NCBI GenBank assembly: GCA_965235115.1
Contig: OZ249436.1
Span: forward strand, 28,088,001 to 28,152,000
Direction of reading: 5' to 3'
DNA length: 64,000 nucleotides
Origin: Laetmonice hystrix
Lineage: Eukaryota
The translations under genes were made by a program, and so were the position numbers. Below the pieces are notes generated by a model. It saw only the letters and a list, made by a program, of their open reading frames with translations. It had not been told where the DNA came from and ran no database searches. How positions within the stretch are numbered: position 1 is the first letter of the stretch; each line of letters opens with the position of its first letter. This document shows positions 1-64,000 of the stretch, in pieces.

Positions 1-544
1 TCTTCTAGTTGAAACTAGCTTTAAAAGCACATGGTATTTAGCACAATAGAATCTGATCAAGCATGCAAGTGGTGATTTAGAACAACCATATTCATACCGG
101 CCTTGGCACTTAATCACCGATGACTGAAATAGATTTCCGACAATGGCTGCGCAGATAGAGTAGAGTATTGTGCTCGCAGGTTTAGAACACCGACTCCTCA
201 GCGCAATATCATGCACCGATTCTATCTCTCGATTACCCATTCATTGGGCAGCCAGCCCAACGTCAACCTCCTGAACATTATCAATGCTCATTTGATTCTG
301 ACTGAGAGAAATGGTAATTGCTCATCCTGTCTGGTGGCAGTAGGTAATCATTGGTCTTTCCTGAAGTCCGCTGGAAGAAAGCTGTCAGGCTGTTTGGGAG
401 GTAACGATGAATATTCATAGAAAACGGCGCGCTCAAACTAGCCGTTAGCTAGTCCAGTTACTGTCCTATAAGTGCAGCATTGTTATCTTTAATGGGTCTG
501 AATATTGGCATTCAACGTAATGAGTCTTTAACTTTGCTTTGGTA

Positions 545-3500
545 ACTTACCTCATAGAAGACAGTGTAGTTAACTCTACCGCTGACTGACTGGTCATAGA
601 CGACAGTGTAGCTAACTCTACCAGTGACTGACTGGTCATAGACGACAGTGTAGTTAACTCTACCGCTGACTGACTGGTCATAGACGACAGTGTAGTTAAC
701 TCTACCACTGACTGACTGGTCATAGACGACAGTGTAGTTAACTCTACCACTGACTGACTGGTCATAGACGACAGTGTAGTTAACTCTACCACTGACTGAC
801 TGGTCATAGACGACAGTGTAGTTAACTCTACCACTGACTGACTGGTCATAGACGACAGTGTAGTTAACTCTACCACTGATTGACTGGTCATAGACGACAG
901 TGTAGTTTACTCTACCACTGACTGACTGGTCAGAGACGACAGTGTAGTTAACTCTACCAGTGACTGACTGGTCATAGACGACAGTGTAGTTAACTCTACC
1001 AACGACTGACCTGGTCATAGACGAACTCTACCAACGACTGACCTGGTCATAGACGACAGTGTAGTTAACTCTACCACTACAGTGACTGACTCTGGTCATA
1101 GACGACAGTGTAGTTAACTCTACCACTGACAGACTGGTCATAGACGACAGTGTAGTTAACTCTACCGCTGACTGACTGGTCATAGACGACAGTGTAGTTA
1201 ACTCTACCACTGACTGACTGGTCATAGACGACAGTGTAGTTAACTCTACCACTGACTGACTGGTCATAGACGACAGTGTAGTGAACTCTACCACTGACTG
1301 ACTGGTCATAGACGACAGTGTAGTTAACTCTACCACTGACTGACTGGTCATAGACGACAGTGTAGTGAACTCTACCACTGACTGACTGGTCATAGACGAC
1401 AGTGTAGTTAACGCTACCAGTGACTGACTGGTCATAGACGACAGTGTAGTTTACTCTACCACTGATTGACTGGTCATAGACGACAGTGTAGTTAACTCTA
1501 CCGCTGACTGACTGGTCATAGACAACAGTGTAGTTAACTCTACCGCTGACTGACTGGTCATAGACGACAGTGTAGTTAACTCTACCGCTGACTGACTGGT
1601 CATAGACAACAGTGTAGTTAACTCTACCGCTGACTGACTGGTCATAGACGACAGTGTAGTGAACTCTACCACTGACTGACTGGTCATAGACGACAGTGTA
1701 GTTAACTCTACCACTGACTGACTGGTCATAGACAACAGTGTAGTTAACTCTACCGCTGATTGACTGGTCATAGACGACAGTGTAGTTAACTCTACCAGTG
1801 ACTGACTGGTCATAGACGACAGTGTAGTTAACGCTACCAGTGACTGACTGGTCATAGACGACAGTGTAGTTAACTTTACCAGTGACTGACTGGTCATAGA
1901 CGACAGTGTAGTTAACTCTACCAACGAATGACCTGGTCATAGACGAACTCTACCAACGACTGACCTGGTCATAGACGACAGTGTAGTTAACTCTACCACT
2001 GACTGACTCTGGTCATAGACGACAGTGTAGTGAACTCTACCACTGACTGACTCTGGTCATAGACGACAGTGTAGTTAACTCTACCGCTGACTGACTGGTC
2101 ATAGACGACAGTGTAGTGAACTCTACCACTGACTGACTGGTCATAGACGACAGTGTAGTTAACTCTACCACTGACTGACTGGTCATAGACGACAGTGTAG
2201 TTAACTCTACCAGTGACTGACTGGTCATAGACGACAGTGTAGTTAACTCTACCACTGATTGACTGGTCATAGACGACAGTGTAGTTAACTCTACCACTGA
2301 TTGACTGGTCATAGACGACAGTGTAGTTAACTCTACCAGTGACTGACTGGTCATAGACGACAGTGTAGTTAACTCTACCAGTGACTGACTGGTCATAGAC
2401 GACAGTGTAGTTAACTCTACCACTACAGTGACTGACTCTGGTCATAGACGACAGTGTAGTTAACTCTACCACTGATTGACTGGTCATAGACGACAGTGTA
2501 GTTAACTCTACCAGTGACTGACTGGTCATAGACGACAGTGTAGTTAACTCTACCAGTGACTGACTGGTCATAGACGACAGTGTAGTTAACTCTACCAACG
2601 ACTAACCTGGTCATAGACGAACTCTACCAACGACTGACCTGGTCATAGACGACAGTGTAGTTAACTCTACCACTACAGTGACTGACTCTGGTCATAGACG
2701 ACAGTGTAGTGAACTCTACCACTGACTGACTGGTCATAGACGACAGTGTAGTTAACTCTACCACTGACTGACTGGTCATAGACGACAGTGTAGTGAACTC
2801 TACCAACGAATGACCTGGTCATAGACGAACTCTACCACTGACTGACTCTGGTCATAGACGACAGTGTAGTGAACTCTACCACTGACTGACTCTGGTCATA
2901 GACGACAGTGTAGTTAACTCTACCGCTGACTGACTGGTCATAGACGACAGTGTAGTGAACTCTACCACTGACTGACTGGTCATAGACGACAGTGTAGTTA
3001 ACTCTACCACTGACTGACTGGTCATAGACGACAGTGTAGTTAACTCTACCAGTGACTGACTCTGGTCATAGACGACAGTGTAGTTAACTCTACCACTGAC
3101 TGACTGGTCATAGACGACAGTGTAGTTAACTCTACCACTGACTGACTGGTCATAGACGACAGTGTAGTTAACTCTACCACTGACTGACTGGTCATAGACG
3201 ACAGTGTAGTTAACTCTACCACTGATTGACTGGTCATAGACGACAGTGTAGTTAACTCTACCACTGATTGACTGGTCATAGACGACAGTGTAGTTAACTC
3301 TACCAGTGACTGACTGGTCATAGACGACAGTGTAGTTAACTCTACCAGTGACTGACTGGTCATAGACGACAGTGTAGTTAACTCTACCACTACAGTGACT
3401 GACTCTGGTCATAGACGACAGTGTAGTTAACTCTACCACTGATTGACTGGTCATAGACGACAGTGTAGTTAACTCTACCAGTGACTGACTGGTCATAGAC

Positions 3501-5066
3501 GACAGTGTAGTTAACTCTACCAGTGACTGACTGGTCATAGACGATAGTGTAGTTAACTCTACCAACGACTAACCTGGTCATAGACGAACTCTACCAACGA
3601 CTGACCTGGTCATAGACGACAGTGTAGTTAACTCTACCACTACAGTGACTGACTCTGGTCATAGACGACAGTGTAGTGAACTCTACCACTGACTGATTGG
3701 TCATAGACGACAGTGTAGTTAACTCTACCACTGATTGACTGGTCATAGACGACAGTGTAGTTAACTCTACCAGTGACTGACTGGTCATAGACGACAGTGT
3801 AGTTAACTCTACCAGTGACTGACTGGTCATAGACGACAGTGTAGTTAACTCTACCAACGACTGACCTGGTCATAGATGAACTCTACCAACGACTGACCTG
3901 GTCATAGACGACAGTGTAGTTAACTCTACCACTACAGTGACTGACTCTGGTCATAGACGACAGTGTAGTGAACTCTACCACTGACTGACTGGTCATAGAC
4001 GACAGTGTAGTTAACTCTACCAGTGACTGACTGGTCATAGACGACAGTGTAGTTAACTCTACCAGTGACTGACTCTGGTCATAGACGACAGTGTAGTTAA
4101 CTCTACCACTGACAGACTGGTCATAGACGACAGTGTAGTTAACTCTACCGCTGACTGACTGGTCATAGACGACAGTGTAGTTAACTCTACCACTGACTGA
4201 CTGGTCATAGACGACAGTGTAGTTAACTCTACCACTGACTGACTGGTCATAGACGACAGTGTAGTGAACTCTACCACTGACTGACTGGTCATAGACGACA
4301 GTGTAGTTAACTCTACCACTGACTGACTGGTCATAGACGACAGTGTAGTTAACTCTACCACTGACTGACTGGTCATAGACGACAGTGTAGTTAACGCTAC
4401 CAGTGACTGACTGGTCATAGACGACAGTGTAGTTTACTCTACCACTGATTGACTGGTCATAGACGACAGTGTAGTTAACTTTACCACTGACTGACTGGTC
4501 ATAGACGACAGTGTAGTTTACTCTACCACTGATTGACTGGTCATAGACGACAGTGTAGTTAACGCTACCAGTGACTGACTGGTCATAGACGACAGTGTAG
4601 TTTACTCTACCGCTAACTGACTGGTCATAGACGACAGTGTAGTTAACTCTACCAACGAATGACCTGGTCATAGACGAACTCTACCAACGACTGACCTGGT
4701 CATAGACGACAGTGTAGTTAACTCTACCACTGACTGACTCTGGTCATAGACGACAGTGTAGTGAACTCTACCACTGACTGACTCTGGTCATAGACGACAG
4801 TGTAGTTAACTCTACCACTGACTGACTGGTCATAGACGACAGTGTAGTTAACTCTACCAGTGACTGACTGGTCATAGACGACAGTGTAGTTAACTTTACC
4901 AGTGACTGACTGGTCATAGACGACAGTGTAGTTAACTCTACCACTACAGTGACTGACTCTGGTCATAGACGACAGTGTAGTGAACTCTACCACTGACTGA
5001 CCTGGTCATAGACGACAGTGTAGTTAACTCTACCAATGACTGACCTGATCATAGACGACAGTGTAG
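545..5066. repeat. 42-bp minisatellite (about 107 units) overlapping exon end and donor
   Basis: Unit gactggtcatagacgacagtgtagttaactctaccactgact; shares the last 22 nt of exon 5045-5204. Confidence 0.97.
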
Positions 5067-5204
5067 CTGACCCGGACTGTGCCCACCGCCCCATCCTCAC
5101 GGGTGATGTTGAGGCGGATGTTGCGCTCGGCGTTGCCGGGGGAGACGATAATTCTCTGTGCCGCTGGGTCCATCCCAAAACGTCCGTGGGGAAATTCGTT
5201 ATAC
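5045..5204 (-). CDS. ADGRV1: ADGRV1 exon (YNEFPHGRFG...RVSYTVVYDQ), Calx-beta
   Basis: atgcag|g acceptor, cag|gtcagt donor; phase matches the upstream exon (CG+G = Arg). Confidence 0.9.
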
Positions 5205-5493
5205 CTGCATTAATAAATATCCTCAATAACAAACAACATTTTAACACCAATATCCACCAGCAGATGAACAGAGGACCAGACAGAACGTCCAAGAAAAGAA
5301 TACCCTCTCCTTCCCGAAGTCACTGCTTTGTCTCCTCTGCGTACATTCTTTTCTGGCACACTCTTGTCAAACAAACTTCTTCTACTGACTGCTTTCGTCT
5401 ATGCTGCTCCGTATTTCAACTACATGCCAGATTGCAGGTAAATCTAGGTTGTTTAATATGAGAGGGGGTCGATTTTGTGGCCTTTAATTTACC

Positions 5494-6173
5494 GATAATG
5501 GTTGAAATGCAATAATCAAACTGCGTTGTCTCACTGACCGTATGGTGAAGGAGGATAATGGTTTAAATGTAATGATCAAACTGTGCGTTGTCTCACTGAC
5601 CGTATGGTGAAGGAGGATAATGGTTTAAATGTAATGATCAAACTGTGCGTTGTCTCACTGACCGTATGGTGAAGGAGGATAATGGTTGAAATGAAATGAT
5701 CAAACTGTGCGTTGTCTCACTGACCGTATGGTGAAGGAGGATAATGGTTTAAATGTAATGATCAAACTGCGTTGTCTCACTGACCGTATGGTGAAGGAGG
5801 ATAATGGTTTAAATGCAATGATCAAACTGTGCGTTGTCTCACTGACCGTATGGTGAAGGAGGATAATGGTTGAAATGAAATGATCAAACTGTGCGTTGCC
5901 TCACTGACCGTATGGTGAAGGAGGATAATGGTTGAAATGCAATGATCAAACTGTGCGTTGTCTCACTGACCGTATGGTGAAGGAGTATAATGGTTGAAAT
6001 GCAATGATCAAACTGTGCGTTGTCTCACTGACCGTATGGTGAAGGAGGATAATGGTTGAAATGTAATGATCAAACTGTGCGTTGTCTCACTGACCGTATG
6101 GTGAAGGAGGATAATGGTTGAAATGAAATGATCAAACTGTGCGTTGTCTCACTGACCGTATGGTGAAGGAGGA
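5494..6173. repeat. 62-bp tandem repeat (about 11 units) spanning a splice donor
   Basis: Each unit = last 17 exonic nt + donor gtcagt + intron start. Confidence 0.97.
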
Positions 6174-6383
6174 GACGTTGAATTCGCCATCGATCTCAGC
6201 TCCCCCGTCAGCCGAGACGAGGTGTAAAGAGAAAACTTCGTTCAGTTCGGGCTGAGTGTCAGCCAATATGAAGATGGTCACCTCCCCAGTCCGCTTGTCA
6301 CCCTCGATCAGAGCTGTGCCCGTCACCTGTTCCACGTCAGCCGTCACGTTGTTCGTACCCCGTCCCTGGACCTTCCATGTCAC
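6157..6383 (-). CDS. ADGRV1: ADGRV1 exon (VTWKVQG...SSFTI), Calx-beta
   Basis: ggcag| acceptor, acg|gtcagt donor; DTQPELNEVFSLHL motif. Confidence 0.92.
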
Positions 6384-6791
6384 CTGCCAGTCACAAGCAC
6401 ATAATATATTATACTATATAAACGTTTTAAAAAAGTGTTCACAATATTTATGGTCCTTATACATGCACGTCAACAACTGCATACTACTGGGTAAGTGAAC
6501 GGGGTTTTATCTTGTGGCTGTATAATAGCGACGTCCATGGGTGGAACGAGGATTTCGTTGAAAAGAAGTGGGACCAAGAAGAAATCTTGCAAGGGGGGGT
6601 CCAACATGGTGGAGAAAGCTCTGTGAGAAAAATAGGAAAATTGACCCCAAACGGGGGTCCTGACTTCACCCTCGGATCCGCCAATGACGTACCTATATTA
6701 CACTGTAGCCTACACACAATGAAATATTTTCAACCTTCGCCTTTCTATGCTAGATTATGTTATTTTGAACCAAGTTAATTTCGACACTAAC

Positions 6792-6935
6792 CGATACGTC
6801 GCCGATTGTGCCTTGCCGTCGGAATAATGGAAAGCGTACGATTCGTTTTCCTGCAATGGGTTCTTCAAAAACCCTGCCCTGCTGGGCTATGCCATCAAAT
6901 CTTATGATACCATTGGGGTCACCAAACTTCTGGAT
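6792..6935 (-). CDS. ADGRV1: ADGRV1 exon (IQKFGDPNG...GTIGDVS)
   Basis: ccacag| acceptor, tcg|gttagt donor; 48 codons, phase 0/0. Confidence 0.9.
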
Positions 6936-7075
6936 CTGTGGACAAAGAGATATCTTACATTGTGTGGTCAAGTAAAGTGAAGCTATGATGGTTGTTCTGT
7001 TACCTGCCTTGTCTTGTTCCCATTTGAACTACATTCAGGCATAAATCACCTTAAAACTTGGATCATATCGACCTG

Positions 7076-7201
7076 GGCCTGGTTTACAAACAAAGTCAAG
7101 TCAATTTTAATTGACTTGAAGTCAATTTTACTTGAATCTGATTGGTAAAAATGGATTTCAAGTTAATTAAAATTGACTTGACTTTGTTTGTGAACCGGGC
7201 C
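7076..7201. mobile_element. Hairpin MITE, PIF/Harbinger-like
   Basis: ggcctggtttacaaacaaagtcaagtcaatttt ... aaaattgacttgactttgtttgtgaaccgggcc inverted arms; CTG/CAG flanks. Confidence 0.7.
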
Positions 7202-7338
7202 CAGGTTTTAGAGAAACCTTGAAAAAATGAATTTGTAAAAACAAAACATTCATTCTCTATCCACCTTAACATTTTCAATTTCAATAATTATTTCAGTGTC
7301 ATTATGATCTGTGACCTCCTCCACGATCCTACACGTAC

Positions 7339-7617
7339 CTTGAGGGTTAAGTTACTAGCGGTCGGGTTCACCTCCCCGCTGCCAGTGTTAGCCGGGAATC
7401 CCTGAATATCGGAGATAACAATAGTGAAGTTTTTCGCAATCTCCCAGCCAGCATGCGGTTTGATGGTAAGCACGAACGACTTGGGACCTGCCTCGTTAGG
7501 TTGCCATACGAGAAAACCTTGGGTCAGTTCACGACCTCCTGTCCCCTCCGTCGATACATCGTTAGTTTCCTCCAGAACTCGGTTCGGGTCATTGGGGCCC
7601 ACGATTCGCCAATTTAC
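7339..7617 (-). CDS. ADGRV1: ADGRV1 exon (VNWRIVG...NLTLK)
   Basis: attag| acceptor, aag|gtacgt donor; 93 codons. Confidence 0.9.
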
Positions 7618-8084
7618 CTAATAAAACGGGAAATAAGCAGAGCAGCTGTTACCTTTGTTTTCGTCACAACTCTGTTCGGCTGGAGTTATCACTGTATTTA
7701 ATTATGCTGATTTTGAACGTCGGTAAATGCTGTTAGATAAATAACCAAATTGGAGCCGTATTTAGTGAAGTGGAGTTTCTGACAATGAATACACTCATGG
7801 ATGCTGGAAGTAGATGACATTGTATAGAATAAAAATCTTCATTTTGTTTAAACCTTTATTTTCCTGGCGAATTAAATGTATAAAAAACAGCAATTTCTTC
7901 AAATACAATGACGTACCCATAAGGTAATGGTAATTTTCAACACACGTCAAAATATAAATTATGTTCACCAAAGCAGTATTCATCAGTATTACAATTAACA
8001 CTGCTGTCGTTATCATTATCAATACTGACAATAAAAACAATAGAATGAGATTCGATCCACATGACGTCCAAAGTGCCACGTCAA

Positions 8085-8479
8085 TGACAGACCTCCCACC
8101 CGGTGACTGACTGACCTCCCACCCGGTGACTGACTGACCTCCCACCCGGTGACTGACTGACCTCCCACCCGGTGACTGACTGACCTCCCACCCGGTGACT
8201 GACTGACCTCCCACCCGGTGACTGACTGACCTCCCACCCGGCGACTGACTGACCTCCCACCCGGTGACTGACTGACTGACCTCCCACCCGGTGACTGACT
8301 GACCTCCCACCCGGCGACTGACCTCCCACCCGGTGACTGACTGACCTCCCACCCGGTGACTGACCTCCCACCCGGTGACTGACTGGCTGACTGACTGACT
8401 GACTGTCTGACTGACTGTCTGTCTGACTGACTGACTGACTGACTGACTGACTGTCTGACTGACTGACTGACTGACTCAC
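8085..8479. repeat. (GACT)n microsatellite grading into a 23-bp minisatellite, starting at a donor
   Basis: gacctcccacccggtgactgact about 13 times plus (gact)n abutting ctcac (the donor). Confidence 0.95.
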
Positions 8480-8655
8480 CCTCTGCCGACCGATCAGACC
8501 TCCGTCCCGGGCGATGTTGAAGACGAGTGAGCGACGTACGTCAGGGTTAGGGATGGTCACTTCGGTTTGTCCGATAAAACTGAACCGACCGTTCGGATAG
8601 TCGGACTTGGCGATCGTTACGACGGCTGTGGTACGACTACCGAGGAACGCCCCGC
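8480..8655 (-). CDS. ADGRV1: ADGRV1 exon (GAFLGSRTTAVVTIAKSDYPNG...GRQR)
   Basis: ttccag| acceptor, agg|gtgagt donor; phase 1/0. Confidence 0.92.
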
Positions 8656-11117
8656 CTGGAACAAACAACCCACCGAACGTCATGTATCCTTATACCTGTA
8701 GGGTTCCCGGACTATCAGCTTTACAAAATCGTGCACTCTTCCTGGAACTTTATGATTTCTTCCAGGAACATGTGCAGGATTCCCTGCAGTTTTTCTTACC
8801 AATCGGATATCGACGAAGATTTAAAAAAATAGCACCCTGCCCGAGAATAGGACTTGACTCTCTTAGTCAAATTCTCAGGCTTTTTCTAGGCCAAGTGATT
8901 ATAAAACTGCCGAGCTTGTACCGGCCGTCTGGGTCCCAATATAAAATACCTCGACTTTTCGCGATTTCACGGACCGGCAGAACCCCTGACCGAAAGACGG
9001 TTATAGAACACAAGAATTAGCAGTTTTGAACATTTATAGATTACCTTTAACACTCCACGAATATCCACTTTAAATACGGTACCGTATTTAAAAACAAGTA
9101 CAAAACACAAATACTATTATACTATATTCTATTTTGCGGCTGTTCCAGGGTAAAAAAACAATTATTGGAAATTGATCGAAAAAATTCTAATCTCTAATGA
9201 TTCATGAGTCTAGCCTCAAAATTAACAAAAGCAGATATCTGAAATCATTTGGACATGAAATGTGTATTATGGGACCATAACGTTTGGGCGTGAAATGTGT
9301 ATTATAGAACCATAACGTTTGGGAAAGTTATGAACAATCGATGACCACCGTGAATCGAGTGACTGCCGGGTGTTGAATGAGTCAGATATTGTAAGAGTAT
9401 GGTGCCCTTACCACCCCACCGTTACTCATGACAAGCTCATGACAAGGCGGGGTTGGGGGAGGGGGGTACGGGTGGAGGGTGGGGGTGTTTACGCCTGACC
9501 TCACCGGATGAATATCGTGTCTCATGTAGTAATCAATACCAGTCTCCACAACAACTGAGTCCAACACTGTGTACTGTGTTAACCTCATATCATCATCATC
9601 TCCGATTATCATCTTTGTCACTGTCCAGGTGTGTCACCGGACCAGCAATATCAATATTGTGGGGCCAGTTACCTGGGCTGATGTCGATCATAACGGTTAG
9701 AGAATTATTATTATTATGTCAGAATTACATGTATAATATGTACACATAGCGAGTATCGTAATACTACATTGTAGACATCGTGTATGTGGTAAGCACGGTA
9801 GATTTACCAGTGTATTATTATAATACTTATAACGGGTTATCAAATCCACAGTAGAGTCGGTGCACATCAAGTACATGTATACCATACTTAATGTTTAATA
9901 TGAGGCTTGCTTGGTTCGTCCAAATCTATATATTGATCAAACAGGTTACGTAACATCGGTCAATGGGAATTACAATCACAGGGTCAGTGGTGTTGTGAAA
10001 ATCATTTGTTAGTAAAACATTTCATTTAGCACAAGATCATTTCATTTAGTGCGAGTTTGGACGAATCCGAGAATTGTATAATACATCCCAGATCCAAGCT
10101 ATACCAGTCCACTGGGACGGTACTGGTCATCATTCCCAGGTAATCGTGGTTCAACAAATATAATTAATCATAAATAGGAACTGACATCATATAAATATAA
10201 CAGACCCCTAATATCATATACCGGCACACATATTGTTCATCGTCAACTCTACCAGCACATTGCACCTTAAGAGCACTGTAAACGAATGTAAACACTGCAA
10301 TACCTTTGACAAGCACACTACATCATGTCACATTCTCAACTGCCTACAGAACAATAAACCGGCCTTAAGATAATGTCATATACCCTACCTGGGTCCTCCG
10401 TAACGGCATGACAGTTGTGTACGCTGGCTAGCAGCACTAACATACATCCCAGGTAGTGAAGGCTGACATTTGCCATTATTGCTCTCAATAATATTCCCGT
10501 CTTCAATGGAGCATAGCTCGCTGCCACAGTCGGCTTGAATTGACCTAATTCGGCGGGCTCTCTGACAGCATTGAGCCTCACGTTCTCAGTGCCCAGGTAC
10601 AAGCGGTCCCAGGTGCTTGCCCAAACACAGTCTATCGACCCAGTGTCTGAAAACCTCACCACCATTAAACTCCCCGCCAAAAACACACGGATTGGGTTGT
10701 CACCAATGCTCTACGGTCACGGTGGGTGAACATAATGTTTTAAGGGTGCGGGCGGTTTTGGGTAACTATGGATCGTTTGGCATGGTCATGGTCCAGTGCT
10801 TACAGCATAGTGGTTAGTGCCTCAGCCAAAAACGGGTTGGGGTACATTGTATGACAGCTTCAAGAAGGGGTTTTCGGTTGTTACAGCTAACTAAAAACTA
10901 TATAAATACCCCATCCTATCTAATACCCTCGCTTACTTCTGTAATCAGCAGCCTAATTAATTAGTCAGATTACCCTATCGGTTAATGCTATTAGCCTTCT
11001 GAGTGACTAATTTGAAATGGTAATTTTGTGGTTGGATATTGGAATGTAACAATGTTAATTAGGGAGACTAATTGAGGTAAATGTTCAAGAAAATTGAAGT
11101 TAAATAGTTAAAACTAT

Positions 11118-11961
11118 TATATCGGGTGGATAAAAAAAAAAGCCCCGAACTTTAAACTTTAATATTCCAAAAACTATGCATTATAATTCAACAAAATTTC
11201 ACTTAATATCACTTCATCATATTATCTCTGGTATGTTAAAGTTTCAGCTCAATAGCTTTGATATTAATCCTGTGGCGCTAAAAACAAAAATCAATGTCTA
11301 AAAATGCAATGCCGGAATTAGGTCAAATATCATGCCGCTGCCAGGTGTCCAATTTGATACCTGTTTGATTCACCGCATTGTACCTTGGGTAAAGAAAAAT
11401 TCAATATTTAGTTTTTGCATGTTTTACAATATGTATCATGTTGTGGACCACTAGATATAATAAAATATGTGCTATTCCTAGTACTTTAAGAGAAAAACAG
11501 ATGTTTAATGTGCCAAACCCTACAGAGAAACTGCAACATTAGGACGACGTGACTGTAACGAGAAGTTCTAGGGAAATCGTATCATTATCACGTTTAGCAA
11601 CACGTTCAGAACGTTGCGTATTGCCAATGTTGGGAAGATATTTCCCTATCAGAGATCAGGAAGTGCATTGGCTCATGGAAAAAGAGACTGAGAGCAGTAT
11701 GGAGTGAAAACGGGGGACCGATTGACCACCTACTGTAGTGTGAGGCCAGGGACTTGCTTTAGGCCGGCATTGCGCTTTTGTACAATGATTTTTGTTTTTA
11801 GCCCCACGGAAATATTATCCAAGCTATTGAGTTGTAACATTAACAACTAAGAGACAACATCATGAAATGATAGTAAGAAAAATTTCATTAAATTACAATC
11901 ATTACTTCTTGAAATATTGAAGTTTAAAGTTCGGGGCGTTTTTTTTTATCCACCCGATATA
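11118..11961. mobile_element. Non-autonomous Tc1/mariner-like element with long imperfect TIRs
   Basis: tatatcgggtggataaaaaaaaa...ccccgaactttaaactt at left and its reverse complement at right; inverted similarity extends about 200 bp; TA flanks. Confidence 0.75.
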
Positions 11962-12952
11962 ACCACACTGAATCATAATGTTATTTAATGTATATTCTAG
12001 CATTAGATCTACACTAAAAATTTAGCCCCCTTGACTAGAAAAAAGGTTCATGAATCTTTTGAGAAATTATCGAGTTTACGGTTGTGTGTGTGTGTGTGTT
12101 TTTTTTAGGGGGGGTCTTTCTTTTCCTTTATTTATTATGTATTTTTACTTGAATATACATGCTTCCCGTACATGTAGCAGCTGTGGCGGTGCCCTTTCAC
12201 TATCATCAGTAATATTCAGTATACATAAGTCTTAATGTCATTACGCATGTGATACATATGTCACAGCTGCAAGAATTGCTGCACTATAATAATCATTGTC
12301 ATCTCTCCACACAACACATTAGACTAGAATAGAAGACTTCATTGAGAAACGCGCCACTTTTTTGTCACCCCGTTAACTCTTGGGTTGGGCGGGGGGGGGG
12401 GGGGGGCTTAAATTAACTGCTTTACTGTTGGATTCGTTACGCTTAGGATGTTGACAGCTTTGCTTCTATTATAGAGCCGTCCACATCAAAACATAATCGG
12501 TTGAACGTATTCAAGATTATTTGAGACCTCTGGCATATAACCTCACATCAATATTGAATGATTGTCATCTGGCCACCTCCTCATTCTCAATCCTCAATCA
12601 CACCCCCACACACCCCTGATCCTGGCCTGATCCTGACCTGTAGACTTCTACTGATACAATATGGACCCAACCATTTTATAACGAAGGGTGTCAGATAACC
12701 CACATTATTAAGGGGCCCATATGTATAAAACAAACGATATTTCACATTCCTTTGTATACTACTTCCTGAACTGGTATTGAGTATTGCCACTACTTTAGTT
12801 TTCAGCACCTGTCCAGGCGAGTATGGACGGCTAAAAGCCTGCCGTTAGCAGCCTTCTCTCAACGTAGATAAAACAAGTGTTGTCGGGATGGCCTGCTACC
12901 GTACCCGTCCTCCTGTCGTTACCATGGACACAATCAATAACCTTCCGTAAAT

Positions 12953-15025
12953 AGAGCTCGGACTCAGTGCCAGTCAGCCGGTCTGGGGGAGGGTACGGAA
13001 CAGAGCTCCGACTGACTGCCAGTCAGCCGGTCTGGGCGGGGGGAGGGTACGGAACAGAGCTCCGACTGACTGCCAGTCAGCCGGTCTGGGCGGGGGGAGG
13101 GTACGGAACAGAGCTCCGACTGACTGCCAGTCAGCCGGTCTGGGCGGGGAGGGTACGGAACAGAGCTCCGACTGACTGCCAGTCAGCCGGTCTGGTGGAG
13201 GGGACGGAACAGAGCTCCGACTGACTGCCAGTCAGCCGGTCTGGTGGAGGGGACGGAACAGAGCTCCGACTGACTGCCAGTCAGCCGGTCTGGGGGAGGG
13301 GACGGAACAGAGCTCCGACTGACTGTCAGTCAGCCGGTCTGGGCGGGGAGGGTACGGAACAGAGCTCCGACTGACTGCCAGTCAGCCGGTCTGGTGGAGG
13401 GGACGGAACAGAGCTCCGACTGACTGCCAGTCAGCCGGTCTGGTGGAGGGGACGGAACAGAGCTCCGACTGACTGCCAGTCAGCCGGTCTGGTGGAGGGG
13501 ACGGAACAGAGCTCCGACTGGACTGACTGCCAGTCAGCCGGTCTGGGCGGGGGAGGGCACGGAACAGAGCTCCGACTGACTGCCAGTCAGCCGGTCTGGG
13601 CGGGGAGGGTACGGAACAGAGCTCCGACTGGACCGACTGCCAGTCAGCCGGTCTGGGCGGGGAGGGTACGGAACAGAGCTCCGACTGGACCGACTGCCAG
13701 TCAGCCGGTCTGGGCGGGGAGGGCACGGAACAGAGCTCCGACTGGACTGACTGCCAGTCAGCCGGTCTGGTGAAGGGTACGGAACAGAGCTCCGACTGAC
13801 TGCCAGTCAGTCGGTCTGGGGGAGGGCACGGAACAGAGCTCTGACTGGACTGACTGCCAGTCAGCCGGTCTGGTGGAGGGGACGGAACAGAGCTCCGACT
13901 GGACTGACTGCCAGACAGCCGGTCTGGGGGAGGGGACGGAACAGAGCTCCGACTGGACTGACTGCCAGTCAGCTGGTCTGGGGGAGGGGACGGAACAGAG
14001 CTCCGACTGACTGCCAGTCAGCCGGTCTGGGGGAGGGGACGGAACAGAGCTCCGACTGGACTGACTGCCAGTCAGCCGGTCTGGTGGAGGGTACGGAACA
14101 GAGCTCCGACTGGACCGACTGCCAGTCAGCCGGTCTGGGCGGGGGAGGGTAGGCCTACGGAACAGAGCTCCGACTGGACTGACTGCCAGTCAGCCGGTCT
14201 GGTGGAGGGTACGGAACAGAGCTCCGACTGACTGCCAGTCAGCCGGTCTGGGGGAGGGTACGGAACAGAGCTCCGACTGACTGCCAGTCAGCCGGTCTGG
14301 GGGAGGGCACGAAACAGAGCTCCGACTGACTGCCAGTCAGCCGGTCTGGGAGAGGGCACGGAACAGAGCTCCGACTGACTGCCAGTCAGCCGGTCTGGGG
14401 GAGGGTACGGAACAGAGCTCGGACTCACTGCCAGTCAGCCGGTCTGGGGGAGGGTACGGAACAGAGCTCGGACTGACTGCCAGTCAGGCGGTCTGGGCGG
14501 GGAGGGTACGGAACAGAGCTCCGACTAGACCGACTGCCAGTCAACAGGTCTGGGCGGGGAGGGCACGGAACAGACTGACTGCCAGTCAGCCGGTCTGGGC
14601 GGGGAGGGCACGGAACAGACTGACTGCCAGTCAGCCGGTCTGGGCGGGGAGGGCACGGAACAGAGCTCCGACTGGACCGACTGCCAGTCAGCCGGTCTGG
14701 GCGGGGAGGGTACGGAACAGAGCTCCGACTAGACCGACTGCCAGTCAACAGGTCTGGGCGGGGAGGGCACGGAACAGACTGACTGCCAGTCAACCGGTCT
14801 GGGCGGGGAGGGCACGGAACAGACTGACTGCCAGTCAGCCGGTCTGGGCGGGGAGGGCACGGAACAGAGCTCCGACTGGACTGACTTCCAGTCAGCCGGT
14901 CTGGGGGAGGGCACGGAACAGTGCTCCGACTGGACCGACTCAGTGCCAGTCAGCCGGTCTGTGCGGGGGAGGACACGGAACAGAGCTCCGACTGGACCGA
15001 CTCAGTGCCAGTCAGCTGGTCTGGG
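12953..15025. repeat. GC-rich minisatellite, 48-57-bp unit (about 40 units)
   Basis: gactgactgccagtcagccggtctgggcggggagggtacggaacagagctcc variants. Confidence 0.97.
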
Positions 15026-15360
15026 GTAGGAGGGTCAGAGAGGTGGGCAGTTCTTTGCTTTCCTAGGCGAGCTGATAGATGATCATGCATGCCTCCACTG
15101 ATCCCTTGCCTTCAATCGGATGTAGCCTACCGTTACCCATCTTAAACGTTCCTCGCCAAGTTTACGGTGCTATTTTTAGGCTTGCCTTCTTATTGATTTT
15201 CATGGCTTCTATTGACGCCAGTGGAATTTATGCCATTGTTTGTGCACCGGCACTGGATGCTGCCTTTATTTACCTTCTGTCTGGCTTTCAATTCTATTAT
15301 TCCACACCAACTTTAAGTCGATTAAAACATGGGTCCACACGGAGACTTAAAAATAGTTAC

Positions 15361-15609
15361 CTTCCAAACCGCCAGGTGTCAGTGTGATTTCAAACTGTTC
15401 GGCGAACTCCCTCAGTCCGTCATCGACCACCGTCACATTGATAGTACTCCGTCCGACACCAGACGGCAGCACCAACTCCCCGCTTGGCAGCAAGAAGTCA
15501 GCACCAGCCAAGGCGGTACCGTTAGATACGGTATATCGTAACCGAACATCTCCGAATGTTCCCGGTCCTCGAATCACTGGCACCATGGCAATACCGTTCT
15601 GTTCGTACG
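15361..15609 (-). CDS. ADGRV1: ADGRV1 exon (YEQNG...GGLE), Calx-beta
   Basis: gtcag| acceptor, aag|gtaact donor; GTALAGADF and VVDDGLREFAEQF motifs. Confidence 0.92.
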
Positions 15610-15954
15610 CTGACACAAGTAAACACATGAATTGTACTGGAAACATTATAATGGAGGGATATGAATTGTGCAATACAGAATGAAAATTATGTGTTATGTG
15701 CTCAGGGTTTCCTGCAGAACTTTTTTTTTTGGGGGGGGGGGGGGGCGCCTCCGAAGTAAAACCTGTTTTTCACCTCAAAAATTGCTCTGGCATTTTTAAA
15801 ATGACTACCCACAGCATCTGAAGGTCCTTTACCTTCCGTGCTATTTTAAAATTTGATTCTAATATCATCCAATCGCAATCATAGAACCCCTACAAGGTAG
15901 GCACAATTATAGGCCTAAAAATATTAGAATACGAAATAAAGAGCCAAAATATAC

Positions 15955-16100
15955 CAATGAAGTTGGCCGCTTCTGGTGCAAACTCGACGATTCCTTCAGC
16001 GTTGTCGTTCTTGTCAATGATGACTTTTTTAAAGTTACGAGGTCCGATCTGTGGGGGGAGGTCGAGCTGGAGGCCCGACACTACAGTGTAATTATTGTCC
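15955..16100 (-). CDS. ADGRV1: ADGRV1 exon (DNNYTVV...NDNAEGIVEFAPEAANFI)
   Basis: tttcag| acceptor, ttg|gtatat donor; phases match neighbours. Confidence 0.9.
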
Positions 16101-16452
16101 CTGAAAACAAACAATAAACACCTTCAAGTCTACTTCAATTGTCATAAGTCGCTTCCTATATATTCTTGCTGATCAACAGTGAAACAGCATCATTCGACAT
16201 CGGCGCAAGTTACGACCTTATGTCTCAGACAACAACCGGGATCTTAGTGCACGCAGGTCGATCTTAGCGCACGCAGGTCGATCTTAGCGCACGCAGGCCG
16301 ATAAGCACGGGCAGTAGGGGCAGAGCGCCCTTGAAAAATATATTCCCAAGGCACAAATTTCTTTCCATCTCTGTACACCGGAACCCCCTGCTCAGAATGA
16401 TCCCTCCCCCAGGCTACGGTGTCCTATAAGCACATTTCTCGTGCCCACTTAC

Positions 16453-16700
16453 AGCGGTTGCTGGAGTTCTATGGTCGTGAGGTTGATGAAGAAGTACTCA
16501 GGTCCTTCAGACCGTACGTCGTTGACGATATCAATGGCGACTGTCTGTCGTCTCTGGTTGTCTGCAAACACCAGGAACTCAGTCCTCCTCTTGAAGTCGG
16601 GAGTAAGAGTCCTGTCTGAGACGGCCGTACCTGGGGTGGTGGTGTACCCGACCCTAACCTGACCAAGGCTACCAAACTCTCTCTGTACGGGAACCGTTAC
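16453..16700 (-). CDS. ADGRV1: ADGRV1 exon (VTVPVQREFG...ELQQP), Calx-beta
   Basis: ttgcag| acceptor, gct|gtaagt donor. Confidence 0.92.
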
Positions 16701-16842
16701 CTGCAACAGACAGAGAACATAGTGAGAGGCACTCATACTCATAACGTATGCCGAAGCAGGGTAGATCGAAGATTAAGGAGTTAGACTCAACAGAATTGAG
16801 ACTCAGTTTTAACTCCGATAACTCCAACCTGCTTGGACGGAC

Positions 16843-17031
16843 CTGCATGGCATCCTCGGACACGGTGATCTCCTGAGGAGTTCCGAACTCAAAGAGGCCG
16901 TGCGGGTGGTCGCTGGCCATAAACATGATGTCAGCCGTCTTGGAGTTCCGTTCCAAGGTGGCGTTGTTGGTGGCTGAGGTGAGCTCCAAGATGAACGTTT
17001 GCCGTGGTTCCGGGGTATTGTCATCTTTAGC
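16843..17031 (-). CDS. ADGRV1: ADGRV1 exon (AKDDNTPEP...EDAMQ)
   Basis: tttcag| acceptor, cag|gtccgt donor; 63 codons. Confidence 0.9.
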
Positions 17032-17407
17032 CTGAAACCGACCACATTTAGTCTGAACTTGACGAATCTTGATAGTATCATCTTATTCCGTATGTCTTTG
17101 AAACAATATCACTTGTAACCATTTGGTACTGCATGCACTGTCCCCGGGTTTAGCCTAAAACAAAACTCGACTTTTAAATATGAAGTGAGAAAAATGATCA
17201 GTGGGGAGATCACACCGAAAGCCAGGCTCTCATGTATTTTTGGTGGTTTCTGCATATTTCACCGCAGGGCTTATCTTCAGTTCCAAATAACCCTAGGGCT
17301 TGCCTTTAGAAATAGCGACTGACAAAGAAGATGCGATAGGCAAAATATCTGAGAGGCAATGGCATTGGTGGATCCAGGACTTTCAAAATGGGGTGCGCCC
17401 CTGCAAC

Positions 17408-17701
17408 TCCGTCACTAAATGGGACGCAACCATTATTGTGCTCCAAATCCCTCCCCGTGGTCAATTATACCCGGAGACGGCTGTTGAACACCGTTAAACC
17501 ATCTTTACCACTACTCTATACCCCAATTGCTGTCACAGATCAGGTTTACCGCCCCTATAAATCCGTCACTAAATGGGACGCAACCATTATTACCCCAAAT
17601 CCCTCCCTGTGGTCAATTATACCCGGAGAAGGGTGTTGAACACCGTTAAACCATCTTTACCACTACTCTATACCCCAATTGCTGTCACAGACTCCGTTTA
17701 C
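17408..17701. repeat. Two-copy tandem duplication (period 154 bp) abutting a donor
   Basis: tccgtcactaaatgggacgcaacc...gctgtcacaga...gtttacc at 17408 and 17562. Confidence 0.9.
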
Positions 17702-17899
17702 CTGAATGGTGATAAGAGTAGTGTCCAGTTGGTCAGTGAATGAGACCACTCCCCTGTTCTGTACGAAGGCCTCCGGATCCCGCGGTACGATCTGCCACTC
17801 CACCTGGACCAGACCAAACGTCCCCATGGCCCTCCGGACTTCAATCTGAGCGCGACCGTCGTAACTTATACTCGGCTCACCCAGCATCACAAACCGCGA
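17702..17899 (-). CDS. ADGRV1: ADGRV1 exon (SRFVMLGEPS...LITIQ)
   Basis: tttcag| acceptor, cag|gtaaac donor; 66 codons. Confidence 0.92.
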
Positions 17900-18127
17900 C
17901 TGAAACAATTCAAATGGAATAGAAAAATGGAAAATGAAGAAAGGTTACCTTTGGGCATTCAGTGTAGGCATATCGTAGGAAAACTAGATGAACTTTGGTG
18001 CACGCTACCTTTTTGTTAGCTTTCATAGTTTTTTTTGCGAGATCAATTTGGAGGTAAAATACATAACATTTTTCAAATCAAGCGACTGACGGCTAGAATC
18101 TATTTTTAAGCACTCATCAGCACGGAG

Positions 18128-18771
18128 ATCACCCACCTCGGGGTTATGGAGATAATACCTACACTTTTACCAAAATCATCACCCACCTCGACAGCTATGG
18201 AGATAATACCTACACTTTTACCAAAATTATCACCCACCTTGGCAGCTATGGGGACAATGCCTACACTTATACCAAAATTATCACCCACCTCGGCAGTTAT
18301 GGGGACAATGCCTACACTTTTACCAAAATCATCACCCACCTCGGCAGCTATGGAGATAATACCTACACTTTTACCAAAATCATCACCCACCTCGGCAGCT
18401 ATGGAGATAATACCTACACTTTTACCAAAATCATTACCCACCTCGGCAGCTATGGAGATAATACCTACACTTTTACCAAAATCATCACCCACCTCGGCAG
18501 CTATGGAGATAATGCCTACACTTTTACCAAAATCATCACCCACCTCGGGAGCTATGGAGATAATGCCTACACTTTTACCAAAATCATCACCCACCTCGGG
18601 AGCTATGGAGATAATGCCTACACTTTTACCAAAATCATCACCCACCTCGGCAGCTATGGAGATAATACCTACACTTTTACCAAAATCATCACCCACCTCG
18701 GCAGCTATGGAGATAATACCTACACTTTTACCAAAATCATCACCCACCTCGGCAGCTATGGAAATGATGCC
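18128..18771. repeat. 51-bp tandem repeat (12 units) spanning a donor, in frame with the exon
   Basis: Sense unit gtgggtgatgattttggtaaaagtgtaggtattatctccatagctgccgag. Confidence 0.97.
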
Positions 18772-18930
18772 GCTAGCGCCAGGGTCGGCCAGGATGACGA
18801 CTGTAGCGTCACCAGCTGTGGGAGAGATGTCGCCTCTATCGGCCGACACCAGTGACAGGGTGTACCTTTCCTCTCCCTCCACCACTGTGTCAGGTAGTGT
18901 CCGTAGGGTGATCCTCTTGTACTGTTCAGC
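18748..18930 (-). CDS. ADGRV1: ADGRV1 exon (AEQYKRITL...GIISIAAE)
   Basis: atgcag| acceptor, gag|gtgggt proximal donor; 61 codons; further in-frame donors follow in the array. Confidence 0.88.
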
Positions 18931-19330
18931 CTGCATCAAACCAAGGACAGTGCTGTCAAACTCACATGTCAATACATACTCGGCTTGCTTGATTTCAATG
19001 CAAGTTTTAATTCTGCCTGAATTATAAAGCTGACAGTATCCTGACATTCACAGTACCAAGTGCTTTCAAACTTATTTTAATGTTTGAATCATAATAAAGG
19101 GCTGTATCTGTCAGCAGGGGACAGGGATCAGTACCCCTCCTACTTATCGGAAATGTTCTTATAAATCAACAGATATATTGCTTTAATAACAACTGTTCCT
19201 ATTATCTACCTCAGTCTGCCCCAGCGCTGTGGTCACTGGTTCATGTACTGCTAGCGATATTTTAACTCATGCCTTGTCTGTTTGATAATAAACATCCCCC
19301 TCACAATTAATGCAGAGAAATGATTCGTAC

Positions 19331-19495
19331 CGGGCCAAAGGTCAGAGTTCCCTGTAGTGGGAGTTGGAAGTCGTCGACAGCGGCGGCACTCAGTCTCCAC
19401 CTTACGTTGACGACGCCTTCCGTACCACGGCGCTGAACGTCAAACACTACACGTCCTCGGGGGTCATCCGACGTCACTGACTCGCGCACACTTTT
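19331..19495 (-). CDS. ADGRV1: ADGRV1 exon (KSVRES...GTLTFGP)
   Basis: ttgtag| acceptor, ccg|gtacga donor; 55 codons. Confidence 0.9.
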
Positions 19496-20464
19496 CTACA
19501 AGGATAATGCAAATTATGTGGTGTGTTTCAAATCAGCTTTCAGCTTGTTCGATGTGTTTTAAGTGAGAAAATAACCAATGGAGTTTAAAGGCAATACATG
19601 CAGGATAACACACAAGATCTGTGCTCTGAACCCAATGGGCATGATTAAATACTGGAACCACTGAGACATAATTTAATCTGAGACATTTTCACAATTATAA
19701 CTTTGACTCAACCTTATATCAGACAAGGAATCATTTTCAATAACATTGGTTTCAACTCTACCCTAGATTTGTAAGTTTTGAAAGGTTTTAGTAGATAATA
19801 TATTTTTTAAACCTATATTTCTAGAGATAAAAGCGCCAACAACAGGAGGGGAGGGACTAGAGGAGGGGAGGGAGTCTTTACCTATGAATCTAAGACTGGA
19901 AAAATGCATATCAAACATGAAAAGTTAAATTGCATTCCGATGCTCTGTGATACTTCACTGACATACAGAAAAGTCTTTGTGAAGGGTTTTGAAAGCTTGA
20001 ATTTTCAGATTACACTATGAAGAAAATAAAATTGGTGGAGGGATCTTGAGTGATGTCAAGTTGTGCCATAAAGCAAGTTATTCATAACTTTACATCACGT
20101 CACTTACCTCAAGTTCCCCCTTCAAGATCAGAACAAAGCAATGTATGTCTCAAATTTCCCATTCCATCATTTCAAGACACAACAAAATCACATCTTACGA
20201 CTCATTATCCACGCATTTTTGTTCAAATTCAGCCAGACTCGTTGGCTTTATCAAGTCAGGTAACAGTAGTATCATGTAGCCGGCGATGTTATTTTGAAAG
20301 AAATTATAATGATTGTACCATAAGTTTCCATTAATTTCAGGATGCCTGTTTGCATGTGTTCCTGGATTTTCCGTACCGAAGTGATGCACAATTAAAACTG
20401 AACGTCACGACTCTTTGAATAGACTATCATTCAATCTGGATCCACATTTTCTGTAGTCCTAACC

Positions 20465-21292
20465 TATATTCTACTTCTGAATGTCACTGCCTACCTGTGT
20501 TATATTCTACTTCTGAATGTCACTGCCTACCTGTGTTATATTTTACTTCTGGATGTCACTGCCTACCTGTGTTATATTCTACTTCTGAATGTCACTGCCT
20601 ACCTGTGTTATATTCTACATTTGAATGTCGCTGCCTACCTGTGTTATATTCTACTTCTGAATATCACTGCCTCCCTGTGTTATATTCTACTTCTGAATAT
20701 CACTGCCTCCCTGTGTTATATTCTACTTCTGAATATCACTGCCTCCCTGTGTTATATTCTACGTTTGAATGTCACTGCCTACCTGTGTTATATTCTACTT
20801 TTGAATGTCACTGCTTACTTGTGTTATAGTCTACTTCTGAATGTCACTGCCTACCTGTGTTATATTCTACTTCTGAATGTCACTGCCTACCTGTGTTATA
20901 TTCTACTTCTGAATGTCACTGCCTACCTGTGTTATATTCTACTTCTGAATGTCACTGCTTACTTGTGTTATAGTCTACTTCTGAATGTCACTGCTTACCT
21001 GTGTTATATTCTACTTCTGAATGTCACTGCCTACCTGTGTTATAGTCTACTTCTGAATGTCACTGCCTACCTGTGTTATATTCTACTTCTGAATGTCACT
21101 ACCTACCTGTGTTATAGTCCACTTCTGAATGTCACTGCCTACCTGTGTTATATTCTACTTCTGAATGTCACTGCCTACCTGTGTTATATTCTACTTCTGA
21201 ATGCCACTGCCTACCTGTGTTATATTCTACTTCTGAATGTCGCTGCCTACCTGTGTTATATTCTACTTCTGAATGTCACCGCCTACCTGTGT
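20465..21292. repeat. 36-bp tandem repeat (about 23 units) spanning a donor
   Basis: Sense unit gtaggcagtgacattcagaagtagaatataacacag. Confidence 0.97.
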
Positions 21293-21412
21293 CGGTACAA
21301 AGGAGAAGATACCACTGGGCGAGTCGTTTTGAAGGATTCCAACCAGAACCATGTTTTCTGAACCCAAGGTTGCATCACCAGAGGCCACCCTTGCCAGCTT
21401 AACTTCGAAAGT
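21287..21412 (-). CDS. ADGRV1: ADGRV1 exon (TFEVKL...NDSPSGIFSFVPTQ)
   Basis: ttacag| acceptor, cag|gtaggc donor; 42 codons; not in the ORF track. Confidence 0.9.
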
Positions 21413-21716
21413 CTGTAAAAAGGGGCAAAATTCATACTATCAAAACATCACTAACATCTGCAGTTATTTTAACATTTTAACCGTAACACAAAAAATAACA
21501 TAACACTAAGAGTAGAATACCAGCAAGCAAAATGTAGCAACCACTCCACTCTCTTGTATATCCCATTTATGTACTTGAGATTTACAATCGGGATTAAAGG
21601 ATTTATGCTAGAAATCTATGACGTACAAGAACGGATGGTAAAACCAACTGATAAAGTTCCACATGACAATTTTTATTTTATTATCTCCACATCCAATCAC
21701 ACCAGCCCTACACTAC

Positions 21717-21947
21717 CTGTATGGCCTCCGGTAGGTCGTCGTCCACGATGTCCACCTCTATGAACGCCTCCCGCTCACCCTCGCCGAACGTTACGGTCCC
21801 GGCGGGCGGACGGTAGTCGTCGCTAGTCGCCTCGCGTGGGGTCGTCTCCCAGGCAACCACTACCTCCCCAAACAGACCCTGACTCCGGACAACGGCCAGG
21901 CGGAGGGGTGGGCTGCCTTCAAACGTATCCACTCGGCCAAGGTTGTT
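21717..21947 (-). CDS. ADGRV1: ADGRV1 exon (NNLGRVDTFE...DDDLPEAIQ), Calx-beta
   Basis: ccacag| acceptor, cag|gtagtg donor; 77 codons. Confidence 0.92.
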
Positions 21948-22404
21948 CTGTGGGCAGGGCAACTCGATATAACTCTGTTCATCTGAGGATTCACTGGTCA
22001 TGCACTGTGGACAGTGCTCTTCTTCGTTCTGGTCATATCCCGGCTGAGGTTACCCGCACATTTTCTCTGTTATCTTTAGTAGGCCTACGTTAACGCATAT
22101 TTTTGAACAACTAAAAATGTATAGGGGTGTTAACGCGCATATATTAACATTTATTGTATAGTCTCAAAAGTTTGCGTAAAAAGCAAAGCAGAGAAAGTTG
22201 CATTTTCTTGTAGCCCCAGCCTTACCGTAGGCCTAACTTGAGATGTTTTATTTCAAAAGCTATAATCCTTGAAAAGAAATATTTCCTTTTTCCTATCATT
22301 TGCATTGAAGTCTTAATATTCACTGATATGAGTTTTGTAAGGTAAATTTCCATTCTACAAAAAACTGTTCCCATTTCGCCTCTGTGTTTGTAATATAAGC
22401 CGAC

Positions 22405-22581
22405 CTTGACGACGCCGAACTCAATGACGCCGCCCGGGCTATCGTTACTCCCGATGACGACTGACGCCACCTGGCCGGGCCTCCTGATGCTCGCCCCGAC
22501 ACCCACTACGGTGGCGCCCCCTATCACCTGCACGTCTGTAAGGTTCACCAGGAATGTCTCGTCCACCTCGGGAATCTCGTC
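22405..22581 (-). CDS. ADGRV1: ADGRV1 exon (DEIPEVDETF...IEFGVVK)
   Basis: ccacag| acceptor, aag|gtcggc donor; 59 codons. Confidence 0.9.
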
Positions 22582-22720
22582 CTGTGGAGCATGGGGGTAG
22601 CCATTGCAAGAGTCATATACATGACCGGCTTTAGCAGCTTAAGGTCAATGTTTAGACATCCAATACTCACAATTCATACGTACGCCTGTGTGAAATATTG
22701 TATTTGCTTAAAGCGTACAG

Positions 22721-22888
22721 GGCCCGGTTTCAGAAAGGTTAGCATGATCTTAACTAAGCTCTGCTTAGCCTGTTAGGACCCCTGATTGGCTGGTTGAAGC
22801 TGAGCAGCAGAGGACCAGCCAATCAGGGGTCCTAAAAGGCTAAGCAGAGCTTAAGTTAAGATCATGCTAACCTTTCTGAAACCGGGCC
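22721..22888. mobile_element. Hairpin MITE, PIF/Harbinger-like
   Basis: Near-perfect arms of about 75 bp (ggcccggtttcagaaaggttagcatgatctt...); CAG duplicated on both sides. Confidence 0.85.
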
Positions 22889-23037
22889 CAGATAATAATT
22901 TGCTCTGAATCAAAGATATTTCGACCAATTCAAAGGGGTCTTTCACAAAATGTTATGTAGCATTTAACGTAGAATGATAATAATGTTGGAAGAATTAGAG
23001 TACATCAAATCTGAGTAACCGGCCGAAGTGGCCTTAC

Positions 23038-23167
23038 CTCCAGTATGACGACATTAACGGAGGCCGAGGTTACACCACTGTCCAGGTCCACAGTCCCCTG
23101 GACTGGTCTGTAGTCCAGTCCTGACACGGCCTGGTTCTCTGGTGGCAGACGACTCGCAATGGACGAT
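23038..23167 (-). CDS. ADGRV1: ADGRV1 exon (SSIASRLPP...VNVVILE)
   Basis: tcacag| acceptor, gag|gtaagg donor; AVSGLDY motif; not in the ORF track. Confidence 0.9.
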
Positions 23168-23319
23168 CTGTGAGGAAAATAATGTTTTCATTCTTTGATT
23201 GACATGCCTTTAGTTTAAAAATCAGACTCTATTTTCTCAACGCCTAGCTCAGAATAAAAAGGAAAGACCACCAGCTGCGAGCTGTGAAGTTTTTGACGTA
23301 ACGTCATGACGTGACGTAC

Positions 23320-23485
23320 ATGTATCCGACCCTGATCCTGCCGACGCTGCCCTGTGTCCGGGTGACGTGTAACGTGACGCTCGTCCCGCTCCCCTCCCTG
23401 ACGACGTAACTGGTCTTGTTCCACGCGACTGTTCCATATGGAGAGTCGTTGGCCATGACTGTCACACGGGACGCACTGCGCTGAC
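23320..23485 (-). CDS. ADGRV1: ADGRV1 exon (QRSASRVTVMANDSPYG...IRVGY)
   Basis: tcccag| acceptor, cat|gtacgt donor; phase 1/2. Confidence 0.9.
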
Positions 23486-23648
23486 CTGGGATTGAGATGG
23501 ATGTGAGTCATTGTAACAACCTTCAAATAACACTGGAGACGTCAAGCCAATACCTGGACAGCCAAGAAAATATAGCTTTCTGGCCATATCTTTTCGAAAT
23601 GTCTTCGGAGAGAAGAAAGAGAGCACTTGGTACGTGGAGGAGACTGAC

Positions 23649-23796
23649 CTATTTTAGCGCCCCTGCCGGGTACGTTGGTACCTGGCTCTATGACTTCGGC
23701 CAGCGAGATGAGTGACACCTCGTCATTCTCCGGCAGGGAATCATCCTTGATGGTGAGGGTAACGGTGGCCACTGTCTGACCCTCAGCAAACTCCAC
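23649..23796 (-). CDS. ADGRV1: ADGRV1 exon (VEFAEGQ...GRGAKI)
   Basis: atgtag| acceptor, tag|gtcagt donor; KDDSLPENDE motif. Confidence 0.92.
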
Positions 23797-24081
23797 CTAC
23801 ATAAACAACCCAATACGGTGGGCAATAAGTTGTCACTGACAGTGACAGGAAGATCTAGTACATGTAGTTTACTGCTCCCAGCTGTCAAGCGAAGCTAGTA
23901 AGCAAGTTTGAAATGTAAAAAAATACACATTCCTCCCATATGTGCTCAAAGCGTAAGAAGGATATCATTTCGTTCCCTTGAAAGAACTTCTTCGTCCCTT
24001 TAAAAACTTGTTAAAGCATACTCTGTAAATAAACAAATTCAATCAATCAATCAATCAATCAATCACAAACTAACACCTCAC

Positions 24082-24240
24082 CTGTCCTTCATTAGGTGTG
24101 AGGTCAAAGCGCCCATTGTGGACTCCTTCAGCCTTCCAGCTGATTACAACACGTCCACTACTTCCTCGGTTACGGACCACGTTCAGCTGGATAATGTGGT
24201 CCCTGCCTGGCACCTCCTCCTCGTATCTTTCTACCGAGTC
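24082..24240 (-). CDS. ADGRV1: ADGRV1 exon (DSVERYEEE...DLTPNEGQ)
   Basis: ttatag| acceptor, cag|gtgagg donor; 53 codons. Confidence 0.9.
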
Positions 24241-24455
24241 CTATAATTACACAAACAACAATTTCAGGAAATGTGCATACTATGGAAAATGTTAAGAAAT
24301 AAGAAAAATAAACGCTGTTTTGCTCACATCATAGTCATATTCACTCTTAAGTTAGAATAACAAATATGAATGAGACTATTTTCAAGAGCACCAATATAGA
24401 CATGGAAATTCGTCAGACAACTGATACTATTCACATCGCTTTCTGACGTAAATAC

Positions 24456-24660
24456 CTCAGCAAACTCGATCACACCATGTCCGTCGTCATTGGACAATAT
24501 TCTGATAACGACTTCCTTGTTCTGTCCGAGCTCAGCGCCACCTCGTGGGTTGGTCAGTTCCACCGCAAACGATTCTGTGTCCTCTGGGACATCGTCCTCT
24601 AACACCACCACTGACGTCCTCAGGAACGTCTGGCCTCTCCCAAACGTCAATGTTATTGCT
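24456..24660 (-). CDS. ADGRV1: ADGRV1 exon (AITLTFG...GVIEFAE), Calx-beta
   Basis: ttgcag| acceptor, gag|gtattt donor; EDDVPEDTESF motif. Confidence 0.92.
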
Positions 24661-24900
24661 CTGCAACAGTGTTGATAATTCTGAGTAATAATACTAAAAG
24701 AACGTACATACGTACGAATATATACGTTTTGATTTAGCCAAATAGCAGTTTGTCTAGGGGCAGGCGTTTTCACAAAATTAAGCGTGAAAACCTTTTGGAG
24801 TACATTATAATATTTGAGGGAAGTCTCCACCAAAACGGGCCTGTAGGAAACACTGATTAGTAGTACTCAATGTTCTAAAACTGAACACAAATCTGCTTAC

Positions 24901-25147
24901 CTGTGAATATAGTCGCTGTCGCCTACATTGACAGTAGCCAGCTGGTATATATCGACCGTGGACATGCCTGAGACGTTGTAAGGGCGGGCTTCGACCATCA
25001 GAGTGAGCGGACCGGCTCTCTGGTCGACCGTGACCGGGTAGAGGTCCTGTAGAGGTCGCCCGTCCCATGTCTTCCTAAACTCCCCCACTGAGTCGTCCCA
25101 CGAGTACACCACCGAACTGCTCTTCAACATGGCAATGCTCAGATGGA
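24901..25147 (-). CDS. ADGRV1: ADGRV1 exon, end of EAR region (HLSIAM...DSDYIH)
   Basis: ctgcag| acceptor, cag|gtaagc donor; SSVVYSWD EAR-like motif. Confidence 0.88.
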
Positions 25148-25578
25148 CTGCAGACAGAAACGGGGGCGCAGATTGTATGAGATGTTACAAAATGTCATCA
25201 TGTTTTATAAAGGTCCTCTAGCATGGGTCAAGCTTGCAGGTGTCAATATAATGTGGTGAAAATTGTAGTTTACTATGCAACCTGTTCAAAACACTTCCAT
25301 GATAGTTCTAGGGCCAAAACAAGTTTCGTTTCTTGTCCCCCCCCCCCGCACGCTACGTGAACCCCCCCCCCCCCCCCCCTCATGCCTAAAGTTTTTTTCT
25401 TTTTAATTCTTTAAAAAAAATTAAATGCTTCATATCAATTTTGTAGTGGACAGTGTAGCACTGTGGCAGAACGGTGCGTTTCTTTGGCCATAATTATTAG
25501 TGGTATTACCACTAGTAATACTTCAATGGTCTTAATTTGTGGTGACTACATTATAACTACTTAGATTAACATTGATAC

Positions 25579-25844
25579 CTTTTCCATCAGGCGTTGTGAA
25601 AGCTCTAACAGTTTGAACCTCGGACGCTGGAATCTCCTGCACCCAAGAGAAGAGCTGAGTGCCCCGATTCCACACATACAACTCTGCCATCTGGTGGTAG
25701 CGTCCGGTATCATCCAGACCGTTCGCCAGCACGATGTAGGCGTCACTGCCGATGAGGAACGTGTCCACATCCACGGCGCCTTTGGTGGCGATTTGTTGGT
25801 GGATTGTGAAGCGATTGTTGTCGTCTAGTTTGTAGACCAGGGAG
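25579..25844 (-). CDS. ADGRV1: ADGRV1 exon, EAR/EPTP repeats
   Basis: ttccag| acceptor, aag|gtatca donor; QQIATKGAVDVDTFLIG...IVLAN...ELYVWN. Confidence 0.92.
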
Positions 25845-25954
25845 CTGGAAACAGGAGCACATTTCATCGTTTACAGGATAGACTACTTAATGCTAAAAGC
25901 CTGGTTGGATTCCAATAAAAGATAGATGGGGCATTGAATGAATAGAAATCCGTA

Positions 25955-26311
25955 AAAACTGAAATATTTCTTACTTTAGTTCATATTTCTGGATACTGGC
26001 ATCATAAATGTTTGCGATCACAAAGAAAACTGAAATATTTCTTACTTCAGGTCATAATTCTGGATACTGGCATCATAACTGTTTGCGATCACAAAGAAAA
26101 CTGAAATATTTCTTACTTCAGTTCATATTTCTGGACACTGGCATCACAACTGTTTGCGATCACAAAGAAAACTGAAATATTTCTTACTTCAGTTCATATT
26201 TCTGGATACTGGCATCACAACTGTTTGCGATCACTAAGAAAACTGAAATATTTCTTACTTCAGTTCATATTTCTGGATACCGGCATCATAACTGTTTGCG
26301 ATCACTAAGAA
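25955..26311. repeat. 71-bp tandem repeat (5 copies including the exonic one) spanning a donor
   Basis: About 53 exonic nt + gtaagaaatatttcagtt repeated. Confidence 0.96.
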
Positions 26312-26539
26312 CAACTCGCTGTCCACTCTGACGACGGCGGCAGCAGTAGCGCCCCTAGTGGCGAGTCGTTGAACCGGGGCTGAAGTAAACTTGACTTGGC
26401 TGAAGTCCCACTGGTAGACCTCGGAGGTTACTGATGTCTGTCCATTGTTATCTATGTAATTTGTCACCACTAGGTAGTGGTCATTGTTCTGTGTAAACTG
26501 GACAGCGTCAGTCGCTCCCTTTGTCGGTATGTCCTGTAC
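26259..26539 (-). CDS. ADGRV1: ADGRV1 exon, EAR/EPTP repeats
   Basis: caacag| acceptor, gaa|gtaaga donor; QDIPTKGA...YLVVTN...SEVYQWD. Confidence 0.92.
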
Positions 26540-26915
26540 CTGTTGATAGATTATCAATTCTAAGACCAAGATCCTTTATTCGAAATACAATCGAATACAT
26601 TGTGACCACGATTCGTACAAATAGAATCAATATTATATTGGGATTCGACTAGAGAATGGTGGAAGAGGTTACCGGGAAGATGTGTTCAAATTGTGAGGTA
26701 TACGGATTAAAGAAGCACGGATTAACGAGTTTTAGCTGTCATTTATATAATAACCTTTATTTTTTTGAACTGGCCGTCGGTTTATAATCCAAAAGATATG
26801 ATTTTGTAAATATAATGTATATTATTACTATGAGTTTTAATTACATTGTCAAAAAATACGAATACAGGAATACTGTAAGAAAAGTAGAGGTGCGCCGTTG
26901 TGTGGTTTCACCTAC

Positions 26916-27062
26916 CACTTCAAGCCCGCCTTCAGGGTTGACTTTGTATAAACGTGATAGCGTTTCATGTCGAGACGGACCACCATAGTTAGTCATGAAG
27001 AGATAGGCTGTGCCCTCAATGTTAAACGATGTCACACCACTGGCCCCATCTGTCTCAATGCT
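26916..27062 (-). CDS. ADGRV1: ADGRV1 exon, EAR/EPTP repeat
   Basis: tttcag| acceptor, gtg|gtaggt donor (the phase-0 option); SIETDGASGVTSFNI. Confidence 0.88.
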
Positions 27063-27376
27063 CTGAAATAATAGTCAGAAAGTTTACATCTATTTTCTTC
27101 TTCATAATGTCATACATGTAGAGCTATTAACGACTATAGCAGTGAGAAACAGTCTAACTACGATTGTGGCAATAATATTTTATCTCTTAAAATTCTGGCA
27201 TTTCATTATGATCAAACTACTGTAAATTCTGTCAGGCCTATTCAATTCACAGTCTTATTCCAGGTTGACGCTGAAAACGATATGGCGCTTAATCACTTTT
27301 ATATTTGGCGTTTCTTGAATTTGCGTATTTAAGGGACTACTTTAAAACGTAATTTCCCCTGTTACGTAAAGCCCAC

Positions 27377-27571
27377 CTGGACTGGCACTGCAGCGCCCTG
27401 CCACCTGAACAAAGCGGACTGGGTGATGTTGTTCAGGTTGATATCCCTGCCTTCACCTGACGATCCGACCGCGGTCCTCAGTGGCGCCACCCTCTGGTGA
27501 TTGACCATAACAAGGTAGGTGGCGCCACCCACCTCCACGCTGCCCCAGCCTTTCATAATGCGTACATTTAG
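27377..27571 (-). CDS. ADGRV1: ADGRV1 exon, EAR region (LNVRIMK...SALFRWQG...PVQ)
   Basis: tttcag| acceptor, cag|gtgggc donor; 65 codons. Confidence 0.88.
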
Positions 27572-27950
27572 CTGAAAGATAAATACATCAGTTCAGGTGT
27601 CAGAAAGCCCACGGCCCAGTTCTTGCAAAAGCTTTAATCTTTACACTCAATGCATAGGACTATAGGCTACTTCTGCAGACCAGCCAATTAGTAGCGTAAT
27701 AAGCTTAAGCAAGATCTTAAGCTTTTAACCCCATGTGGGCCCATGCGACATTACTACATTCAAACCCTGGATTATGTAATTAATATTTATCTGTCCTGAG
27801 AAAACATCTGAAACCTGAAGAAGTTAGAACGCAACTAATAACAAAAAAGGGTTCTAATTGCACATGAGGAAAGAATTAAAACCTGAAAATGTATGGAATG
27901 AACTGCGTAGTTTACGCTTTTTATGCCGTACAAGTTAGAACTATTTATGA

Positions 27951-28445
27951 AGCCCATCGCACATTGTGCAGACTTTGAGGAACCTGACAGTCAGCAACTG
28001 GTTAGCAACTCTCATGTGTCCACGACTGATCGCCGCACATACTGGCGATCGAACACTGTGGAGATTCGAGACTGCATGGACTCAAGATTTTAGTGAACTC
28101 CGGTCAGACCTTATTAAACACCACACTCCTTCCCATGACCCTCTTCGTGACTAAGAGGCTCATGGGAAGGAGTTTGATTAAACACGTGACCTTATCGTCA
28201 TGTGACGGCAGGGTGTTCGCTGATTGGCTGACGCTACCGATACCAGTTCCGACCAGTCGCCGACATACGCACACTGTGGAAACTTTGAGGAACTTTCAAC
28301 TAAGGGAACTGAAGACTAAACATGTTTAGTCTTCACTAGTCGCCAGACATTAGTGGAGACTGCAGTCGGCAACCAGTCTTCAGCGAGCCGCCGACTTTTC
28401 AGTTTCTTCTAGTGGCTCAAAGTTCTCCACAGTGTGCGGCGGGCT
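27951..28445. mobile_element. MITE, Harbinger-like
   Basis: agcccatcgcacattgtgcagactttgag ... ctcaaagttctccacagtgtgcggcgggct imperfect TIRs; tga/tta flanks. Confidence 0.6.
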
Positions 28446-28606
28446 TTATACCTCAATAATAGATACTTTTATTTGGAAATAAATGCGTGGTACAAAATAT
28501 TTTTGTGCTTTTTGATTGGCTGGTTTAAGCAGAGTGTTACGTTTAAGCTTAAGCAAGAACTCTGGTTTTGAAAAAAAGGTTCCATTTGGTTGCTGACGGC
28601 TGGTAC

Positions 28607-28766
28607 CTGCTGTATGGTGGCCAGACGTAGGTCGGCACCCATCTGGGAGTAGGCGGTGATGGCCCGGGTTACCACGTCAACCGACACCTCCTCCAGTGAG
28701 CCGAGCGAGCGGAGAATGTCCACGTATACCACCCGCCGACCTTCCTCCACCGTCACGCTTCGGTTC
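28607..28766 (-). CDS. ADGRV1: ADGRV1 exon (NRSVTVEEG...ATIQQ)
   Basis: gcacag| acceptor, cag|gtacca donor. Confidence 0.9.
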
Positions 28767-28780
28767 CTGTGCAACAACAA

Positions 28781-30580
28781 CCGGCAACAATTAACACGGC
28801 AACAATTAACACGGCAACAATTAACACCGGTAATACTGCCAGTCAGAGCAGGCGGCCACCGGCAACACTGTCAGTCGGAGCGACCGGCCACCGGCAGCAC
28901 TGCCAGTCAGAGCGTCCGGCCACCGGCAGCACTGCCAGTCAGAGCAGGCGGCCACCGGCAACACTGTCAGTCGGAGCGACCGGCCACCGGCAGCACTGCC
29001 AGTCAGAGCAGGCGGCCACCGGCAACACTGTCAGTCGGAGCGACCGGCCACCGGCAGCACTGCCAGTCAGAGCAGGCGGCCACCGGCAACACTGTCAGTC
29101 GGAGCGACCGGCCACCGGCAGCACTGCCAATCAGAGCAGGCGGCCACCGGCAACACTGCCAGTCGGAGCGACCGGCCACCGGCAGCACTGCCAGTCAGAG
29201 CGTCCGGCCACCGGCAGCACTGCCAGTCAGAGTGTCCGGCCACTGGCAGCACTGCCAGTCAGAGCGACCAGCCACCGGCAGCACTGCCAGTCAGAGCGAC
29301 CAGCCACCGGCAGCACTGTCAGTCAGAGCGACCAGCCACCGGCAGCACTGCCAGTCAGAGTGTCCGGCCACTGGCAGCACTGCCAGTCAGAGCGATCAGC
29401 CACCGGCAGCACTGCCAGTCAGAGCGACCGGCCACCGGCAACACTGCCTGTCGGAGCAGGCGGCCACCGGCAACCCTGACCAGTCAGAGCGACCAGCCAC
29501 CGGCAGCACTGCCAGTCAGAGCGTCCGGCCACCGGCAGCACTGCCAGTCAGAGCGTCCGGCCACCGGCAGCACTGCCAGTCAGAGCAGGCGGCCACCCGC
29601 AACACTGTCAGTCGGAGCGACCGGCCACCGGCAGCACTGCCAGTCAGAGCAGGCGGCCGCCGGCAACGCTGTCAGTCTGAGCGACCGGCCACCGGCAACA
29701 CTGCCTGTCAGAGCAGGCGGCCACCGGCAACACTGTCAGTCAGAGCGCGCGGCCACCCGTAGCACTGCCCAGTCAGAGCGCGCGGCCACCGGTAACACTG
29801 CTGAATCAGAGCGCGCGGCCACCAGCAACACTGCCAAGTCAGAGTGCGCGGCCACAGGCAGCACTGCCAATCACAGCGCGCGGCTACTGGCAATACTGCC
29901 CAGTCAGAGCGCGCGGCCACACAGGCAGCACTGCCAGTCACAGTGCGCGGCCACCGGCAGCACTGCCGGTCAGAGCGCGCGGCTACTGGCAACACTGCCC
30001 AGTCAGAACGCGCGGCCACCGGCAGCACTGCCGGTCAGAGCGCGCGGCCACCGGCAACACTGCCCAGTCAGAGCGGGCGGCCACCGGCAACACTGCCCAG
30101 TCAGAGCGACCAGCCACCGGCAGCACTGCCTGTCAGAGCAGGCGGCCACCGGCAACACTGTCAGTCAGAGCGCGCGGCCACCGGTAGCACTGCCCAGTCA
30201 AAGCGCGCGGCCACCGGCAACACTCCCAGTCAGACCGACCGGCCACCGGCAACACTGCCAGTCAGGGCGCGTGCATGGCCACCGGCAGCACTGCCCAGCC
30301 AGAGCGCGCGGCCAAAGGCAACACTGCCAGTCAGAGCGCGCAGCCACAGGCAACACTGCCAGTCAGAGCGCGCAGCCACAGGCAACACTGCCAGTCAGAG
30401 CGTGCGGCCACCGGCAACACTGTCAGTCGGAGCACGCGGCCACAGGCAGCACTGCCAGTCAGAGCGCGCGGCCACATTCAACACTGCCAGTCAGAGCGTG
30501 CGGCCATAGGCAACACTGCCAGTCAGAGCGCGCGGCCAGCGGCAGCACTGTCAGTCAGAGCACGCGGTCACCGGCAACGC
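28781..30580. repeat. 15-bp x3 repeat plus 32-bp GC-rich minisatellite next to an acceptor; resumes at 31316-31398
   Basis: cggcaacaattaaca x3, then cagtcagagcgaccggccaccggcagcactgc variants. Confidence 0.96.
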
Positions 30581-30589
30581 TTCTCATGG

Positions 30590-31300
30590 TGGTTCCACAC
30601 CAGAGCAAGACAACTACAAGACAACGACAAGACAACGACAATACAAATACAAAGTCAAAATGTCTTGCTGGTGTGGTATTCACACAGTGTGGAAGGGCAG
30701 ACCAGCAAGACAACTACAATACAAAGATACAATAGAACTCTCTAGTGGCAGAGGAGGGAAAATAACAGGGGGTTGTGGCTTGACCATGGGCGTCGCGAAG
30801 GGGGGGGGGGGCACTGCCCTCCTGGAAAATATGAGAAAAAAATAAAATGTATTACCTGTATTAAAATTAACATGAAACGCCAATGTGATTAGCTCCACCC
30901 TCCATATCAGGTTATGTGCCCCCCTGGAAAAATCCTAGAGTGCCCCCCCCCCCCTAGAAAAGTGACGCCCATGGTCTTGCCCCATCTTCCTCGGACGGCA
31001 GTCTGCTTTCAGAATCAGAGTGACTCGAACTAGGCCGGGGCAATCAGCCCGGGCAGAAAACTTACAACCAGTTACAACTCGCCACAACCCCGGAGGAGGA
31101 GACCGCCTCTTGTAGCTCTTTGCCTCTCCGTGTCGGATAGGCCGGCAGCCGGCAAGCCACCTCGGGAGCCTCTCAGTCTCCCGTCCGACAACAGCCCGAC
31201 AAGACAAAAGATGAACATGGTTCATCTCCGTTTTGTCTTGTCGTTGTCTTGCTGTTGTCGGACCATTCTTGTCTTGCCGTTGCCGGCCCGGTGTGGAAGG
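30590..31300. mobile_element. MITE-like insertion splitting the minisatellite
   Basis: ttccacacc...caagacaacgacaaga at left and reverse complement (tcttgtcgttgtcttg...ggtgtggaa) at right. Confidence 0.55.
30785..30973. mobile_element. hAT-like MITE nested in the 30590-31300 element
   Basis: catgggcgtc...gacgcccatg TIR; imperfect 8-bp TSD ggcttgac/gtcttgcc. Confidence 0.6.
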
Positions 31301-31843
31301 TATAATAGAAATGAACTGCCAGTCAGAGCGCCCGGCCACCGGCAGCACTGCCAGTCAGAGCGCCCGGCCACCGGCAGCACTGCCCAGTCAGAGCACGCGC
31401 CTCTGCTGTATGCAGCTGTTAGTTGCATTAAATTGTAGTTTGTTTTGCTATTACTCCTAGACTTCTAGACCCCACTGTTTTTATATCAAACAAGGGGCAA
31501 CTTTTTAAAGCCCATACACTATTTGATCAGCTTTAGGTGAACTATACTGCACTACTAAACAAGATAACATTTTAACATCAATTCCCATGCTCATGCAGGA
31601 AAGAGACATGGATGTAGAGTGGAGATAAGTTACACGGGGGTTCAAAGCCCACCTTTTGGAATTTTTTTCTTTAAAATACACTTTCCTGATGTGCACCCTA
31701 TATACCCTTTCCAAAAACCTCGATCTGCTCCTTCAATCCTGATGTCAATCAGCAGGATTTTGGGGCGTTTCCCTTCCCCCACCTAAAATGCAGTTGTTAT
31801 GGGGCACTTAAGAACCCTGCGGCATCCTAAAAACCTCCTCTAC

Positions 31844-32025
31844 CTTGAACCTGCTGGGTAGATCTCCATGCGGCCATAGGGAGCGTCGTTTCTTTCTATC
31901 ACCAGGGTGCGCTCTATTACAAGGCCGAGGCTCGCCGTGTCGGGGGCAAGGAGTGTTACAAGGAATGTCTCAGCTTCCTCGGGAATATCGTCGGCCACTG
32001 CCGATATCTCCAAGGTTACCGTGCC
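31844..32025 (-). CDS. ADGRV1: ADGRV1 exon (GTVTLEISAVADDIPEEAETF...PAGS)
   Basis: ttacag| acceptor, aag|gtagag donor. Confidence 0.92.
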
Positions 32026-32162
32026 CTGTAAGGTAACGCGACATGTCATATTTCAAAATGTTGTCTACACACACCATGGATATACTTCATAGATATAACG
32101 TAAACAAAGAAAAACTGTCGAATTTTAACCTACTTTTTATTATCACATCTGCGTTTATAAGG

Positions 32163-32165
32163 AAG

Positions 32166-32224
<59 letters not shown>

Positions 32225-32350
32225 AAAAGAGAGAGAAAAGAAAGAGAGGAAGAAAGGTAGAAAGTAAGAGAGAAAGAAAGAGCGAGGGAAGGAATGAACA
32301 AGCAAACAAAGAAAAGAAAGATAGAAACAAACAAACAAATGAAGAACGAA
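32163..32350. repeat. (GAAA)n microsatellite and purine-rich tract
   Basis: Direct reading. Confidence 0.95.
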
Positions 32351-33050
32351 AGCAGGAAACAACCAAACAAAGAAGCCCCAACAGCCACTTTAAAACGGCA
32401 TAAAAAGTTTAACATTCTTGGAGTCAGACCTAAGCTCCAGGGATAATGTCCATTAAAGGTAATCGATCACCATACGGCCGCGAGTTTTGTCGAAGCGGTG
32501 TCCCCATCTCCTACGAATCCGCGTATTTCAAGCTTACCTGATCTTGAATCTATCCCACTGGACTGATAAAACATTCTGTCGTATCCATAACATTGTTGTG
32601 CTAGGTCTGTTGATGATTATGAGCCATAATGAGGCGATACATTCCATATAATTTTTTCATCTCAATGGATTGAGAACCTAAACCGACCGCCATGACCGCG
32701 TTAGCATTGCCAGGGCGGTCGTTACTAAGCAACGGGATTCGGCGCATGCGTTACCTCGCACTGCTCCGCCCGCCCTCCCCCATAATCCAAATAAGGGCAT
32801 AATTTGATTCGCGTGCTTTCGTCTCTAGCCAAATAGGTAAACGCTTAATTAATTAATTAAAAATATTGTCGAAATGGACGCGCCATGGTACTAGACTGCT
32901 AGAAACCCCTTAAAATAATTGTTTTTACTCAAGTTTTGTTGAATTGACTGCGTTTATTTCAATTTTTGGAGAGATTTCCTTTAAAACCAGTGTAACATAT
33001 AATAATATAAATAAAGATAAATTTAAACTTAAAGTGAAAGTTGCTCCTAC

Positions 33051-33301
33051 CTCTCGGTCTCTAAAGGTGACGAAGCCCTCCACTGGGGTGAGGTCGGTGA
33101 CGTTGTCCCCGCCGCCAGTGACAGACCGGACGCGGAAGGGCACGTTGACGATACCAAACACGCCCGGCGCCCTCGTCAGTCTCAGCTCGGCCTGGCTCTG
33201 AGCTGAGTTGAGTGGGGTTGGTTCATTCAATGTGACCGCCTCACTCGACTCGAAACTCACCACTCCGCTCGCCTGGTCACTGGCCATGATGGTGATCACA
33301 G
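33051..33301 (-). CDS. ADGRV1: ADGRV1 exon (VITIMASDQASG...TFRDRE)
   Basis: tgacag| acceptor, gag|gtagga donor. Confidence 0.92.
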
Positions 33302-33501
33302 CTGTCAAACAAAACCAAGCTTGCCTTGAACACAACGAACCGTTACCAATTAAGTTTGATGTCGCCTTCTGATGCATGATGTCTTCTTAATTTAATCCTT
33401 AATTAACTAGCGGCAGATTTTACTGCGTTTAAGTTATTTAAAATGGTTTAAAAGTTTGTTTGTTTGAAGTGGTCTACACTGATAGTCCTAGGCTCGGTTA
33501 C

Positions 33502-33643
33502 CTCTGTGCTCTGCCCCGATGGTCAGGCCCCCTTTCGGGGAGGCAAGGATGATTTGCAGTTCTTCCCTTGGCTCCGGGTCTTCGTCATCATACATCGACA
33601 CAACAACATACGTGACCGCCTGACCCGCCGCAAACTGGATCTC
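33502..33643 (-). CDS. ADGRV1: ADGRV1 exon (EIQFAAGQ...GAEHR)
   Basis: ttacag| acceptor, gag|gtaacc donor; DDEDPEPREE motif. Confidence 0.92.
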
Positions 33644-33644
33644 C

Positions 33645-34142
33645 TGTAACATGCAACACGTCACAGTTCTCAGGATGTGACACACAACAGGATATGACAC
33701 ACAACAGGATGTAACACGCAACACGTCACAGTTCTCAGGATGTGACACACAGCAGGATATGACACACAACAGGATGTAACACGCAACACGTCACAGTTCT
33801 CAGGATGTGACACACAACAGGATATGACACACAACAGGATGTAACACGCAACACGTCACAGTTCTCAGGATGTGTCACACAACAGGATGTGACACACAAC
33901 AGGTCACGGTTCTGAGGATGTGACACACAATAGGGCACGGTTCTCAGGATGTGACAGACAACAGGTCACGGTTCTCAGGATGTGACAGACAATAGGGCAC
34001 GATTCTCAAGATGTGACACACAACAGGTCACGGTTCTCAGGCTGTGACACACAATAGGGCACGGTTCTCAGGATGTGACACGCAACAGGTCACAGTTTTC
34101 AGGATGTGACACACAAGAGATCACAGTTCTCAGGATGTGACA
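33645..34142. repeat. About 31-bp minisatellite with a 66-bp higher-order unit abutting an acceptor
   Basis: cacagttctcaggatgtgacacacaacagg variants beginning at the AG of exon 33502-33643. Confidence 0.93.
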
Positions 34143-35667
34143 TAAAGACACAAAGAGTGATTATTTTTCAAACCAGACCCCGCCTTTGACGATCGTTAAG
34201 TTGTGCTTCGCCCCATGCCCCCCCCCCCCCCCCCCGTTTTTCTGAATCCACGCCTGTGTCCACCCCCTTCACTAGAGTAGACCGGGAAATAGCAGTGGTA
34301 GCAGTCAAAATAGGTACGAGGATGAGAACGACTGGAATGGCGAAGACTGCTCAGCAGCAGTTCCTGCCAAAATTTCCGATATGGGGGGGGGGGGCGTTGT
34401 CATCGTGTGGACGCCGCCATTATGGTAAAAGTTGGACTGCCGAAATCGTATTGCTATTCTATCTGCCAGTACCATTTAGGAGGGGTGCCCAATTTGAACG
34501 ACTGAGCCATTTCAGGGTTACTTTGATATGGTGTGCTCTCTGATCCGGCCGATTGAACATTTCGTCCACTGACCAACTGTTTTAGGTGTTGTGTGCACAC
34601 AAACAAGTTTTCACCGACTGTATATGTTGATAATGAGCAAACAAGTAACAGGCTCACATAATTTGATGTCACAATACGATTTCGACACGACAACATGTCA
34701 TAGCCATAGCCATGACATAGGCCTAGTGCACACGTGTGCCATAGATTACGAATTTAATGGAGACTCCCTTGGAAGAATTTCTAAGTGCAGTACAGTATGC
34801 GAGCCACAGCCTTTGTTTGCCCTTCAGCCTTGGACACACAGACAGCATGTACCACTGGTAGGTGCAGTGTCGCTTTTCCCCGAACACAATCAGTGGCGGA
34901 TCCAGGGGGGGGGGGGGCTCCCGGCCTGGGCCCCCTCTATTTTCCAAACTCTTACCTATTTTCTATGTTTCATGCTTAAAAATAATGGAATTTCGTTGAA
35001 AGATTTGGGAGAAATTTCTAATCAACATGTTCAGAAAACATGTTTCCGACATTCCTGAAAAAAAATTCTGGGGGAGGGCCCCTACCTTGGCGTCATACCT
35101 GGTGGAAATATTGGTTATATTGGCCACTCTCAGGAGTAGACCAGCAACGGAACAGCCAGCATTACGGAGGAATGCCCTGTGTTATTATTCTGACGATGCT
35201 GGTTGTTCCACTGAAATTATACCTACCCCTGGCAGAGGAATATTGGACTTAGGCCTAGAAAATGTCTACCAATAATTTCATTCGCTGACAATTCTATTTA
35301 ATCTATGAAGGTATAATAGGCCCATGCTGGTAGTGAATAGAACGTTTCTCTTTATAAATAACACAAGCGTTGTGTTACAATACAAATGTACTAACGATGT
35401 TTCTGGGCTGCCTCTTAAAAGTGGCAGTTAACCCTTTCGAGACAGGCCCCTTGCGGCTGTCGGAATTGTTATTCCTACGTTTGGTCGGGAATAAAGCGTA
35501 GCTAATAAACCAATCTCCTGTCGAGCTGCCCTTGTTTTGTTGTTTGTTATTTTCTCCCCTCATCTTTTTAAATGGGTTACAGTTAGGGATAGGGATAGTT
35601 ATAAGCCCTATTACAAAGCTTGTCATATGCAAACTTTGGTCCAGAGCTAGCCTTGGGAAAAACATTA

Positions 35668-36570
35668 TACCCCCGTCACACTTATTCGGAATCAGCAGAA
35701 ATCAAGCAGAACCAGCCGGAATGAAGAATACTCAAAATTCGCGCCACATTCGGGAGCAAATTTCAAATTGACCAAAATTCTTACAGCTTTGTAAGAATGC
35801 CGTTCAAATACTTAGAATGCGCTTCGAACCCGCCTCGAATGATTCTTGCACATTCTGGGTGTATTAGCTCTCGAATGCAGCTCGAATGTAGTTGGAACAC
35901 AGTAGGAATATTTAGAATGTTGTTAGAATGCAGTCAGAATATTTAGAATGCACCTCGAATGCCGTACGAGTGCGGTTCGATTGCTGCCCAAATACCGCCC
36001 GAAGTCTAGTTGGAAGGTGCCTCGAATGCTGTACGAATTCACCTCGAATGCAGTCAGAACGCTCCCAGAATGGCAGCCGAATATGGTTCGAACGTCCAAG
36101 AATTCAAACAGAATGCAGTTGAAATACTTGGAATGAACTTCGAATGTACTTAGAATGTCCCGAGTATAGATTCCGGAAGCAATCGAGATGCATTCGAGGT
36201 GCATTCCGGCTCATTCGAGGCTCATTCGGGACATTCTGGCAGGATTTGAAGTGGCTTGCCTTTTCGATTTTTCCTGGAATGCAATGTTTCGAATGCTGTT
36301 GGAATGCCGTAAGAATATTTAGAATGCAGTCAGAGTGCATTTAGAATACACTTTGAATGCCGTTCGATATTTCTCCACTTCGAATGCACCTCGAATGTTT
36401 TAAGCATGAGCAAAACATTCGGGCCGCCAACAAGAATGGGCCCGAATATTTGGAATACACTCAGAATGCAGTCAGAATATTTAGAATTCACTTCGAATAT
36501 CCAGGAATGTACAAAGAACTTTCATTCCGATGGCATTCCGGTTCATTCCGCCTCTAGTGTGACTAGGGTA
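35668..36570. mobile_element. GAATG-rich MITE copy 1, Harbinger-like
   Basis: TIR tacccccgtcacact / agtgtgactagggta; TTA duplicated; approximate empty site near 43590. Confidence 0.85.
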
Positions 36571-36819
36571 TTAGCTTGAGGCCGAGATGTGCACTGGGGA
36601 TCGAGGACCACTCGGCACACCGTTCGAGTGGCTGACGTCATATCTCGGCTGTACGACGGAGGTCGCCATATTGGGGGTGGGGTGGGTGGGTGACTAGGTC
36701 CACGACAACAACAAACTGAAAGTTCCACGGCGCCGCCATGCCGAAAATGGAAAACTCCCCACTTAATTAGCCTGTGTCGGACTTTACAGAGTTCGAATAT
36801 CTGGTTTGCTTGCAGGTAA

Positions 36820-37738
36820 TACCCCCGTCACACTTATTCGGAATCAGCAGGAATCAAGCAGAACCAGCCGGAATGAAGAATTCTCAAAATTCGTGCCACA
36901 TTCGGGAGGGAATTTCAAATTGACCAAAATTCTTACAGCTTTGCAAGAATAGCGTTCGAATACTTAGAATGCGCTTCGAACCCGCCTCGAATGATTCTTG
37001 TACATTCCGGGTGTATTATAGCTCGAATGCAGCTCGAATGTAGTTGGAACACAGTAGGAATATTTAGAATATTGTTAGAATGCAGTCAGAATATTTAGAA
37101 TGCACCTCGAATGCCGTACGAGTGCGGTTCGATTGCTGCCCAAATACCGCCCGATGTCTGGATGGAAGGTGCCTCGAATGCTGTACGAATTCACCTCAAA
37201 TGCAGTCAGAACGCTGCCGGAATGGCCGCCGAATATGGTTCGAACGTCCAAAAATTCAAACAGAATGCAGTTCGAACACTTAGAATGCACTTCGAATGTA
37301 CTTAGAATGTAACACGAATGTTCGAGTATAGATTCCGGCAGTAATCGAGATGCATTCGAGGTGCATTCCGGCTCATTCGAGGCGCATTCGGGACATTCTG
37401 GCAGGATTTGAAGTGGCTTGCCGTTTCGATTCTGCCTCGAATGCGATCAGAATGTTTCGAATGTTGTTGGAATGCCGTAAGAATATTTAGAATGGAGTCA
37501 GAGTGCATTTAGAATACACTTCGAATGCCGTTCGATATTTTTCCCCTTCGAATGCACCTCGAAAGTTTTGAGCATGAGCAAAACATTCGGGCCGGCCACA
37601 AGAATGGGCCCGAATATTTGGAATGCACTCAGAATGCAGTCAGAACTTTTAGAATGCACTTCGAATATCCAGGAATATACCAAGAATTTTCATTCCGACA
37701 GCATTCTGGCTCATTTCGCCTCTAGTGTGACTAGGGTA
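36820..37738. mobile_element. GAATG-rich MITE copy 2
   Basis: Same termini and interior as copy 1; taa/tca flanks. Confidence 0.85.
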
Positions 37739-38050
37739 TCAAGAAGAGACTGTTTGGCTCTACGGTAGAAAATTCGAGAATGATAGGTAGGCCTATGTTG
37801 AGAAATTAGATTTGAACTATGTGCCTGTGCGCAGAGGGGAAACTCGACTATTTACTGCTCATCTCTACATCCGCAATGCCACTTTACACGACTTTGCGCA
37901 AATCCTGGGGAAATGGCCGCTTCATACATCTAAGGCCTGGTTTGCCTCCGAATATGACCTAGAGAAGCAATCAGAAGCAGTGTTGGTGTTCCGAGTGTGG
38001 GGAGGACGTATTGAGCAGATGTGCCGTAAGGACGCCACACTCGGCTCACC

Positions 38051-39024
38051 CATTTGTCTGGGCCAGATCCTCTCAGCCCTCGCACAGTCGTCACCATGTT
38101 GGATCTTCTGTTATCACATGACACAACGTGGTCAAAACGGCAACGGCTGAGAACGATCGAGACTGCAAATCTTCGGAAATTATCCATCTTTCCCGATGAA
38201 CAATCCCGCGTTAGGCCGAGTACCGACGATCTATGAACTACTTTACGCACTACGCGAGTTGTGATGTGCCCAAACCCGTGGAATCTCTGTCCGATCTCTA
38301 CGGCTTGCGAGGTCCCATTCGGCCAACCTCGGGACTGTTCGGGCCAAATCCTCTCGGCCCTCGCACGGTCGTCACCATGTTGGATCTTCTTTTATCACGT
38401 GACACAACGTGGTCAAAATGGAGACAGCCGACACACCGACAAAGGTGAAAGACAAGCATTGTCTGGCTTGTTTAAAAGCAGATCTTCGCTTGATACCTCT
38501 TATAAGTGGATTAGACGTCAAAGAAAATCTATTCAGGTCTCTATAGATACTTTTTTAGATGTTGACATTCCTATTGGCATTGTTTATCATCAGACGGAGG
38601 TCAACGTTCGTCCCACGGACGCGCTGTCTCACTCGGGATTCCCTCGGGATTCCTTCGGGCGTATGACGTCATTTCTTATGTTGATGCAAGCTAGTAAAGT
38701 CGTATGATTTCATAAATACTGCAAAACTGAATGTGTCGCGGCTGCTAAGAACGATGGAGACTGCAAATCTTGGGGAATTGTCCATCTTCACCGATGAACA
38801 ATCCCGCCTTAGGCCGTATACCGACGATCTATGAACTACTTTGCGCACTACGCGAGTTGTGATGTGCCCAAACCCATGGAATCACTGTCATATCTCTACG
38901 GCTTGCGAGGTCCAAGACCACAACTAGCGAAGCGACCGGAAGTTGGGCCAAGGTGTTTCGAATGGCGAGGTCCAAGACCACAACTAGCCAAGCGACCGGA
39001 AGTTGGGCCGAGGTGTTCCGAATG
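38051..39024. mobile_element. Mutator-like MITE (outer, internally deleted copy)
   Basis: 10-bp TSD tcggctcacc at 38041 and 39025; ends cattt...ccgaatg. Confidence 0.8.
38316..38964. mobile_element. Mutator-like MITE inserted into a copy of its own family
   Basis: cattcgg...cgaatg; 9-bp TSD gcgaggtcc at 38307 and 38965. Confidence 0.85.
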
Positions 39025-39565
39025 TCGGCTCACCGTCATGTCTCAGCTGTACGACGGAGGCTGCCATATTTGGGGTGCAGTGGGTCGGTGGGGAGCTAGG
39101 TCGGGATCATTAGCCAAGATGTGGACAACAACAAACGCAGTGGTGCTGCCGTACAGAAAATGGCGAACCACCATTAAGCCTGTGTTTGACTATACAGAGC
39201 TAGAATATCTGGTTTGCGAATGTTGAGAAATAGTGGCTTACCCAGAAACTGGACCCAGGGTGGTGCTAGAAATAACCAATGTCGTAGTCTTTTTTTTACG
39301 GCTTTTACGAGGCAACAAGCGCACCCAAAAAAAATGGGCAAATTGAGGAGCAGCCCAAGCACCCCCCCCCCCCCGGTACGCTACTGAGATAGGCCTATAA
39401 ACTATGTGGACTATGTAGGACTATGTGCTTCTGCATGGGGGAAATTCGACTAATTACCGCTCATATATATTTATGCGCAATCTGCTTCACAAGACTTTGT
39501 GCAAATCCTGGTAATATATTATTAGCTCCGAGGTCTGGTTCGCCTCCTGATGTGACCTAGAAACA

Positions 39566-40079
39566 CATTCGGGAATCCTCGGCCATATCTTCGAAAGTAG
39601 CCTCGGGTGAAATAGGCGCCATTTTGAGCATTGCATCACGGGTACATTTAGTCGGGACTCTCGCATGGCAGTGCTTGCAGTATTTTGCCTGCATCAGGCA
39701 TGGAAGCAACTAAAATAGGTCTCCAGTGCTTTCCCCGAAGTCAGTGGGCAATATTACGATGTTCATGATACAACCAGTCCTACCATGTGTCGTGTTGTTG
39801 TCGTTCATGGGCGCGGCCATATTTCTTTCCATAATTTGATAAATTACCGTATCACGTCCATTTAGGTAAATTAGGTGATTCATTTTTCTTCTTCAAACGT
39901 TCCGCTTCATACTAGAAATTTATATTTGCACATAGAACGCCGAAGGAGCAGGTTTCAAAGATGCACTACTTCCTTGCTCGATGGGATATGACGGTTCACT
40001 CAGTGCCTCGCTACACAGGTCGATTTCACCCGAGGGTATATGCAGAAATGACGTCATATGCCCGAGGGAATCCCGAATG
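39566..40079. mobile_element. Related Mutator-like MITE
   Basis: TIR cattcgggaatcctcgg / ccgagggaatcccgaatg; 9-bp TSD ctagaaaca; empty site near 44141. Confidence 0.85.
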
Positions 40080-41290
40080 CTAGAAACAGTCAATCAGAAA
40101 CAGCATTGTTCGTTCCAAGTGGGACGGGCAATTCTGGCACGCCACGTGTGAATGCCTTGCCTGCCATCCTCCCAATCCCTGTCATCTCCAGGAAAATTAT
40201 CGAAATTTTAGACAAAAGTAGGGATTAGAGTCTAAAGTTGGTCTAGCTCTAGGCCTAGCTCAGCTAGCACTTAACTGTGATGTTACGTCGCGGCACACTC
40301 TCCAGACAGAGATCGTTCTTTTCATTCAATCTCTGCCACAGGTTGCTGGGGTACTACCGTTTGAGTGACCCCTAAACTGACCTAGAAATCCCCGACCGGA
40401 ACAGCCGAACATTGCCGAGATCGAATCGTGGCTGCTCGATTTTGCTAAGAATTGTCGTTTACTTTTTAGGCACTGACTCTCAGAATAATGATGCCACACA
40501 AAGATCCAAATCTTCAGAGAAATCATCTGCAGCCACCATGTTGGAACGAAAGTACATAGTTGGAAACACCTGAAGTATTTCAATTCATCCCGAAATTGGC
40601 TAACCGACTTGCAAGTTCCTAATATTACATCAGGCATTTCTCTTACATGTACGGTGAATGTCACTTGGTATACTTTCGGTTTTGGGATTTAGAGGTACGT
40701 TGAAAAAAAACGGGGTTAACCGGGTAGGGGCCCGATTTCGCTCATAAAAAGGCATGTGTGGCAGCAATCAGAACGATCGAGCCATTTCCGATTTACTTTG
40801 CTTTTGGGAACTGACTCGGACAGTGAAAGTGTAGATATTTGACGGTCATATGCCGGGAATCCGCCGGATATGTGATGTGCTCTATGATCTGGCCGATTGA
40901 AGATTTAGTGCAGTCGATTGACCAACTGTTTTAGGTGTTGCGTGCATATTAACAAGTTTGCACTGATTGTACATGTTGATAATGAGCAAACAAGTAACAG
41001 GTTCACATAATTTGATGTCACAATACGATTTGAGCAGTCCGACTTTTACCATAATGGCGGTGCCCACACGATGACAACATGTCATAGCCATATCCATGGC
41101 ATAGGCCTAGGCTAGTGCACCCGTGTGCGATAGATTACGAATTTAATGGAGACTCCCTTGGAAGAATTTTTAAGTGCGGTACAAAATGTGAGCCAAAGCC
41201 TTCGTTTGCCCTTCAGCCTTCGACACACAGACAGCATGTACCACTGGTAGGTGCAGTGTCGCTTCTTCCCGAACACAATGACTGTGTGTA

Positions 41291-41937
41291 CCTCGGCCCA
41301 ACTTCCGGTCGCTTCACTAGTTGTGGTCTCGGACGTCGCAAGCCGTAGAGATATGACAGTGATTCCATGGGTTTGGGCACATCACAACTCGTGTAGTGTG
41401 CAACGGCGCAAAGTAGTTCATAGACCGTTCGGTATTCGGCCTAACGCGGGATTGTTCATCAGAAAAGATGGATAATTTCCAAAGATTTGCAGTCTCGATC
41501 GTTCTTAGCAGCCGCAACACATTCAGTTTTGCAGTATTTATGAAATCATACGACTTTACTAGCTAGCATCAACATAAGAAATGACGTCATACGCCCGAAG
41601 GAATCCCGAGGGAATCTCAAGTGAGACAGCGCGTCCGTGGGACAAACGTTGACCTCCGTCTGACGATAAACAATGCTAATAGGAATGTCAACATCTAAAA
41701 AAGTATCTATAGAGACCTAAATAGATTTTCTCTGACGTCTAATCCACTAGTCAGAGGTACCAAGCGGAGATCTGTTTTTAAACAAGCCAGACACTGCTTG
41801 TCTTTCACCTTTATCGGTGTGTCGGCCGTCGCCGTTTTGACCACGTTGTGTCACGTGATGAAAGAAGATCCAACATGGTGACGACTGTGCGAGGGCCGAG
41901 AGGATCTTGCCCGGACAGTCCCGAGGTGGGCCGAATG
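41291..41937. mobile_element. Inverted copy of the Mutator-like MITE
   Basis: Reverse complement of 38316-38964; tgtgtgta on both flanks; empty site near 45749. Confidence 0.85.
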
Positions 41938-42197
41938 TGTGTGTACATCACCTGCCACTTTAAAAATAGTTTTGTGACGTCAGCCATGCAAGATGGCGTT
42001 CTTACTATCCCAGTCTATTTCCCGAAATGGACTCGGTCATTCCGATTGGTAATAGGGAAGCCACTTATATCCCTCAGGATACTCGGTGCGACCTATGTTT
42101 ATGTTTTTGTCTATGTTTAATTAGCGGGTAAACTGGTGGCCTTTTGATGGCATGATACGATTATTGTTTAGTTTATTGGTTTTGTGATGACGCTGTT

Positions 42198-42426
42198 GAG
42201 AATCCAACTTACCTTGGTGTCATACCTGGCGGAAATATAGATTCTATTGGCCACTCTCAGGAGTAGGCCAGAAACGGAACAGCCAGCATTACGGAGGAAT
42301 GCCCTGTGTTATTATTCTGACGATACTAGTTGTTCTACTGAAATTATACCTGCCCCTGACAGTGGAATATTGGACTTAGGCCTAGAAAATGCCCCCCAGG
42401 TATGACGCCAGGACAAGTGGATTCTC
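42198..42426. mobile_element. Small MITE (GAG...CTC termini)
   Basis: gagaatccaacttaccttggtgtcatacctgg / ccaggtatgacgccaggacaagtggattctc; partial copy at 35080-35265. Confidence 0.65.
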
Positions 42427-42669
42427 CTGTATAATATGCGTTACACATGCAATTCCCTTTTTCTCACTACAGATTATAGATACCGATTCCATAATTATAT
42501 CTACCAAAAATTTCATTCACTGACAAATCTATTTAATATTATCTATGAAGGTATAATAGGCCCATGCTGGTAGTGAATAGAACGTTTCTCTTTATTGTTG
42601 TAAATATTATTAACACAAGCGTTACAATACTAACGATATTTGTGGCTGCCTCATGAAAGTGGCAGTTAA

Positions 42670-43346
42670 AGCGGGATCCTACCTAACTTCGAAAATAAAA
42701 CACATACCTGTCACCCATAGCGACCTATTGACATATATGTGAAGCCACACTGTTGCACCAGTACTGCAGTATGATAATCTTTGTTAACTAGGATTCGGGC
42801 GGAAGCTAGAACATGATAATTAGCAGGAGTTTGAATTTGCCTCCGCTCTCCGAAAGGGGCGCAGCAAATGACGTCGAACAACATCCCATAATTATTATAG
42901 TCCTAAGTCTTCAGGTATCGCTCCACCATATTTGATCATCATCATGTGCTTGCTTTGTAAATATGCTTCCTAGGGACGAAAGTCGATCTATGCAACAGAA
43001 TCAGCTAAAAAGCCGCTAAAGAATGAGTTGGACAAAGGACGTGACAGTGCTCGTGGCATTGAAATAGATCGGTGGATGGCCTTGAAACCCCATGCTCCAA
43101 CTAGTCCGAGTGTCACCTGAGACTGTGAGAGTCACTGAAACTCAGCGTGGGAATTCCGCTGTTATACGGTTATCCACAATGGCCAAGCGGTTCGAAGGTA
43201 GAGCATTAGATTGCAACGGAGCCAGCTGAGCGTTCTCACATTACATTTGGTTGGTCTCACTTCAATTTATTTGAGTTTTACATGTGACACTAAGCTGATT
43301 TATATGGCAGGGTGTCGATATTACAGGTTTTAAAAATAGTGGACCT
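42670..43346. mobile_element. TTAA-targeting insertion, Kolobok-like (AG...CT ends)
   Basis: TTAA duplicated; empty site gtggcagttaaccctttc near 35421. Confidence 0.75.
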
Positions 43347-44832
43347 TTAACCCTTTCAAGACATGCCCCTTGTGGGCGGCGGAATTGTTATTCCTACGCT
43401 TGCTCGGGAATAAAGCGTATACATAATAAACCAATCACCTGTCGAGCTGCCCTTGTTTTGTTGTTTATTGTTTTCCCCCCTCAGTTTTTTCAGATGGGTT
43501 ACAGTTAAGGATAGGGATGGTTATAAGCCCTATTACAAAGCTTGTCATATGCAAATGAGCTCCACTTTGGTATGGAGCTAGCCTTGGGAAAAACATTCGC
43601 GGCCGAGATATGCACTGGGGCGGACCACTTGGCACACTGGTCGACTGACTAACGTCATATCTCACGACGGATATCGCCATGTTGGTGGGTGGAGTGGGTG
43701 GCACTCGGCACTACCTCCACTGACTGCGTCATGTCTCAGCTGTACAACGAAGGTTACCATGTTGGGGGTGGGGTGGATGGGTGGCTATGTCGGGACCTCT
43801 GGCCCAGATGTTGACAACAAAAAACTCGCTCAGTGCCGCCATGCGAAAATGGAGAACTCCCCTATGTCCGACAGTCGGTCTTTACAGAGTTACAATATCT
43901 GGCTTTCCTCCCAAGTGAAGAAGAGACTGTTTTGTGTCAACGGTAGAAAAATCGGGAAGGATGTAGACTCTATGTTGAAAAATTAGATTTGAACTAGGCC
44001 TATGTGCCTGTGTGTAGGGGAATCCGACTAGGCCTATTTACTGCTGTGTTCATGTGCGATGCCGCGTCACTGCGGTTTGCGCAAATCCTGGGAAAATGGC
44101 TGCTTCATACATCCGAGGCCAGCTTCGCCTCCGGATATGACCTAGAAACAGCCAATCAGAAGCAGCGTCGGTGTTCCAAGTGGGGTGGGTGGGTGACTAG
44201 GTCCACGACAACAACAAACTGAAAGTCCCACGGTGCCGCCCTGCCGAAAATGGAAAACTCCCCACTTAATTAGCCTGTGTCGGACTTTACAGAGTTAAAA
44301 TATCTGGTTTGCTCACAGGTGTTTTGCCTCTACGGTAGAAAATTCGAGAAGGATAGGTAGGCCTATGTTGAGAAATTAGATTTAAACCTGTGCCTGTGCG
44401 CAGGGGGAAATTCGACTATTTACTGCTCATCTCTACATCCGCGATACTGCTTTACACGACTTTGCGGAACAGCCGAACATTGTCGAGCTCGAATTGTGGC
44501 TGCTTGATTTTGCTAAGACACTCTAAGGCACAGACTCTCAGAATATGATGCCACACAAACATCCAAATCATCTGCAGCCGCTATGTTGGAACGGAAGTAC
44601 CTAGTTGGAAACCTAGTTGGTAGTATTTCAATTCATCCCGAAATTGGCCAACCGACTTGCGACTAGCTGATTTCCCTCTGCAAATGTAGTTCCTAATATT
44701 TCATCAGGTATTTCTTTTGTACGGTGAATGTTACTTGGTATACTTTCGGTTTTGGATTTAGAGGTACGTTAAATTTTACAGATACCATATATACAGCAAG
44801 GCCGACTTTGAAAAAACGGAGTTAAACGGTAA

Positions 44833-45194
44833 AGGGGCCCGCACACGAGGAGAAACTGGCGCAGCGCAACTGACGCTCGACTAGTAGCGCACCGTCTGCG
44901 GGCGAATTTCCGTGTGCATTTGTCCACTCGTGGTCGTGTGGAAAATATCTATCGTGTTTGATTCTACCTGCCACTCGTGGCCAGTGGCACCCCGTGTACG
45001 GGCTGCAGTGCGCTATTTCCTCAGACGACGGACACAGTGTGCATGCGGTATTGGCATTTAAAAATGGCGGCGCCCAGTGAAGTAGTGAAGCAAAAGGCAC
45101 CCCGTGTACGTGGAGCAGTGAGGTGTGCAAGTAGCGCGTGTCTCTGGCGCTGCGCTGTTGGCGCGCGCGAGTTCCTCTCCGTGTGCGAGGGCCT
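44833..45194. mobile_element. MITE, Harbinger-like
   Basis: ggcccgcacacgaggag / ctctccgtgtgcgagggcc; absent from the paralogous site near 40722. Confidence 0.7.
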
Positions 45195-45852
45195 GTAGGG
45201 GCCCGATTTCGCCCGTAAAAAGGCATGTGTGGCAGCAATCGGAACGATCAAGCCATTTCCGGTTAACTTTGTTTTGGGAACTAGACTCGGACAGTGAAAG
45301 TGTAGAAATTTGACGGTCATATGCCGGGAATCCACCAGATGTGTGATGTGCTCTCTGATCTGGCCGATTGAAAATTTAGTGCAGTCGATTGACCAACTGT
45401 TTTAGGTGTTGTGTGCACACAAACAAGTTTTCACCGATTGTACATGTTGATAATGAGCAAACAAGTAACAGGTTCACATAATTTGATGTCACAATACGAT
45501 TTGAGCAGTCCGACTTTTACCATAATGGCGGTGCCCACACGATGACAACATGTCATAGCCATATCCATGGCATAGGCCTAGTGCACACGTGTGCGATAGA
45601 TTACGAATTTAATGGAGACTCCCTTGGAAGAATTTCTAAGTGCGGTACAATATGCGAGCCACAGCCTTCGTTTGCCCTTCAGCCTTCGACACAAGGACAG
45701 CATGTAACACTGGTAGGTGCAGTGTCGCTTCTTCCCGAACGCAATGTTTGTGTGTACATCACCTGCCATTTTAAAAATAGTTTTGTGACGTCAGCCATGC
45801 CAGATGGCATTCTTACTATCGGATTCTATTTCCCGAAATGGACTTGGTCGTT

Positions 45853-45940
45853 CCGATTGGTGTGGCAGAGGGGTAAGCGCAGCAAGCCCCTCTGCATTAT
45901 GGGAGATTGATCGCGGCACAGTGCCGCCCCTCTATATAAA
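45853..45940 (+). promoter_or_regulatory. Candidate promoter of the nested transporter gene
   Basis: Reverse CCAAT (gattgg, about 45855), GC box CCGCCC 45924-45929 and TATATAAA 45933-45940, about 165 bp upstream of the ATG. Confidence 0.4.
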
Positions 45941-46104
45941 TCTACAATGGGCTCTGATAGTCAAATGATGCATCATCTGGCCGTAATAGGTTAATCATCC
46001 TTAATGATTTAATTTAATTGGCGCGGGGCTGGCCTTACCGGTAGGCCTACGCTTCGAGCTCCTTTGACAAACAGTAACACCGTGAACTGGACGAAGTGCT
46101 TGCA

Positions 46105-47127
46105 ATGACAGATAAAACGGAGACCTGGCGCCCCTTGTTGGGATACCTAGCAGCTATTGGTGTCGTTATTGCTGACGGCATTGGGATCTCATGTGTTCAG
46201 ACCTTGCGTGGATTAATACCGGACTTCCAGCTTAACGTATTTAGGTACGTTACTCAACTAAGCATAAGCCTAAGTATTCTCATCGTGCAGACGCGGGGGA
46301 TTCCGTTCACAACTGACCAAACCAACTATGGTTGGATGTGCCTTTTGGCCTTTTCCAGCATTGCCTACAATGCTGGCTACTTTGGGGGATGTGCGATGAT
46401 TGCTGTCTCAGCTGCCAATGCAACCCTTAATCTGTCAGCAGTTATAGCAGTAACACTTCTGTGTAAACTATTCCTGAAGACCCGGATTGGACTCGTTCAG
46501 TGGATTGCCATATGTGTGTGCGGGACTGGTATATTCTGTATCAGCCAACCTGAGCCGTTCTTCCAGAGGGAACTTCAAAATAACAGTTTGTGCCTTCAAA
46601 ATGACTTCAACATCACGGAAACCGGAGGCAACACTTGTGAACATGACTCAACTATTCTCTTGGGATACATACTGGTTGCCATAGGCGGCTTTTCAATTGG
46701 CACATTATCTATCATTTCTGGGTGCGTACTCATCAATATAAATCCAGTCAGCCAAGTCGTCTGGGTTTCTTCCGTTGGCGCTTTAACATCATTGTGCATA
46801 GCTTTTTACTTTGAAGAGCTGGTCATTCCCACTCGGGCAGTCGATATAGCATTGATCGTGGGTCACTGTTTGAGCGGTTCATTCGCTGCCGGTATATATT
46901 TCTACGCGTGCCAAGTGATTGGCCCCATGCGTACAAATATGGTGCGTTCTTTTGAAGTCGTTATGTTACTTTTGCCGCAGTACACCGTGTTAAAAGACAT
47001 TATACCAGGACACAGGAATGTTCTAGAAGTGTTTGGAGCCGTCCTAACTACGGCTGGGGTCGCGCTCATACCGGCTGTTGATCTGATCGCCCAAAAACGG
47101 CTGACAGAACTCGGCGACCAACAGTAG
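46105..47127 (+). CDS. Intronless SLC35G-like / EamA (drug-metabolite transporter superfamily) membrane protein, 340 aa, nested antisense in an ADGRV1 intron
   Basis: Uninterrupted ORF (ATG at 46105 in gcaATGa context, TAG stop); about 10 hydrophobic segments in two halves separated by a polar loop; CVQ.L...IPDFQLNVFR resembles invertebrate SLC35G-like proteins from memory. Confidence 0.8.
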   Translation: MTDKTETWRPLLGYLAAIGVVIADGIGISCVQTLRGLIPDFQLNVFRYVTQLSISLSILIVQTRGIPFTTDQTNYGWMCLLAFSSIAYNAGYFGGCAMIAVSAANATLNLSAVIAVTLLCKLFLKTRIGLVQWIAICVCGTGIFCISQPEPFFQRELQNNSLCLQNDFNITETGGNTCEHDSTILLGYILVAIGGFSIGTLSIISGCVLININPVSQVVWVSSVGALTSLCIAFYFEELVIPTRAVDIALIVGHCLSGSFAAGIYFYACQVIGPMRTNMVRSFEVVMLLLPQYTVLKDIIPGHRNVLEVFGAVLTTAGVALIPAVDLIAQKRLTELGDQQ

Positions 47128-47555
47128 TGGTGGTCTATAGACCCTCAGTCTGCCCCATTTTAATTAACCCCTCCCACCAACTATGTTATATGACCCACCC
47201 TGTGCCCCCTTCTGATACCTAGCATACAGTTTCTCTTCCCCTTTTAATTTTCGTTTTCCCTATTTGTCTCTGTAGCCCTCTATTGTCGACCCACGGCCCT
47301 TATTGTTATACCCCATACATTCTCTACTTGTCAACTTCTCTTCACTACTTTGTCCCCCACCCCCACCCAGCCTCCTTGCTACCACTCACTCCTTTACCCA
47401 TTGACCTATACTTGCTATAATGTCGGACTACAGCCGGTGCTCGGACACCAGGCCGACAGACTCGGACACGAGGCCAACAGACACGAGGATGAAAAACACC
47501 AGGCCAAAAGACACAAAGCCGAAAGGACATCAGGGCGACGGACACGTGTCCGTAG

Positions 47556-48217
47556 CATTCGGCCCACCTCGGGACTCTCCGGGCCAGATCCTCTCGGCCC
47601 TCGCACAGTCGTCACCATGTTGGATCACGTGACACAACGTGGTCAAAACGGCGACGGCCGACACACCGACAAAGGTGAAAGACAAGCAGTGTCTGGCTTG
47701 TTTAAAAACAGATCTCCGCTTGATACCTCTGACACGTGGATTAGACGTCAGAGAAAATCTATTTAGGTCTCTATAGATACTTTTTTAGATGTTGACATTA
47801 CTATTGGCACTGTTTATCGTCAGACGGAGGTCAACGTTTGTCCCACGGACGAGCTGTCTCACTTGGGATTCCCTCGGGATTCCCTTGGGCGTATGACGTC
47901 ATTTCTTATGTTGATACAAGCTATATATAATTATTATAGTAAAGTCGTATGATTTCATAAATACTGCAAAACTGAATGTGTCGCGGCTGCTAAGAACGAT
48001 CGAGACTGCAAATCTTCGGAAATTATCCATCTTTCCTGATGAACAATCCCACGTTAGGCCGAATACCGACGGTCTATGAACTACTTTACGCCGTTGCGCA
48101 CTACGCGAGTTGTGATGTACCCAAACCCGTGGAATCACTGTCATATCTCTACGGCTTGCGACGTCCGAGTCCACAACTAGCGAAGCGACCGGAAGTTGGG
48201 CCGAGGTTTTCCGAATG
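47556..48217. mobile_element. Mutator-like MITE, direct copy downstream of the nested gene
   Basis: cattcgg...ccgaatg; 10-bp TSD gtgtccgtag. Confidence 0.88.
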
Positions 48218-48917
48218 GTGTCCGTAGGTGGATTCTGGTGTATTCTGAGAGTAAAATTGGCATCAATTTGTGGGGTAAATAGATCGGTTACACTCACACT
48301 TATGTCGGAGTATATATTGGACTAAAAATGATTTTTAATTTTGAGAAAGTTGCCGGCAGTTTGGGGGAAGTAGGCGGGCAGAACCGCCTGGTGCCGGCGC
48401 TTATTGAGAAGGCTGGGGCATGCATGTCTTCTCTTTTTGCTATTATGCTTCCTTTTCTGTCAGGAGAAATTGTGATTAATATTATTACACGCAAACAGGA
48501 TTTCTATTGAAGCACAAGATGTTAATTGTACTTTGAAACAACGTTTGAATCTTGCCTTTATTAAAAGTTTACACTTAGGCCTATGTCTTGAATTTGTATG
48601 ATAACGTTATATCAACATCAGCGTCTTAGGCCATAGACTCCCTCTATTTATGTTTCTTAACTTTATACGGATTATATAATAACCTTATTTACCGATGGTA
48701 AAAACGTTTATTACATGCCTCAATGAGTAATCTATTTCAAATTACAAATAGAATGGCAATTATTTTGATCCATTCATTTCTGTGATGCTGAAGTCATTTT
48801 GAAAGCAGAAACTGTTATTATTAATTGATGAAGTAATTCCGCCCCGTCCCTCCTCCCTTTTCCGGGTGACACCGCAATACAGCAGGTAGACAATCCAACC
48901 ACTGTCATTTTAACAGT

Positions 48918-51390
48918 TTCTGTGTGCGGGTGGGTCTAGTTCAAGGCTAAATAATATGAGTGAGGGTGGGTCTGGGTGCGGGGTGGGTCTGAGTGAGTGT
49001 GGGCCTTGGTGACGGGTGGGTCTGGGTGCCGGGTGGGTCTGGGTGACGGGTGGGTCTGGATGAGTTTGGGTCTGGGTGACGGGTAGGTCTGGGTGAGTTT
49101 AGGTCTGGATGACGGGTGGGTCTGAGTGACGGGTGGGTCTGGGTGAGTTTGGGTCTGGGTGACGGGTGGGTCTGGATGAGTTTGGGTCTGGGTGACGGGT
49201 GGGTCTGGGTGACGGGTGGGTCTGGGTGACGGGTGGGTCTGGGTGACGGGTGGGTCTGGGTGACGGGTGGGTCTGGGTGACGGGTGGGTCTGGGTGACGG
49301 GTGGGTCTGAGTGACGGGTGGGTCTGGGTGACGGGTGGGTCCGAGTGACGGGTGGGTCCGAGTGACGGGTGGGTCTGGGTGACGGGTGGGTCTGGGTGAC
49401 GGGTGGGTCTGGGTGACGGGTGGGTCTGAGTGACGGGTGGGTCTGGGTGACGGGTGGGTCCGAGTGACGGGTGGGTCCGAGTGACGGGTGGGTCCGAGTG
49501 ACGGGTGGGTCTGAGTGACGGGTGGGTCTGAGTGACGGGTGGGTCTGAGTGACGGGTGGGTCTGAGTGACGGGTGGGTCTGGGTGACGGTTGGGTCTGGG
49601 TGACGGGTGGGTCTGAGTGACGGGTGGGTCTGGGTGACGGGTGGGTCTGGGTGACGGGTGGGTCTGGGTGACGGGTGGGTCTGAGTGACGGGTGGGTCTG
49701 AGTGACGGGTGGGTCTGAGTAACGGGTGGGTCTGGGTGACGGGTGGGTTTGAGTGACGGGTGGGTCTGGGTGACGGGTGGGTCTGAGTGACGGGTGGGTC
49801 TGAGTGACGGGTGGGTCTAAGTGACGGGTGGGTCTGGGTAACGGGTGGGTCTGGATGAGTTTGGGTCTGGGTGACGGGTGGGTCTGGGTGACGGGTGGGT
49901 CTGAGTGACGGGTGGGTCTGAGTGACGGGTGGGTCTAAGTGACGGGTGGTCTGGGTAACGGGTGGGTCTGGGTGAGTTTGGGTCTGAGTGACGGGTGGGT
50001 CTGAGTGACACTTGGGTCTGGGTGACGGGTGGGTCTGAGTGACGGGTGGGTCTGAGTGACGGTTGGGTCTGGGTGACGGGTGGGTCTGGGTGACGGGTGG
50101 GTCTGAGTGACGGGTGGGTCTGGGTGACGGGTGGGTCTGAGTGACGGGTGGGTCTGAGTGACGGGTGGGTCTGGGTGACGGGTGGGTCTGGGTGAGTTTG
50201 GGTCTGAGTGACGGGTGGGTCTGAGTGACGTGTGGGTCTGAGTGACGGGTGGGTCTGAGTGACGGGTGGGTCTGAGTGACGGGTGGGTCTGGGTGACGGT
50301 TGGGTCTGGGTGAGTTTGGGTCTGGGTGACGGGTGGGTCTGGATGAGTTTGGGTCTGGGTGACGGGTGGGTCTGGGTGACGGGTGGGTCTGGGTGAGTTT
50401 GGGTCTGAGTGACGGGTGGGTCTGAGTGACAGGCGGGTCTGAGTGACGGTTGGGTCTGGGTGACGGGTGGGTCTGAGTGACGGGTGGGTCTGAGTGACGG
50501 TTGGGTCTGGGTGAGTTTTGGTCTGGGTAACGGGTGGGTCTGGATGAGTTTGGGTCTGGGTGACGGGTGGGTCTGAGTGACGGGTGGGTCTGAGTGACGG
50601 GTGGGTCTGAGTGACGGGTGGGTCTAAGTGACGGGTGGGTCTGGGTAACGGGTGGGTCTGGGTGAGTTTGGGTCTGGGTGACGGGTGGGTCTGGATGAGT
50701 TTGGGTCTGGGTGACGGGTGGGTCTGAGTGACGGGTGGGTCTGAGTGACGGGTGGGTCTGAGTGACGGGTGGGTCTAAGTGACGGGTGGGTCTGGGTAAC
50801 GGGTGGGTCTGGGTGAGTTTGGGTCTGAGTGACGGGTGGGTCTGAGTGACAGGTGGGTCTGAGTGACGGTTGGGTCTGGGTGACGGGTGGGTCTGAGTGA
50901 CGGGTGGGTCTGAGTGACGGTTGGGTCTGGGTGACGGGTGGGTCTGAGTGACGGGTGGGTCTGAGTAACGGGTGGTTCTGTGTGCGGGTGGGTCTAGTTC
51001 AAGGCTAAAGAATATGAGTGAGGGTGGGTCTGGGTGCGGGGTGGGTCTGAGTTAGTGTGGGCCTTGGTGACGGGTGGGTCTGAGTAACGGGTGGGTCTGG
51101 GTGACGGGTGGGTCTGAGTGACGGGTGGGTCTGGGTGACGGGTGGGTCTGAGTGACGGGTGGGTCTGAGTGACGGGTGGGTCTGAGTGACGGGTGGGTCT
51201 GAGTGACGGGTGGGTCTGGTTGACGGGTGGGTCTGAATGACAGGTGGGTCTGAGTGACGGGTGGGTCTGAGTGACGGGTGGGTCTGAGTGACGGGTGGGT
51301 CTGAGTGACGGGTGGGTCTGAGTGACAGGTGGGTCTGAGTGACGGGTGGGTCTGGGTGAGTTTGGGTCTGGGTGACAGGTGGATCTGAGT
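48918..51390. repeat. 17-bp G-rich minisatellite (about 140 units)
   Basis: gacgggtgggtctg(a/g)gt. Confidence 0.97.
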
Positions 51391-52305
51391 GTTTTTTCTT
51401 GCCCCCACCAAACATGTGAATTGTGTTGCCGTAAGGCTTAAAACTAACCATTGTTGTCACGGATATTTCATTAACCATACACCGGGAGGGTGCACATTCA
51501 AAGCCAAGGTCATGGTCTTTGTATATTCAATGAAAATGGCCCGCACACACCCACGTCTTACGGTCCTTGCTGTTACATGCTTTATACTTGGCAGAGTGCG
51601 GCATACCTTGGCCTGGGAAACTGACAGCACAGAGCCAGATCACTGTGAACACCGTTCGGTGAGATATCAGTTTTTGCCGGTAGACAATTGCTTGTTCAAA
51701 TCCAATTACATGTTCTGTTAGAAAAAAAAACTTTTTCCGATATAGCTACCTGCATGTATGCAAATTCATCTCAGACCAGATGCCAATGATGTTTGGTAGA
51801 ATATAGCCAAGGAATTCGGCTCTGTGCTCTGTACAGAGCCGAAGGTCGCCGTTCAGAATTTCCGAGCGTACCCGGACAAATCCTCTGTTTTCCATGAAAA
51901 GCCCTCCCTTGTCTCTATATGTTGATGAAATATTGATAAATAAACTCAAAATAACTTATCTCTCATATCTGCAAGCTGGAAAAGCACGATGCGACACAAT
52001 AAAGACAGTCACATCTCTCGAACCGAGAAATTTCAATGCTCGTTGACCGTCAGAGAGATGCATGCTGGGATATCAAAAGCAACATGGCGGCCGGTAAAAC
52101 GCCGTTAAACGGGTGATCTAGACATGAATTTGACGTTGTACTATTAGAAACACTGCTTCAGGGCCCCACACACCTACTGTCGAGATAAATGGATGCCGGT
52201 GAGTTGATCAGTGCAAGCGGTGGTGGTCTGGCCCGTGTGTGGTATGACCCGCCAGGAATTTAATTCGGCTGTCTGTAAGCCTTGCTGGCCCGGCGGCAAG
52301 GCTAA

Positions 52306-53374
52306 AGGCCCGGTCCCACTGGCCGATGGACACAAAACGTATGCATAAAGGACACAGCAGACGAGCAAAATTTCGGGGGTGGCTCCATCCGTTTTCATCC
52401 GCTCCAGAAATGGACAAGCTGCAGTGGATGTGAGTTGCGAGGATGCCCAGAGGATTCAGAGAGGATACAGCAGACATTTAACGGATGATAACGGACATAG
52501 AACGTTTGTTGCTCGTATATGTCGCGGATTTACATTGTACACGGCGGAAAGTTCATCCGTTCTAGGCCCGGTCCCACTGCACTTACGGATGCAAAGAGTA
52601 TGTAAAACGTAAAAAGATCTTGCCATCCGTTGGAAAACGCTATGCATCCGTTGTGTACCCATTGCATACGTGTTTCATACGCTCTATCCATCGAGCATCC
52701 GTCCACTGTGATTTCATCCGCGCAAAAAGTTTTGAGCTGCACAAAACTTTTAGAACGGATGAACTTTCCGCCGTGTACGATGTAAATCCGCGACATACGA
52801 GCAACAAACGTTCTATGTCCGTTATCATCCGTTAAATGTCCGCTGTATCCTCTCTGCATCCTCTGGGCATCCTCGCAACTCACATCCACTGCAGCTGAAA
52901 ACGGAAAGAGGGAGGAAAGATAAGGTACATGGAACGTCTATACATCGTTAGTAGCACGGAAATAGAAATGATGTAAGCGTATGCATATCGTATATAAAGT
53001 ATTCAAAACTGTCATCCACTTCCATCCGCTTTCATCCGCTAGGCTTCCGATGAACATCCGTTTAACATCCCCGCTACATACTACCCACGTCCGTTCTTTT
53101 CTATTCTGTTTTCGCCAATTTTCGCCAATTTTGTCCATTTCTGGAGCGGATGAAAACGGATGGAGCCCCGAAATTTTGCTCGTCCACTGTGTCCTTTATG
53201 CATACGTTTTGTGTATGCGTATGAAATTACAGTGGACGGATGCTCCATGGGTACAGCGTATGAAACACGTATACAATGGGTACACAACGGATGCATAGCG
53301 TTTTCCAATGGACGGCAAGATTTTGTTACGTTTTACATACTCTTTGCATCCGTAAGTGCAGTGGGACCGGGCCT
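52306..53374. mobile_element. Rearranged Harbinger-like MITE rich in ATCCG/CGGAT
   Basis: TIR aggcccggtcccactg / cagtgggaccgggcct; taa/tta flanks; third TIR copy at about 52564. Confidence 0.75.
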
Positions 53375-54081
53375 TTACTACGTAGGCTAGGTAGAATACT
53401 GCTTTGTAGCGTGACGGATACATGAAAACCGGTTTCGGTACATCGGGGTCATACCTGGTTTGGGTTTTGGCAGTAATGCTTGCGGGGTGCGACTAAACAG
53501 CAAAACCGGACGAATTTACCGAAACCGACCTCCAGATGGCAATGAAGCCGATGAAATGAAGTCAGTTTTGGTCAGTTTCCTTCGGCTTCCGAGTTTAGTC
53601 GTTCAAGTGCTCACAGGCAGGAATTTCAACAAGCTGGGGTAAAACACCATCTCATTTTTCACCGTCCAAGCGAAGAATGACACGTTCGCTCGTCCAGTTT
53701 CGCTAATGGAAATCGACAGAGGTCAGGTTCTCTCTGAAAAAGTGGATCTAATTGGATATCTTTAAATTCCTAATATGTTATTATAACTGTAGAGGGCCAC
53801 TACTTACCGTTCTAAACGTTCTGTGAACACGCATAGGCCTATAATAGTCAGGCCTACATTCAGTCTTTGTAACGTCTCCTCAATGTCCTTACAATATGCA
53901 TGGCAGGGACCGATGGGGCCTACGTGTGTTCCATTAATTAGAATCTGTTAAGCGCAGATTGTATATAGCTTCTTGATGCCACCACCTTACATATTTGATA
54001 AATTAATTCTCACTGATATAATATTCCCCCAAGTTGACTTCCATTGGCTTTATGTTGTGTTGAACTCTGTTCAGTGAAAAT

Positions 54082-54780
54082 CAAGGATCCCTGTATGCCC
54101 CTTTGCCTGAACTTTCCGTATCAAGGGTCCCTGCATGCCCCCTTGCCTGACCTTTCCGTATCAAGGGTTTCTGCCTGCCCCCTTGCCTGACCTTTCCGTA
54201 TCAATTAAGGGTCCCTACAATGTAGGGTCTGACTACATGCCCCCTTGCCTGACCTTTCCGTATCAAGGGTCCCTGTATGCCCCCTTGCCTGACCTTTTCG
54301 TATCAAGGGTTTCTGCCTGCCCCCTTGCCTGACCTTTCCACATCAAGGGCCCCTGCATGCCCCCTTGCCTGACCTTTCCGTATCAAGGGTCCCTGTATGC
54401 CCCCTCGCCTGACCTTTCCGTATCAAGGGTCCCTGTATGCCCCCTCGCCTGACCTTTCCGTATCAAGGGTCCCTGTATGCCCCCTTGCCTGACCTTTCCG
54501 TATCAAGGGTCCCTGTATGCCCCCTTGCCTGACCTTTCCGTATCAAGGGTCCCTGTATGCCCTCTTGCCTGACCTTTCCGTATCAAGGGTCCCTGCATGC
54601 TCCCTTGCCTGACCTTTCCGTATCAAGGGTTTCTGCCTGCCCCCTTGCCTGACCTTTTCACATCAGGGGTCCCTGTATGCCCCCTTGTCTGACCTTTCCG
54701 TATCAAGGGTTTCTGCCTGCCCCCTTGCCTGACCTTTACACATCAGGGGTCCCTGCATGCCCCCTTGCCTGGCCTTTCCG
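54082..54780. repeat. 40-bp minisatellite (about 17 units)
   Basis: ccccttgcctgacctttccgtatcaagggtccctgtatgc. Confidence 0.96.
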
Positions 54781-55117
54781 CCAGTGCCGCTGGATGCCCG
54801 TTTCAGGTATCGGTGTATCGGTGTATCCATAGCCCGGACGGAGGGCCAATTAGAAGCCCCCGCCCCTTCAGGTTGGGAGCTAAAAAACAGCCCTTTCGTT
54901 GCTTGTCATTTTTCAGTAATAGACATTCCTCGAAGACCTTTGTGGAGATTTTCCCCCGCCCCCAACCATGAGTCTTACCTCACTTTTACCCAACCAACGT
55001 CACCATAGGTTTATGGTTCTACCAATCTAATCCTACGTTCACCACCAAGTCCACACCCTAGGTATCTTACCCCAGTCTTACAATAATTATTACTATATAT
55101 CTAACCAGTAATCTTAC

Positions 55118-55262
55118 CCTGGGTTCAAAGCTGTAGTCAGCCCCGAGTGTGGCACCACTGGCCATACTCTGAGCAAAGCAGAATACGGACACCTCACCGA
55201 ACGTCCCGAGCTGTCGTAGGATTGTCAGCGTGATGTTAACAGTAGCCTCATCAACTTGTAAC
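55118..55262 (-). CDS. ADGRV1: ADGRV1 exon (LQVDEATV...GATLGADYSFEPR)
   Basis: ctgcag| acceptor, agg|gtaaga donor; joins in phase 0 to the exon ending at 33643 across a 21.5-kb intron. Confidence 0.9.
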
Positions 55263-55444
55263 CTGCAGCAATAATTATCTCAAGTTGACAATTAAATATA
55301 TGACACAACAACTATATATTCTGATCATTAATCAAAAAAAAGTCCGAACTTGATAGAGAATAGTGTGCATTAACATCACTCTATATTGGTTTGGAGATGG
55401 CATTGTCTATGACTGAATTGTCATATAATATATGTATATGGGTT

Positions 55445-55569
55445 GTCCTGCCAACAAGGTCCTGCCAACAAGGTCCTGACAACAAGGTCCTGCCAACAAT
55501 GTCCTGACAACAAGGTCCTGCCAACAATGTCCTGCCAACAATGTCCTGCCAACAATGTCCTGCCAACAA
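55445..55569. repeat. 13-bp tandem repeat starting 9 nt after a donor
   Basis: gtcctgccaacaa(t/g)-type unit, about 9 copies. Confidence 0.93.
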
Positions 55570-55577
55570 GAACTTAC

Positions 55578-55662
55578 TGCCTGGAGTTTTCTGAGAATAC
55601 GACCCGTCCGTGAGTGCCGTCGTTAGCCATGATGATCACCTCGGCTGTCGTACCTTGGGTAG
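55578..55662 (-). CDS. ADGRV1: ADGRV1 exon (...TAEVIIMANDGTHGRVVFSENSR)
   Basis: gca|gtaagt donor is clear; acceptor is ambiguous among three in-frame AGs (exon start 55662, 55653 or 55644). Confidence 0.8.
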
Positions 55663-56298
55663 CTTTGGGATCAAAGACAAATTTCAACTGTTGAACTTGA
55701 ATCAACACCCAACATATCTATAACAAAACGCAACTAACTTAAGGTCATGTGCTACACTAAATCAAACCCATTACATATCGATACTATGTTTTTTAATAGA
55801 GGGAACAAGTGTTTCTGATTATAAAAATGTATAAAAATATCCATATGTCGCCATGCTAACTTTTGTGTGGGATGTCTATAGAAAATCCATGTCTTGGCTA
55901 CTTTGAGTGCTTCTTATACACTCATCTGGGGGCCTTCAAGGTAAATTCAAGGCTTTGCACAGGCATACATTTCCTATAAACCCAGGCTTATTACAAAAAA
56001 ATAAGCATGGTGACATATAGTTATCTACACGTTTTTAAATTGAAAAACACTTGTTCTTTCTATTAAGCAACATTTTACGACAAAATTACCGACGTTTAAG
56101 AACAGTCAGGACATCTGGTGGCTTAGCACAGTACTGATATTCTTGTTTTTGCCCACCATTTTCTCGAAAATTAATATGGAAACCTATCATTTTTAATGCT
56201 TTATTTTCAAGCTTATACAATGAATATGTTATTTTACCCCTTTTCCCTTGACACCACAACACCATGCACCCAAACCAAAGCTTGCAGTAGGGACATAC

Positions 56299-56553
56299 CC
56301 AGCCGTGGTTGGAAGTTACTGTTCCGTGGACGTAGTAACTCTAGACTGAGGATATCGACCAGGAACACCTCGTCTACCTCAGGTCTGTCGTCATCATAGA
56401 GGTCTACGTCAATCTGCCCCGAGTTGACCTGGTTTAGGATGGTGATGGAGCCTTGCTCTGACCTGAAGTCACTACCTGGTTCGGCAGCCACAAGGTCCGG
56501 AGTCAGGGATTGAATATTTCCCCTTTTTATCTCATAATTCACCCTCACGTCAC
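56299..56553 (-). CDS. ADGRV1: ADGRV1 exon (DVRVNYEI...FQPRL), Calx-beta
   Basis: ttacag| acceptor, tgg|gtatgt donor; DDDRPEVDEVFLV motif. Confidence 0.92.
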
Positions 56554-58169
56554 CTGTAAATTATACAATATTTGTTCTCACTGTACTCCCAGGTGTGGCC
56601 TCACCCCCCCCCCCCCCCCCGTGTATACCCCCATGGGAACATCGCCACAGAACAGGGTGATATTATAAGAACTAAAAAATTATCACTTTTACCAGCCCCC
56701 CAGACCTGACTCTAACCTTTATCTTCGGTCCCCAGACCTCCCGGAAAACATTTATCACTAGCCCTAGCCCTGTGCGCAAACCTCAACTCCAATTTCATCT
56801 CAATGTTAGGCCAAACAAAAAAAAAAGTTTCGTTTCTTGTCCTTTCATATCAAAAATTTGGTGCGGTGACGCGGTTTTTTTTTCATCTTTCTTTTTTTTT
56901 GGATGCAACTAGACAACGGCCGATTCTTCGAATGCAATTGCTGTTGGGTACATGGAGAAATCTTGAAGAAAAGACTAAATGCACTGATGTTCAATGTTTT
57001 CATTAAAGAATGTGTAAAACTCACATAAAGGCACGTTGTAACCGAAGGTTCAACGAATTTTATGCAGGAAAACACGAGAGGCCTACTGTCTGAATCAGTG
57101 CCGTCATGGCAACAACTTTCTGGGTCATGTGTTGAATAATTATGTTACGCCGAATCCCATCATGCATCATGCCGCAACCGGTTGACGACCGTGACGTTGT
57201 CCTTGAATCTTCCCACTTTCTTCAAGACACGCAGGGTAACGGTTTTCAGTGGCAACGGTCGCATTTTATCACTCTCAATCGTCTTAATTTTAGTTCATCC
57301 GAGGTTGAGTTTCTAGTCACGTCTTTATAAAATGGTCACCCGTCTTTTGTACTTGCTTTCATTTTCTAGGCATAGTCTGTTGGCCTAGGTTTAGCCATCT
57401 TTATATCTCCTAGGAGTAGGAGTTAGGCCTAGGCTAAGCAAAATGGCGTCTGGGTACGTCTTGATTCTTAATCTTAGTCTTAGTGACAGCATTCATCTTC
57501 GTCGTCCTGTCACAGATACCCAAGGAGTTTAGTTCTAGAGTGAATCCGAATTTAACGTCACCGTTAGTTCTTTACTATCGGGGTAGATCTAGATCTAGTG
57601 AATGTGGCTGTAGTTTTGTTATACTTATAGACTAGATCTAGTTGATTGATAATGATAGACACTAGACTAGGCTAGTCAGGCTAGCCGGTCTAACTGGATC
57701 GACTTGTCTTATGTCATGAATTTGATACTTAGCCTGAGCCTACATTAGCGTTTAATCTAACGACGTTAGTTATGACTATATCTACTAGTTTAGAATCTAG
57801 TAACCTCGTTAGTCACTTATTGACTTAGTGTTTGACGTTGGCTCTGAGGACGGGTGGCTACGTGTCGTGTCTATTAAAATGCCATTCAATTTTGTCGTGC
57901 GGGAGTAGATCTACAAGAGTGACCGTTTTGTTTTCATCCATCGTTCATTGGTTATTTCCTATTGCCAATGTTTCCCTACACATGTAAGTTATTGTATAAA
58001 TGCTACCTTAACCTGATATATTATTACATTAAATTCATTCTATTGGCCACGGTTTCTTTATACATTATTGATACATTACAATTTACAGCATATTTGTGAA
58101 TGATGATTGATATGTATCCCGTATATACTGTACATTACGGGGCCTGTTTAATTAATCTGGCTACGTGTG

Positions 58170-60735
58170 TTGTATTTTTATTGCTACATTATACACCTTA
58201 TGATTGCTATATTTAGACCTTATTGGGAGACCATTTGGTTCTCTTTATTATTGCCAATATTGGTCACATGATTTTATTACGATTGATATTAATGGGATTT
58301 AGATCCCTTATTTTTGTGTTGGGCTCTGTCATCGAGAGACTATCATGTTTTCTCCTTGATCAGTAGTTCCAATTTTCTTTTCAGTCTTTATATGTTTATT
58401 ATTGCTACAGTATACACCTTATTATTGCTATAGACCTTATTGGGAGACCGTTTGGTTCTCTTCATTATTGGTCACATTTTATTATTTTTTGATATTAATG
58501 GGATTTATATCCCGTATATTCTTGCGTTGGGCTCTGTCATCGAGAGACTATACTGTCTTCTCTTTGATCAGTAGTTCCAATTTTCTTTTCAGTCTTTATA
58601 TGTTTATTATTGCTACATTATACACCTTTATTATTGCTATAGACCTTATCGGGAGACCGTTTGGTTCTCTTCATTATTGGTCACATTTTATTATGATTGA
58701 TAAAAATGGGATTTATATCCCGTATTTTTGTGTTGGGCTCTGTCATCGAGAGACTATCATGTTTTCTCTTTGATCAGTAGTTCCAATTTTCTTTTCAGTC
58801 TTTATATGTTTATTATTGCTACATTATACACCTTATTATTGCTATAGACCTTATTGGGAGACCGTTTGGGTCTCTTCATTATTGGTCACATTTTATTATG
58901 ATTGATATTAATCTTAATGGGATTTATATCCCGTATATTTTTGCGTTGGGCTCTGTCATCGAGAGACTATACTGTTTTCTCTTTGATCAGTAGTTCCAAT
59001 TTTCTTTCCAGTCTTTATATGTTTGTTATTGCTACATTATACACCTTATTATTGCTATAGACCTTATTGGGAGACCGTTTGGTTCTCTTCATTATTGGTC
59101 ACATTTTATTATGATTGATATTAATGGGATTTATATCCCGTATATATATTTTTGCGTTGGGCTCTGTCATCGAGAGACTATACTGTTTTCTCTTTGATCA
59201 GTAGTTCCAATTTTCTTTCCAGTCTTTATATGTTTGTTATTGCTACATTATACACCTTATTATTGCTATAGACCTTATTGGGAGACCGTTTGGTTCTCCT
59301 CATTATTGGTCAAATATTATTATTATGATTGGAATTAATGGGATTTATATCCCGTATTTTTGTGTTGGGCTCTGTCATCGAGAGACTATCATGTTTTCTC
59401 TTTGATCAGCAGTTCCAATTTTCTTTCCAGTCTTTATATGTTTGTTATTGCTACATTATACACCTTATTATTGCTATAGACCTTATTGGGAGACCGTTTG
59501 GTTCTCTTCATTATTGGTCACATTTTATTATGATTGATATTAATGGGATTTATATCCCGTATTTTTGTTTTGGGCTCTGTCATCGAGAGACTATCATGTT
59601 TTCTCTTTGATCAGCAGTTCCAATTTTCTTTTCAGTCTTTATATGTTTATTATTGCTACATTATACACCTTATTATTGCTATAGACCTTATTGGGAGACC
59701 GTTTGGTTCTCTTCATTATTGGTCACATTTTATTATGATTGATATTAATGGGATTTATATCCCGTTTATATATTTTTGCGTTGGGCTCTGTCATCGAGAG
59801 ACTATACTGTTTTCTCTTTGATCAGTAGTTCCAATTTTCTTTTCAGTCTTTATATGTTTGTTATTGCTACATTATACACCTTATTATTGCTATAGACCTT
59901 ATTGGGAGACCGTTTGGTTCTCTTCATTATTGGTCACATTTGATTATGATTGATTGATATTAATGGGATTTATATCCCGCATATATATATTTTTGTGTTG
60001 GGCTCTGTCATCGAGAGACTATCATATTTTCTCTTTGATCAGTAGTTCCAATTTTCTTTTCAGTCTTTATATTTTTATTATTGCTATATTATACACCTTA
60101 TTATTGCTATATTTAGACCTTATTGGGAGACCGTTTGGTTCTCTTCATTATTGGTCACATTTTATTATGATTGATTGATATTAATGGGATTTATATCCCG
60201 CATATATATTTTTGTGTTGGACTCTGTCATAGAGAGACTATAATGTTTTCTCTTTGATCAGTAGTTCCAGTTTTCTTTTCAGTCTTTATATTTTTATTAT
60301 CGCTACATTATACACCTTATTATTGCTATATTTAGACCTTATTGGGAGACCGTTTGGTTCTCCTCATTATTGGTCACATATTATTATTATGATTGGAATT
60401 AATGGGATTTATATCCCGTATATATTTTTGTGTTGGGCTCTGTCATTGAGAGACTATCATATTTTCTCTTTGATCAGCAGTTCCAATTTTCTTTTTAGTC
60501 TTTATATTTTTATTATGGCTACATTATACACCTTGTTATTGCTATATTTAGACCTTATTGGGAGACCGTTTGGTTCTCTTCATTATTGGTCACATTTGAT
60601 TATAATTGATATTAATGGGATTTATATCTCGTATATATTTTTGTGTTGGGCTCTGTCATCGGGAAACTATTGGGTTTTCTCTTTGATCAGCAGTTCCAAT
60701 TTTCTTTCAGTCTTTATTATTTTATTATTGCTACA
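58170..60735. repeat. About 210-bp AT-rich satellite (about 12 units)
   Basis: ttgctacattatacacc recurs every 205-221 bp. Confidence 0.95.
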
Positions 60736-60739
60736 TTTT

Positions 60740-61640
60740 ACTTCGCTTCGGCGATACAATATATTATTCTATCGGCCTGATATGACATTGAGAGATCGTT
60801 GGGCTTATGCTGGATTATCACCCCCTTCTCATGTCTGGCTCACATTTAGTTTACCCGATTGATTTTGTTTCAATACTTTGTTTTTGCTTTGATGATACAA
60901 TATATTATTCTATTGGCCTGATATGACATTGAGAGATCGTTGGGCTTATGCTAGATTAGCAGCCTTTCTCATGTCTGGCTCACATTTTAGCCAATTGATT
61001 TTTGTTTCAATACTTTGTGTTTGCTTCGGCGATACAATATATTATTGCTTTTGTCCTGATATGACATTAAGAGATCGTTGGGCTTATCTTGGATTAGCAG
61101 CCCTTCTCTGAGTTCTCATGTCTGGCTCACATTTACCCAATTGATTTTGTTTCAATACTTTGTGTTTGCTTCGGCGATACAATATATTATTGCTATTGGC
61201 CTGATATGACATTAAGAGATCGTTGGCCTTATGCTGGATTAGCAGCCCCTTCTCATGTCTGGCTCACATTTACCCAATTGATTTTGTTTCAATACTTTGT
61301 GTTTGCTTCGGCGATACAATATATTATTGCTATTGCCCTGATATGACATTAAGAGATCGTTGGGCTTATGCTGGATTAGCGGCCCCTTCTTATGTCTGGC
61401 TCACATTTACCCAATTGATTTGTTTCAATTCATATTATATTACCTCAGTTGATGTGATATATTCACGATACATAGACTCTTTTATTGAGATATTATACTT
61501 TGTCTCTGCTTCAGTGATGCAATATATTTACTTGATATTGGCCTGATATGACATTGAGGGATCGTTGGGCTTATGCTAAATTAGCAGCCCTTCTCATGTC
61601 TGGCTCACATTTACCCGACTGATTTATTTCACTTCATACT
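60740..61640. repeat. About 140-bp satellite (about 6 units, with decaying copies to about 62250)
   Basis: cctgatatgacattRagagatcgttgggcttatgctggattagc recurs. Confidence 0.9.
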
Positions 61641-63261
61641 GTATTACTTTACTTCATTACTGTTGATGTGACATGTACACGATACATAGTCTTTTTTATT
61701 GAGATTATATAATATACTTTGTCTTTGCTTCAGTGATGCAATATTATATTTACTTGATATTGGCCTCATATGACATACCAGTCCCAAATTTTCAGTCTCT
61801 TAATATTTATATTATTATAATTTTTGCTTCAGTGATACAACATTATAGTTAATTGATATTGGCCACTGCATATATGCCAATGCCAATGAAAGATCGCTGG
61901 GATTCGACTGTCCTGAGTTTGCAGCCCATCTAGGATCTGGCTCACATTTAACCATTTTATTTACGTTGCAATTACATCGAGTGATGTGATGCGTTCACGA
62001 CATAAATGTTGTGTTCACTGTTAGGCTCAGCCATTGAGAGACCATCGAGTGTTCTGTTGGATCAGCGCGACAGCAGTTCAAATGTTCAGTCTCTTTTACA
62101 TTTATTTTACTTTTTGCTGCTTCAGAGATACATTATTATAATATTAACAATATTTTGTTGGCCGTATATGCCATTGGGAGATCGTGGGTTTCCCCTGGAT
62201 TAGCAGCCTATCAGTATCACATGTGTGCCTAACATTTGATTTACGTTCAATTTATATTATATTACATTTATGTTATTATACATGTACATATGTATTATTA
62301 TTACATGTAAACCATGGTTTTTCGCCACTGATTGACATATCATCTAGGCTTATCTCTATCATCAAATTCGTAAATATCAGTTTAATTTCATAATCGTATA
62401 TTACGTAACGATTTACATTATGCTAAATGAATTATTCAGTATAATATTATACTTGCCCTATACGGCCAATGTTATACACAACATGAATTATTCAATCTGG
62501 GCGTTTTGTCATTGACTTTGGCTCTACAATGAGCCCTTCAATTCAATCAATTTCAATGAGCGGGTTGTTACCCTGGCCATGTTCCCTTGTACGGCTTCTG
62601 TTCATGATGGCGACTACACGATTGAGGTCCAAGCCCAAGCTCCCACGGAATTCTCCGATCTTCATGCCCCCATGCAAGAGGGAGCGTCTCATTATGGGTC
62701 AAGCGGAACCGGGTCGGCCTCGACTATTTCGCAAGGATTCGCGGCTGGTGTCCAGACGGTTCCCATTTACGACTGTTCAGGGAGGTTGGAGTCTCCTTGA
62801 AACTCCGTATGGACGCTTCAGTTAAAATGGGATTTGGAGCGGTTTTTCGGATCTGACTAGATAATAGGCCTAGCCGGTGTCCATCTTCGTTGGATCGACA
62901 AGATGTTTTTATTGGAGCTATACCTCCATTTTTTTTTTTTTTTTTGCAGTTGCCCTGTGTGGGGAATATGTTTGAAACTCCATGGTTGAGTTTCATACCA
63001 TAATATTTGTGACACAATCATTAACTCAACTTGACCTTCAAAGAATCAAGGAAACAAGGGAAAGCAGATGATTTGCATCGGTTGCAGAATAGGCGTTTCA
63101 TTTCCCTGCATCCCTGCACTGTGTGTTGTGGGTGGCTCCACCTGCTTGTTCCAAGCAGGTTAGTGGCCTGCGTCGCCACTCACATTTAACTGTTCAACAC
63201 ATTTTTAACCCTTTAACACATATTTTTTAACGATAATGTTCCTATTTTTAGATTTGGGAAC

Positions 63262-63560
63262 ATAGACATTAATGGTTTCGAGACGGTGCAGTGTGGACTC
63301 ACTGTCAAGAGTAATACCAATTCATGGACATTTACTTATTGTTACCGTTAGTTGTAATTTTCTACCATATCTATTCCCATGACAATGCAGTGTGGGCTCA
63401 TTGTCAAAAATGGGACATTAATGGTTTCGAGACGGTGCAGTGAGGGCTCACTGTCAAGAGTAATACCAATTCATGGACATTTACTTATTGTTACCGTTAG
63501 TTGTAATTTTCTACCATATCTATTCCCATGACAATGCAGTGTGGGCTCATTGTCAAGAAT
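63262..63560. repeat. 149-bp two-copy tandem duplication carrying dyad motifs
   Basis: gacattaatggtttcgagacggtgcagtg...cattgtcaa twice. Confidence 0.9.
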
Positions 63561-64000
63561 GGGATGGTGACACCCTTTCTGTTCAGAAATAACCTAATTG
63601 TCCTAAACCTTTAATTAATGTTGGACACGTGCAGTGTGGGCTCACTGTCCAACTTATATTTTTAATATTATAATAAACGGGTGTTGCCCAAATAACAACA
63701 TTATCTGTTTCCGAGTGTTGCCTGCATAAAGGCACGTTGTAACCGAAGGTTCAACGAATTTTATGCAGGAAAACACGAGAGGCCTACTGTCTGAATCAGT
63801 GCCGTCATGGCAACAACTTTCTGGGTCATGTGTTGAATAATTATGTCACGCCGAATCCCATCATGCATCATGCCGCAACCGGTTGACGACCGTGACGTTG
63901 TCCTTGAATCTTCCCACTTTCTTCAAGACACGCAGGGTAACGGTTTTCAGTGCCTCCACCGCCCCACCTGCCGCCTTAGGCCATCTGTTTGATGGGCTCT

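Follow-up and report, generated by a model that had tools for sequence, protein, structure and literature searches.

Tandem arrays that span donor splice sites occur about 2.4-fold more often than expected in the genes sampled here; the excess is real and confined to donors, and the window (the whole 64,000-nt stretch of DNA that was analysed) is an extreme case of it. We judge these arrays, with a probability of roughly 0.6, to be mirage-type minisatellites that arose by ordinary DNA-level duplication and expansion and were filtered by splicing.

Placement of arrays relative to splice sites

The window test set comprised 18 arrays with a unit length of at least 10 and a TRF score of at least 100. 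Under the null, arrays are placed uniformly within their intron, with each array collapsed to one unit and with exons acting as barriers. By this measure, eight of the 18 arrays span a donor or lie no more than 10 nt from one (1.45 expected, p = 5e-6), and five span a donor in the strict sense (1.19 expected, p = 0.002). Outside the window, among 352 introns, donors are spanned by 16 of 69 arrays where 6.8 are expected (p = 5e-4). This excess holds at four score cut-offs (p = 6e-4 to 3e-3), and the 21 arrays excluded from the outside test show the same tendency, with five at donors and two at acceptors.

The original prediction held that array edges are enriched at exon-intron junctions, and named placement with exons as barriers as the test that might refute it. 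The donor half of this claim survives the within-intron null, also in independent genes. Acceptors, in contrast, are at the null both in the window (2/18 arrays, 1.45 expected, p = 0.44, not significant) and outside it (6/69 arrays spanning an acceptor in the 352 introns, 6.8 expected), which argues against a mutational mechanism aimed at junctions in general. Even at donors, the excess is limited to units that straddle the site (15 against 6.4 and 16 against 6.8 expected), and arrays located 1-25 nt from a donor outside the window are not enriched (2 against 3.6 expected).

Arrays were also proposed to recur gene-wide, which is not the case: eight of 32 donors carry an array in the window but only 3/71 in the rest of the gene, and 17/352 in all introns outside the window (8/32 versus 17/352, p = 4e-4). 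The window rate is 3-5 times the outside rate, and ascertainment is the only explanation offered here for this high density. A spanning array is present at approximately 4-5% of sampled donors (16/352), whereas in the window 5-8 of 32 donors have one. GC, CpG and donor strength (3.12 versus 3.47 bits, p = 0.5) are no different where an array is present, and we rejected these properties as explanations. Originally tiny introns were likewise set aside as the cause of the donor excess, as this possibility is covered by the within-intron null.

Arrays within the ADGRV1 ortholog

A spliced gene model places an ADGRV1/VLGR1 ortholog on the minus strand, with 32 of its coding exons inside the window. 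The model reproduces the exon count given earlier, the donors at 5044, 6156, 8479, 17701, 18747, 21286, 26258 and 55577 and the acceptors at 28767 and 33644, and TRF recovered the arrays reported beside splice sites (Table 1). The gene extends past both ends of the window, with 105 introns modelled and 6189 aa encoded without a stop, and in the gene model this frame stays intact when first donors are used. A homologue search using one EAR exon gave no match, and none of the 18 long EAR-domain matches scanned, most of which carry bacterial-type domains, offered a second animal gene family for testing. Inspection by eye of 14 arrays in a 78-kb intron and the gene flanks revealed no clear case of adjacent nested exons.

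Table 1. The ADGRV1/VLGR1 ortholog and the junction arrays of the window.
Feature	Position	Strand	Remarks
ADGRV1/VLGR1 ortholog, 32 coding exons	5045..56553	-	Calx-beta and EAR repeats
42-bp array, about 107 copies	545..5066	-	spans donor 5044; 22 exonic nt
62-bp x 11 array	5494..6173	-	spans donor 6156; 17 exonic nt
(GTCA)n microsatellite, then 23-bp x 13 array	8085..8479	-	starts inside donor 8479; without exon sequence
152-bp two-copy duplication	17396..17702	-	begins at donor 17701; 1 exonic nt
51-bp x 12.5 array	18128..18762	-	spans donor 18747; 15 exonic nt
36-bp x 23 array	20465..21292	-	spans donor 21286; 6 exonic nt
71-bp x 5 array	25955..26316	-	spans donor 26258; 53 exonic nt
32-bp x 54 and 15-bp x 4 arrays	28771..30578	-	stop 4 nt short of acceptor junction 28767; without exon sequence
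31/65-bp compound array	33645..34142	-	stops 1 nt short of acceptor junction 33644; without exon sequence
14-bp x 9 array	55445..55570	-	starts 7-9 nt after donor 55577; donor not repeated

Most units were said to consist of exon-end and intron-start sequence, and this is true for five of the ten junction arrays. Those at 5044, 6156, 18747, 21286 and 26258 truly contain exon sequence plus the donor (6-53 exonic nt), whereas the duplication at 17701 includes a single exonic nucleotide and the arrays at 8479, 55577, 28767 and 33644 include none. The boundary arrays have units of minisatellite size (36-152 bp by TRF).

The proposal that splice signals are multiplied holds in a similarly partial way. 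The donor is kept in 11/11 copies at 6156, and the GT in 12/12 copies at 18747, 20/23 at 21286 and 5/5 at 26258. Overall, GT is retained by 252 of 291 detected decoys, a tally in which the 5044 array is undercounted. In that largest array, however, the strong site CAG/GTCAGT (the slash marks the junction) persists in only 8/101 exon-end copies and has been lost from the other 93, with the weaker CCA/GTCAGT present in 62 more. The arrays at 28767 and 33644 do not repeat the splice site, and the internal copies at 33644 lack an AG.

The first unit of the 5044 array comprises 22 exonic and 21 intronic nucleotides, and splicing at the donor of this first copy yields an ungapped alignment to orthologs. 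A consensus-like donor near 546-551, at the end of the diverged last copy, was considered as the functional site and rejected given that the resulting protein would be one residue shorter than the ungapped ortholog alignment; this far-end donor is more plausibly just a diverged last copy. At 6156, splicing at the second copy is predicted to run into a stop. The array at 18747, by contrast, is in frame and stop-free throughout, with 17 aa per copy.

The arrays do not constitute one dispersed repeat family, as was originally proposed, but are locally born: in genome searches with three arrays, including the locus-specific one at 21286, each matched its own locus alone (3/3). The companion claim that all units are unrelated fails, since the arrays at 12953-15024 and 28825-30578 have a 10-mer in common, present 34 and 25 times, respectively. 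As reported previously, arrays run into the intron and leave the exon intact, and no exonic arrays were found. This one-sidedness is automatic, because any tandem duplication across a junction combined with selection on the exon will produce it.

Among 26 arrays, the exonic share of the unit is uniformly distributed between 0 and 1 (KS p = 0.44), and therefore the ends of the duplicated segments are not fixed at splice sites. Unit length is a multiple of three in 9/26 arrays, which is the level expected by chance.

Origin of the donor-spanning arrays

Under the reading that we favour, a local segment of 20-150 bp is duplicated head-to-tail and then gains or loses whole units. Where such a segment includes a donor, the exon end and its splice site will, by simple logic, stay intact in the first copy, and all extra copies will be intronic. 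If the spliceosome uses the most upstream donor, as in human F7, downstream copies would be nearly free and could keep their GT; the extra sites would have no function. Acceptor copies, lying upstream of the true site, would be met first and would probably be costlier. The donor surplus may thus reflect a surplus on both sides of exons that is cancelled at acceptors by selection. Such a surplus could come from junction-anchored arrays being immune to junction-crossing deletions or, alternatively, from homologue pairing and conversion that, in a heterozygous genome, begin in exons because these are conserved. The suggestion that extra U1 sites are tolerated fits this reading. Against this reading, the acceptor-spanning arrays inspected mostly retain intact decoy AGs, so that an acceptor cost is not directly visible in them.

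An unlikely alternative is that transcription or splicing (by polymerase pausing, U1 binding, R-loops, or a nucleosome or methylation edge) promotes breakage or slippage near the 5' splice site and so starts or enlarges arrays specifically at donors. Such mutagenesis would make the assumed acceptor cost unnecessary, and it suits an excess that is seen only at donors and only for straddling units. There is also a hint of excess at low copy number: of the 16 arrays with units of at least 25 nt and fewer than four copies, four are at donors (1.6 expected, p = 0.06). However, the breakpoints do not coincide with the site, neither donor strength nor GC, CpG or G-skew shows any link, and there is no gradient behind donors, with 23 of 47 non-spanning arrays lying nearer the donor, which also counts against the broad pausing or R-loop zone first envisaged. 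Slightly less probable again is a general form, in which a germline process linked to the 5' splice site, through U1, paused polymerase or a chromatin edge, would start or enlarge donor duplications genome-wide. The arrays would then record a mutational trace of co-transcriptional splicing, and the same process would underlie both the lancelet mirages and the donor VNTRs of humans.

It is improbable that no true bias exists, such that arrays fall uniformly in short introns bounded by exons as barriers and the window was merely picked as an extreme. The introns are indeed short (median collapsed length 325 nt for all, 267 nt for those with donor arrays), and because of this about one in five arrays is expected to span some junction by chance. 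In keeping with such an account, acceptors match the null, the window exceeds the outside rate as described above, and the first ABCC sample was not significant when either side was counted (12/41, 8.95 expected, p = 0.14); the last outside batch contributed one donor and one acceptor array among only 10. Regardless, the donor excess outside the window persists under the within-intron null at all four cut-offs, and the excluded arrays lean likewise.

We give equally little credence to the idea that extra U1 sites are selected, be it because they strengthen exon definition, guard against premature cleavage or supply alternative donors in frame. The many decoys retaining GT, the higher copy numbers of donor arrays and the open frame across all copies at 18747 are what such selection might produce, but concerted evolution alone suffices to keep GT. 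Moreover, the largest array has lost most of its strong sites, units are multiples of three only at chance level, arrays are not found at weak donors, copy number is labile, and one close paralog has no such array reported.

RNA-templated rolling-circle copying of circular RNAs or lariats, reinserted locally, is largely refuted; the duplication at 17701 does start at its donor and several exon shares are tiny, yet the evenly spread proportions of exon and intron, with breakpoints unpinned, argue against it, and no inspected unit equals an entire exon or the stretch between a donor and a branch point, nor do units in general end at splice sites or branch points. An assembly artefact is scarcely credible: although the run data cover only 1/10 window junction arrays and are contigs of one sample, itself possibly the assembly source, contigs from three runs of that sample break at both ends of the 26258 array (at 26038 and 26276 in 3/3 runs) with no joint skipping it, individual copies differ by variants of their own and show higher-order patterns, and arrays are common to paralogous loci.

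Array growth and comparison with known systems

Arrays occur at about 0.3-0.65 per kb of collapsed intron, and locus-specific minisatellites are shown to turn over rapidly in this genome. Copy number differs between paralogs: one junction array common to paralogs with 95.5-97.6% CDS identity has 2.8, 2.9, 3.8 and 14.8 copies, and a common acceptor array has 7.2 and 8.9. The median copy number is 11.1 for donor arrays (n = 24), 10.6 for acceptor arrays (n = 8) and 4.4 for others (n = 40; donor versus other, p = 0.007), and the larger size of junction arrays fits the prediction from anchoring. Speaking against anchoring, copy identity gives no detectable sign of a greater age of donor arrays (0.952 versus 0.934, p = 0.11), nor does the identity of first units (p = 0.27) or last units (p = 0.09), and the arrays 1-25 nt from donors, which should be partly protected too, show no enrichment.

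In 23/47 arrays the end lies between -3 and +10 nt from a complete unit (14.1 expected), a weak tendency. Among arrays with fewer than three copies, 2/35 are at donors (1.8 expected), and none of the 22 exact two-copy duplications is at a donor, where only 0.29 would be expected. An apparent signal of expansion rather than birth did not persist after exclusion of small units.

The phenomenon itself has been described previously, in lancelet mirages and human donor VNTRs, and the present species is a probable annelid. Lancelet reports (PMC3087553, PMC3902484) describe mirage minisatellites in Adh3, troponin C, globins BflGb6 and BflGb9, and PGBD5 as tandem exon-intron boundary copies at donors and acceptors, with units of 10-160 bp, variable copy number, diverged terminal copies and splice signals kept in many but not all copies; splicing is left undisturbed, and the origin is called unclear (PMC3087553). 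The arrays described here similarly copy the boundary in tandem, at donors and at acceptors, with units of comparable size, diverged terminal copies and the signal kept in many. They differ in belonging to another phylum, in that their frequency was compared with a null expectation for 352 introns, and in being donor-biased.

The human donor-spanning VNTRs reported are located in F7 intron 7 (37 bp), CBS intron 13, 6-16, LMNB2 (lamin B2) and PDGF, and in F7 the most upstream donor is used while identical pseudo-donors follow (PMC1557585). Here, too, the first unit spans the boundary and pseudo-donors lie downstream, but the human examples are isolated cases, unlike the appreciable share of donors affected in our sample. 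Internal tandem repeats at exon-intron boundaries have been presented as raw material for gene-structure change (PMC2812944), and in the tandem-duplication model of intron gain a new intron arises through duplication of a proto-splice site (as given in PMC3087553). In contrast to that model, no new intron or exon is seen at the window arrays, and first-donor splicing keeps the protein at ortholog length. An account of earthworm metallothionein describes intronic minisatellites, and none spanning a junction in the portion available (PMC12783039). We found no genome-scale enrichment test, donor/acceptor comparison or annelid case in the literature, in which subscription journals were thinly covered.

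With arrays at approximately one in 20 sampled donors, these loci form a large natural panel of junction minisatellites. The panel could serve to examine in an invertebrate the 'first donor wins' rule of human F7, for which the in-frame array at 18747 is a clean case, and to separate mutation from selection as the source of the donor-over-acceptor asymmetry. Arrays also mislead gene annotation, and in this study an acceptor copy was mistaken for an exon by the aligner.

Gene model and anatomy of the arrays

The assembled genome (G000) comprises 627 Mb in 35 contigs, and the window lies at G000:C1:28088001-28152000. A query with an EAR-repeat exon of the window gene recovered the 6248-aa ADGRV1 protein of Branchiostoma, and tblastn gave collinear minus-strand matches to it. 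With 200 kb of flanking DNA added to the window, we obtained a spliced ADGRV1 model of 105 introns encoding 6189 aa without a stop; 32 of its exons lie inside the window, and the model contains each of the ten splice sites listed in the original prediction. The best-scoring ortholog of 19 is that of Owenia (1874 bits, 44.7% identity), with which the gene groups at a support of 0.99 in a FastTree analysis of 16 taxa where Owenia is the sole annelid. For an exon of the ABC-transporter (ABCC) genes, the closest matches include Dimorphilus (76%) and Owenia (74%). The source animal is a spiralian, most probably of the annelids, rather than a lancelet. The median ADGRV1 intron is 458 nt, yet one of 78 kb and one of 21 kb are present, both repeat-rich, and inspection by eye recognised no nested gene in either.

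Coordinates of introns and arrays (window-extended, numbering with flanks added)
Feature	Position	Strand	Remark
78-kb ADGRV1 intron	window-extended 158987 to 81043		spliced model
21-kb ADGRV1 intron	window 55117-33644		spliced model
51-bp donor array (18747)	window 18128-18762	-	in frame, stop-free through every copy
Arrays ending 1-4 nt short of an acceptor junction	window 28771; window 33645; ADGRV1 168326 (window-extended); G000:C4 near 23,006,990

Window arrays were detected with TRF and are named here by their splice sites. Most had been thought to consist of exon-end and intron-start sequence; a unit of exon end plus donor is found in five of the ten junction arrays (5044, 6156, 18747, 21286 and 26258) and not in the rest. 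Donor 17701 is the start point of a two-copy duplication, a GTCA microsatellite begins within donor 8479, and the arrays at 55577, 28767 and 33644 merely adjoin a splice site. That arrays extend only into introns requires no mechanism, since in an arrangement of exon-end + [e i][e i]... the exon end is provided by the initial copy and the others are intronic by definition. No array lies wholly within an exon of ADGRV1.

Extra donors inside the array (decoys) are intact in 11/11, 12/12, 20/23 and 5/5 copies of four window donor arrays; in the 4.5-kb array at 5044, the strong donor form is left in just 8 of 101 copies. Of six window donor arrays examined, five would reach a stop if the second-copy donor were used. 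Given the open frame of the 18747 array, use of its decoys would insert 17 aa per step and evade nonsense-mediated decay. The final, diverged copy of the 42-bp array at 5044 (window 545-575, minus strand) closes with a near-consensus donor, which is 4.5 kb downstream of the modelled donor and would keep the reading frame with the loss of one codon.

Authenticity and known relatives

For the 71-bp array at 26258, contigs from all three runs of one sample stop at 26038 and resume at 26276, and none of the three contains a joint that skips the array; this check covers one array of ten, in a sample that is possibly the assembled one. Recent ABCC paralogs have junction arrays in common, with unequal copy numbers: a 42-bp donor array has 2.8, 2.9, 3.8 and 14.8 copies in genes whose coding sequences are 95.5-97.6% identical, two out of three sister genes carry a 100-106-bp donor array, and a 75-bp array at an acceptor has 7.2 and 8.9 copies. 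An assembly artefact is unlikely to lie behind the arrays. All three arrays queried against the genome match their own locus only, in a search that ignores very common words. Across window 21300-27600, the run contigs carry many substitutions and indels relative to the assembly, which suggests that the sampled individual is highly heterozygous. Lancelet individuals are likewise highly heterozygous.

Two lancelet reports describe 'mirages', in which intron-exon boundaries are duplicated in the manner of minisatellites; they affect Adh3, troponin C, globins and PGBD5, have units of 10-160 bp, occur at both kinds of boundary, leave splicing undisturbed and are of unclear origin (PMC3087553, PMC3902484). 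Donor-spanning VNTRs are described for human F7, CBS, 6-16, lamin B2 and PDGF (PMC1557585). The six window arrays that contain exon sequence agree with mirages in every testable characteristic, whereas the four that merely adjoin a splice site do not. The predicted feature is real and belongs to a known kind; its scope and mechanism were overstated.

Enrichment at donors

Under our null, each array (unit >=10, TRF score >=100) was collapsed to one unit and placed at random in its own intron, with exon overlap allowed. Within the window, 8 of 18 arrays lie within 10 nt of a donor (1.45 expected, p=5e-6) and five strictly span one (1.19 expected, p=0.002); acceptors show no excess (2/18 versus 1.45, p=0.44). 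Because the window had been chosen for its array pattern, enrichment was also tested elsewhere. In the 71 introns of the rest of ADGRV1, a count that omits the 78-kb and a 9-kb intron, 3 of 12 arrays are at donors (1.09 expected, p=0.08) and two at acceptors. ABC-transporter genes from ten contigs were annotated by homology, and an intron was retained only if its junction peptide agreed with the reference; a first sample gave 9 of 41 arrays spanning donors (4.5 expected, p=0.024) and three spanning acceptors (4.5 expected).

The final out-of-window set, representing these two gene families rather than the whole genome, holds 352 introns and 69 arrays. Sixteen arrays span donors, where the within-intron null predicts 6.8 (p=5e-4) and the pooled one 4.9 (p=1e-5). 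Acceptors are spanned by six, without excess (6.8 expected, p=0.7). Seven paralogs (C19_a, b, c, d, f, C11_22 and C20_b) were excluded because their common arrays would count twice, as were one unannotatable locus and introns failing the junction match; two introns defined manually contribute one donor and one acceptor array. By itself, the last batch (29 introns, 10 arrays) carries no information either way. Among 21 arrays in match-failing introns, five span donors and two acceptors, as judged by eye; one further such array proved acceptor-spanning after locus extension. Arrays lie within 10 nt of 8/32 donors in the window versus 17/352 outside (p=4e-4), and strictly span 5/32 versus 16/352 (p=0.02).

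The proposed enrichment at splice sites thus holds for donors, inside and outside the window, but not for acceptors. What is new here is this measured donor-only excess of ~2.4-fold, which persists outside the window, together with a natural test set.

Origin of the arrays and other repeats

In the most economical model, arrays would arise by duplication and expansion at the DNA level, and a surplus at exon edges would be cancelled at acceptors by selection. Downstream donor copies would be ignored by splicing, as has been demonstrated in human F7 (PMC1557585); upstream acceptor copies would probably be met first. Array ends fall near a whole unit in 23 of 47 cases (14.1 expected), as unit-wise duplication would produce. 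Junction arrays have 11.1 (donor) and 10.6 (acceptor) copies versus 4.4 in mid-intron arrays, and unit length is divisible by three in 9 of 26 donor arrays. It is also possible that a donor-specific process coupled to transcription generates the excess; non-spanning arrays show no lean towards the donor (23/47 are nearer to it), and array-bearing donors do not stand out in strength, GC or CpG. The RNA-templated copying originally entertained fares worse, since the fraction of the unit that is exonic is distributed uniformly over 0-1 in 26 donor arrays (KS p=0.44, with the period overestimated for two), so that breakpoints disregard the splice site, which speaks against circular-RNA or lariat templates.

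Four arrays end 1-4 nt short of an acceptor junction, leaving out its AG, and purging of AG-bearing copies may be responsible. A (GTCA)n-type repeat of ~150 units (L037, G000:C6 about 9,167,778-9,168,754) begins exactly at a donor and occupies nearly the entire 982-nt intron, comparable to window 8479. A near-palindromic 10-mer is common to the otherwise different arrays at 12953-15024 (34x), 28825-30578 (25x) and 31315-31394 (2x), the last being a detached copy of the 28825 unit. At window 63185-63564, repeats of 149 bp x 2 and 19 bp recur ~831 bp away (L008, window-extended 64016-64395), suggesting a larger local duplication where the window ends. Very high-copy short elements are present in introns at window 22718-22891, which has long inverted ends and is MITE-like, and 26681-26729, with summed contig depth from thousands to >100,000. 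ABCC genes at G000:C1 36,281,000-36,298,000 and G000:C21 22,143,000-22,169,000 contain extra ABC-membrane matches or out-of-order exons, which suggest duplicated, possibly mutually exclusive, exons.

Follow-up and report, generated by a model that had tools for sequence, protein, structure and literature searches.

A 107-unit minisatellite across a splice donor of an ADGRV1-like gene in Laetmonice hystrix, probably a large mirage repeat

Tandem repeats that cross the border between exon and intron have been described in amphioxus as mirage minisatellites. They are reported in Adh3, in the globins BflGb6 and BflGb9, in troponin C and in PGBD5 (PMC3087553, PMC3902484); mirages are said to undergo concerted evolution from which boundary units are excluded, and the mechanism of their origin is called unclear (PMC3087553). 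Mirages are also characterised by splicing that proceeds normally and by lengths that vary between alleles or cells. The type is also known from human F7 intron 7, where a 37-bp VNTR carries 5-9 identical donor sites. The first repeated donor alone was used there, even with stronger sites further on (up to a consensus value of 91), except that perfect downstream sites took 70-90% of splicing (PMC1557585).

Here we describe an array in a 64,000-nucleotide stretch of DNA from Laetmonice hystrix (the window, to which all positions refer), which appears to be a donor-spanning mirage minisatellite and a large example of this repeat type. Its unit spans the exon-intron boundary, joining 27 nt of exon end to ~15 nt of intron start, and the boundary is backed by orthologues. 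Mirages retain the splice signal in many, though not all, of their units, and here CAG/GT (the slash marks the splice boundary) stands at 14 of 106 internal junctions. Variant units recur in blocks along the array, while the first and the last unit are unique types in the unit parse. Judged from these unit types, the blocks and the private last unit fit concerted evolution within the array with the boundary units excluded. The amphioxus mirages share with the present locus tandem repeats crossing an exon-intron border, a unit length within the reported 10-160 bp, a splice signal kept in some units and not in all, an edge unit that escapes homogenisation, and several arrays per gene. The locus differs from them in its copy number (107 against 3-6 in BflGb6), in a host other than a lancelet (the gene product is 42% identical to ADGRV1 of amphioxus), and in a last unit that ends on a stronger donor. 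As in the F7 VNTR, the first unit spans the real donor and copies of that donor then sit inside the intron. The sites reported for F7 are identical, whereas the present array keeps the exact donor 9-mer in 9 of 106 internal copies and 76 have lost the G at -1; likewise, use of the first site was demonstrated for F7, whereas we infer it here.

Host gene and anatomy of the array

The array lies in a gene on the minus strand, for which a hand-refined spliced model has 32 exons and encodes 2029 aa without a stop; the median intron measures 408 nt. The model protein is 37-43% identical to ADGRV1 of amphioxus (42%), crinoid (41%) and two fishes (37-39%), all end to end, and of a nemertean (43%, C-terminal part), and its end-to-end alignment with the amphioxus protein covers residues 2827-4841 of the latter. 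Pfam searches found EPTP and Calx-beta in five of the seven exon frames scanned. Calx-beta exons accompanied by EPTP repeats, colinear with the named ADGRV1 (GPR98/VLGR1) proteins, mark the gene as a probable ADGRV1 orthologue, although the window covers part of it, the GPCR part and the exon past the array lying beyond. Two colinear exons are separated by a 21.5-kb intron (33644-55117) containing several arrays and dispersed repeated pieces. The features at the array itself are as follows.

5045..5204, minus strand: coding exon, ADGRV1-like, 160 nt, phase 2 in and phase 0 out, YNEFPHGRF...RVSYTVVYDQ; within the window it is the gene's last exon
5039..5047, minus strand: putative working donor CAG/gtcagt, G of GT at 5044; position kept in 18 of 18 informative orthologous read-throughs, gene-trained score 9.9
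552..5044, minus strand: minisatellite of 107 units, each of ~15 nt intron-derived spacer plus 27 nt of exon end (TRF and unit parse)
542..553, minus strand: strong donor-like site GAG/gtaagtta at the distal edge, G of GT at 550, where the array joins unique intron; score 11.7, spanned by contigs from 3 of 3 runs

An initial annotation of this DNA had claimed a 4.5-kb array built from an exon end, and the array is real: TRF returned a 42-bp repeat at 552-5066 with 107.4 copies and 89% matches. That annotation had also read the letters correctly. On the minus strand the exon (5204-5045) terminates CGG GTC AGC TAC ACT GTC GTC TAT GAT CAG/gtcagt, the last unit terminates TTC TAT GAG/gtaagt at 551/550, and reading through past the exon runs into TAG at the fifth codon. 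The 107 parsed units comprise 77 of 42 bp, nine of 43, seven of 44, seven of 49, six of 32 and one of 33, and among the internal units 29 of 106 have a length not divisible by 3. CAG/GT is no longer read at 92 of the 106 internal junctions; nine of the 14 that retain it are the exact donor 9-mer, and the 76 junctions without the G read GACCAGTC. The last unit carries private changes, a G>T and a short deletion. A hairpin origin of the unit was considered and rejected, two units showing no folding advantage over shuffled sequence (z 0.41 and -0.13).

The junctions were compared with Logan contigs, which are of short-read type and so do not give the length of the array, derive from one sample and were compared over region 1-640. 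The distal junction is covered in 3 of 3 DNA-like runs by contigs spanning 1-581 or 9-580, while the letters of the exon-side junction form a loose contig end in 2 of 3 runs. Since these runs may be the assembly's own source, the support speaks against an assembly slip, yet is not independent of the assembly. Summed contig depth over the repeat is 60-157x that of the flank, a ratio that does not give a copy number. Contigs of this sample and the window disagree at six single positions of the distal flank (118-373), where the contigs probably represent the other allele.

Donor-spanning arrays elsewhere in the gene

Four further arrays of the gene span a donor, so that donor-spanning arrays stand at 5 of its 32 exons.

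5494..6173, minus strand: 62 bp x 11, following the previous exon, likewise at a GTCAGT donor
18128..18762, minus strand: 51 bp x 12.5, distal end just past a donor copy, spacer absent from the flank
20465..21292, minus strand: 36 bp x 23
25955..26316, minus strand: 71 bp x 5, following an EPTP exon

After merging, the gene span holds 28 arrays. Eight span a donor or lie within 12 nt of one (five truly span it) and two abut an acceptor. Under a null in which each array stays in its own intron, with unit length and intron size allowed for, arrays are in excess at donors (8 of 28 against 1.7 expected, P 4.5e-5; 7 of 27 without the focal array, P 2.7e-4) and close to expectation at acceptors (2 of 28 against 1.6), figures that describe one gene, picked for one such array, under our own exon model and array merging. 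The asymmetry between donors and acceptors taken alone (8 versus 2) is not significant (P 0.11). This null replaced tests that treated arrays as points (P 6e-10; P 2e-8). The literature searched, which excluded most subscription papers, yielded no genome-wide test of a donor bias of minisatellites.

Several other repeats were seen in the window. Arrays 8085-8476, 17396-17691, 55445-55570 and 24039-24065 start 4, 11, 8 and 17 nt behind a donor, with units that lack exon sequence, and a TCAG microsatellite at 8480 grows directly from the donor gtgagtcag. Arrays 28771-30578 and 33645-34142 stop 5 and 2 nt short of an acceptor. One 32-bp unit occurs both in the long array 28825-30578 and in a short patch at 31315-31394 of the same intron; the unit has thus moved or been split. 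A near-identical piece of ~160 nt is present twice, at about 57060-57220 and 63765-63920, 6.7 kb apart, and is probably a dispersed repeat.

The ancestral exon end and variation among units

With the exon as query, 41 matches were obtained, 19 of them short ORFs matching the exon alone, as would fit single exons whose reading frame continues into the adjoining intron. One of the 19 stops short of the exon end and the remaining 18 are informative. In all 18 the boundary reads Y-[DN]-x followed by V, the V being the GT donor reading. Among 17 aligned ORFs x is Q in 11, I in three, L in two and K in one; the eighteenth, the ENA protein P0005, was kept out of the alignment owing to an internal repeat and has V. 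The annotated ADGRV1 proteins have YSQ (amphioxus), YQQ (nemertean) and YDQ (crinoid) at this place. In P0005 it is the other, acceptor-side end of the orthologous exon that is repeated, four times in frame, and this may represent an independent mirage at the same exon in another organism.

These boundaries bear on the proposal, made in the initial annotation, that the distal end is a relic of an older exon end. In its full form the distal TTC TAT GAG would be the older coding end (FYE) and the array would preserve an ancestral RVN. RVN and RVS do read alike, and two of the three differences between unit and exon are synonymous. Against this, no YE end occurs among the 18 informative read-through ORFs, and at the RVS/RVN column of the 17 aligned ORFs N is absent, S occurring in four and T in seven; moreover, one unit close to the distal end still has AGC. 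The FYE end of the last unit is one substitution and a deletion away from a YDQ copy. Since orthologues keep Y-[DN]-x and annotated proteins have YSQ, YQQ and YDQ, the conserved YDQ end is taken as ancestral and FYE as a decayed copy. YDQ with RVS is, by this comparison, most probably the old state, with RVN and FYE as changes within the copies, and an older coding end at the distal edge is hardly credible. Word-based protein searches and a metagenome scan found no close relative able to settle the history of the distal donor. The sole locus from the scan (L001) resembles a kinase-type protein of bacteria, unrelated and probably matching the motif by chance. It was dropped, and the scan therefore gave no orthologous donor DNA.

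It had further been pointed out that most differences between exon and unit are synonymous. The share of two in three stands, but it rests on just three differences over 27 alignable nt (P = 0.11 for all changes, 0.26 for transitions), lies within chance and needs no explanation. The pair CGG and AGA falls outside the alignable 27 nt, beyond the join. The GTT of the unit may itself be intron-derived, because the join sits at a point where GTTA in the intron looks like GTCA in the exon. The 76 internal 42-bp units contain 13 distinct variants, of which six are synonymous, against an expectation of 23-28% (P 0.06-0.13); the two most frequent variants are non-synonymous. The variation among units is neutral-looking.

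The distal donor-like site and the fate of the array

Splice donors follow the consensus CAG/GTAAGT. The distal site had been called the better match to it, and this was examined with a matrix built from the gene's other 31 donors. The distal site is modestly stronger on the matrix (11.7 versus 9.9), although both sites match the consensus at eight of nine positions. A score of at least 11.7 occurs at just 1 of 34,108 unique intron positions of the ADGRV1-like gene. The initial annotation was therefore right to notice the site, and chance alone is an unlikely reason for its position where the array ends. Among the hexamers of the 32 donors GTCAGT is the commonest (3 of 32; GTAAGT 2 of 32), and no special origin has to be sought for the working donor. 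Arrays stand at two of the three GTCAGT donors. At +3, 22 of the 32 donors have A and five have C (23649, 22405, 16843, 6157, 5045).

In our favoured explanation the array is very probably a tolerated by-product of repeat instability, with the first donor in use and the array leaving with the intron. A short duplication would have taken in the last 23-27 nt of the exon together with the start of the intron, its join placed where GTTA of the intron resembles GTCA of the exon. Slippage or unequal exchange could then have amplified the unit to 107 copies, the majority of which would subsequently have lost the G preceding GT. The last unit would have escaped homogenisation and gained its private changes, and would adjoin the old intron sequence GGTAAGTTA, which presumably either descends from the original donor or supplied the spacer of the unit. 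Any extension of the exon meets TAG at its fifth codon, and all 15 downstream AG/GT sites lie past this stop. Together with the conservation of the exon end, the stop suggests that only the most upstream donor is used, in which case the array would be removed as intron. The explanation is also supported by the four sister arrays in the gene, by the first-site use reported for the similarly built F7 repeat and by the repeat in the orthologous exon of P0005. There are counterpoints to this explanation. Perfect downstream sites did draw splicing in F7, and here nine internal copies are identical to the working donor and the distal site outscores it, although from 4.5 kb away; synonymous changes among the unit variants are somewhat commoner than expected, albeit not significantly; and random instability does not account for the donor bias of the arrays (8 of 28 against 1.7 expected).

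Within this explanation it is a finely balanced detail whether the distal GTAAGT is the original donor of the gene, as had been proposed, and we lean marginally against it. On that history an ancestor ...GAT CAG/gtaagttacc underwent a duplication, perhaps with inserted filler, that created GTCAGT, while the old donor survived in the last copy, which lost one codon. The rarity of so strong a donor (1 of 34,108 intron positions) and the prevalence of A at +3 (22 of 32) speak for the original donor, as does the array at 18128-18762, whose end is likewise a donor copy with unique intron beyond it. The flank aligns in the donor register after a 3-nt gap, a fit equalled by 105 of 3000 random intron pieces, but it fits the spacer register at least as well, with GGTA-AGTTA against GGTAGAGTTA after a 13-14-nt gap, equalled by 27 of 3000 pieces and explicable by two neutral deletions. 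A single neutral C>A in a dead copy would yield the same picture, and GTCAGT is nothing unusual among the donors of this gene (3 of 32). Three of the four sister arrays terminate in the intron-derived part, which fits the prediction of plain duplication, while the fourth ends on a donor copy, like the focal array. About 200 nt further on, the flank (~340-355) contains an inverted 13-of-15 match to donor plus spacer, found after several looks and reached by 8 of 500 random pieces; it is a weak lead, possibly the template of an inserted filler, or chance.

Two further readings concern splicing within the array, and one feature is needed for the first.

551..1027, minus strand: distal stop-free run of 477 nt in the exon frame (SVSGRVNYTVVYDQ repeats), with ten in-frame CAG sites at 590, 632 ... 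968; anatomy only

Together with the distal donor these ten CAG sites would define cassette exons of 39+42n nt. The array could accordingly be turning into a cassette exon: its donor copies would have been remodelled into acceptor-like ones and would yield an alternatively spliced exon, in frame and 39, 81, 123 ... nt long, from which the receptor would gain SVSGRVNYTVVYDQ-type repeats. Loss of one G would have turned a 43-nt, stop-carrying donor copy into an open 42-nt unit whose CAG is able to act as acceptor. The open run is present, both sides are in phase 0, and the 7 pyrimidines in 12 nt lie inside the range of the gene's acceptors (6-10). The branch-point consensus resembles TTAAC, and such a motif stands ~22 nt upstream of CAG in most units; however, the unit ahead of the 39-nt candidate lacks it, and it is too loose for much weight, being present at 15 of 32 real acceptors. 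A model in which exons are recruited from mirages has been put forward (PMC3087553). The candidate acceptor scores 3.6, below 25 of 32 real acceptors in leave-one-out scoring and thus in the weakest quarter, and the coding bias among unit variants is not significant. On balance we consider both the remodelling and the resulting cassette exon improbable. Still less probable, and to be regarded as very unlikely, is a role of the distal AG/GTAAGT as a recursive splice site from which the array is removed first. Such a site (a ratchet point) joins a good acceptor, YAG with a pyrimidine tract, to a donor. The distal GTAAGT does follow AG directly, at the edge of the array, but the acceptor would have to be GAG: it scores 2.5, and G at -3 is found in none of the 32 acceptors of the gene.

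The array is thus most likely one more mirage, and a large one. With its working donor, the nine copies identical to it and a stronger site 4.5 kb off, it offers a useful natural test of donor choice. Should the cassette exon prove true, it would be a direct case of the exon and intron gain that has been proposed for mirages, a new exon caught emerging from a mirage in a gene where repeats arise preferentially at splice donors. The donor excess of arrays, if genome-wide, would point to a mutational process linked to 5' splice sites.

Follow-up and report, generated by a model that had tools for sequence, protein, structure and literature searches.

An in-frame minisatellite across an ADGRV1 splice donor of Laetmonice hystrix: probably a neutral 'mirage' array with a chance-level open frame

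The ADGRV1 gene of Laetmonice hystrix contains a 51-bp minisatellite that crosses an exon-intron boundary and presents the splice donor eleven more times in the reading frame of the exon. We find that the in-frame, stop-free property of this array is no more than chance would give (about 1 in 5), and that the array is probably a neutral 'mirage' minisatellite with distal donors that are silent or used at trace level. Splice-site arrays of this kind are common in the genome of this species. The original prediction had seen in the extra donors a potential functional insert of variable length in the ADGRV1 ectodomain. Such an insert is formally possible in terms of frame and donor strength, but its use or selection is unsupported: the frame is at chance level, the variants among the repeat units look neutral and the length of the homologues is fixed.

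Results

The window is the whole stretch of 64,000 nucleotides that was analysed (contig OZ249436.1, positions 28,088,001 to 28,152,000); coordinates refer to it unless stated otherwise, and the gene is on its minus strand. Collinearity identifies the host gene as a true ADGRV1 orthologue, as had been proposed: it runs parallel to P0005, an ADGRV1-like protein of Branchiostoma lanceolatum, over residues 88-6247 of 6248 in 54 collinear HSPs, the named homologues include the Mustelus asterias ADGRV1 (P0011) and Calx-beta matches are present in the window. Six homologues were tried, five of which aligned over most of their length and gave 102 exon cores; 99 of the 101 junctions were modelled as GT-AG introns, with junctions 33 and 34 left out. 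The median intron is 475 nt long, and there are two very long ones, of 21 kb (33644-55117) and 78 kb (G000:C1, window-scale 81044-158987). Repeats of 149 bp (two copies) and 19 bp (two copies) at 63265-63564 recur 831 nt away at window-scale 64096-64395, a pattern that suggests a larger tandem duplication across the right edge of the window. The features around the focal array are as follows.

19331-19495, minus strand: upstream ADGRV1 exon, 165 nt, phase 0/0 (homology gene model)
18748-18930, minus strand: ADGRV1 exon, 183 nt, 61 aa, ending in GASGIISIAAE (homology gene model)
18742-18750, minus strand: authentic exon-proximal donor GAG/GTGGGT (cut before GT), first intron base 18747 (exact homologue collinearity)
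18128-18771, minus strand: 51-bp minisatellite, 12.5 copies, unit of 27 nt of intron head and 24 nt of exon tail (TRF and sequence)
18187-18747, minus strand: units 1-11, in frame and stop-free, with a pseudo-donor at each end (18696 to 18186) (sequence)
18128-18186, minus strand: unit 12 (50 nt, frameshifted donor 18136) and a terminal 9-nt partial copy (sequence)
17900-18127, minus strand: unique remainder of the intron, 228 nt, acceptor TTTCAG at 17900 (gene model)
17702-17899, minus strand: downstream ADGRV1 exon, 198 nt, first residues SRFVMLGEP (homology gene model)

The gene model agrees with the flanking exons that had been predicted (19495-19331 and 17899-17702). In the exon between them one Calx-beta repeat finishes and the next begins with its first strand; the Calx-beta match there has E 0.018, which is below the cut-off, and the exon ends in ADPGASGIISIAAE at the donor. 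When this proximal donor (18747) is joined to 17899 the product is exactly collinear with the homologues. The last 24 nt of the exon are the exon-derived portion of the repeat unit. TRF reports 12.5 copies with 95% matches over 18128-18762, and the resemblance to the exon continues as far as 18771, interrupted by two third-position differences. Taken by itself, the repeat goes well past anything that chance would produce.

What had been read from the letters of the array stands in every detail that was compared. The unit is stop-free in the exon frame, its donors are in phase 0, one of them has the form GTGGGTA, and there are eleven extra in-frame donors with only the twelfth copy frameshifted. 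These donors follow each other in steps of 51 nt (18696, 18645, 18594, 18543, 18492, 18441, 18390, 18339, 18288, 18237 and 18186) and have the motif xAG/GTGGGT, cut before GT, with the GTGGGTA variant at 18441 and AAG before the cut at 18237. The copy at 18136 is out of frame (phase 2) because unit 12 has 50 nt. Reading through from the exon meets no stop down to 18108 and yields VGDDFGKSVGIISIAAE units, and the arithmetic holds by which the choice of donor k would lengthen the protein by 17k residues and keep the frame. The GT is kept in all 12 extra donor copies (median 9.7 bits) and units 1-11 have no indels. On a matrix trained on ADGRV1, the copies match the real donor in strength at 9.7 bits each, which is rank 83 of 99. 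Each of units 1-11 also contains a weak phase-0 GT (AGT/GTAGG, cut before GT) of 3.1-4.6 bits. The array reiterates a splice signal, and its unit runs across a boundary between exon and intron of the host gene, both of which characterise a mirage; it was also the single match in the 627-Mb genome in a search that skipped very common words, as expected of a repeat born locally.

The array is real, because in each of the three sequencing runs, which derive from one sample, the depth of words from the unit is several times that of the flank; in run X1 these words reach about 194 and 203 and the flank 40.5. The read check covered 18697-19520, a span that includes one unit, and all three runs pass through the upstream intron without a joint, so the reads behave as DNA. 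It is extremely improbable that the array is an assembly artefact or a collapsed repeat: short-read contigs do not give copy number and the three runs are one sample, but the excess of unit words recurs in each run, and the ten distinct variants among the units are clustered in neighbouring units. The reads also contain an apparent second haplotype, in a contig whose letters are partly visible, with a last unit of 39 nt and a flank 8 nt shorter. In X1 and X2, though not in X3, the depth of its contig is roughly half that of the flank, and the contig is too short to give copy number. The last unit of this haplotype seems to fall 12 nt short; a difference divisible by 3 has a chance of 1 in 3. 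In the exon, four allelic differences fall within 34 nt (18805, 18814, 18817 and 18838) and all four are synonymous; this exon combines high heterozygosity with purifying selection.

The focal array is one of a family of similar cases in the same gene. ADGRV1 holds 93 TRF arrays, of which eight straddle a donor, at 8 of the 99 modelled donors, and one straddles an acceptor. The periods of the donor arrays are 33, 132, 29, 71, 36, 51, 62 and 42, and five of these arrays are in the window. The other arrays that were characterised are listed here.

25955-26316, minus strand: 71 bp x5 across donor 26258, frameshifting (TRF and gene model)
20465-21292, minus strand: 36 bp x23 across donor 21286, period in frame, stop before the first extra donor
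5494-6173, minus strand: 62 bp x11 across donor 6156, frameshifting
552-5066, minus strand: about 42 bp x107 across donor 5044, first unit of 43 nt, stop after 4 codons
G000:C1 about 28,255,669-28,256,128 (window-scale 167669-168128), minus strand: second open donor array, 33 bp x14, phase 1, encoding IIRLTNISGNV
G000:C1 about 28,064,539-28,065,445 (window-scale -23461 to -22555), minus strand: acceptor array, 75 bp x12, preceding one of the exons close to the 3' end of ADGRV1

In six of the eight donor arrays, use of the first extra site would shift the frame or meet a stop; the two that are open are those of 51 bp and 33 bp. The sister arrays keep intact donors even though the use of these would break the protein. 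The open 33-bp array sits near the 5' end of ADGRV1, and the donor of its last copy is stronger than that of its first (6.8 against 4.9 bits). In the 75-bp acceptor array only the last acceptor is viable because of a stop in the exon frame. Other arrays contain no exon sequence and start 3-8 nt past a donor or finish 1-4 nt short of an acceptor (8085-8476, 55445-55570, 33645-34142 and 28771-28827). No array lies wholly within an ADGRV1 exon, where about 3.3 were expected, and therefore coding inserts are generally not tolerated in ADGRV1.

We compared the open frame of the focal array with what duplication would produce at random. When a random piece of 29-80 nt is duplicated over a real ADGRV1 donor, the result keeps the frame and contains no stop in 19.7% of draws (null P = 0.197); the exact geometry of 27 + 24 nt is open at 59 of the 99 modelled donors. 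Finding at least two open arrays among eight has a probability of 0.49.

The comparison was widened with an ab initio exon caller trained on ADGRV1. It found each of the nine ADGRV1 cases again and made a single false call; on the antisense strand none of its calls was a straddling one. Among 91 arrays in 659 kb of DNA poor in exons it identified three straddlers. Five dynein heavy-chain genes (190 kb, 51 arrays) supplied 17 splice-site arrays, five at donors and 12 at acceptors; 14 of their 17 exons have paralogue matches and three do not, and 11 of the 17 come from one gene. That gene (G000:C18:27,753,001-27,793,000) has 33 arrays in 40 kb, with 11 on splice sites (three donors and eight acceptors). 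Two dynein acceptor arrays are in frame and open, one of 39 bp in the same gene and one of 72 bp in another dynein stretch (L091-L092).

The resulting pool has 29 splice-site arrays, 14 at donors and 15 at acceptors (nine from ADGRV1, three from the 659 kb and 17 from dynein genes); a pair of arrays beginning a single base ahead of a donor were excluded, as was an ADGRV1-region call at 20.3 bits, judged false. The authentic site was taken to be the copy that adjoins the exon body, with homology as the backing in ADGRV1 and open coding frames elsewhere. In 10 of the 29 arrays the frame is kept by the nearest intact copy, one third being the expectation, and five arrays are in frame and stop-free against an expectation of 5.06; one of the five, a 28-bp array on C2, is a doubtful call, and without it the figure is 4 of 28. 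Overall, 356 of 433 pooled copies (82%) keep the GT or AG, and most of these match the real site in strength; in 24 of the 29 arrays the message would be broken if the neighbours were used, or there is no intact copy. Harmful copies whose GT or AG is mostly intact have therefore gone unpurged, which is consistent with their being ignored by splicing. Heavy use of neighbouring sites would, at most of these arrays, damage dynein and ADGRV1 messages, and it should enrich open arrays; this enrichment is absent. Nonsense-mediated decay (NMD) could hide a leak at frameshifting arrays, and therefore their survival is no proof of zero use. At the level of the population of 29 arrays, the lack of selection for frame and the 82% retention of GT or AG lend indirect support to a strict choice of the exon-proximal site, at donors and acceptors alike.

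Arrays fall on junctions more often than uniform placement predicts. With the two longest introns excluded, ADGRV1 has nine against 2.9 expected (P = 0.003; 0.01 without the focal array), and the dynein spans have 15 against 6.1 expected (P = 0.002), the latter being clumped in one gene under a null that allows placements within exons. The excess of about 2.5- to 3-fold is modest and provisional, given an imperfect null. The 8:1 ratio of donor to acceptor arrays in ADGRV1 (P = 0.039) was considered as evidence of selection against acceptor copies and was rejected, the ratio being 5:12 in dynein genes and 14:15 in the pool.

Variation among the units does not resemble that of coding sequence under constraint. 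Compared with their consensus, the eleven in-frame units show ten distinct variants, a small sample. A single one is synonymous, where a 27% synonymous share is expected without selection, and the nine non-synonymous variants, frequent as had been cautioned originally, include two changes to proline (S>P and A>P). The variation looks neutral. It had also been pointed out that the exon-derived part of the common unit differs from the exon at third positions only; there are two such differences, with a chance of 1 in 9 that both would be so placed, and the exon itself varies at silent sites, as its allelic differences show. A third-position bias as a general trait was rejected: in the other arrays, differences between exon and array fall on the three codon positions as 9/13/8, a count from which the two focal differences drop out after trimming.

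Homologues speak to the length of the protein at this junction. Among 29 homologue rows that cross it, several of them near-duplicates, 26 are of equal length and three differ by -2, -1 and +3; none has a 17-residue insert. A protein search with the exon alone gave one match, and with the exon followed by 11 units it matched P0001 alone, over the exon part, within its limits on length and candidates; no repeat-bearing predicted protein was present among the 8000 candidates scored, all of 136-434 aa, and a search for longer forms of P0001 found none. A selected and regulated ladder of up to 11 inserts that tunes the length of the ADGRV1 tether ectodomain is, in our assessment, highly improbable. 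Eleven consecutive intact in-frame units, a second open array in the same gene and the apparently in-frame 39-nt last unit of the other haplotype would accord with it, but open frames occur at the chance rate, non-synonymous variants are in excess among the units, length is fixed in the homologue rows and the last unit of the assembly haplotype is frameshifted. Scarcely credible is the proposal that the whole array is constitutively exonic, with 18186 as the real donor and 187 residues added. It is formally open and would leave an intron of 287 nt, but it needs an exon of 744 nt and an insert that is absent from all 29 homologue rows, and the same logic fails for the six sister arrays that are not open.

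Any insert would also have to be accommodated by the protein fold. An AlphaFold model of the homologue P0001, built with 16 sequences, has a mean pLDDT of 56.5, about 80 near the junction and poor outside residues 33-120. In this model the focal junction falls just after the strand at residues 46-51 (SGIISI), which may be interpreted as the strand that opens the following Calx-beta domain; because a PDB sequence search with P0001 gave no matches, this strand assignment is that of the AlphaFold model. Every unit ends in GIISIAAE. If donor k were used, the last copy of GIISIAAE could supply the first strand and the extra residues would be placed between two domains. The original caveat that an insert falls near the start of a Calx-beta fold is milder than it appeared if the strand can be rebuilt in this way. 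Such rebuilding would help the protein to bear leaky splicing, but it does not indicate that leak occurs.

Discussion

Our findings are best accounted for by a neutral array whose history would have been simple. A short tandem duplication may have taken the last 24 nt of the exon along with 27 nt from the head of the intron; the usual turnover of repeats could then have expanded it to 12.5 copies. Judging from the homologues, the sister arrays and the precedent of human F7, the spliceosome would pick the donor nearest to the exon body (18747), in which case the later copies would leave with the intron and the protein would stay normal. The open frame would be a one-in-five accident of unit length and base content. 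Some observations count against a neutral reading: all 12 extra GTs have been kept, the first 11 units are free of indels, and the last unit of the second haplotype seems to have shortened by a multiple of 3. The human 6-16 and CBS minisatellites, where two extra sites are used, also count against it, and the F7 rule comes from mammalian cells rather than from this animal.

Those human cases bear on leaky use without selection, in which the proximal donor dominates and donors 2-3 appear in at least 5% of transcripts to give isoforms longer by 17 or 34 residues, isoforms that would escape decay because they are in frame. We consider this unlikely. The copies equal the real donor at 9.7 bits, 6-16 and CBS are precedents, and the insert might be tolerated if, as the model would have it, its net effect were to lengthen the segment between two Calx-beta domains. 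On the other side, F7, lamin B2 and PDGF use the authentic site only in the accounts available to us, 24 of our 29 arrays would break the message or lack an intact copy, and open arrays are not enriched. It is very unlikely that both open ADGRV1 arrays, of 51 bp and 33 bp, are used at measurable rates to produce isoforms with 17k extra residues between Calx-beta domains and the fold kept. Were it so, the number of copies would determine an inherited span of tether lengths, and extracellular proteins would have mirage arrays as a source of new linker sequence; a ladder, if it exists, would mean that a repeat drives variation in the length of a very large adhesion receptor. The locus is in any event a handy test site for how strictly an invertebrate spliceosome keeps to the proximal donor among 13 near-equal candidates, because a message from a later in-frame donor would be stable here, while NMD hides a leak at most arrays of this type.

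Arrays that reiterate splice sites have been described before. Tandem repeats at exon-intron boundaries alter splicing in human paralogues (PMC2812944). Intron 7 (IVS7) of human F7 contains a polymorphic VNTR of 37 bp that overlaps the donor with its first unit and has the intronic hexamer GUGGGU; only the most upstream donor is used, and the fifth and sixth sites, which would keep the frame, are silent (Borensztajn et al. 2006, PMC1557585). The focal array is like F7 in its boundary-spanning first unit, in the identical donor copies that follow and in the hexamer. It differs in that its period is a multiple of 3, with 11 consecutive copies open rather than only the fifth and sixth, in that its unit has 24 exon nt rather than 4, and in that its host is an invertebrate. 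Splicing of F7 was assayed in mammalian cells, whereas the focal array is known from DNA. As cited in PMC1557585, the minisatellites of 6-16 (IFI6) intron 2 and CBS intron 13 use two extra donors, and the repeats of lamin B2 and PDGF use none. The former share reiterated donors with our array and are a precedent for a short ladder; unlike an 11-step case they use at most two extra sites, as do all the cases cited there, a point that also argues against a selected ladder, and the available text of that paper cites no 11-step ladder. Our literature search, which covered listed records and mainly open-access text, found no report of the focal locus or of an 11-step donor ladder.

The closest parallel is provided by the 'mirage' minisatellites of amphioxus, in Adh3, the globins BflGb6 and BflGb9, troponin C and PGBD5 (PMC3087553, PMC3902484). 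According to the available text of these papers, mirages are found at donors and acceptors, differ between haplotypes and are common across the genome, and they do not appear to disturb splicing, RT-PCR being normal. The array in L. hystrix differs in its host gene, ADGRV1, and in being seen at the level of genomic DNA, where normal splicing was demonstrated in amphioxus. Like the amphioxus mirages, it consists of locally born tandem copies of the gene's own exon-intron boundary, many such copies having an intact GT or AG, and it belongs to this described kind of mirage or splice-junction minisatellite.
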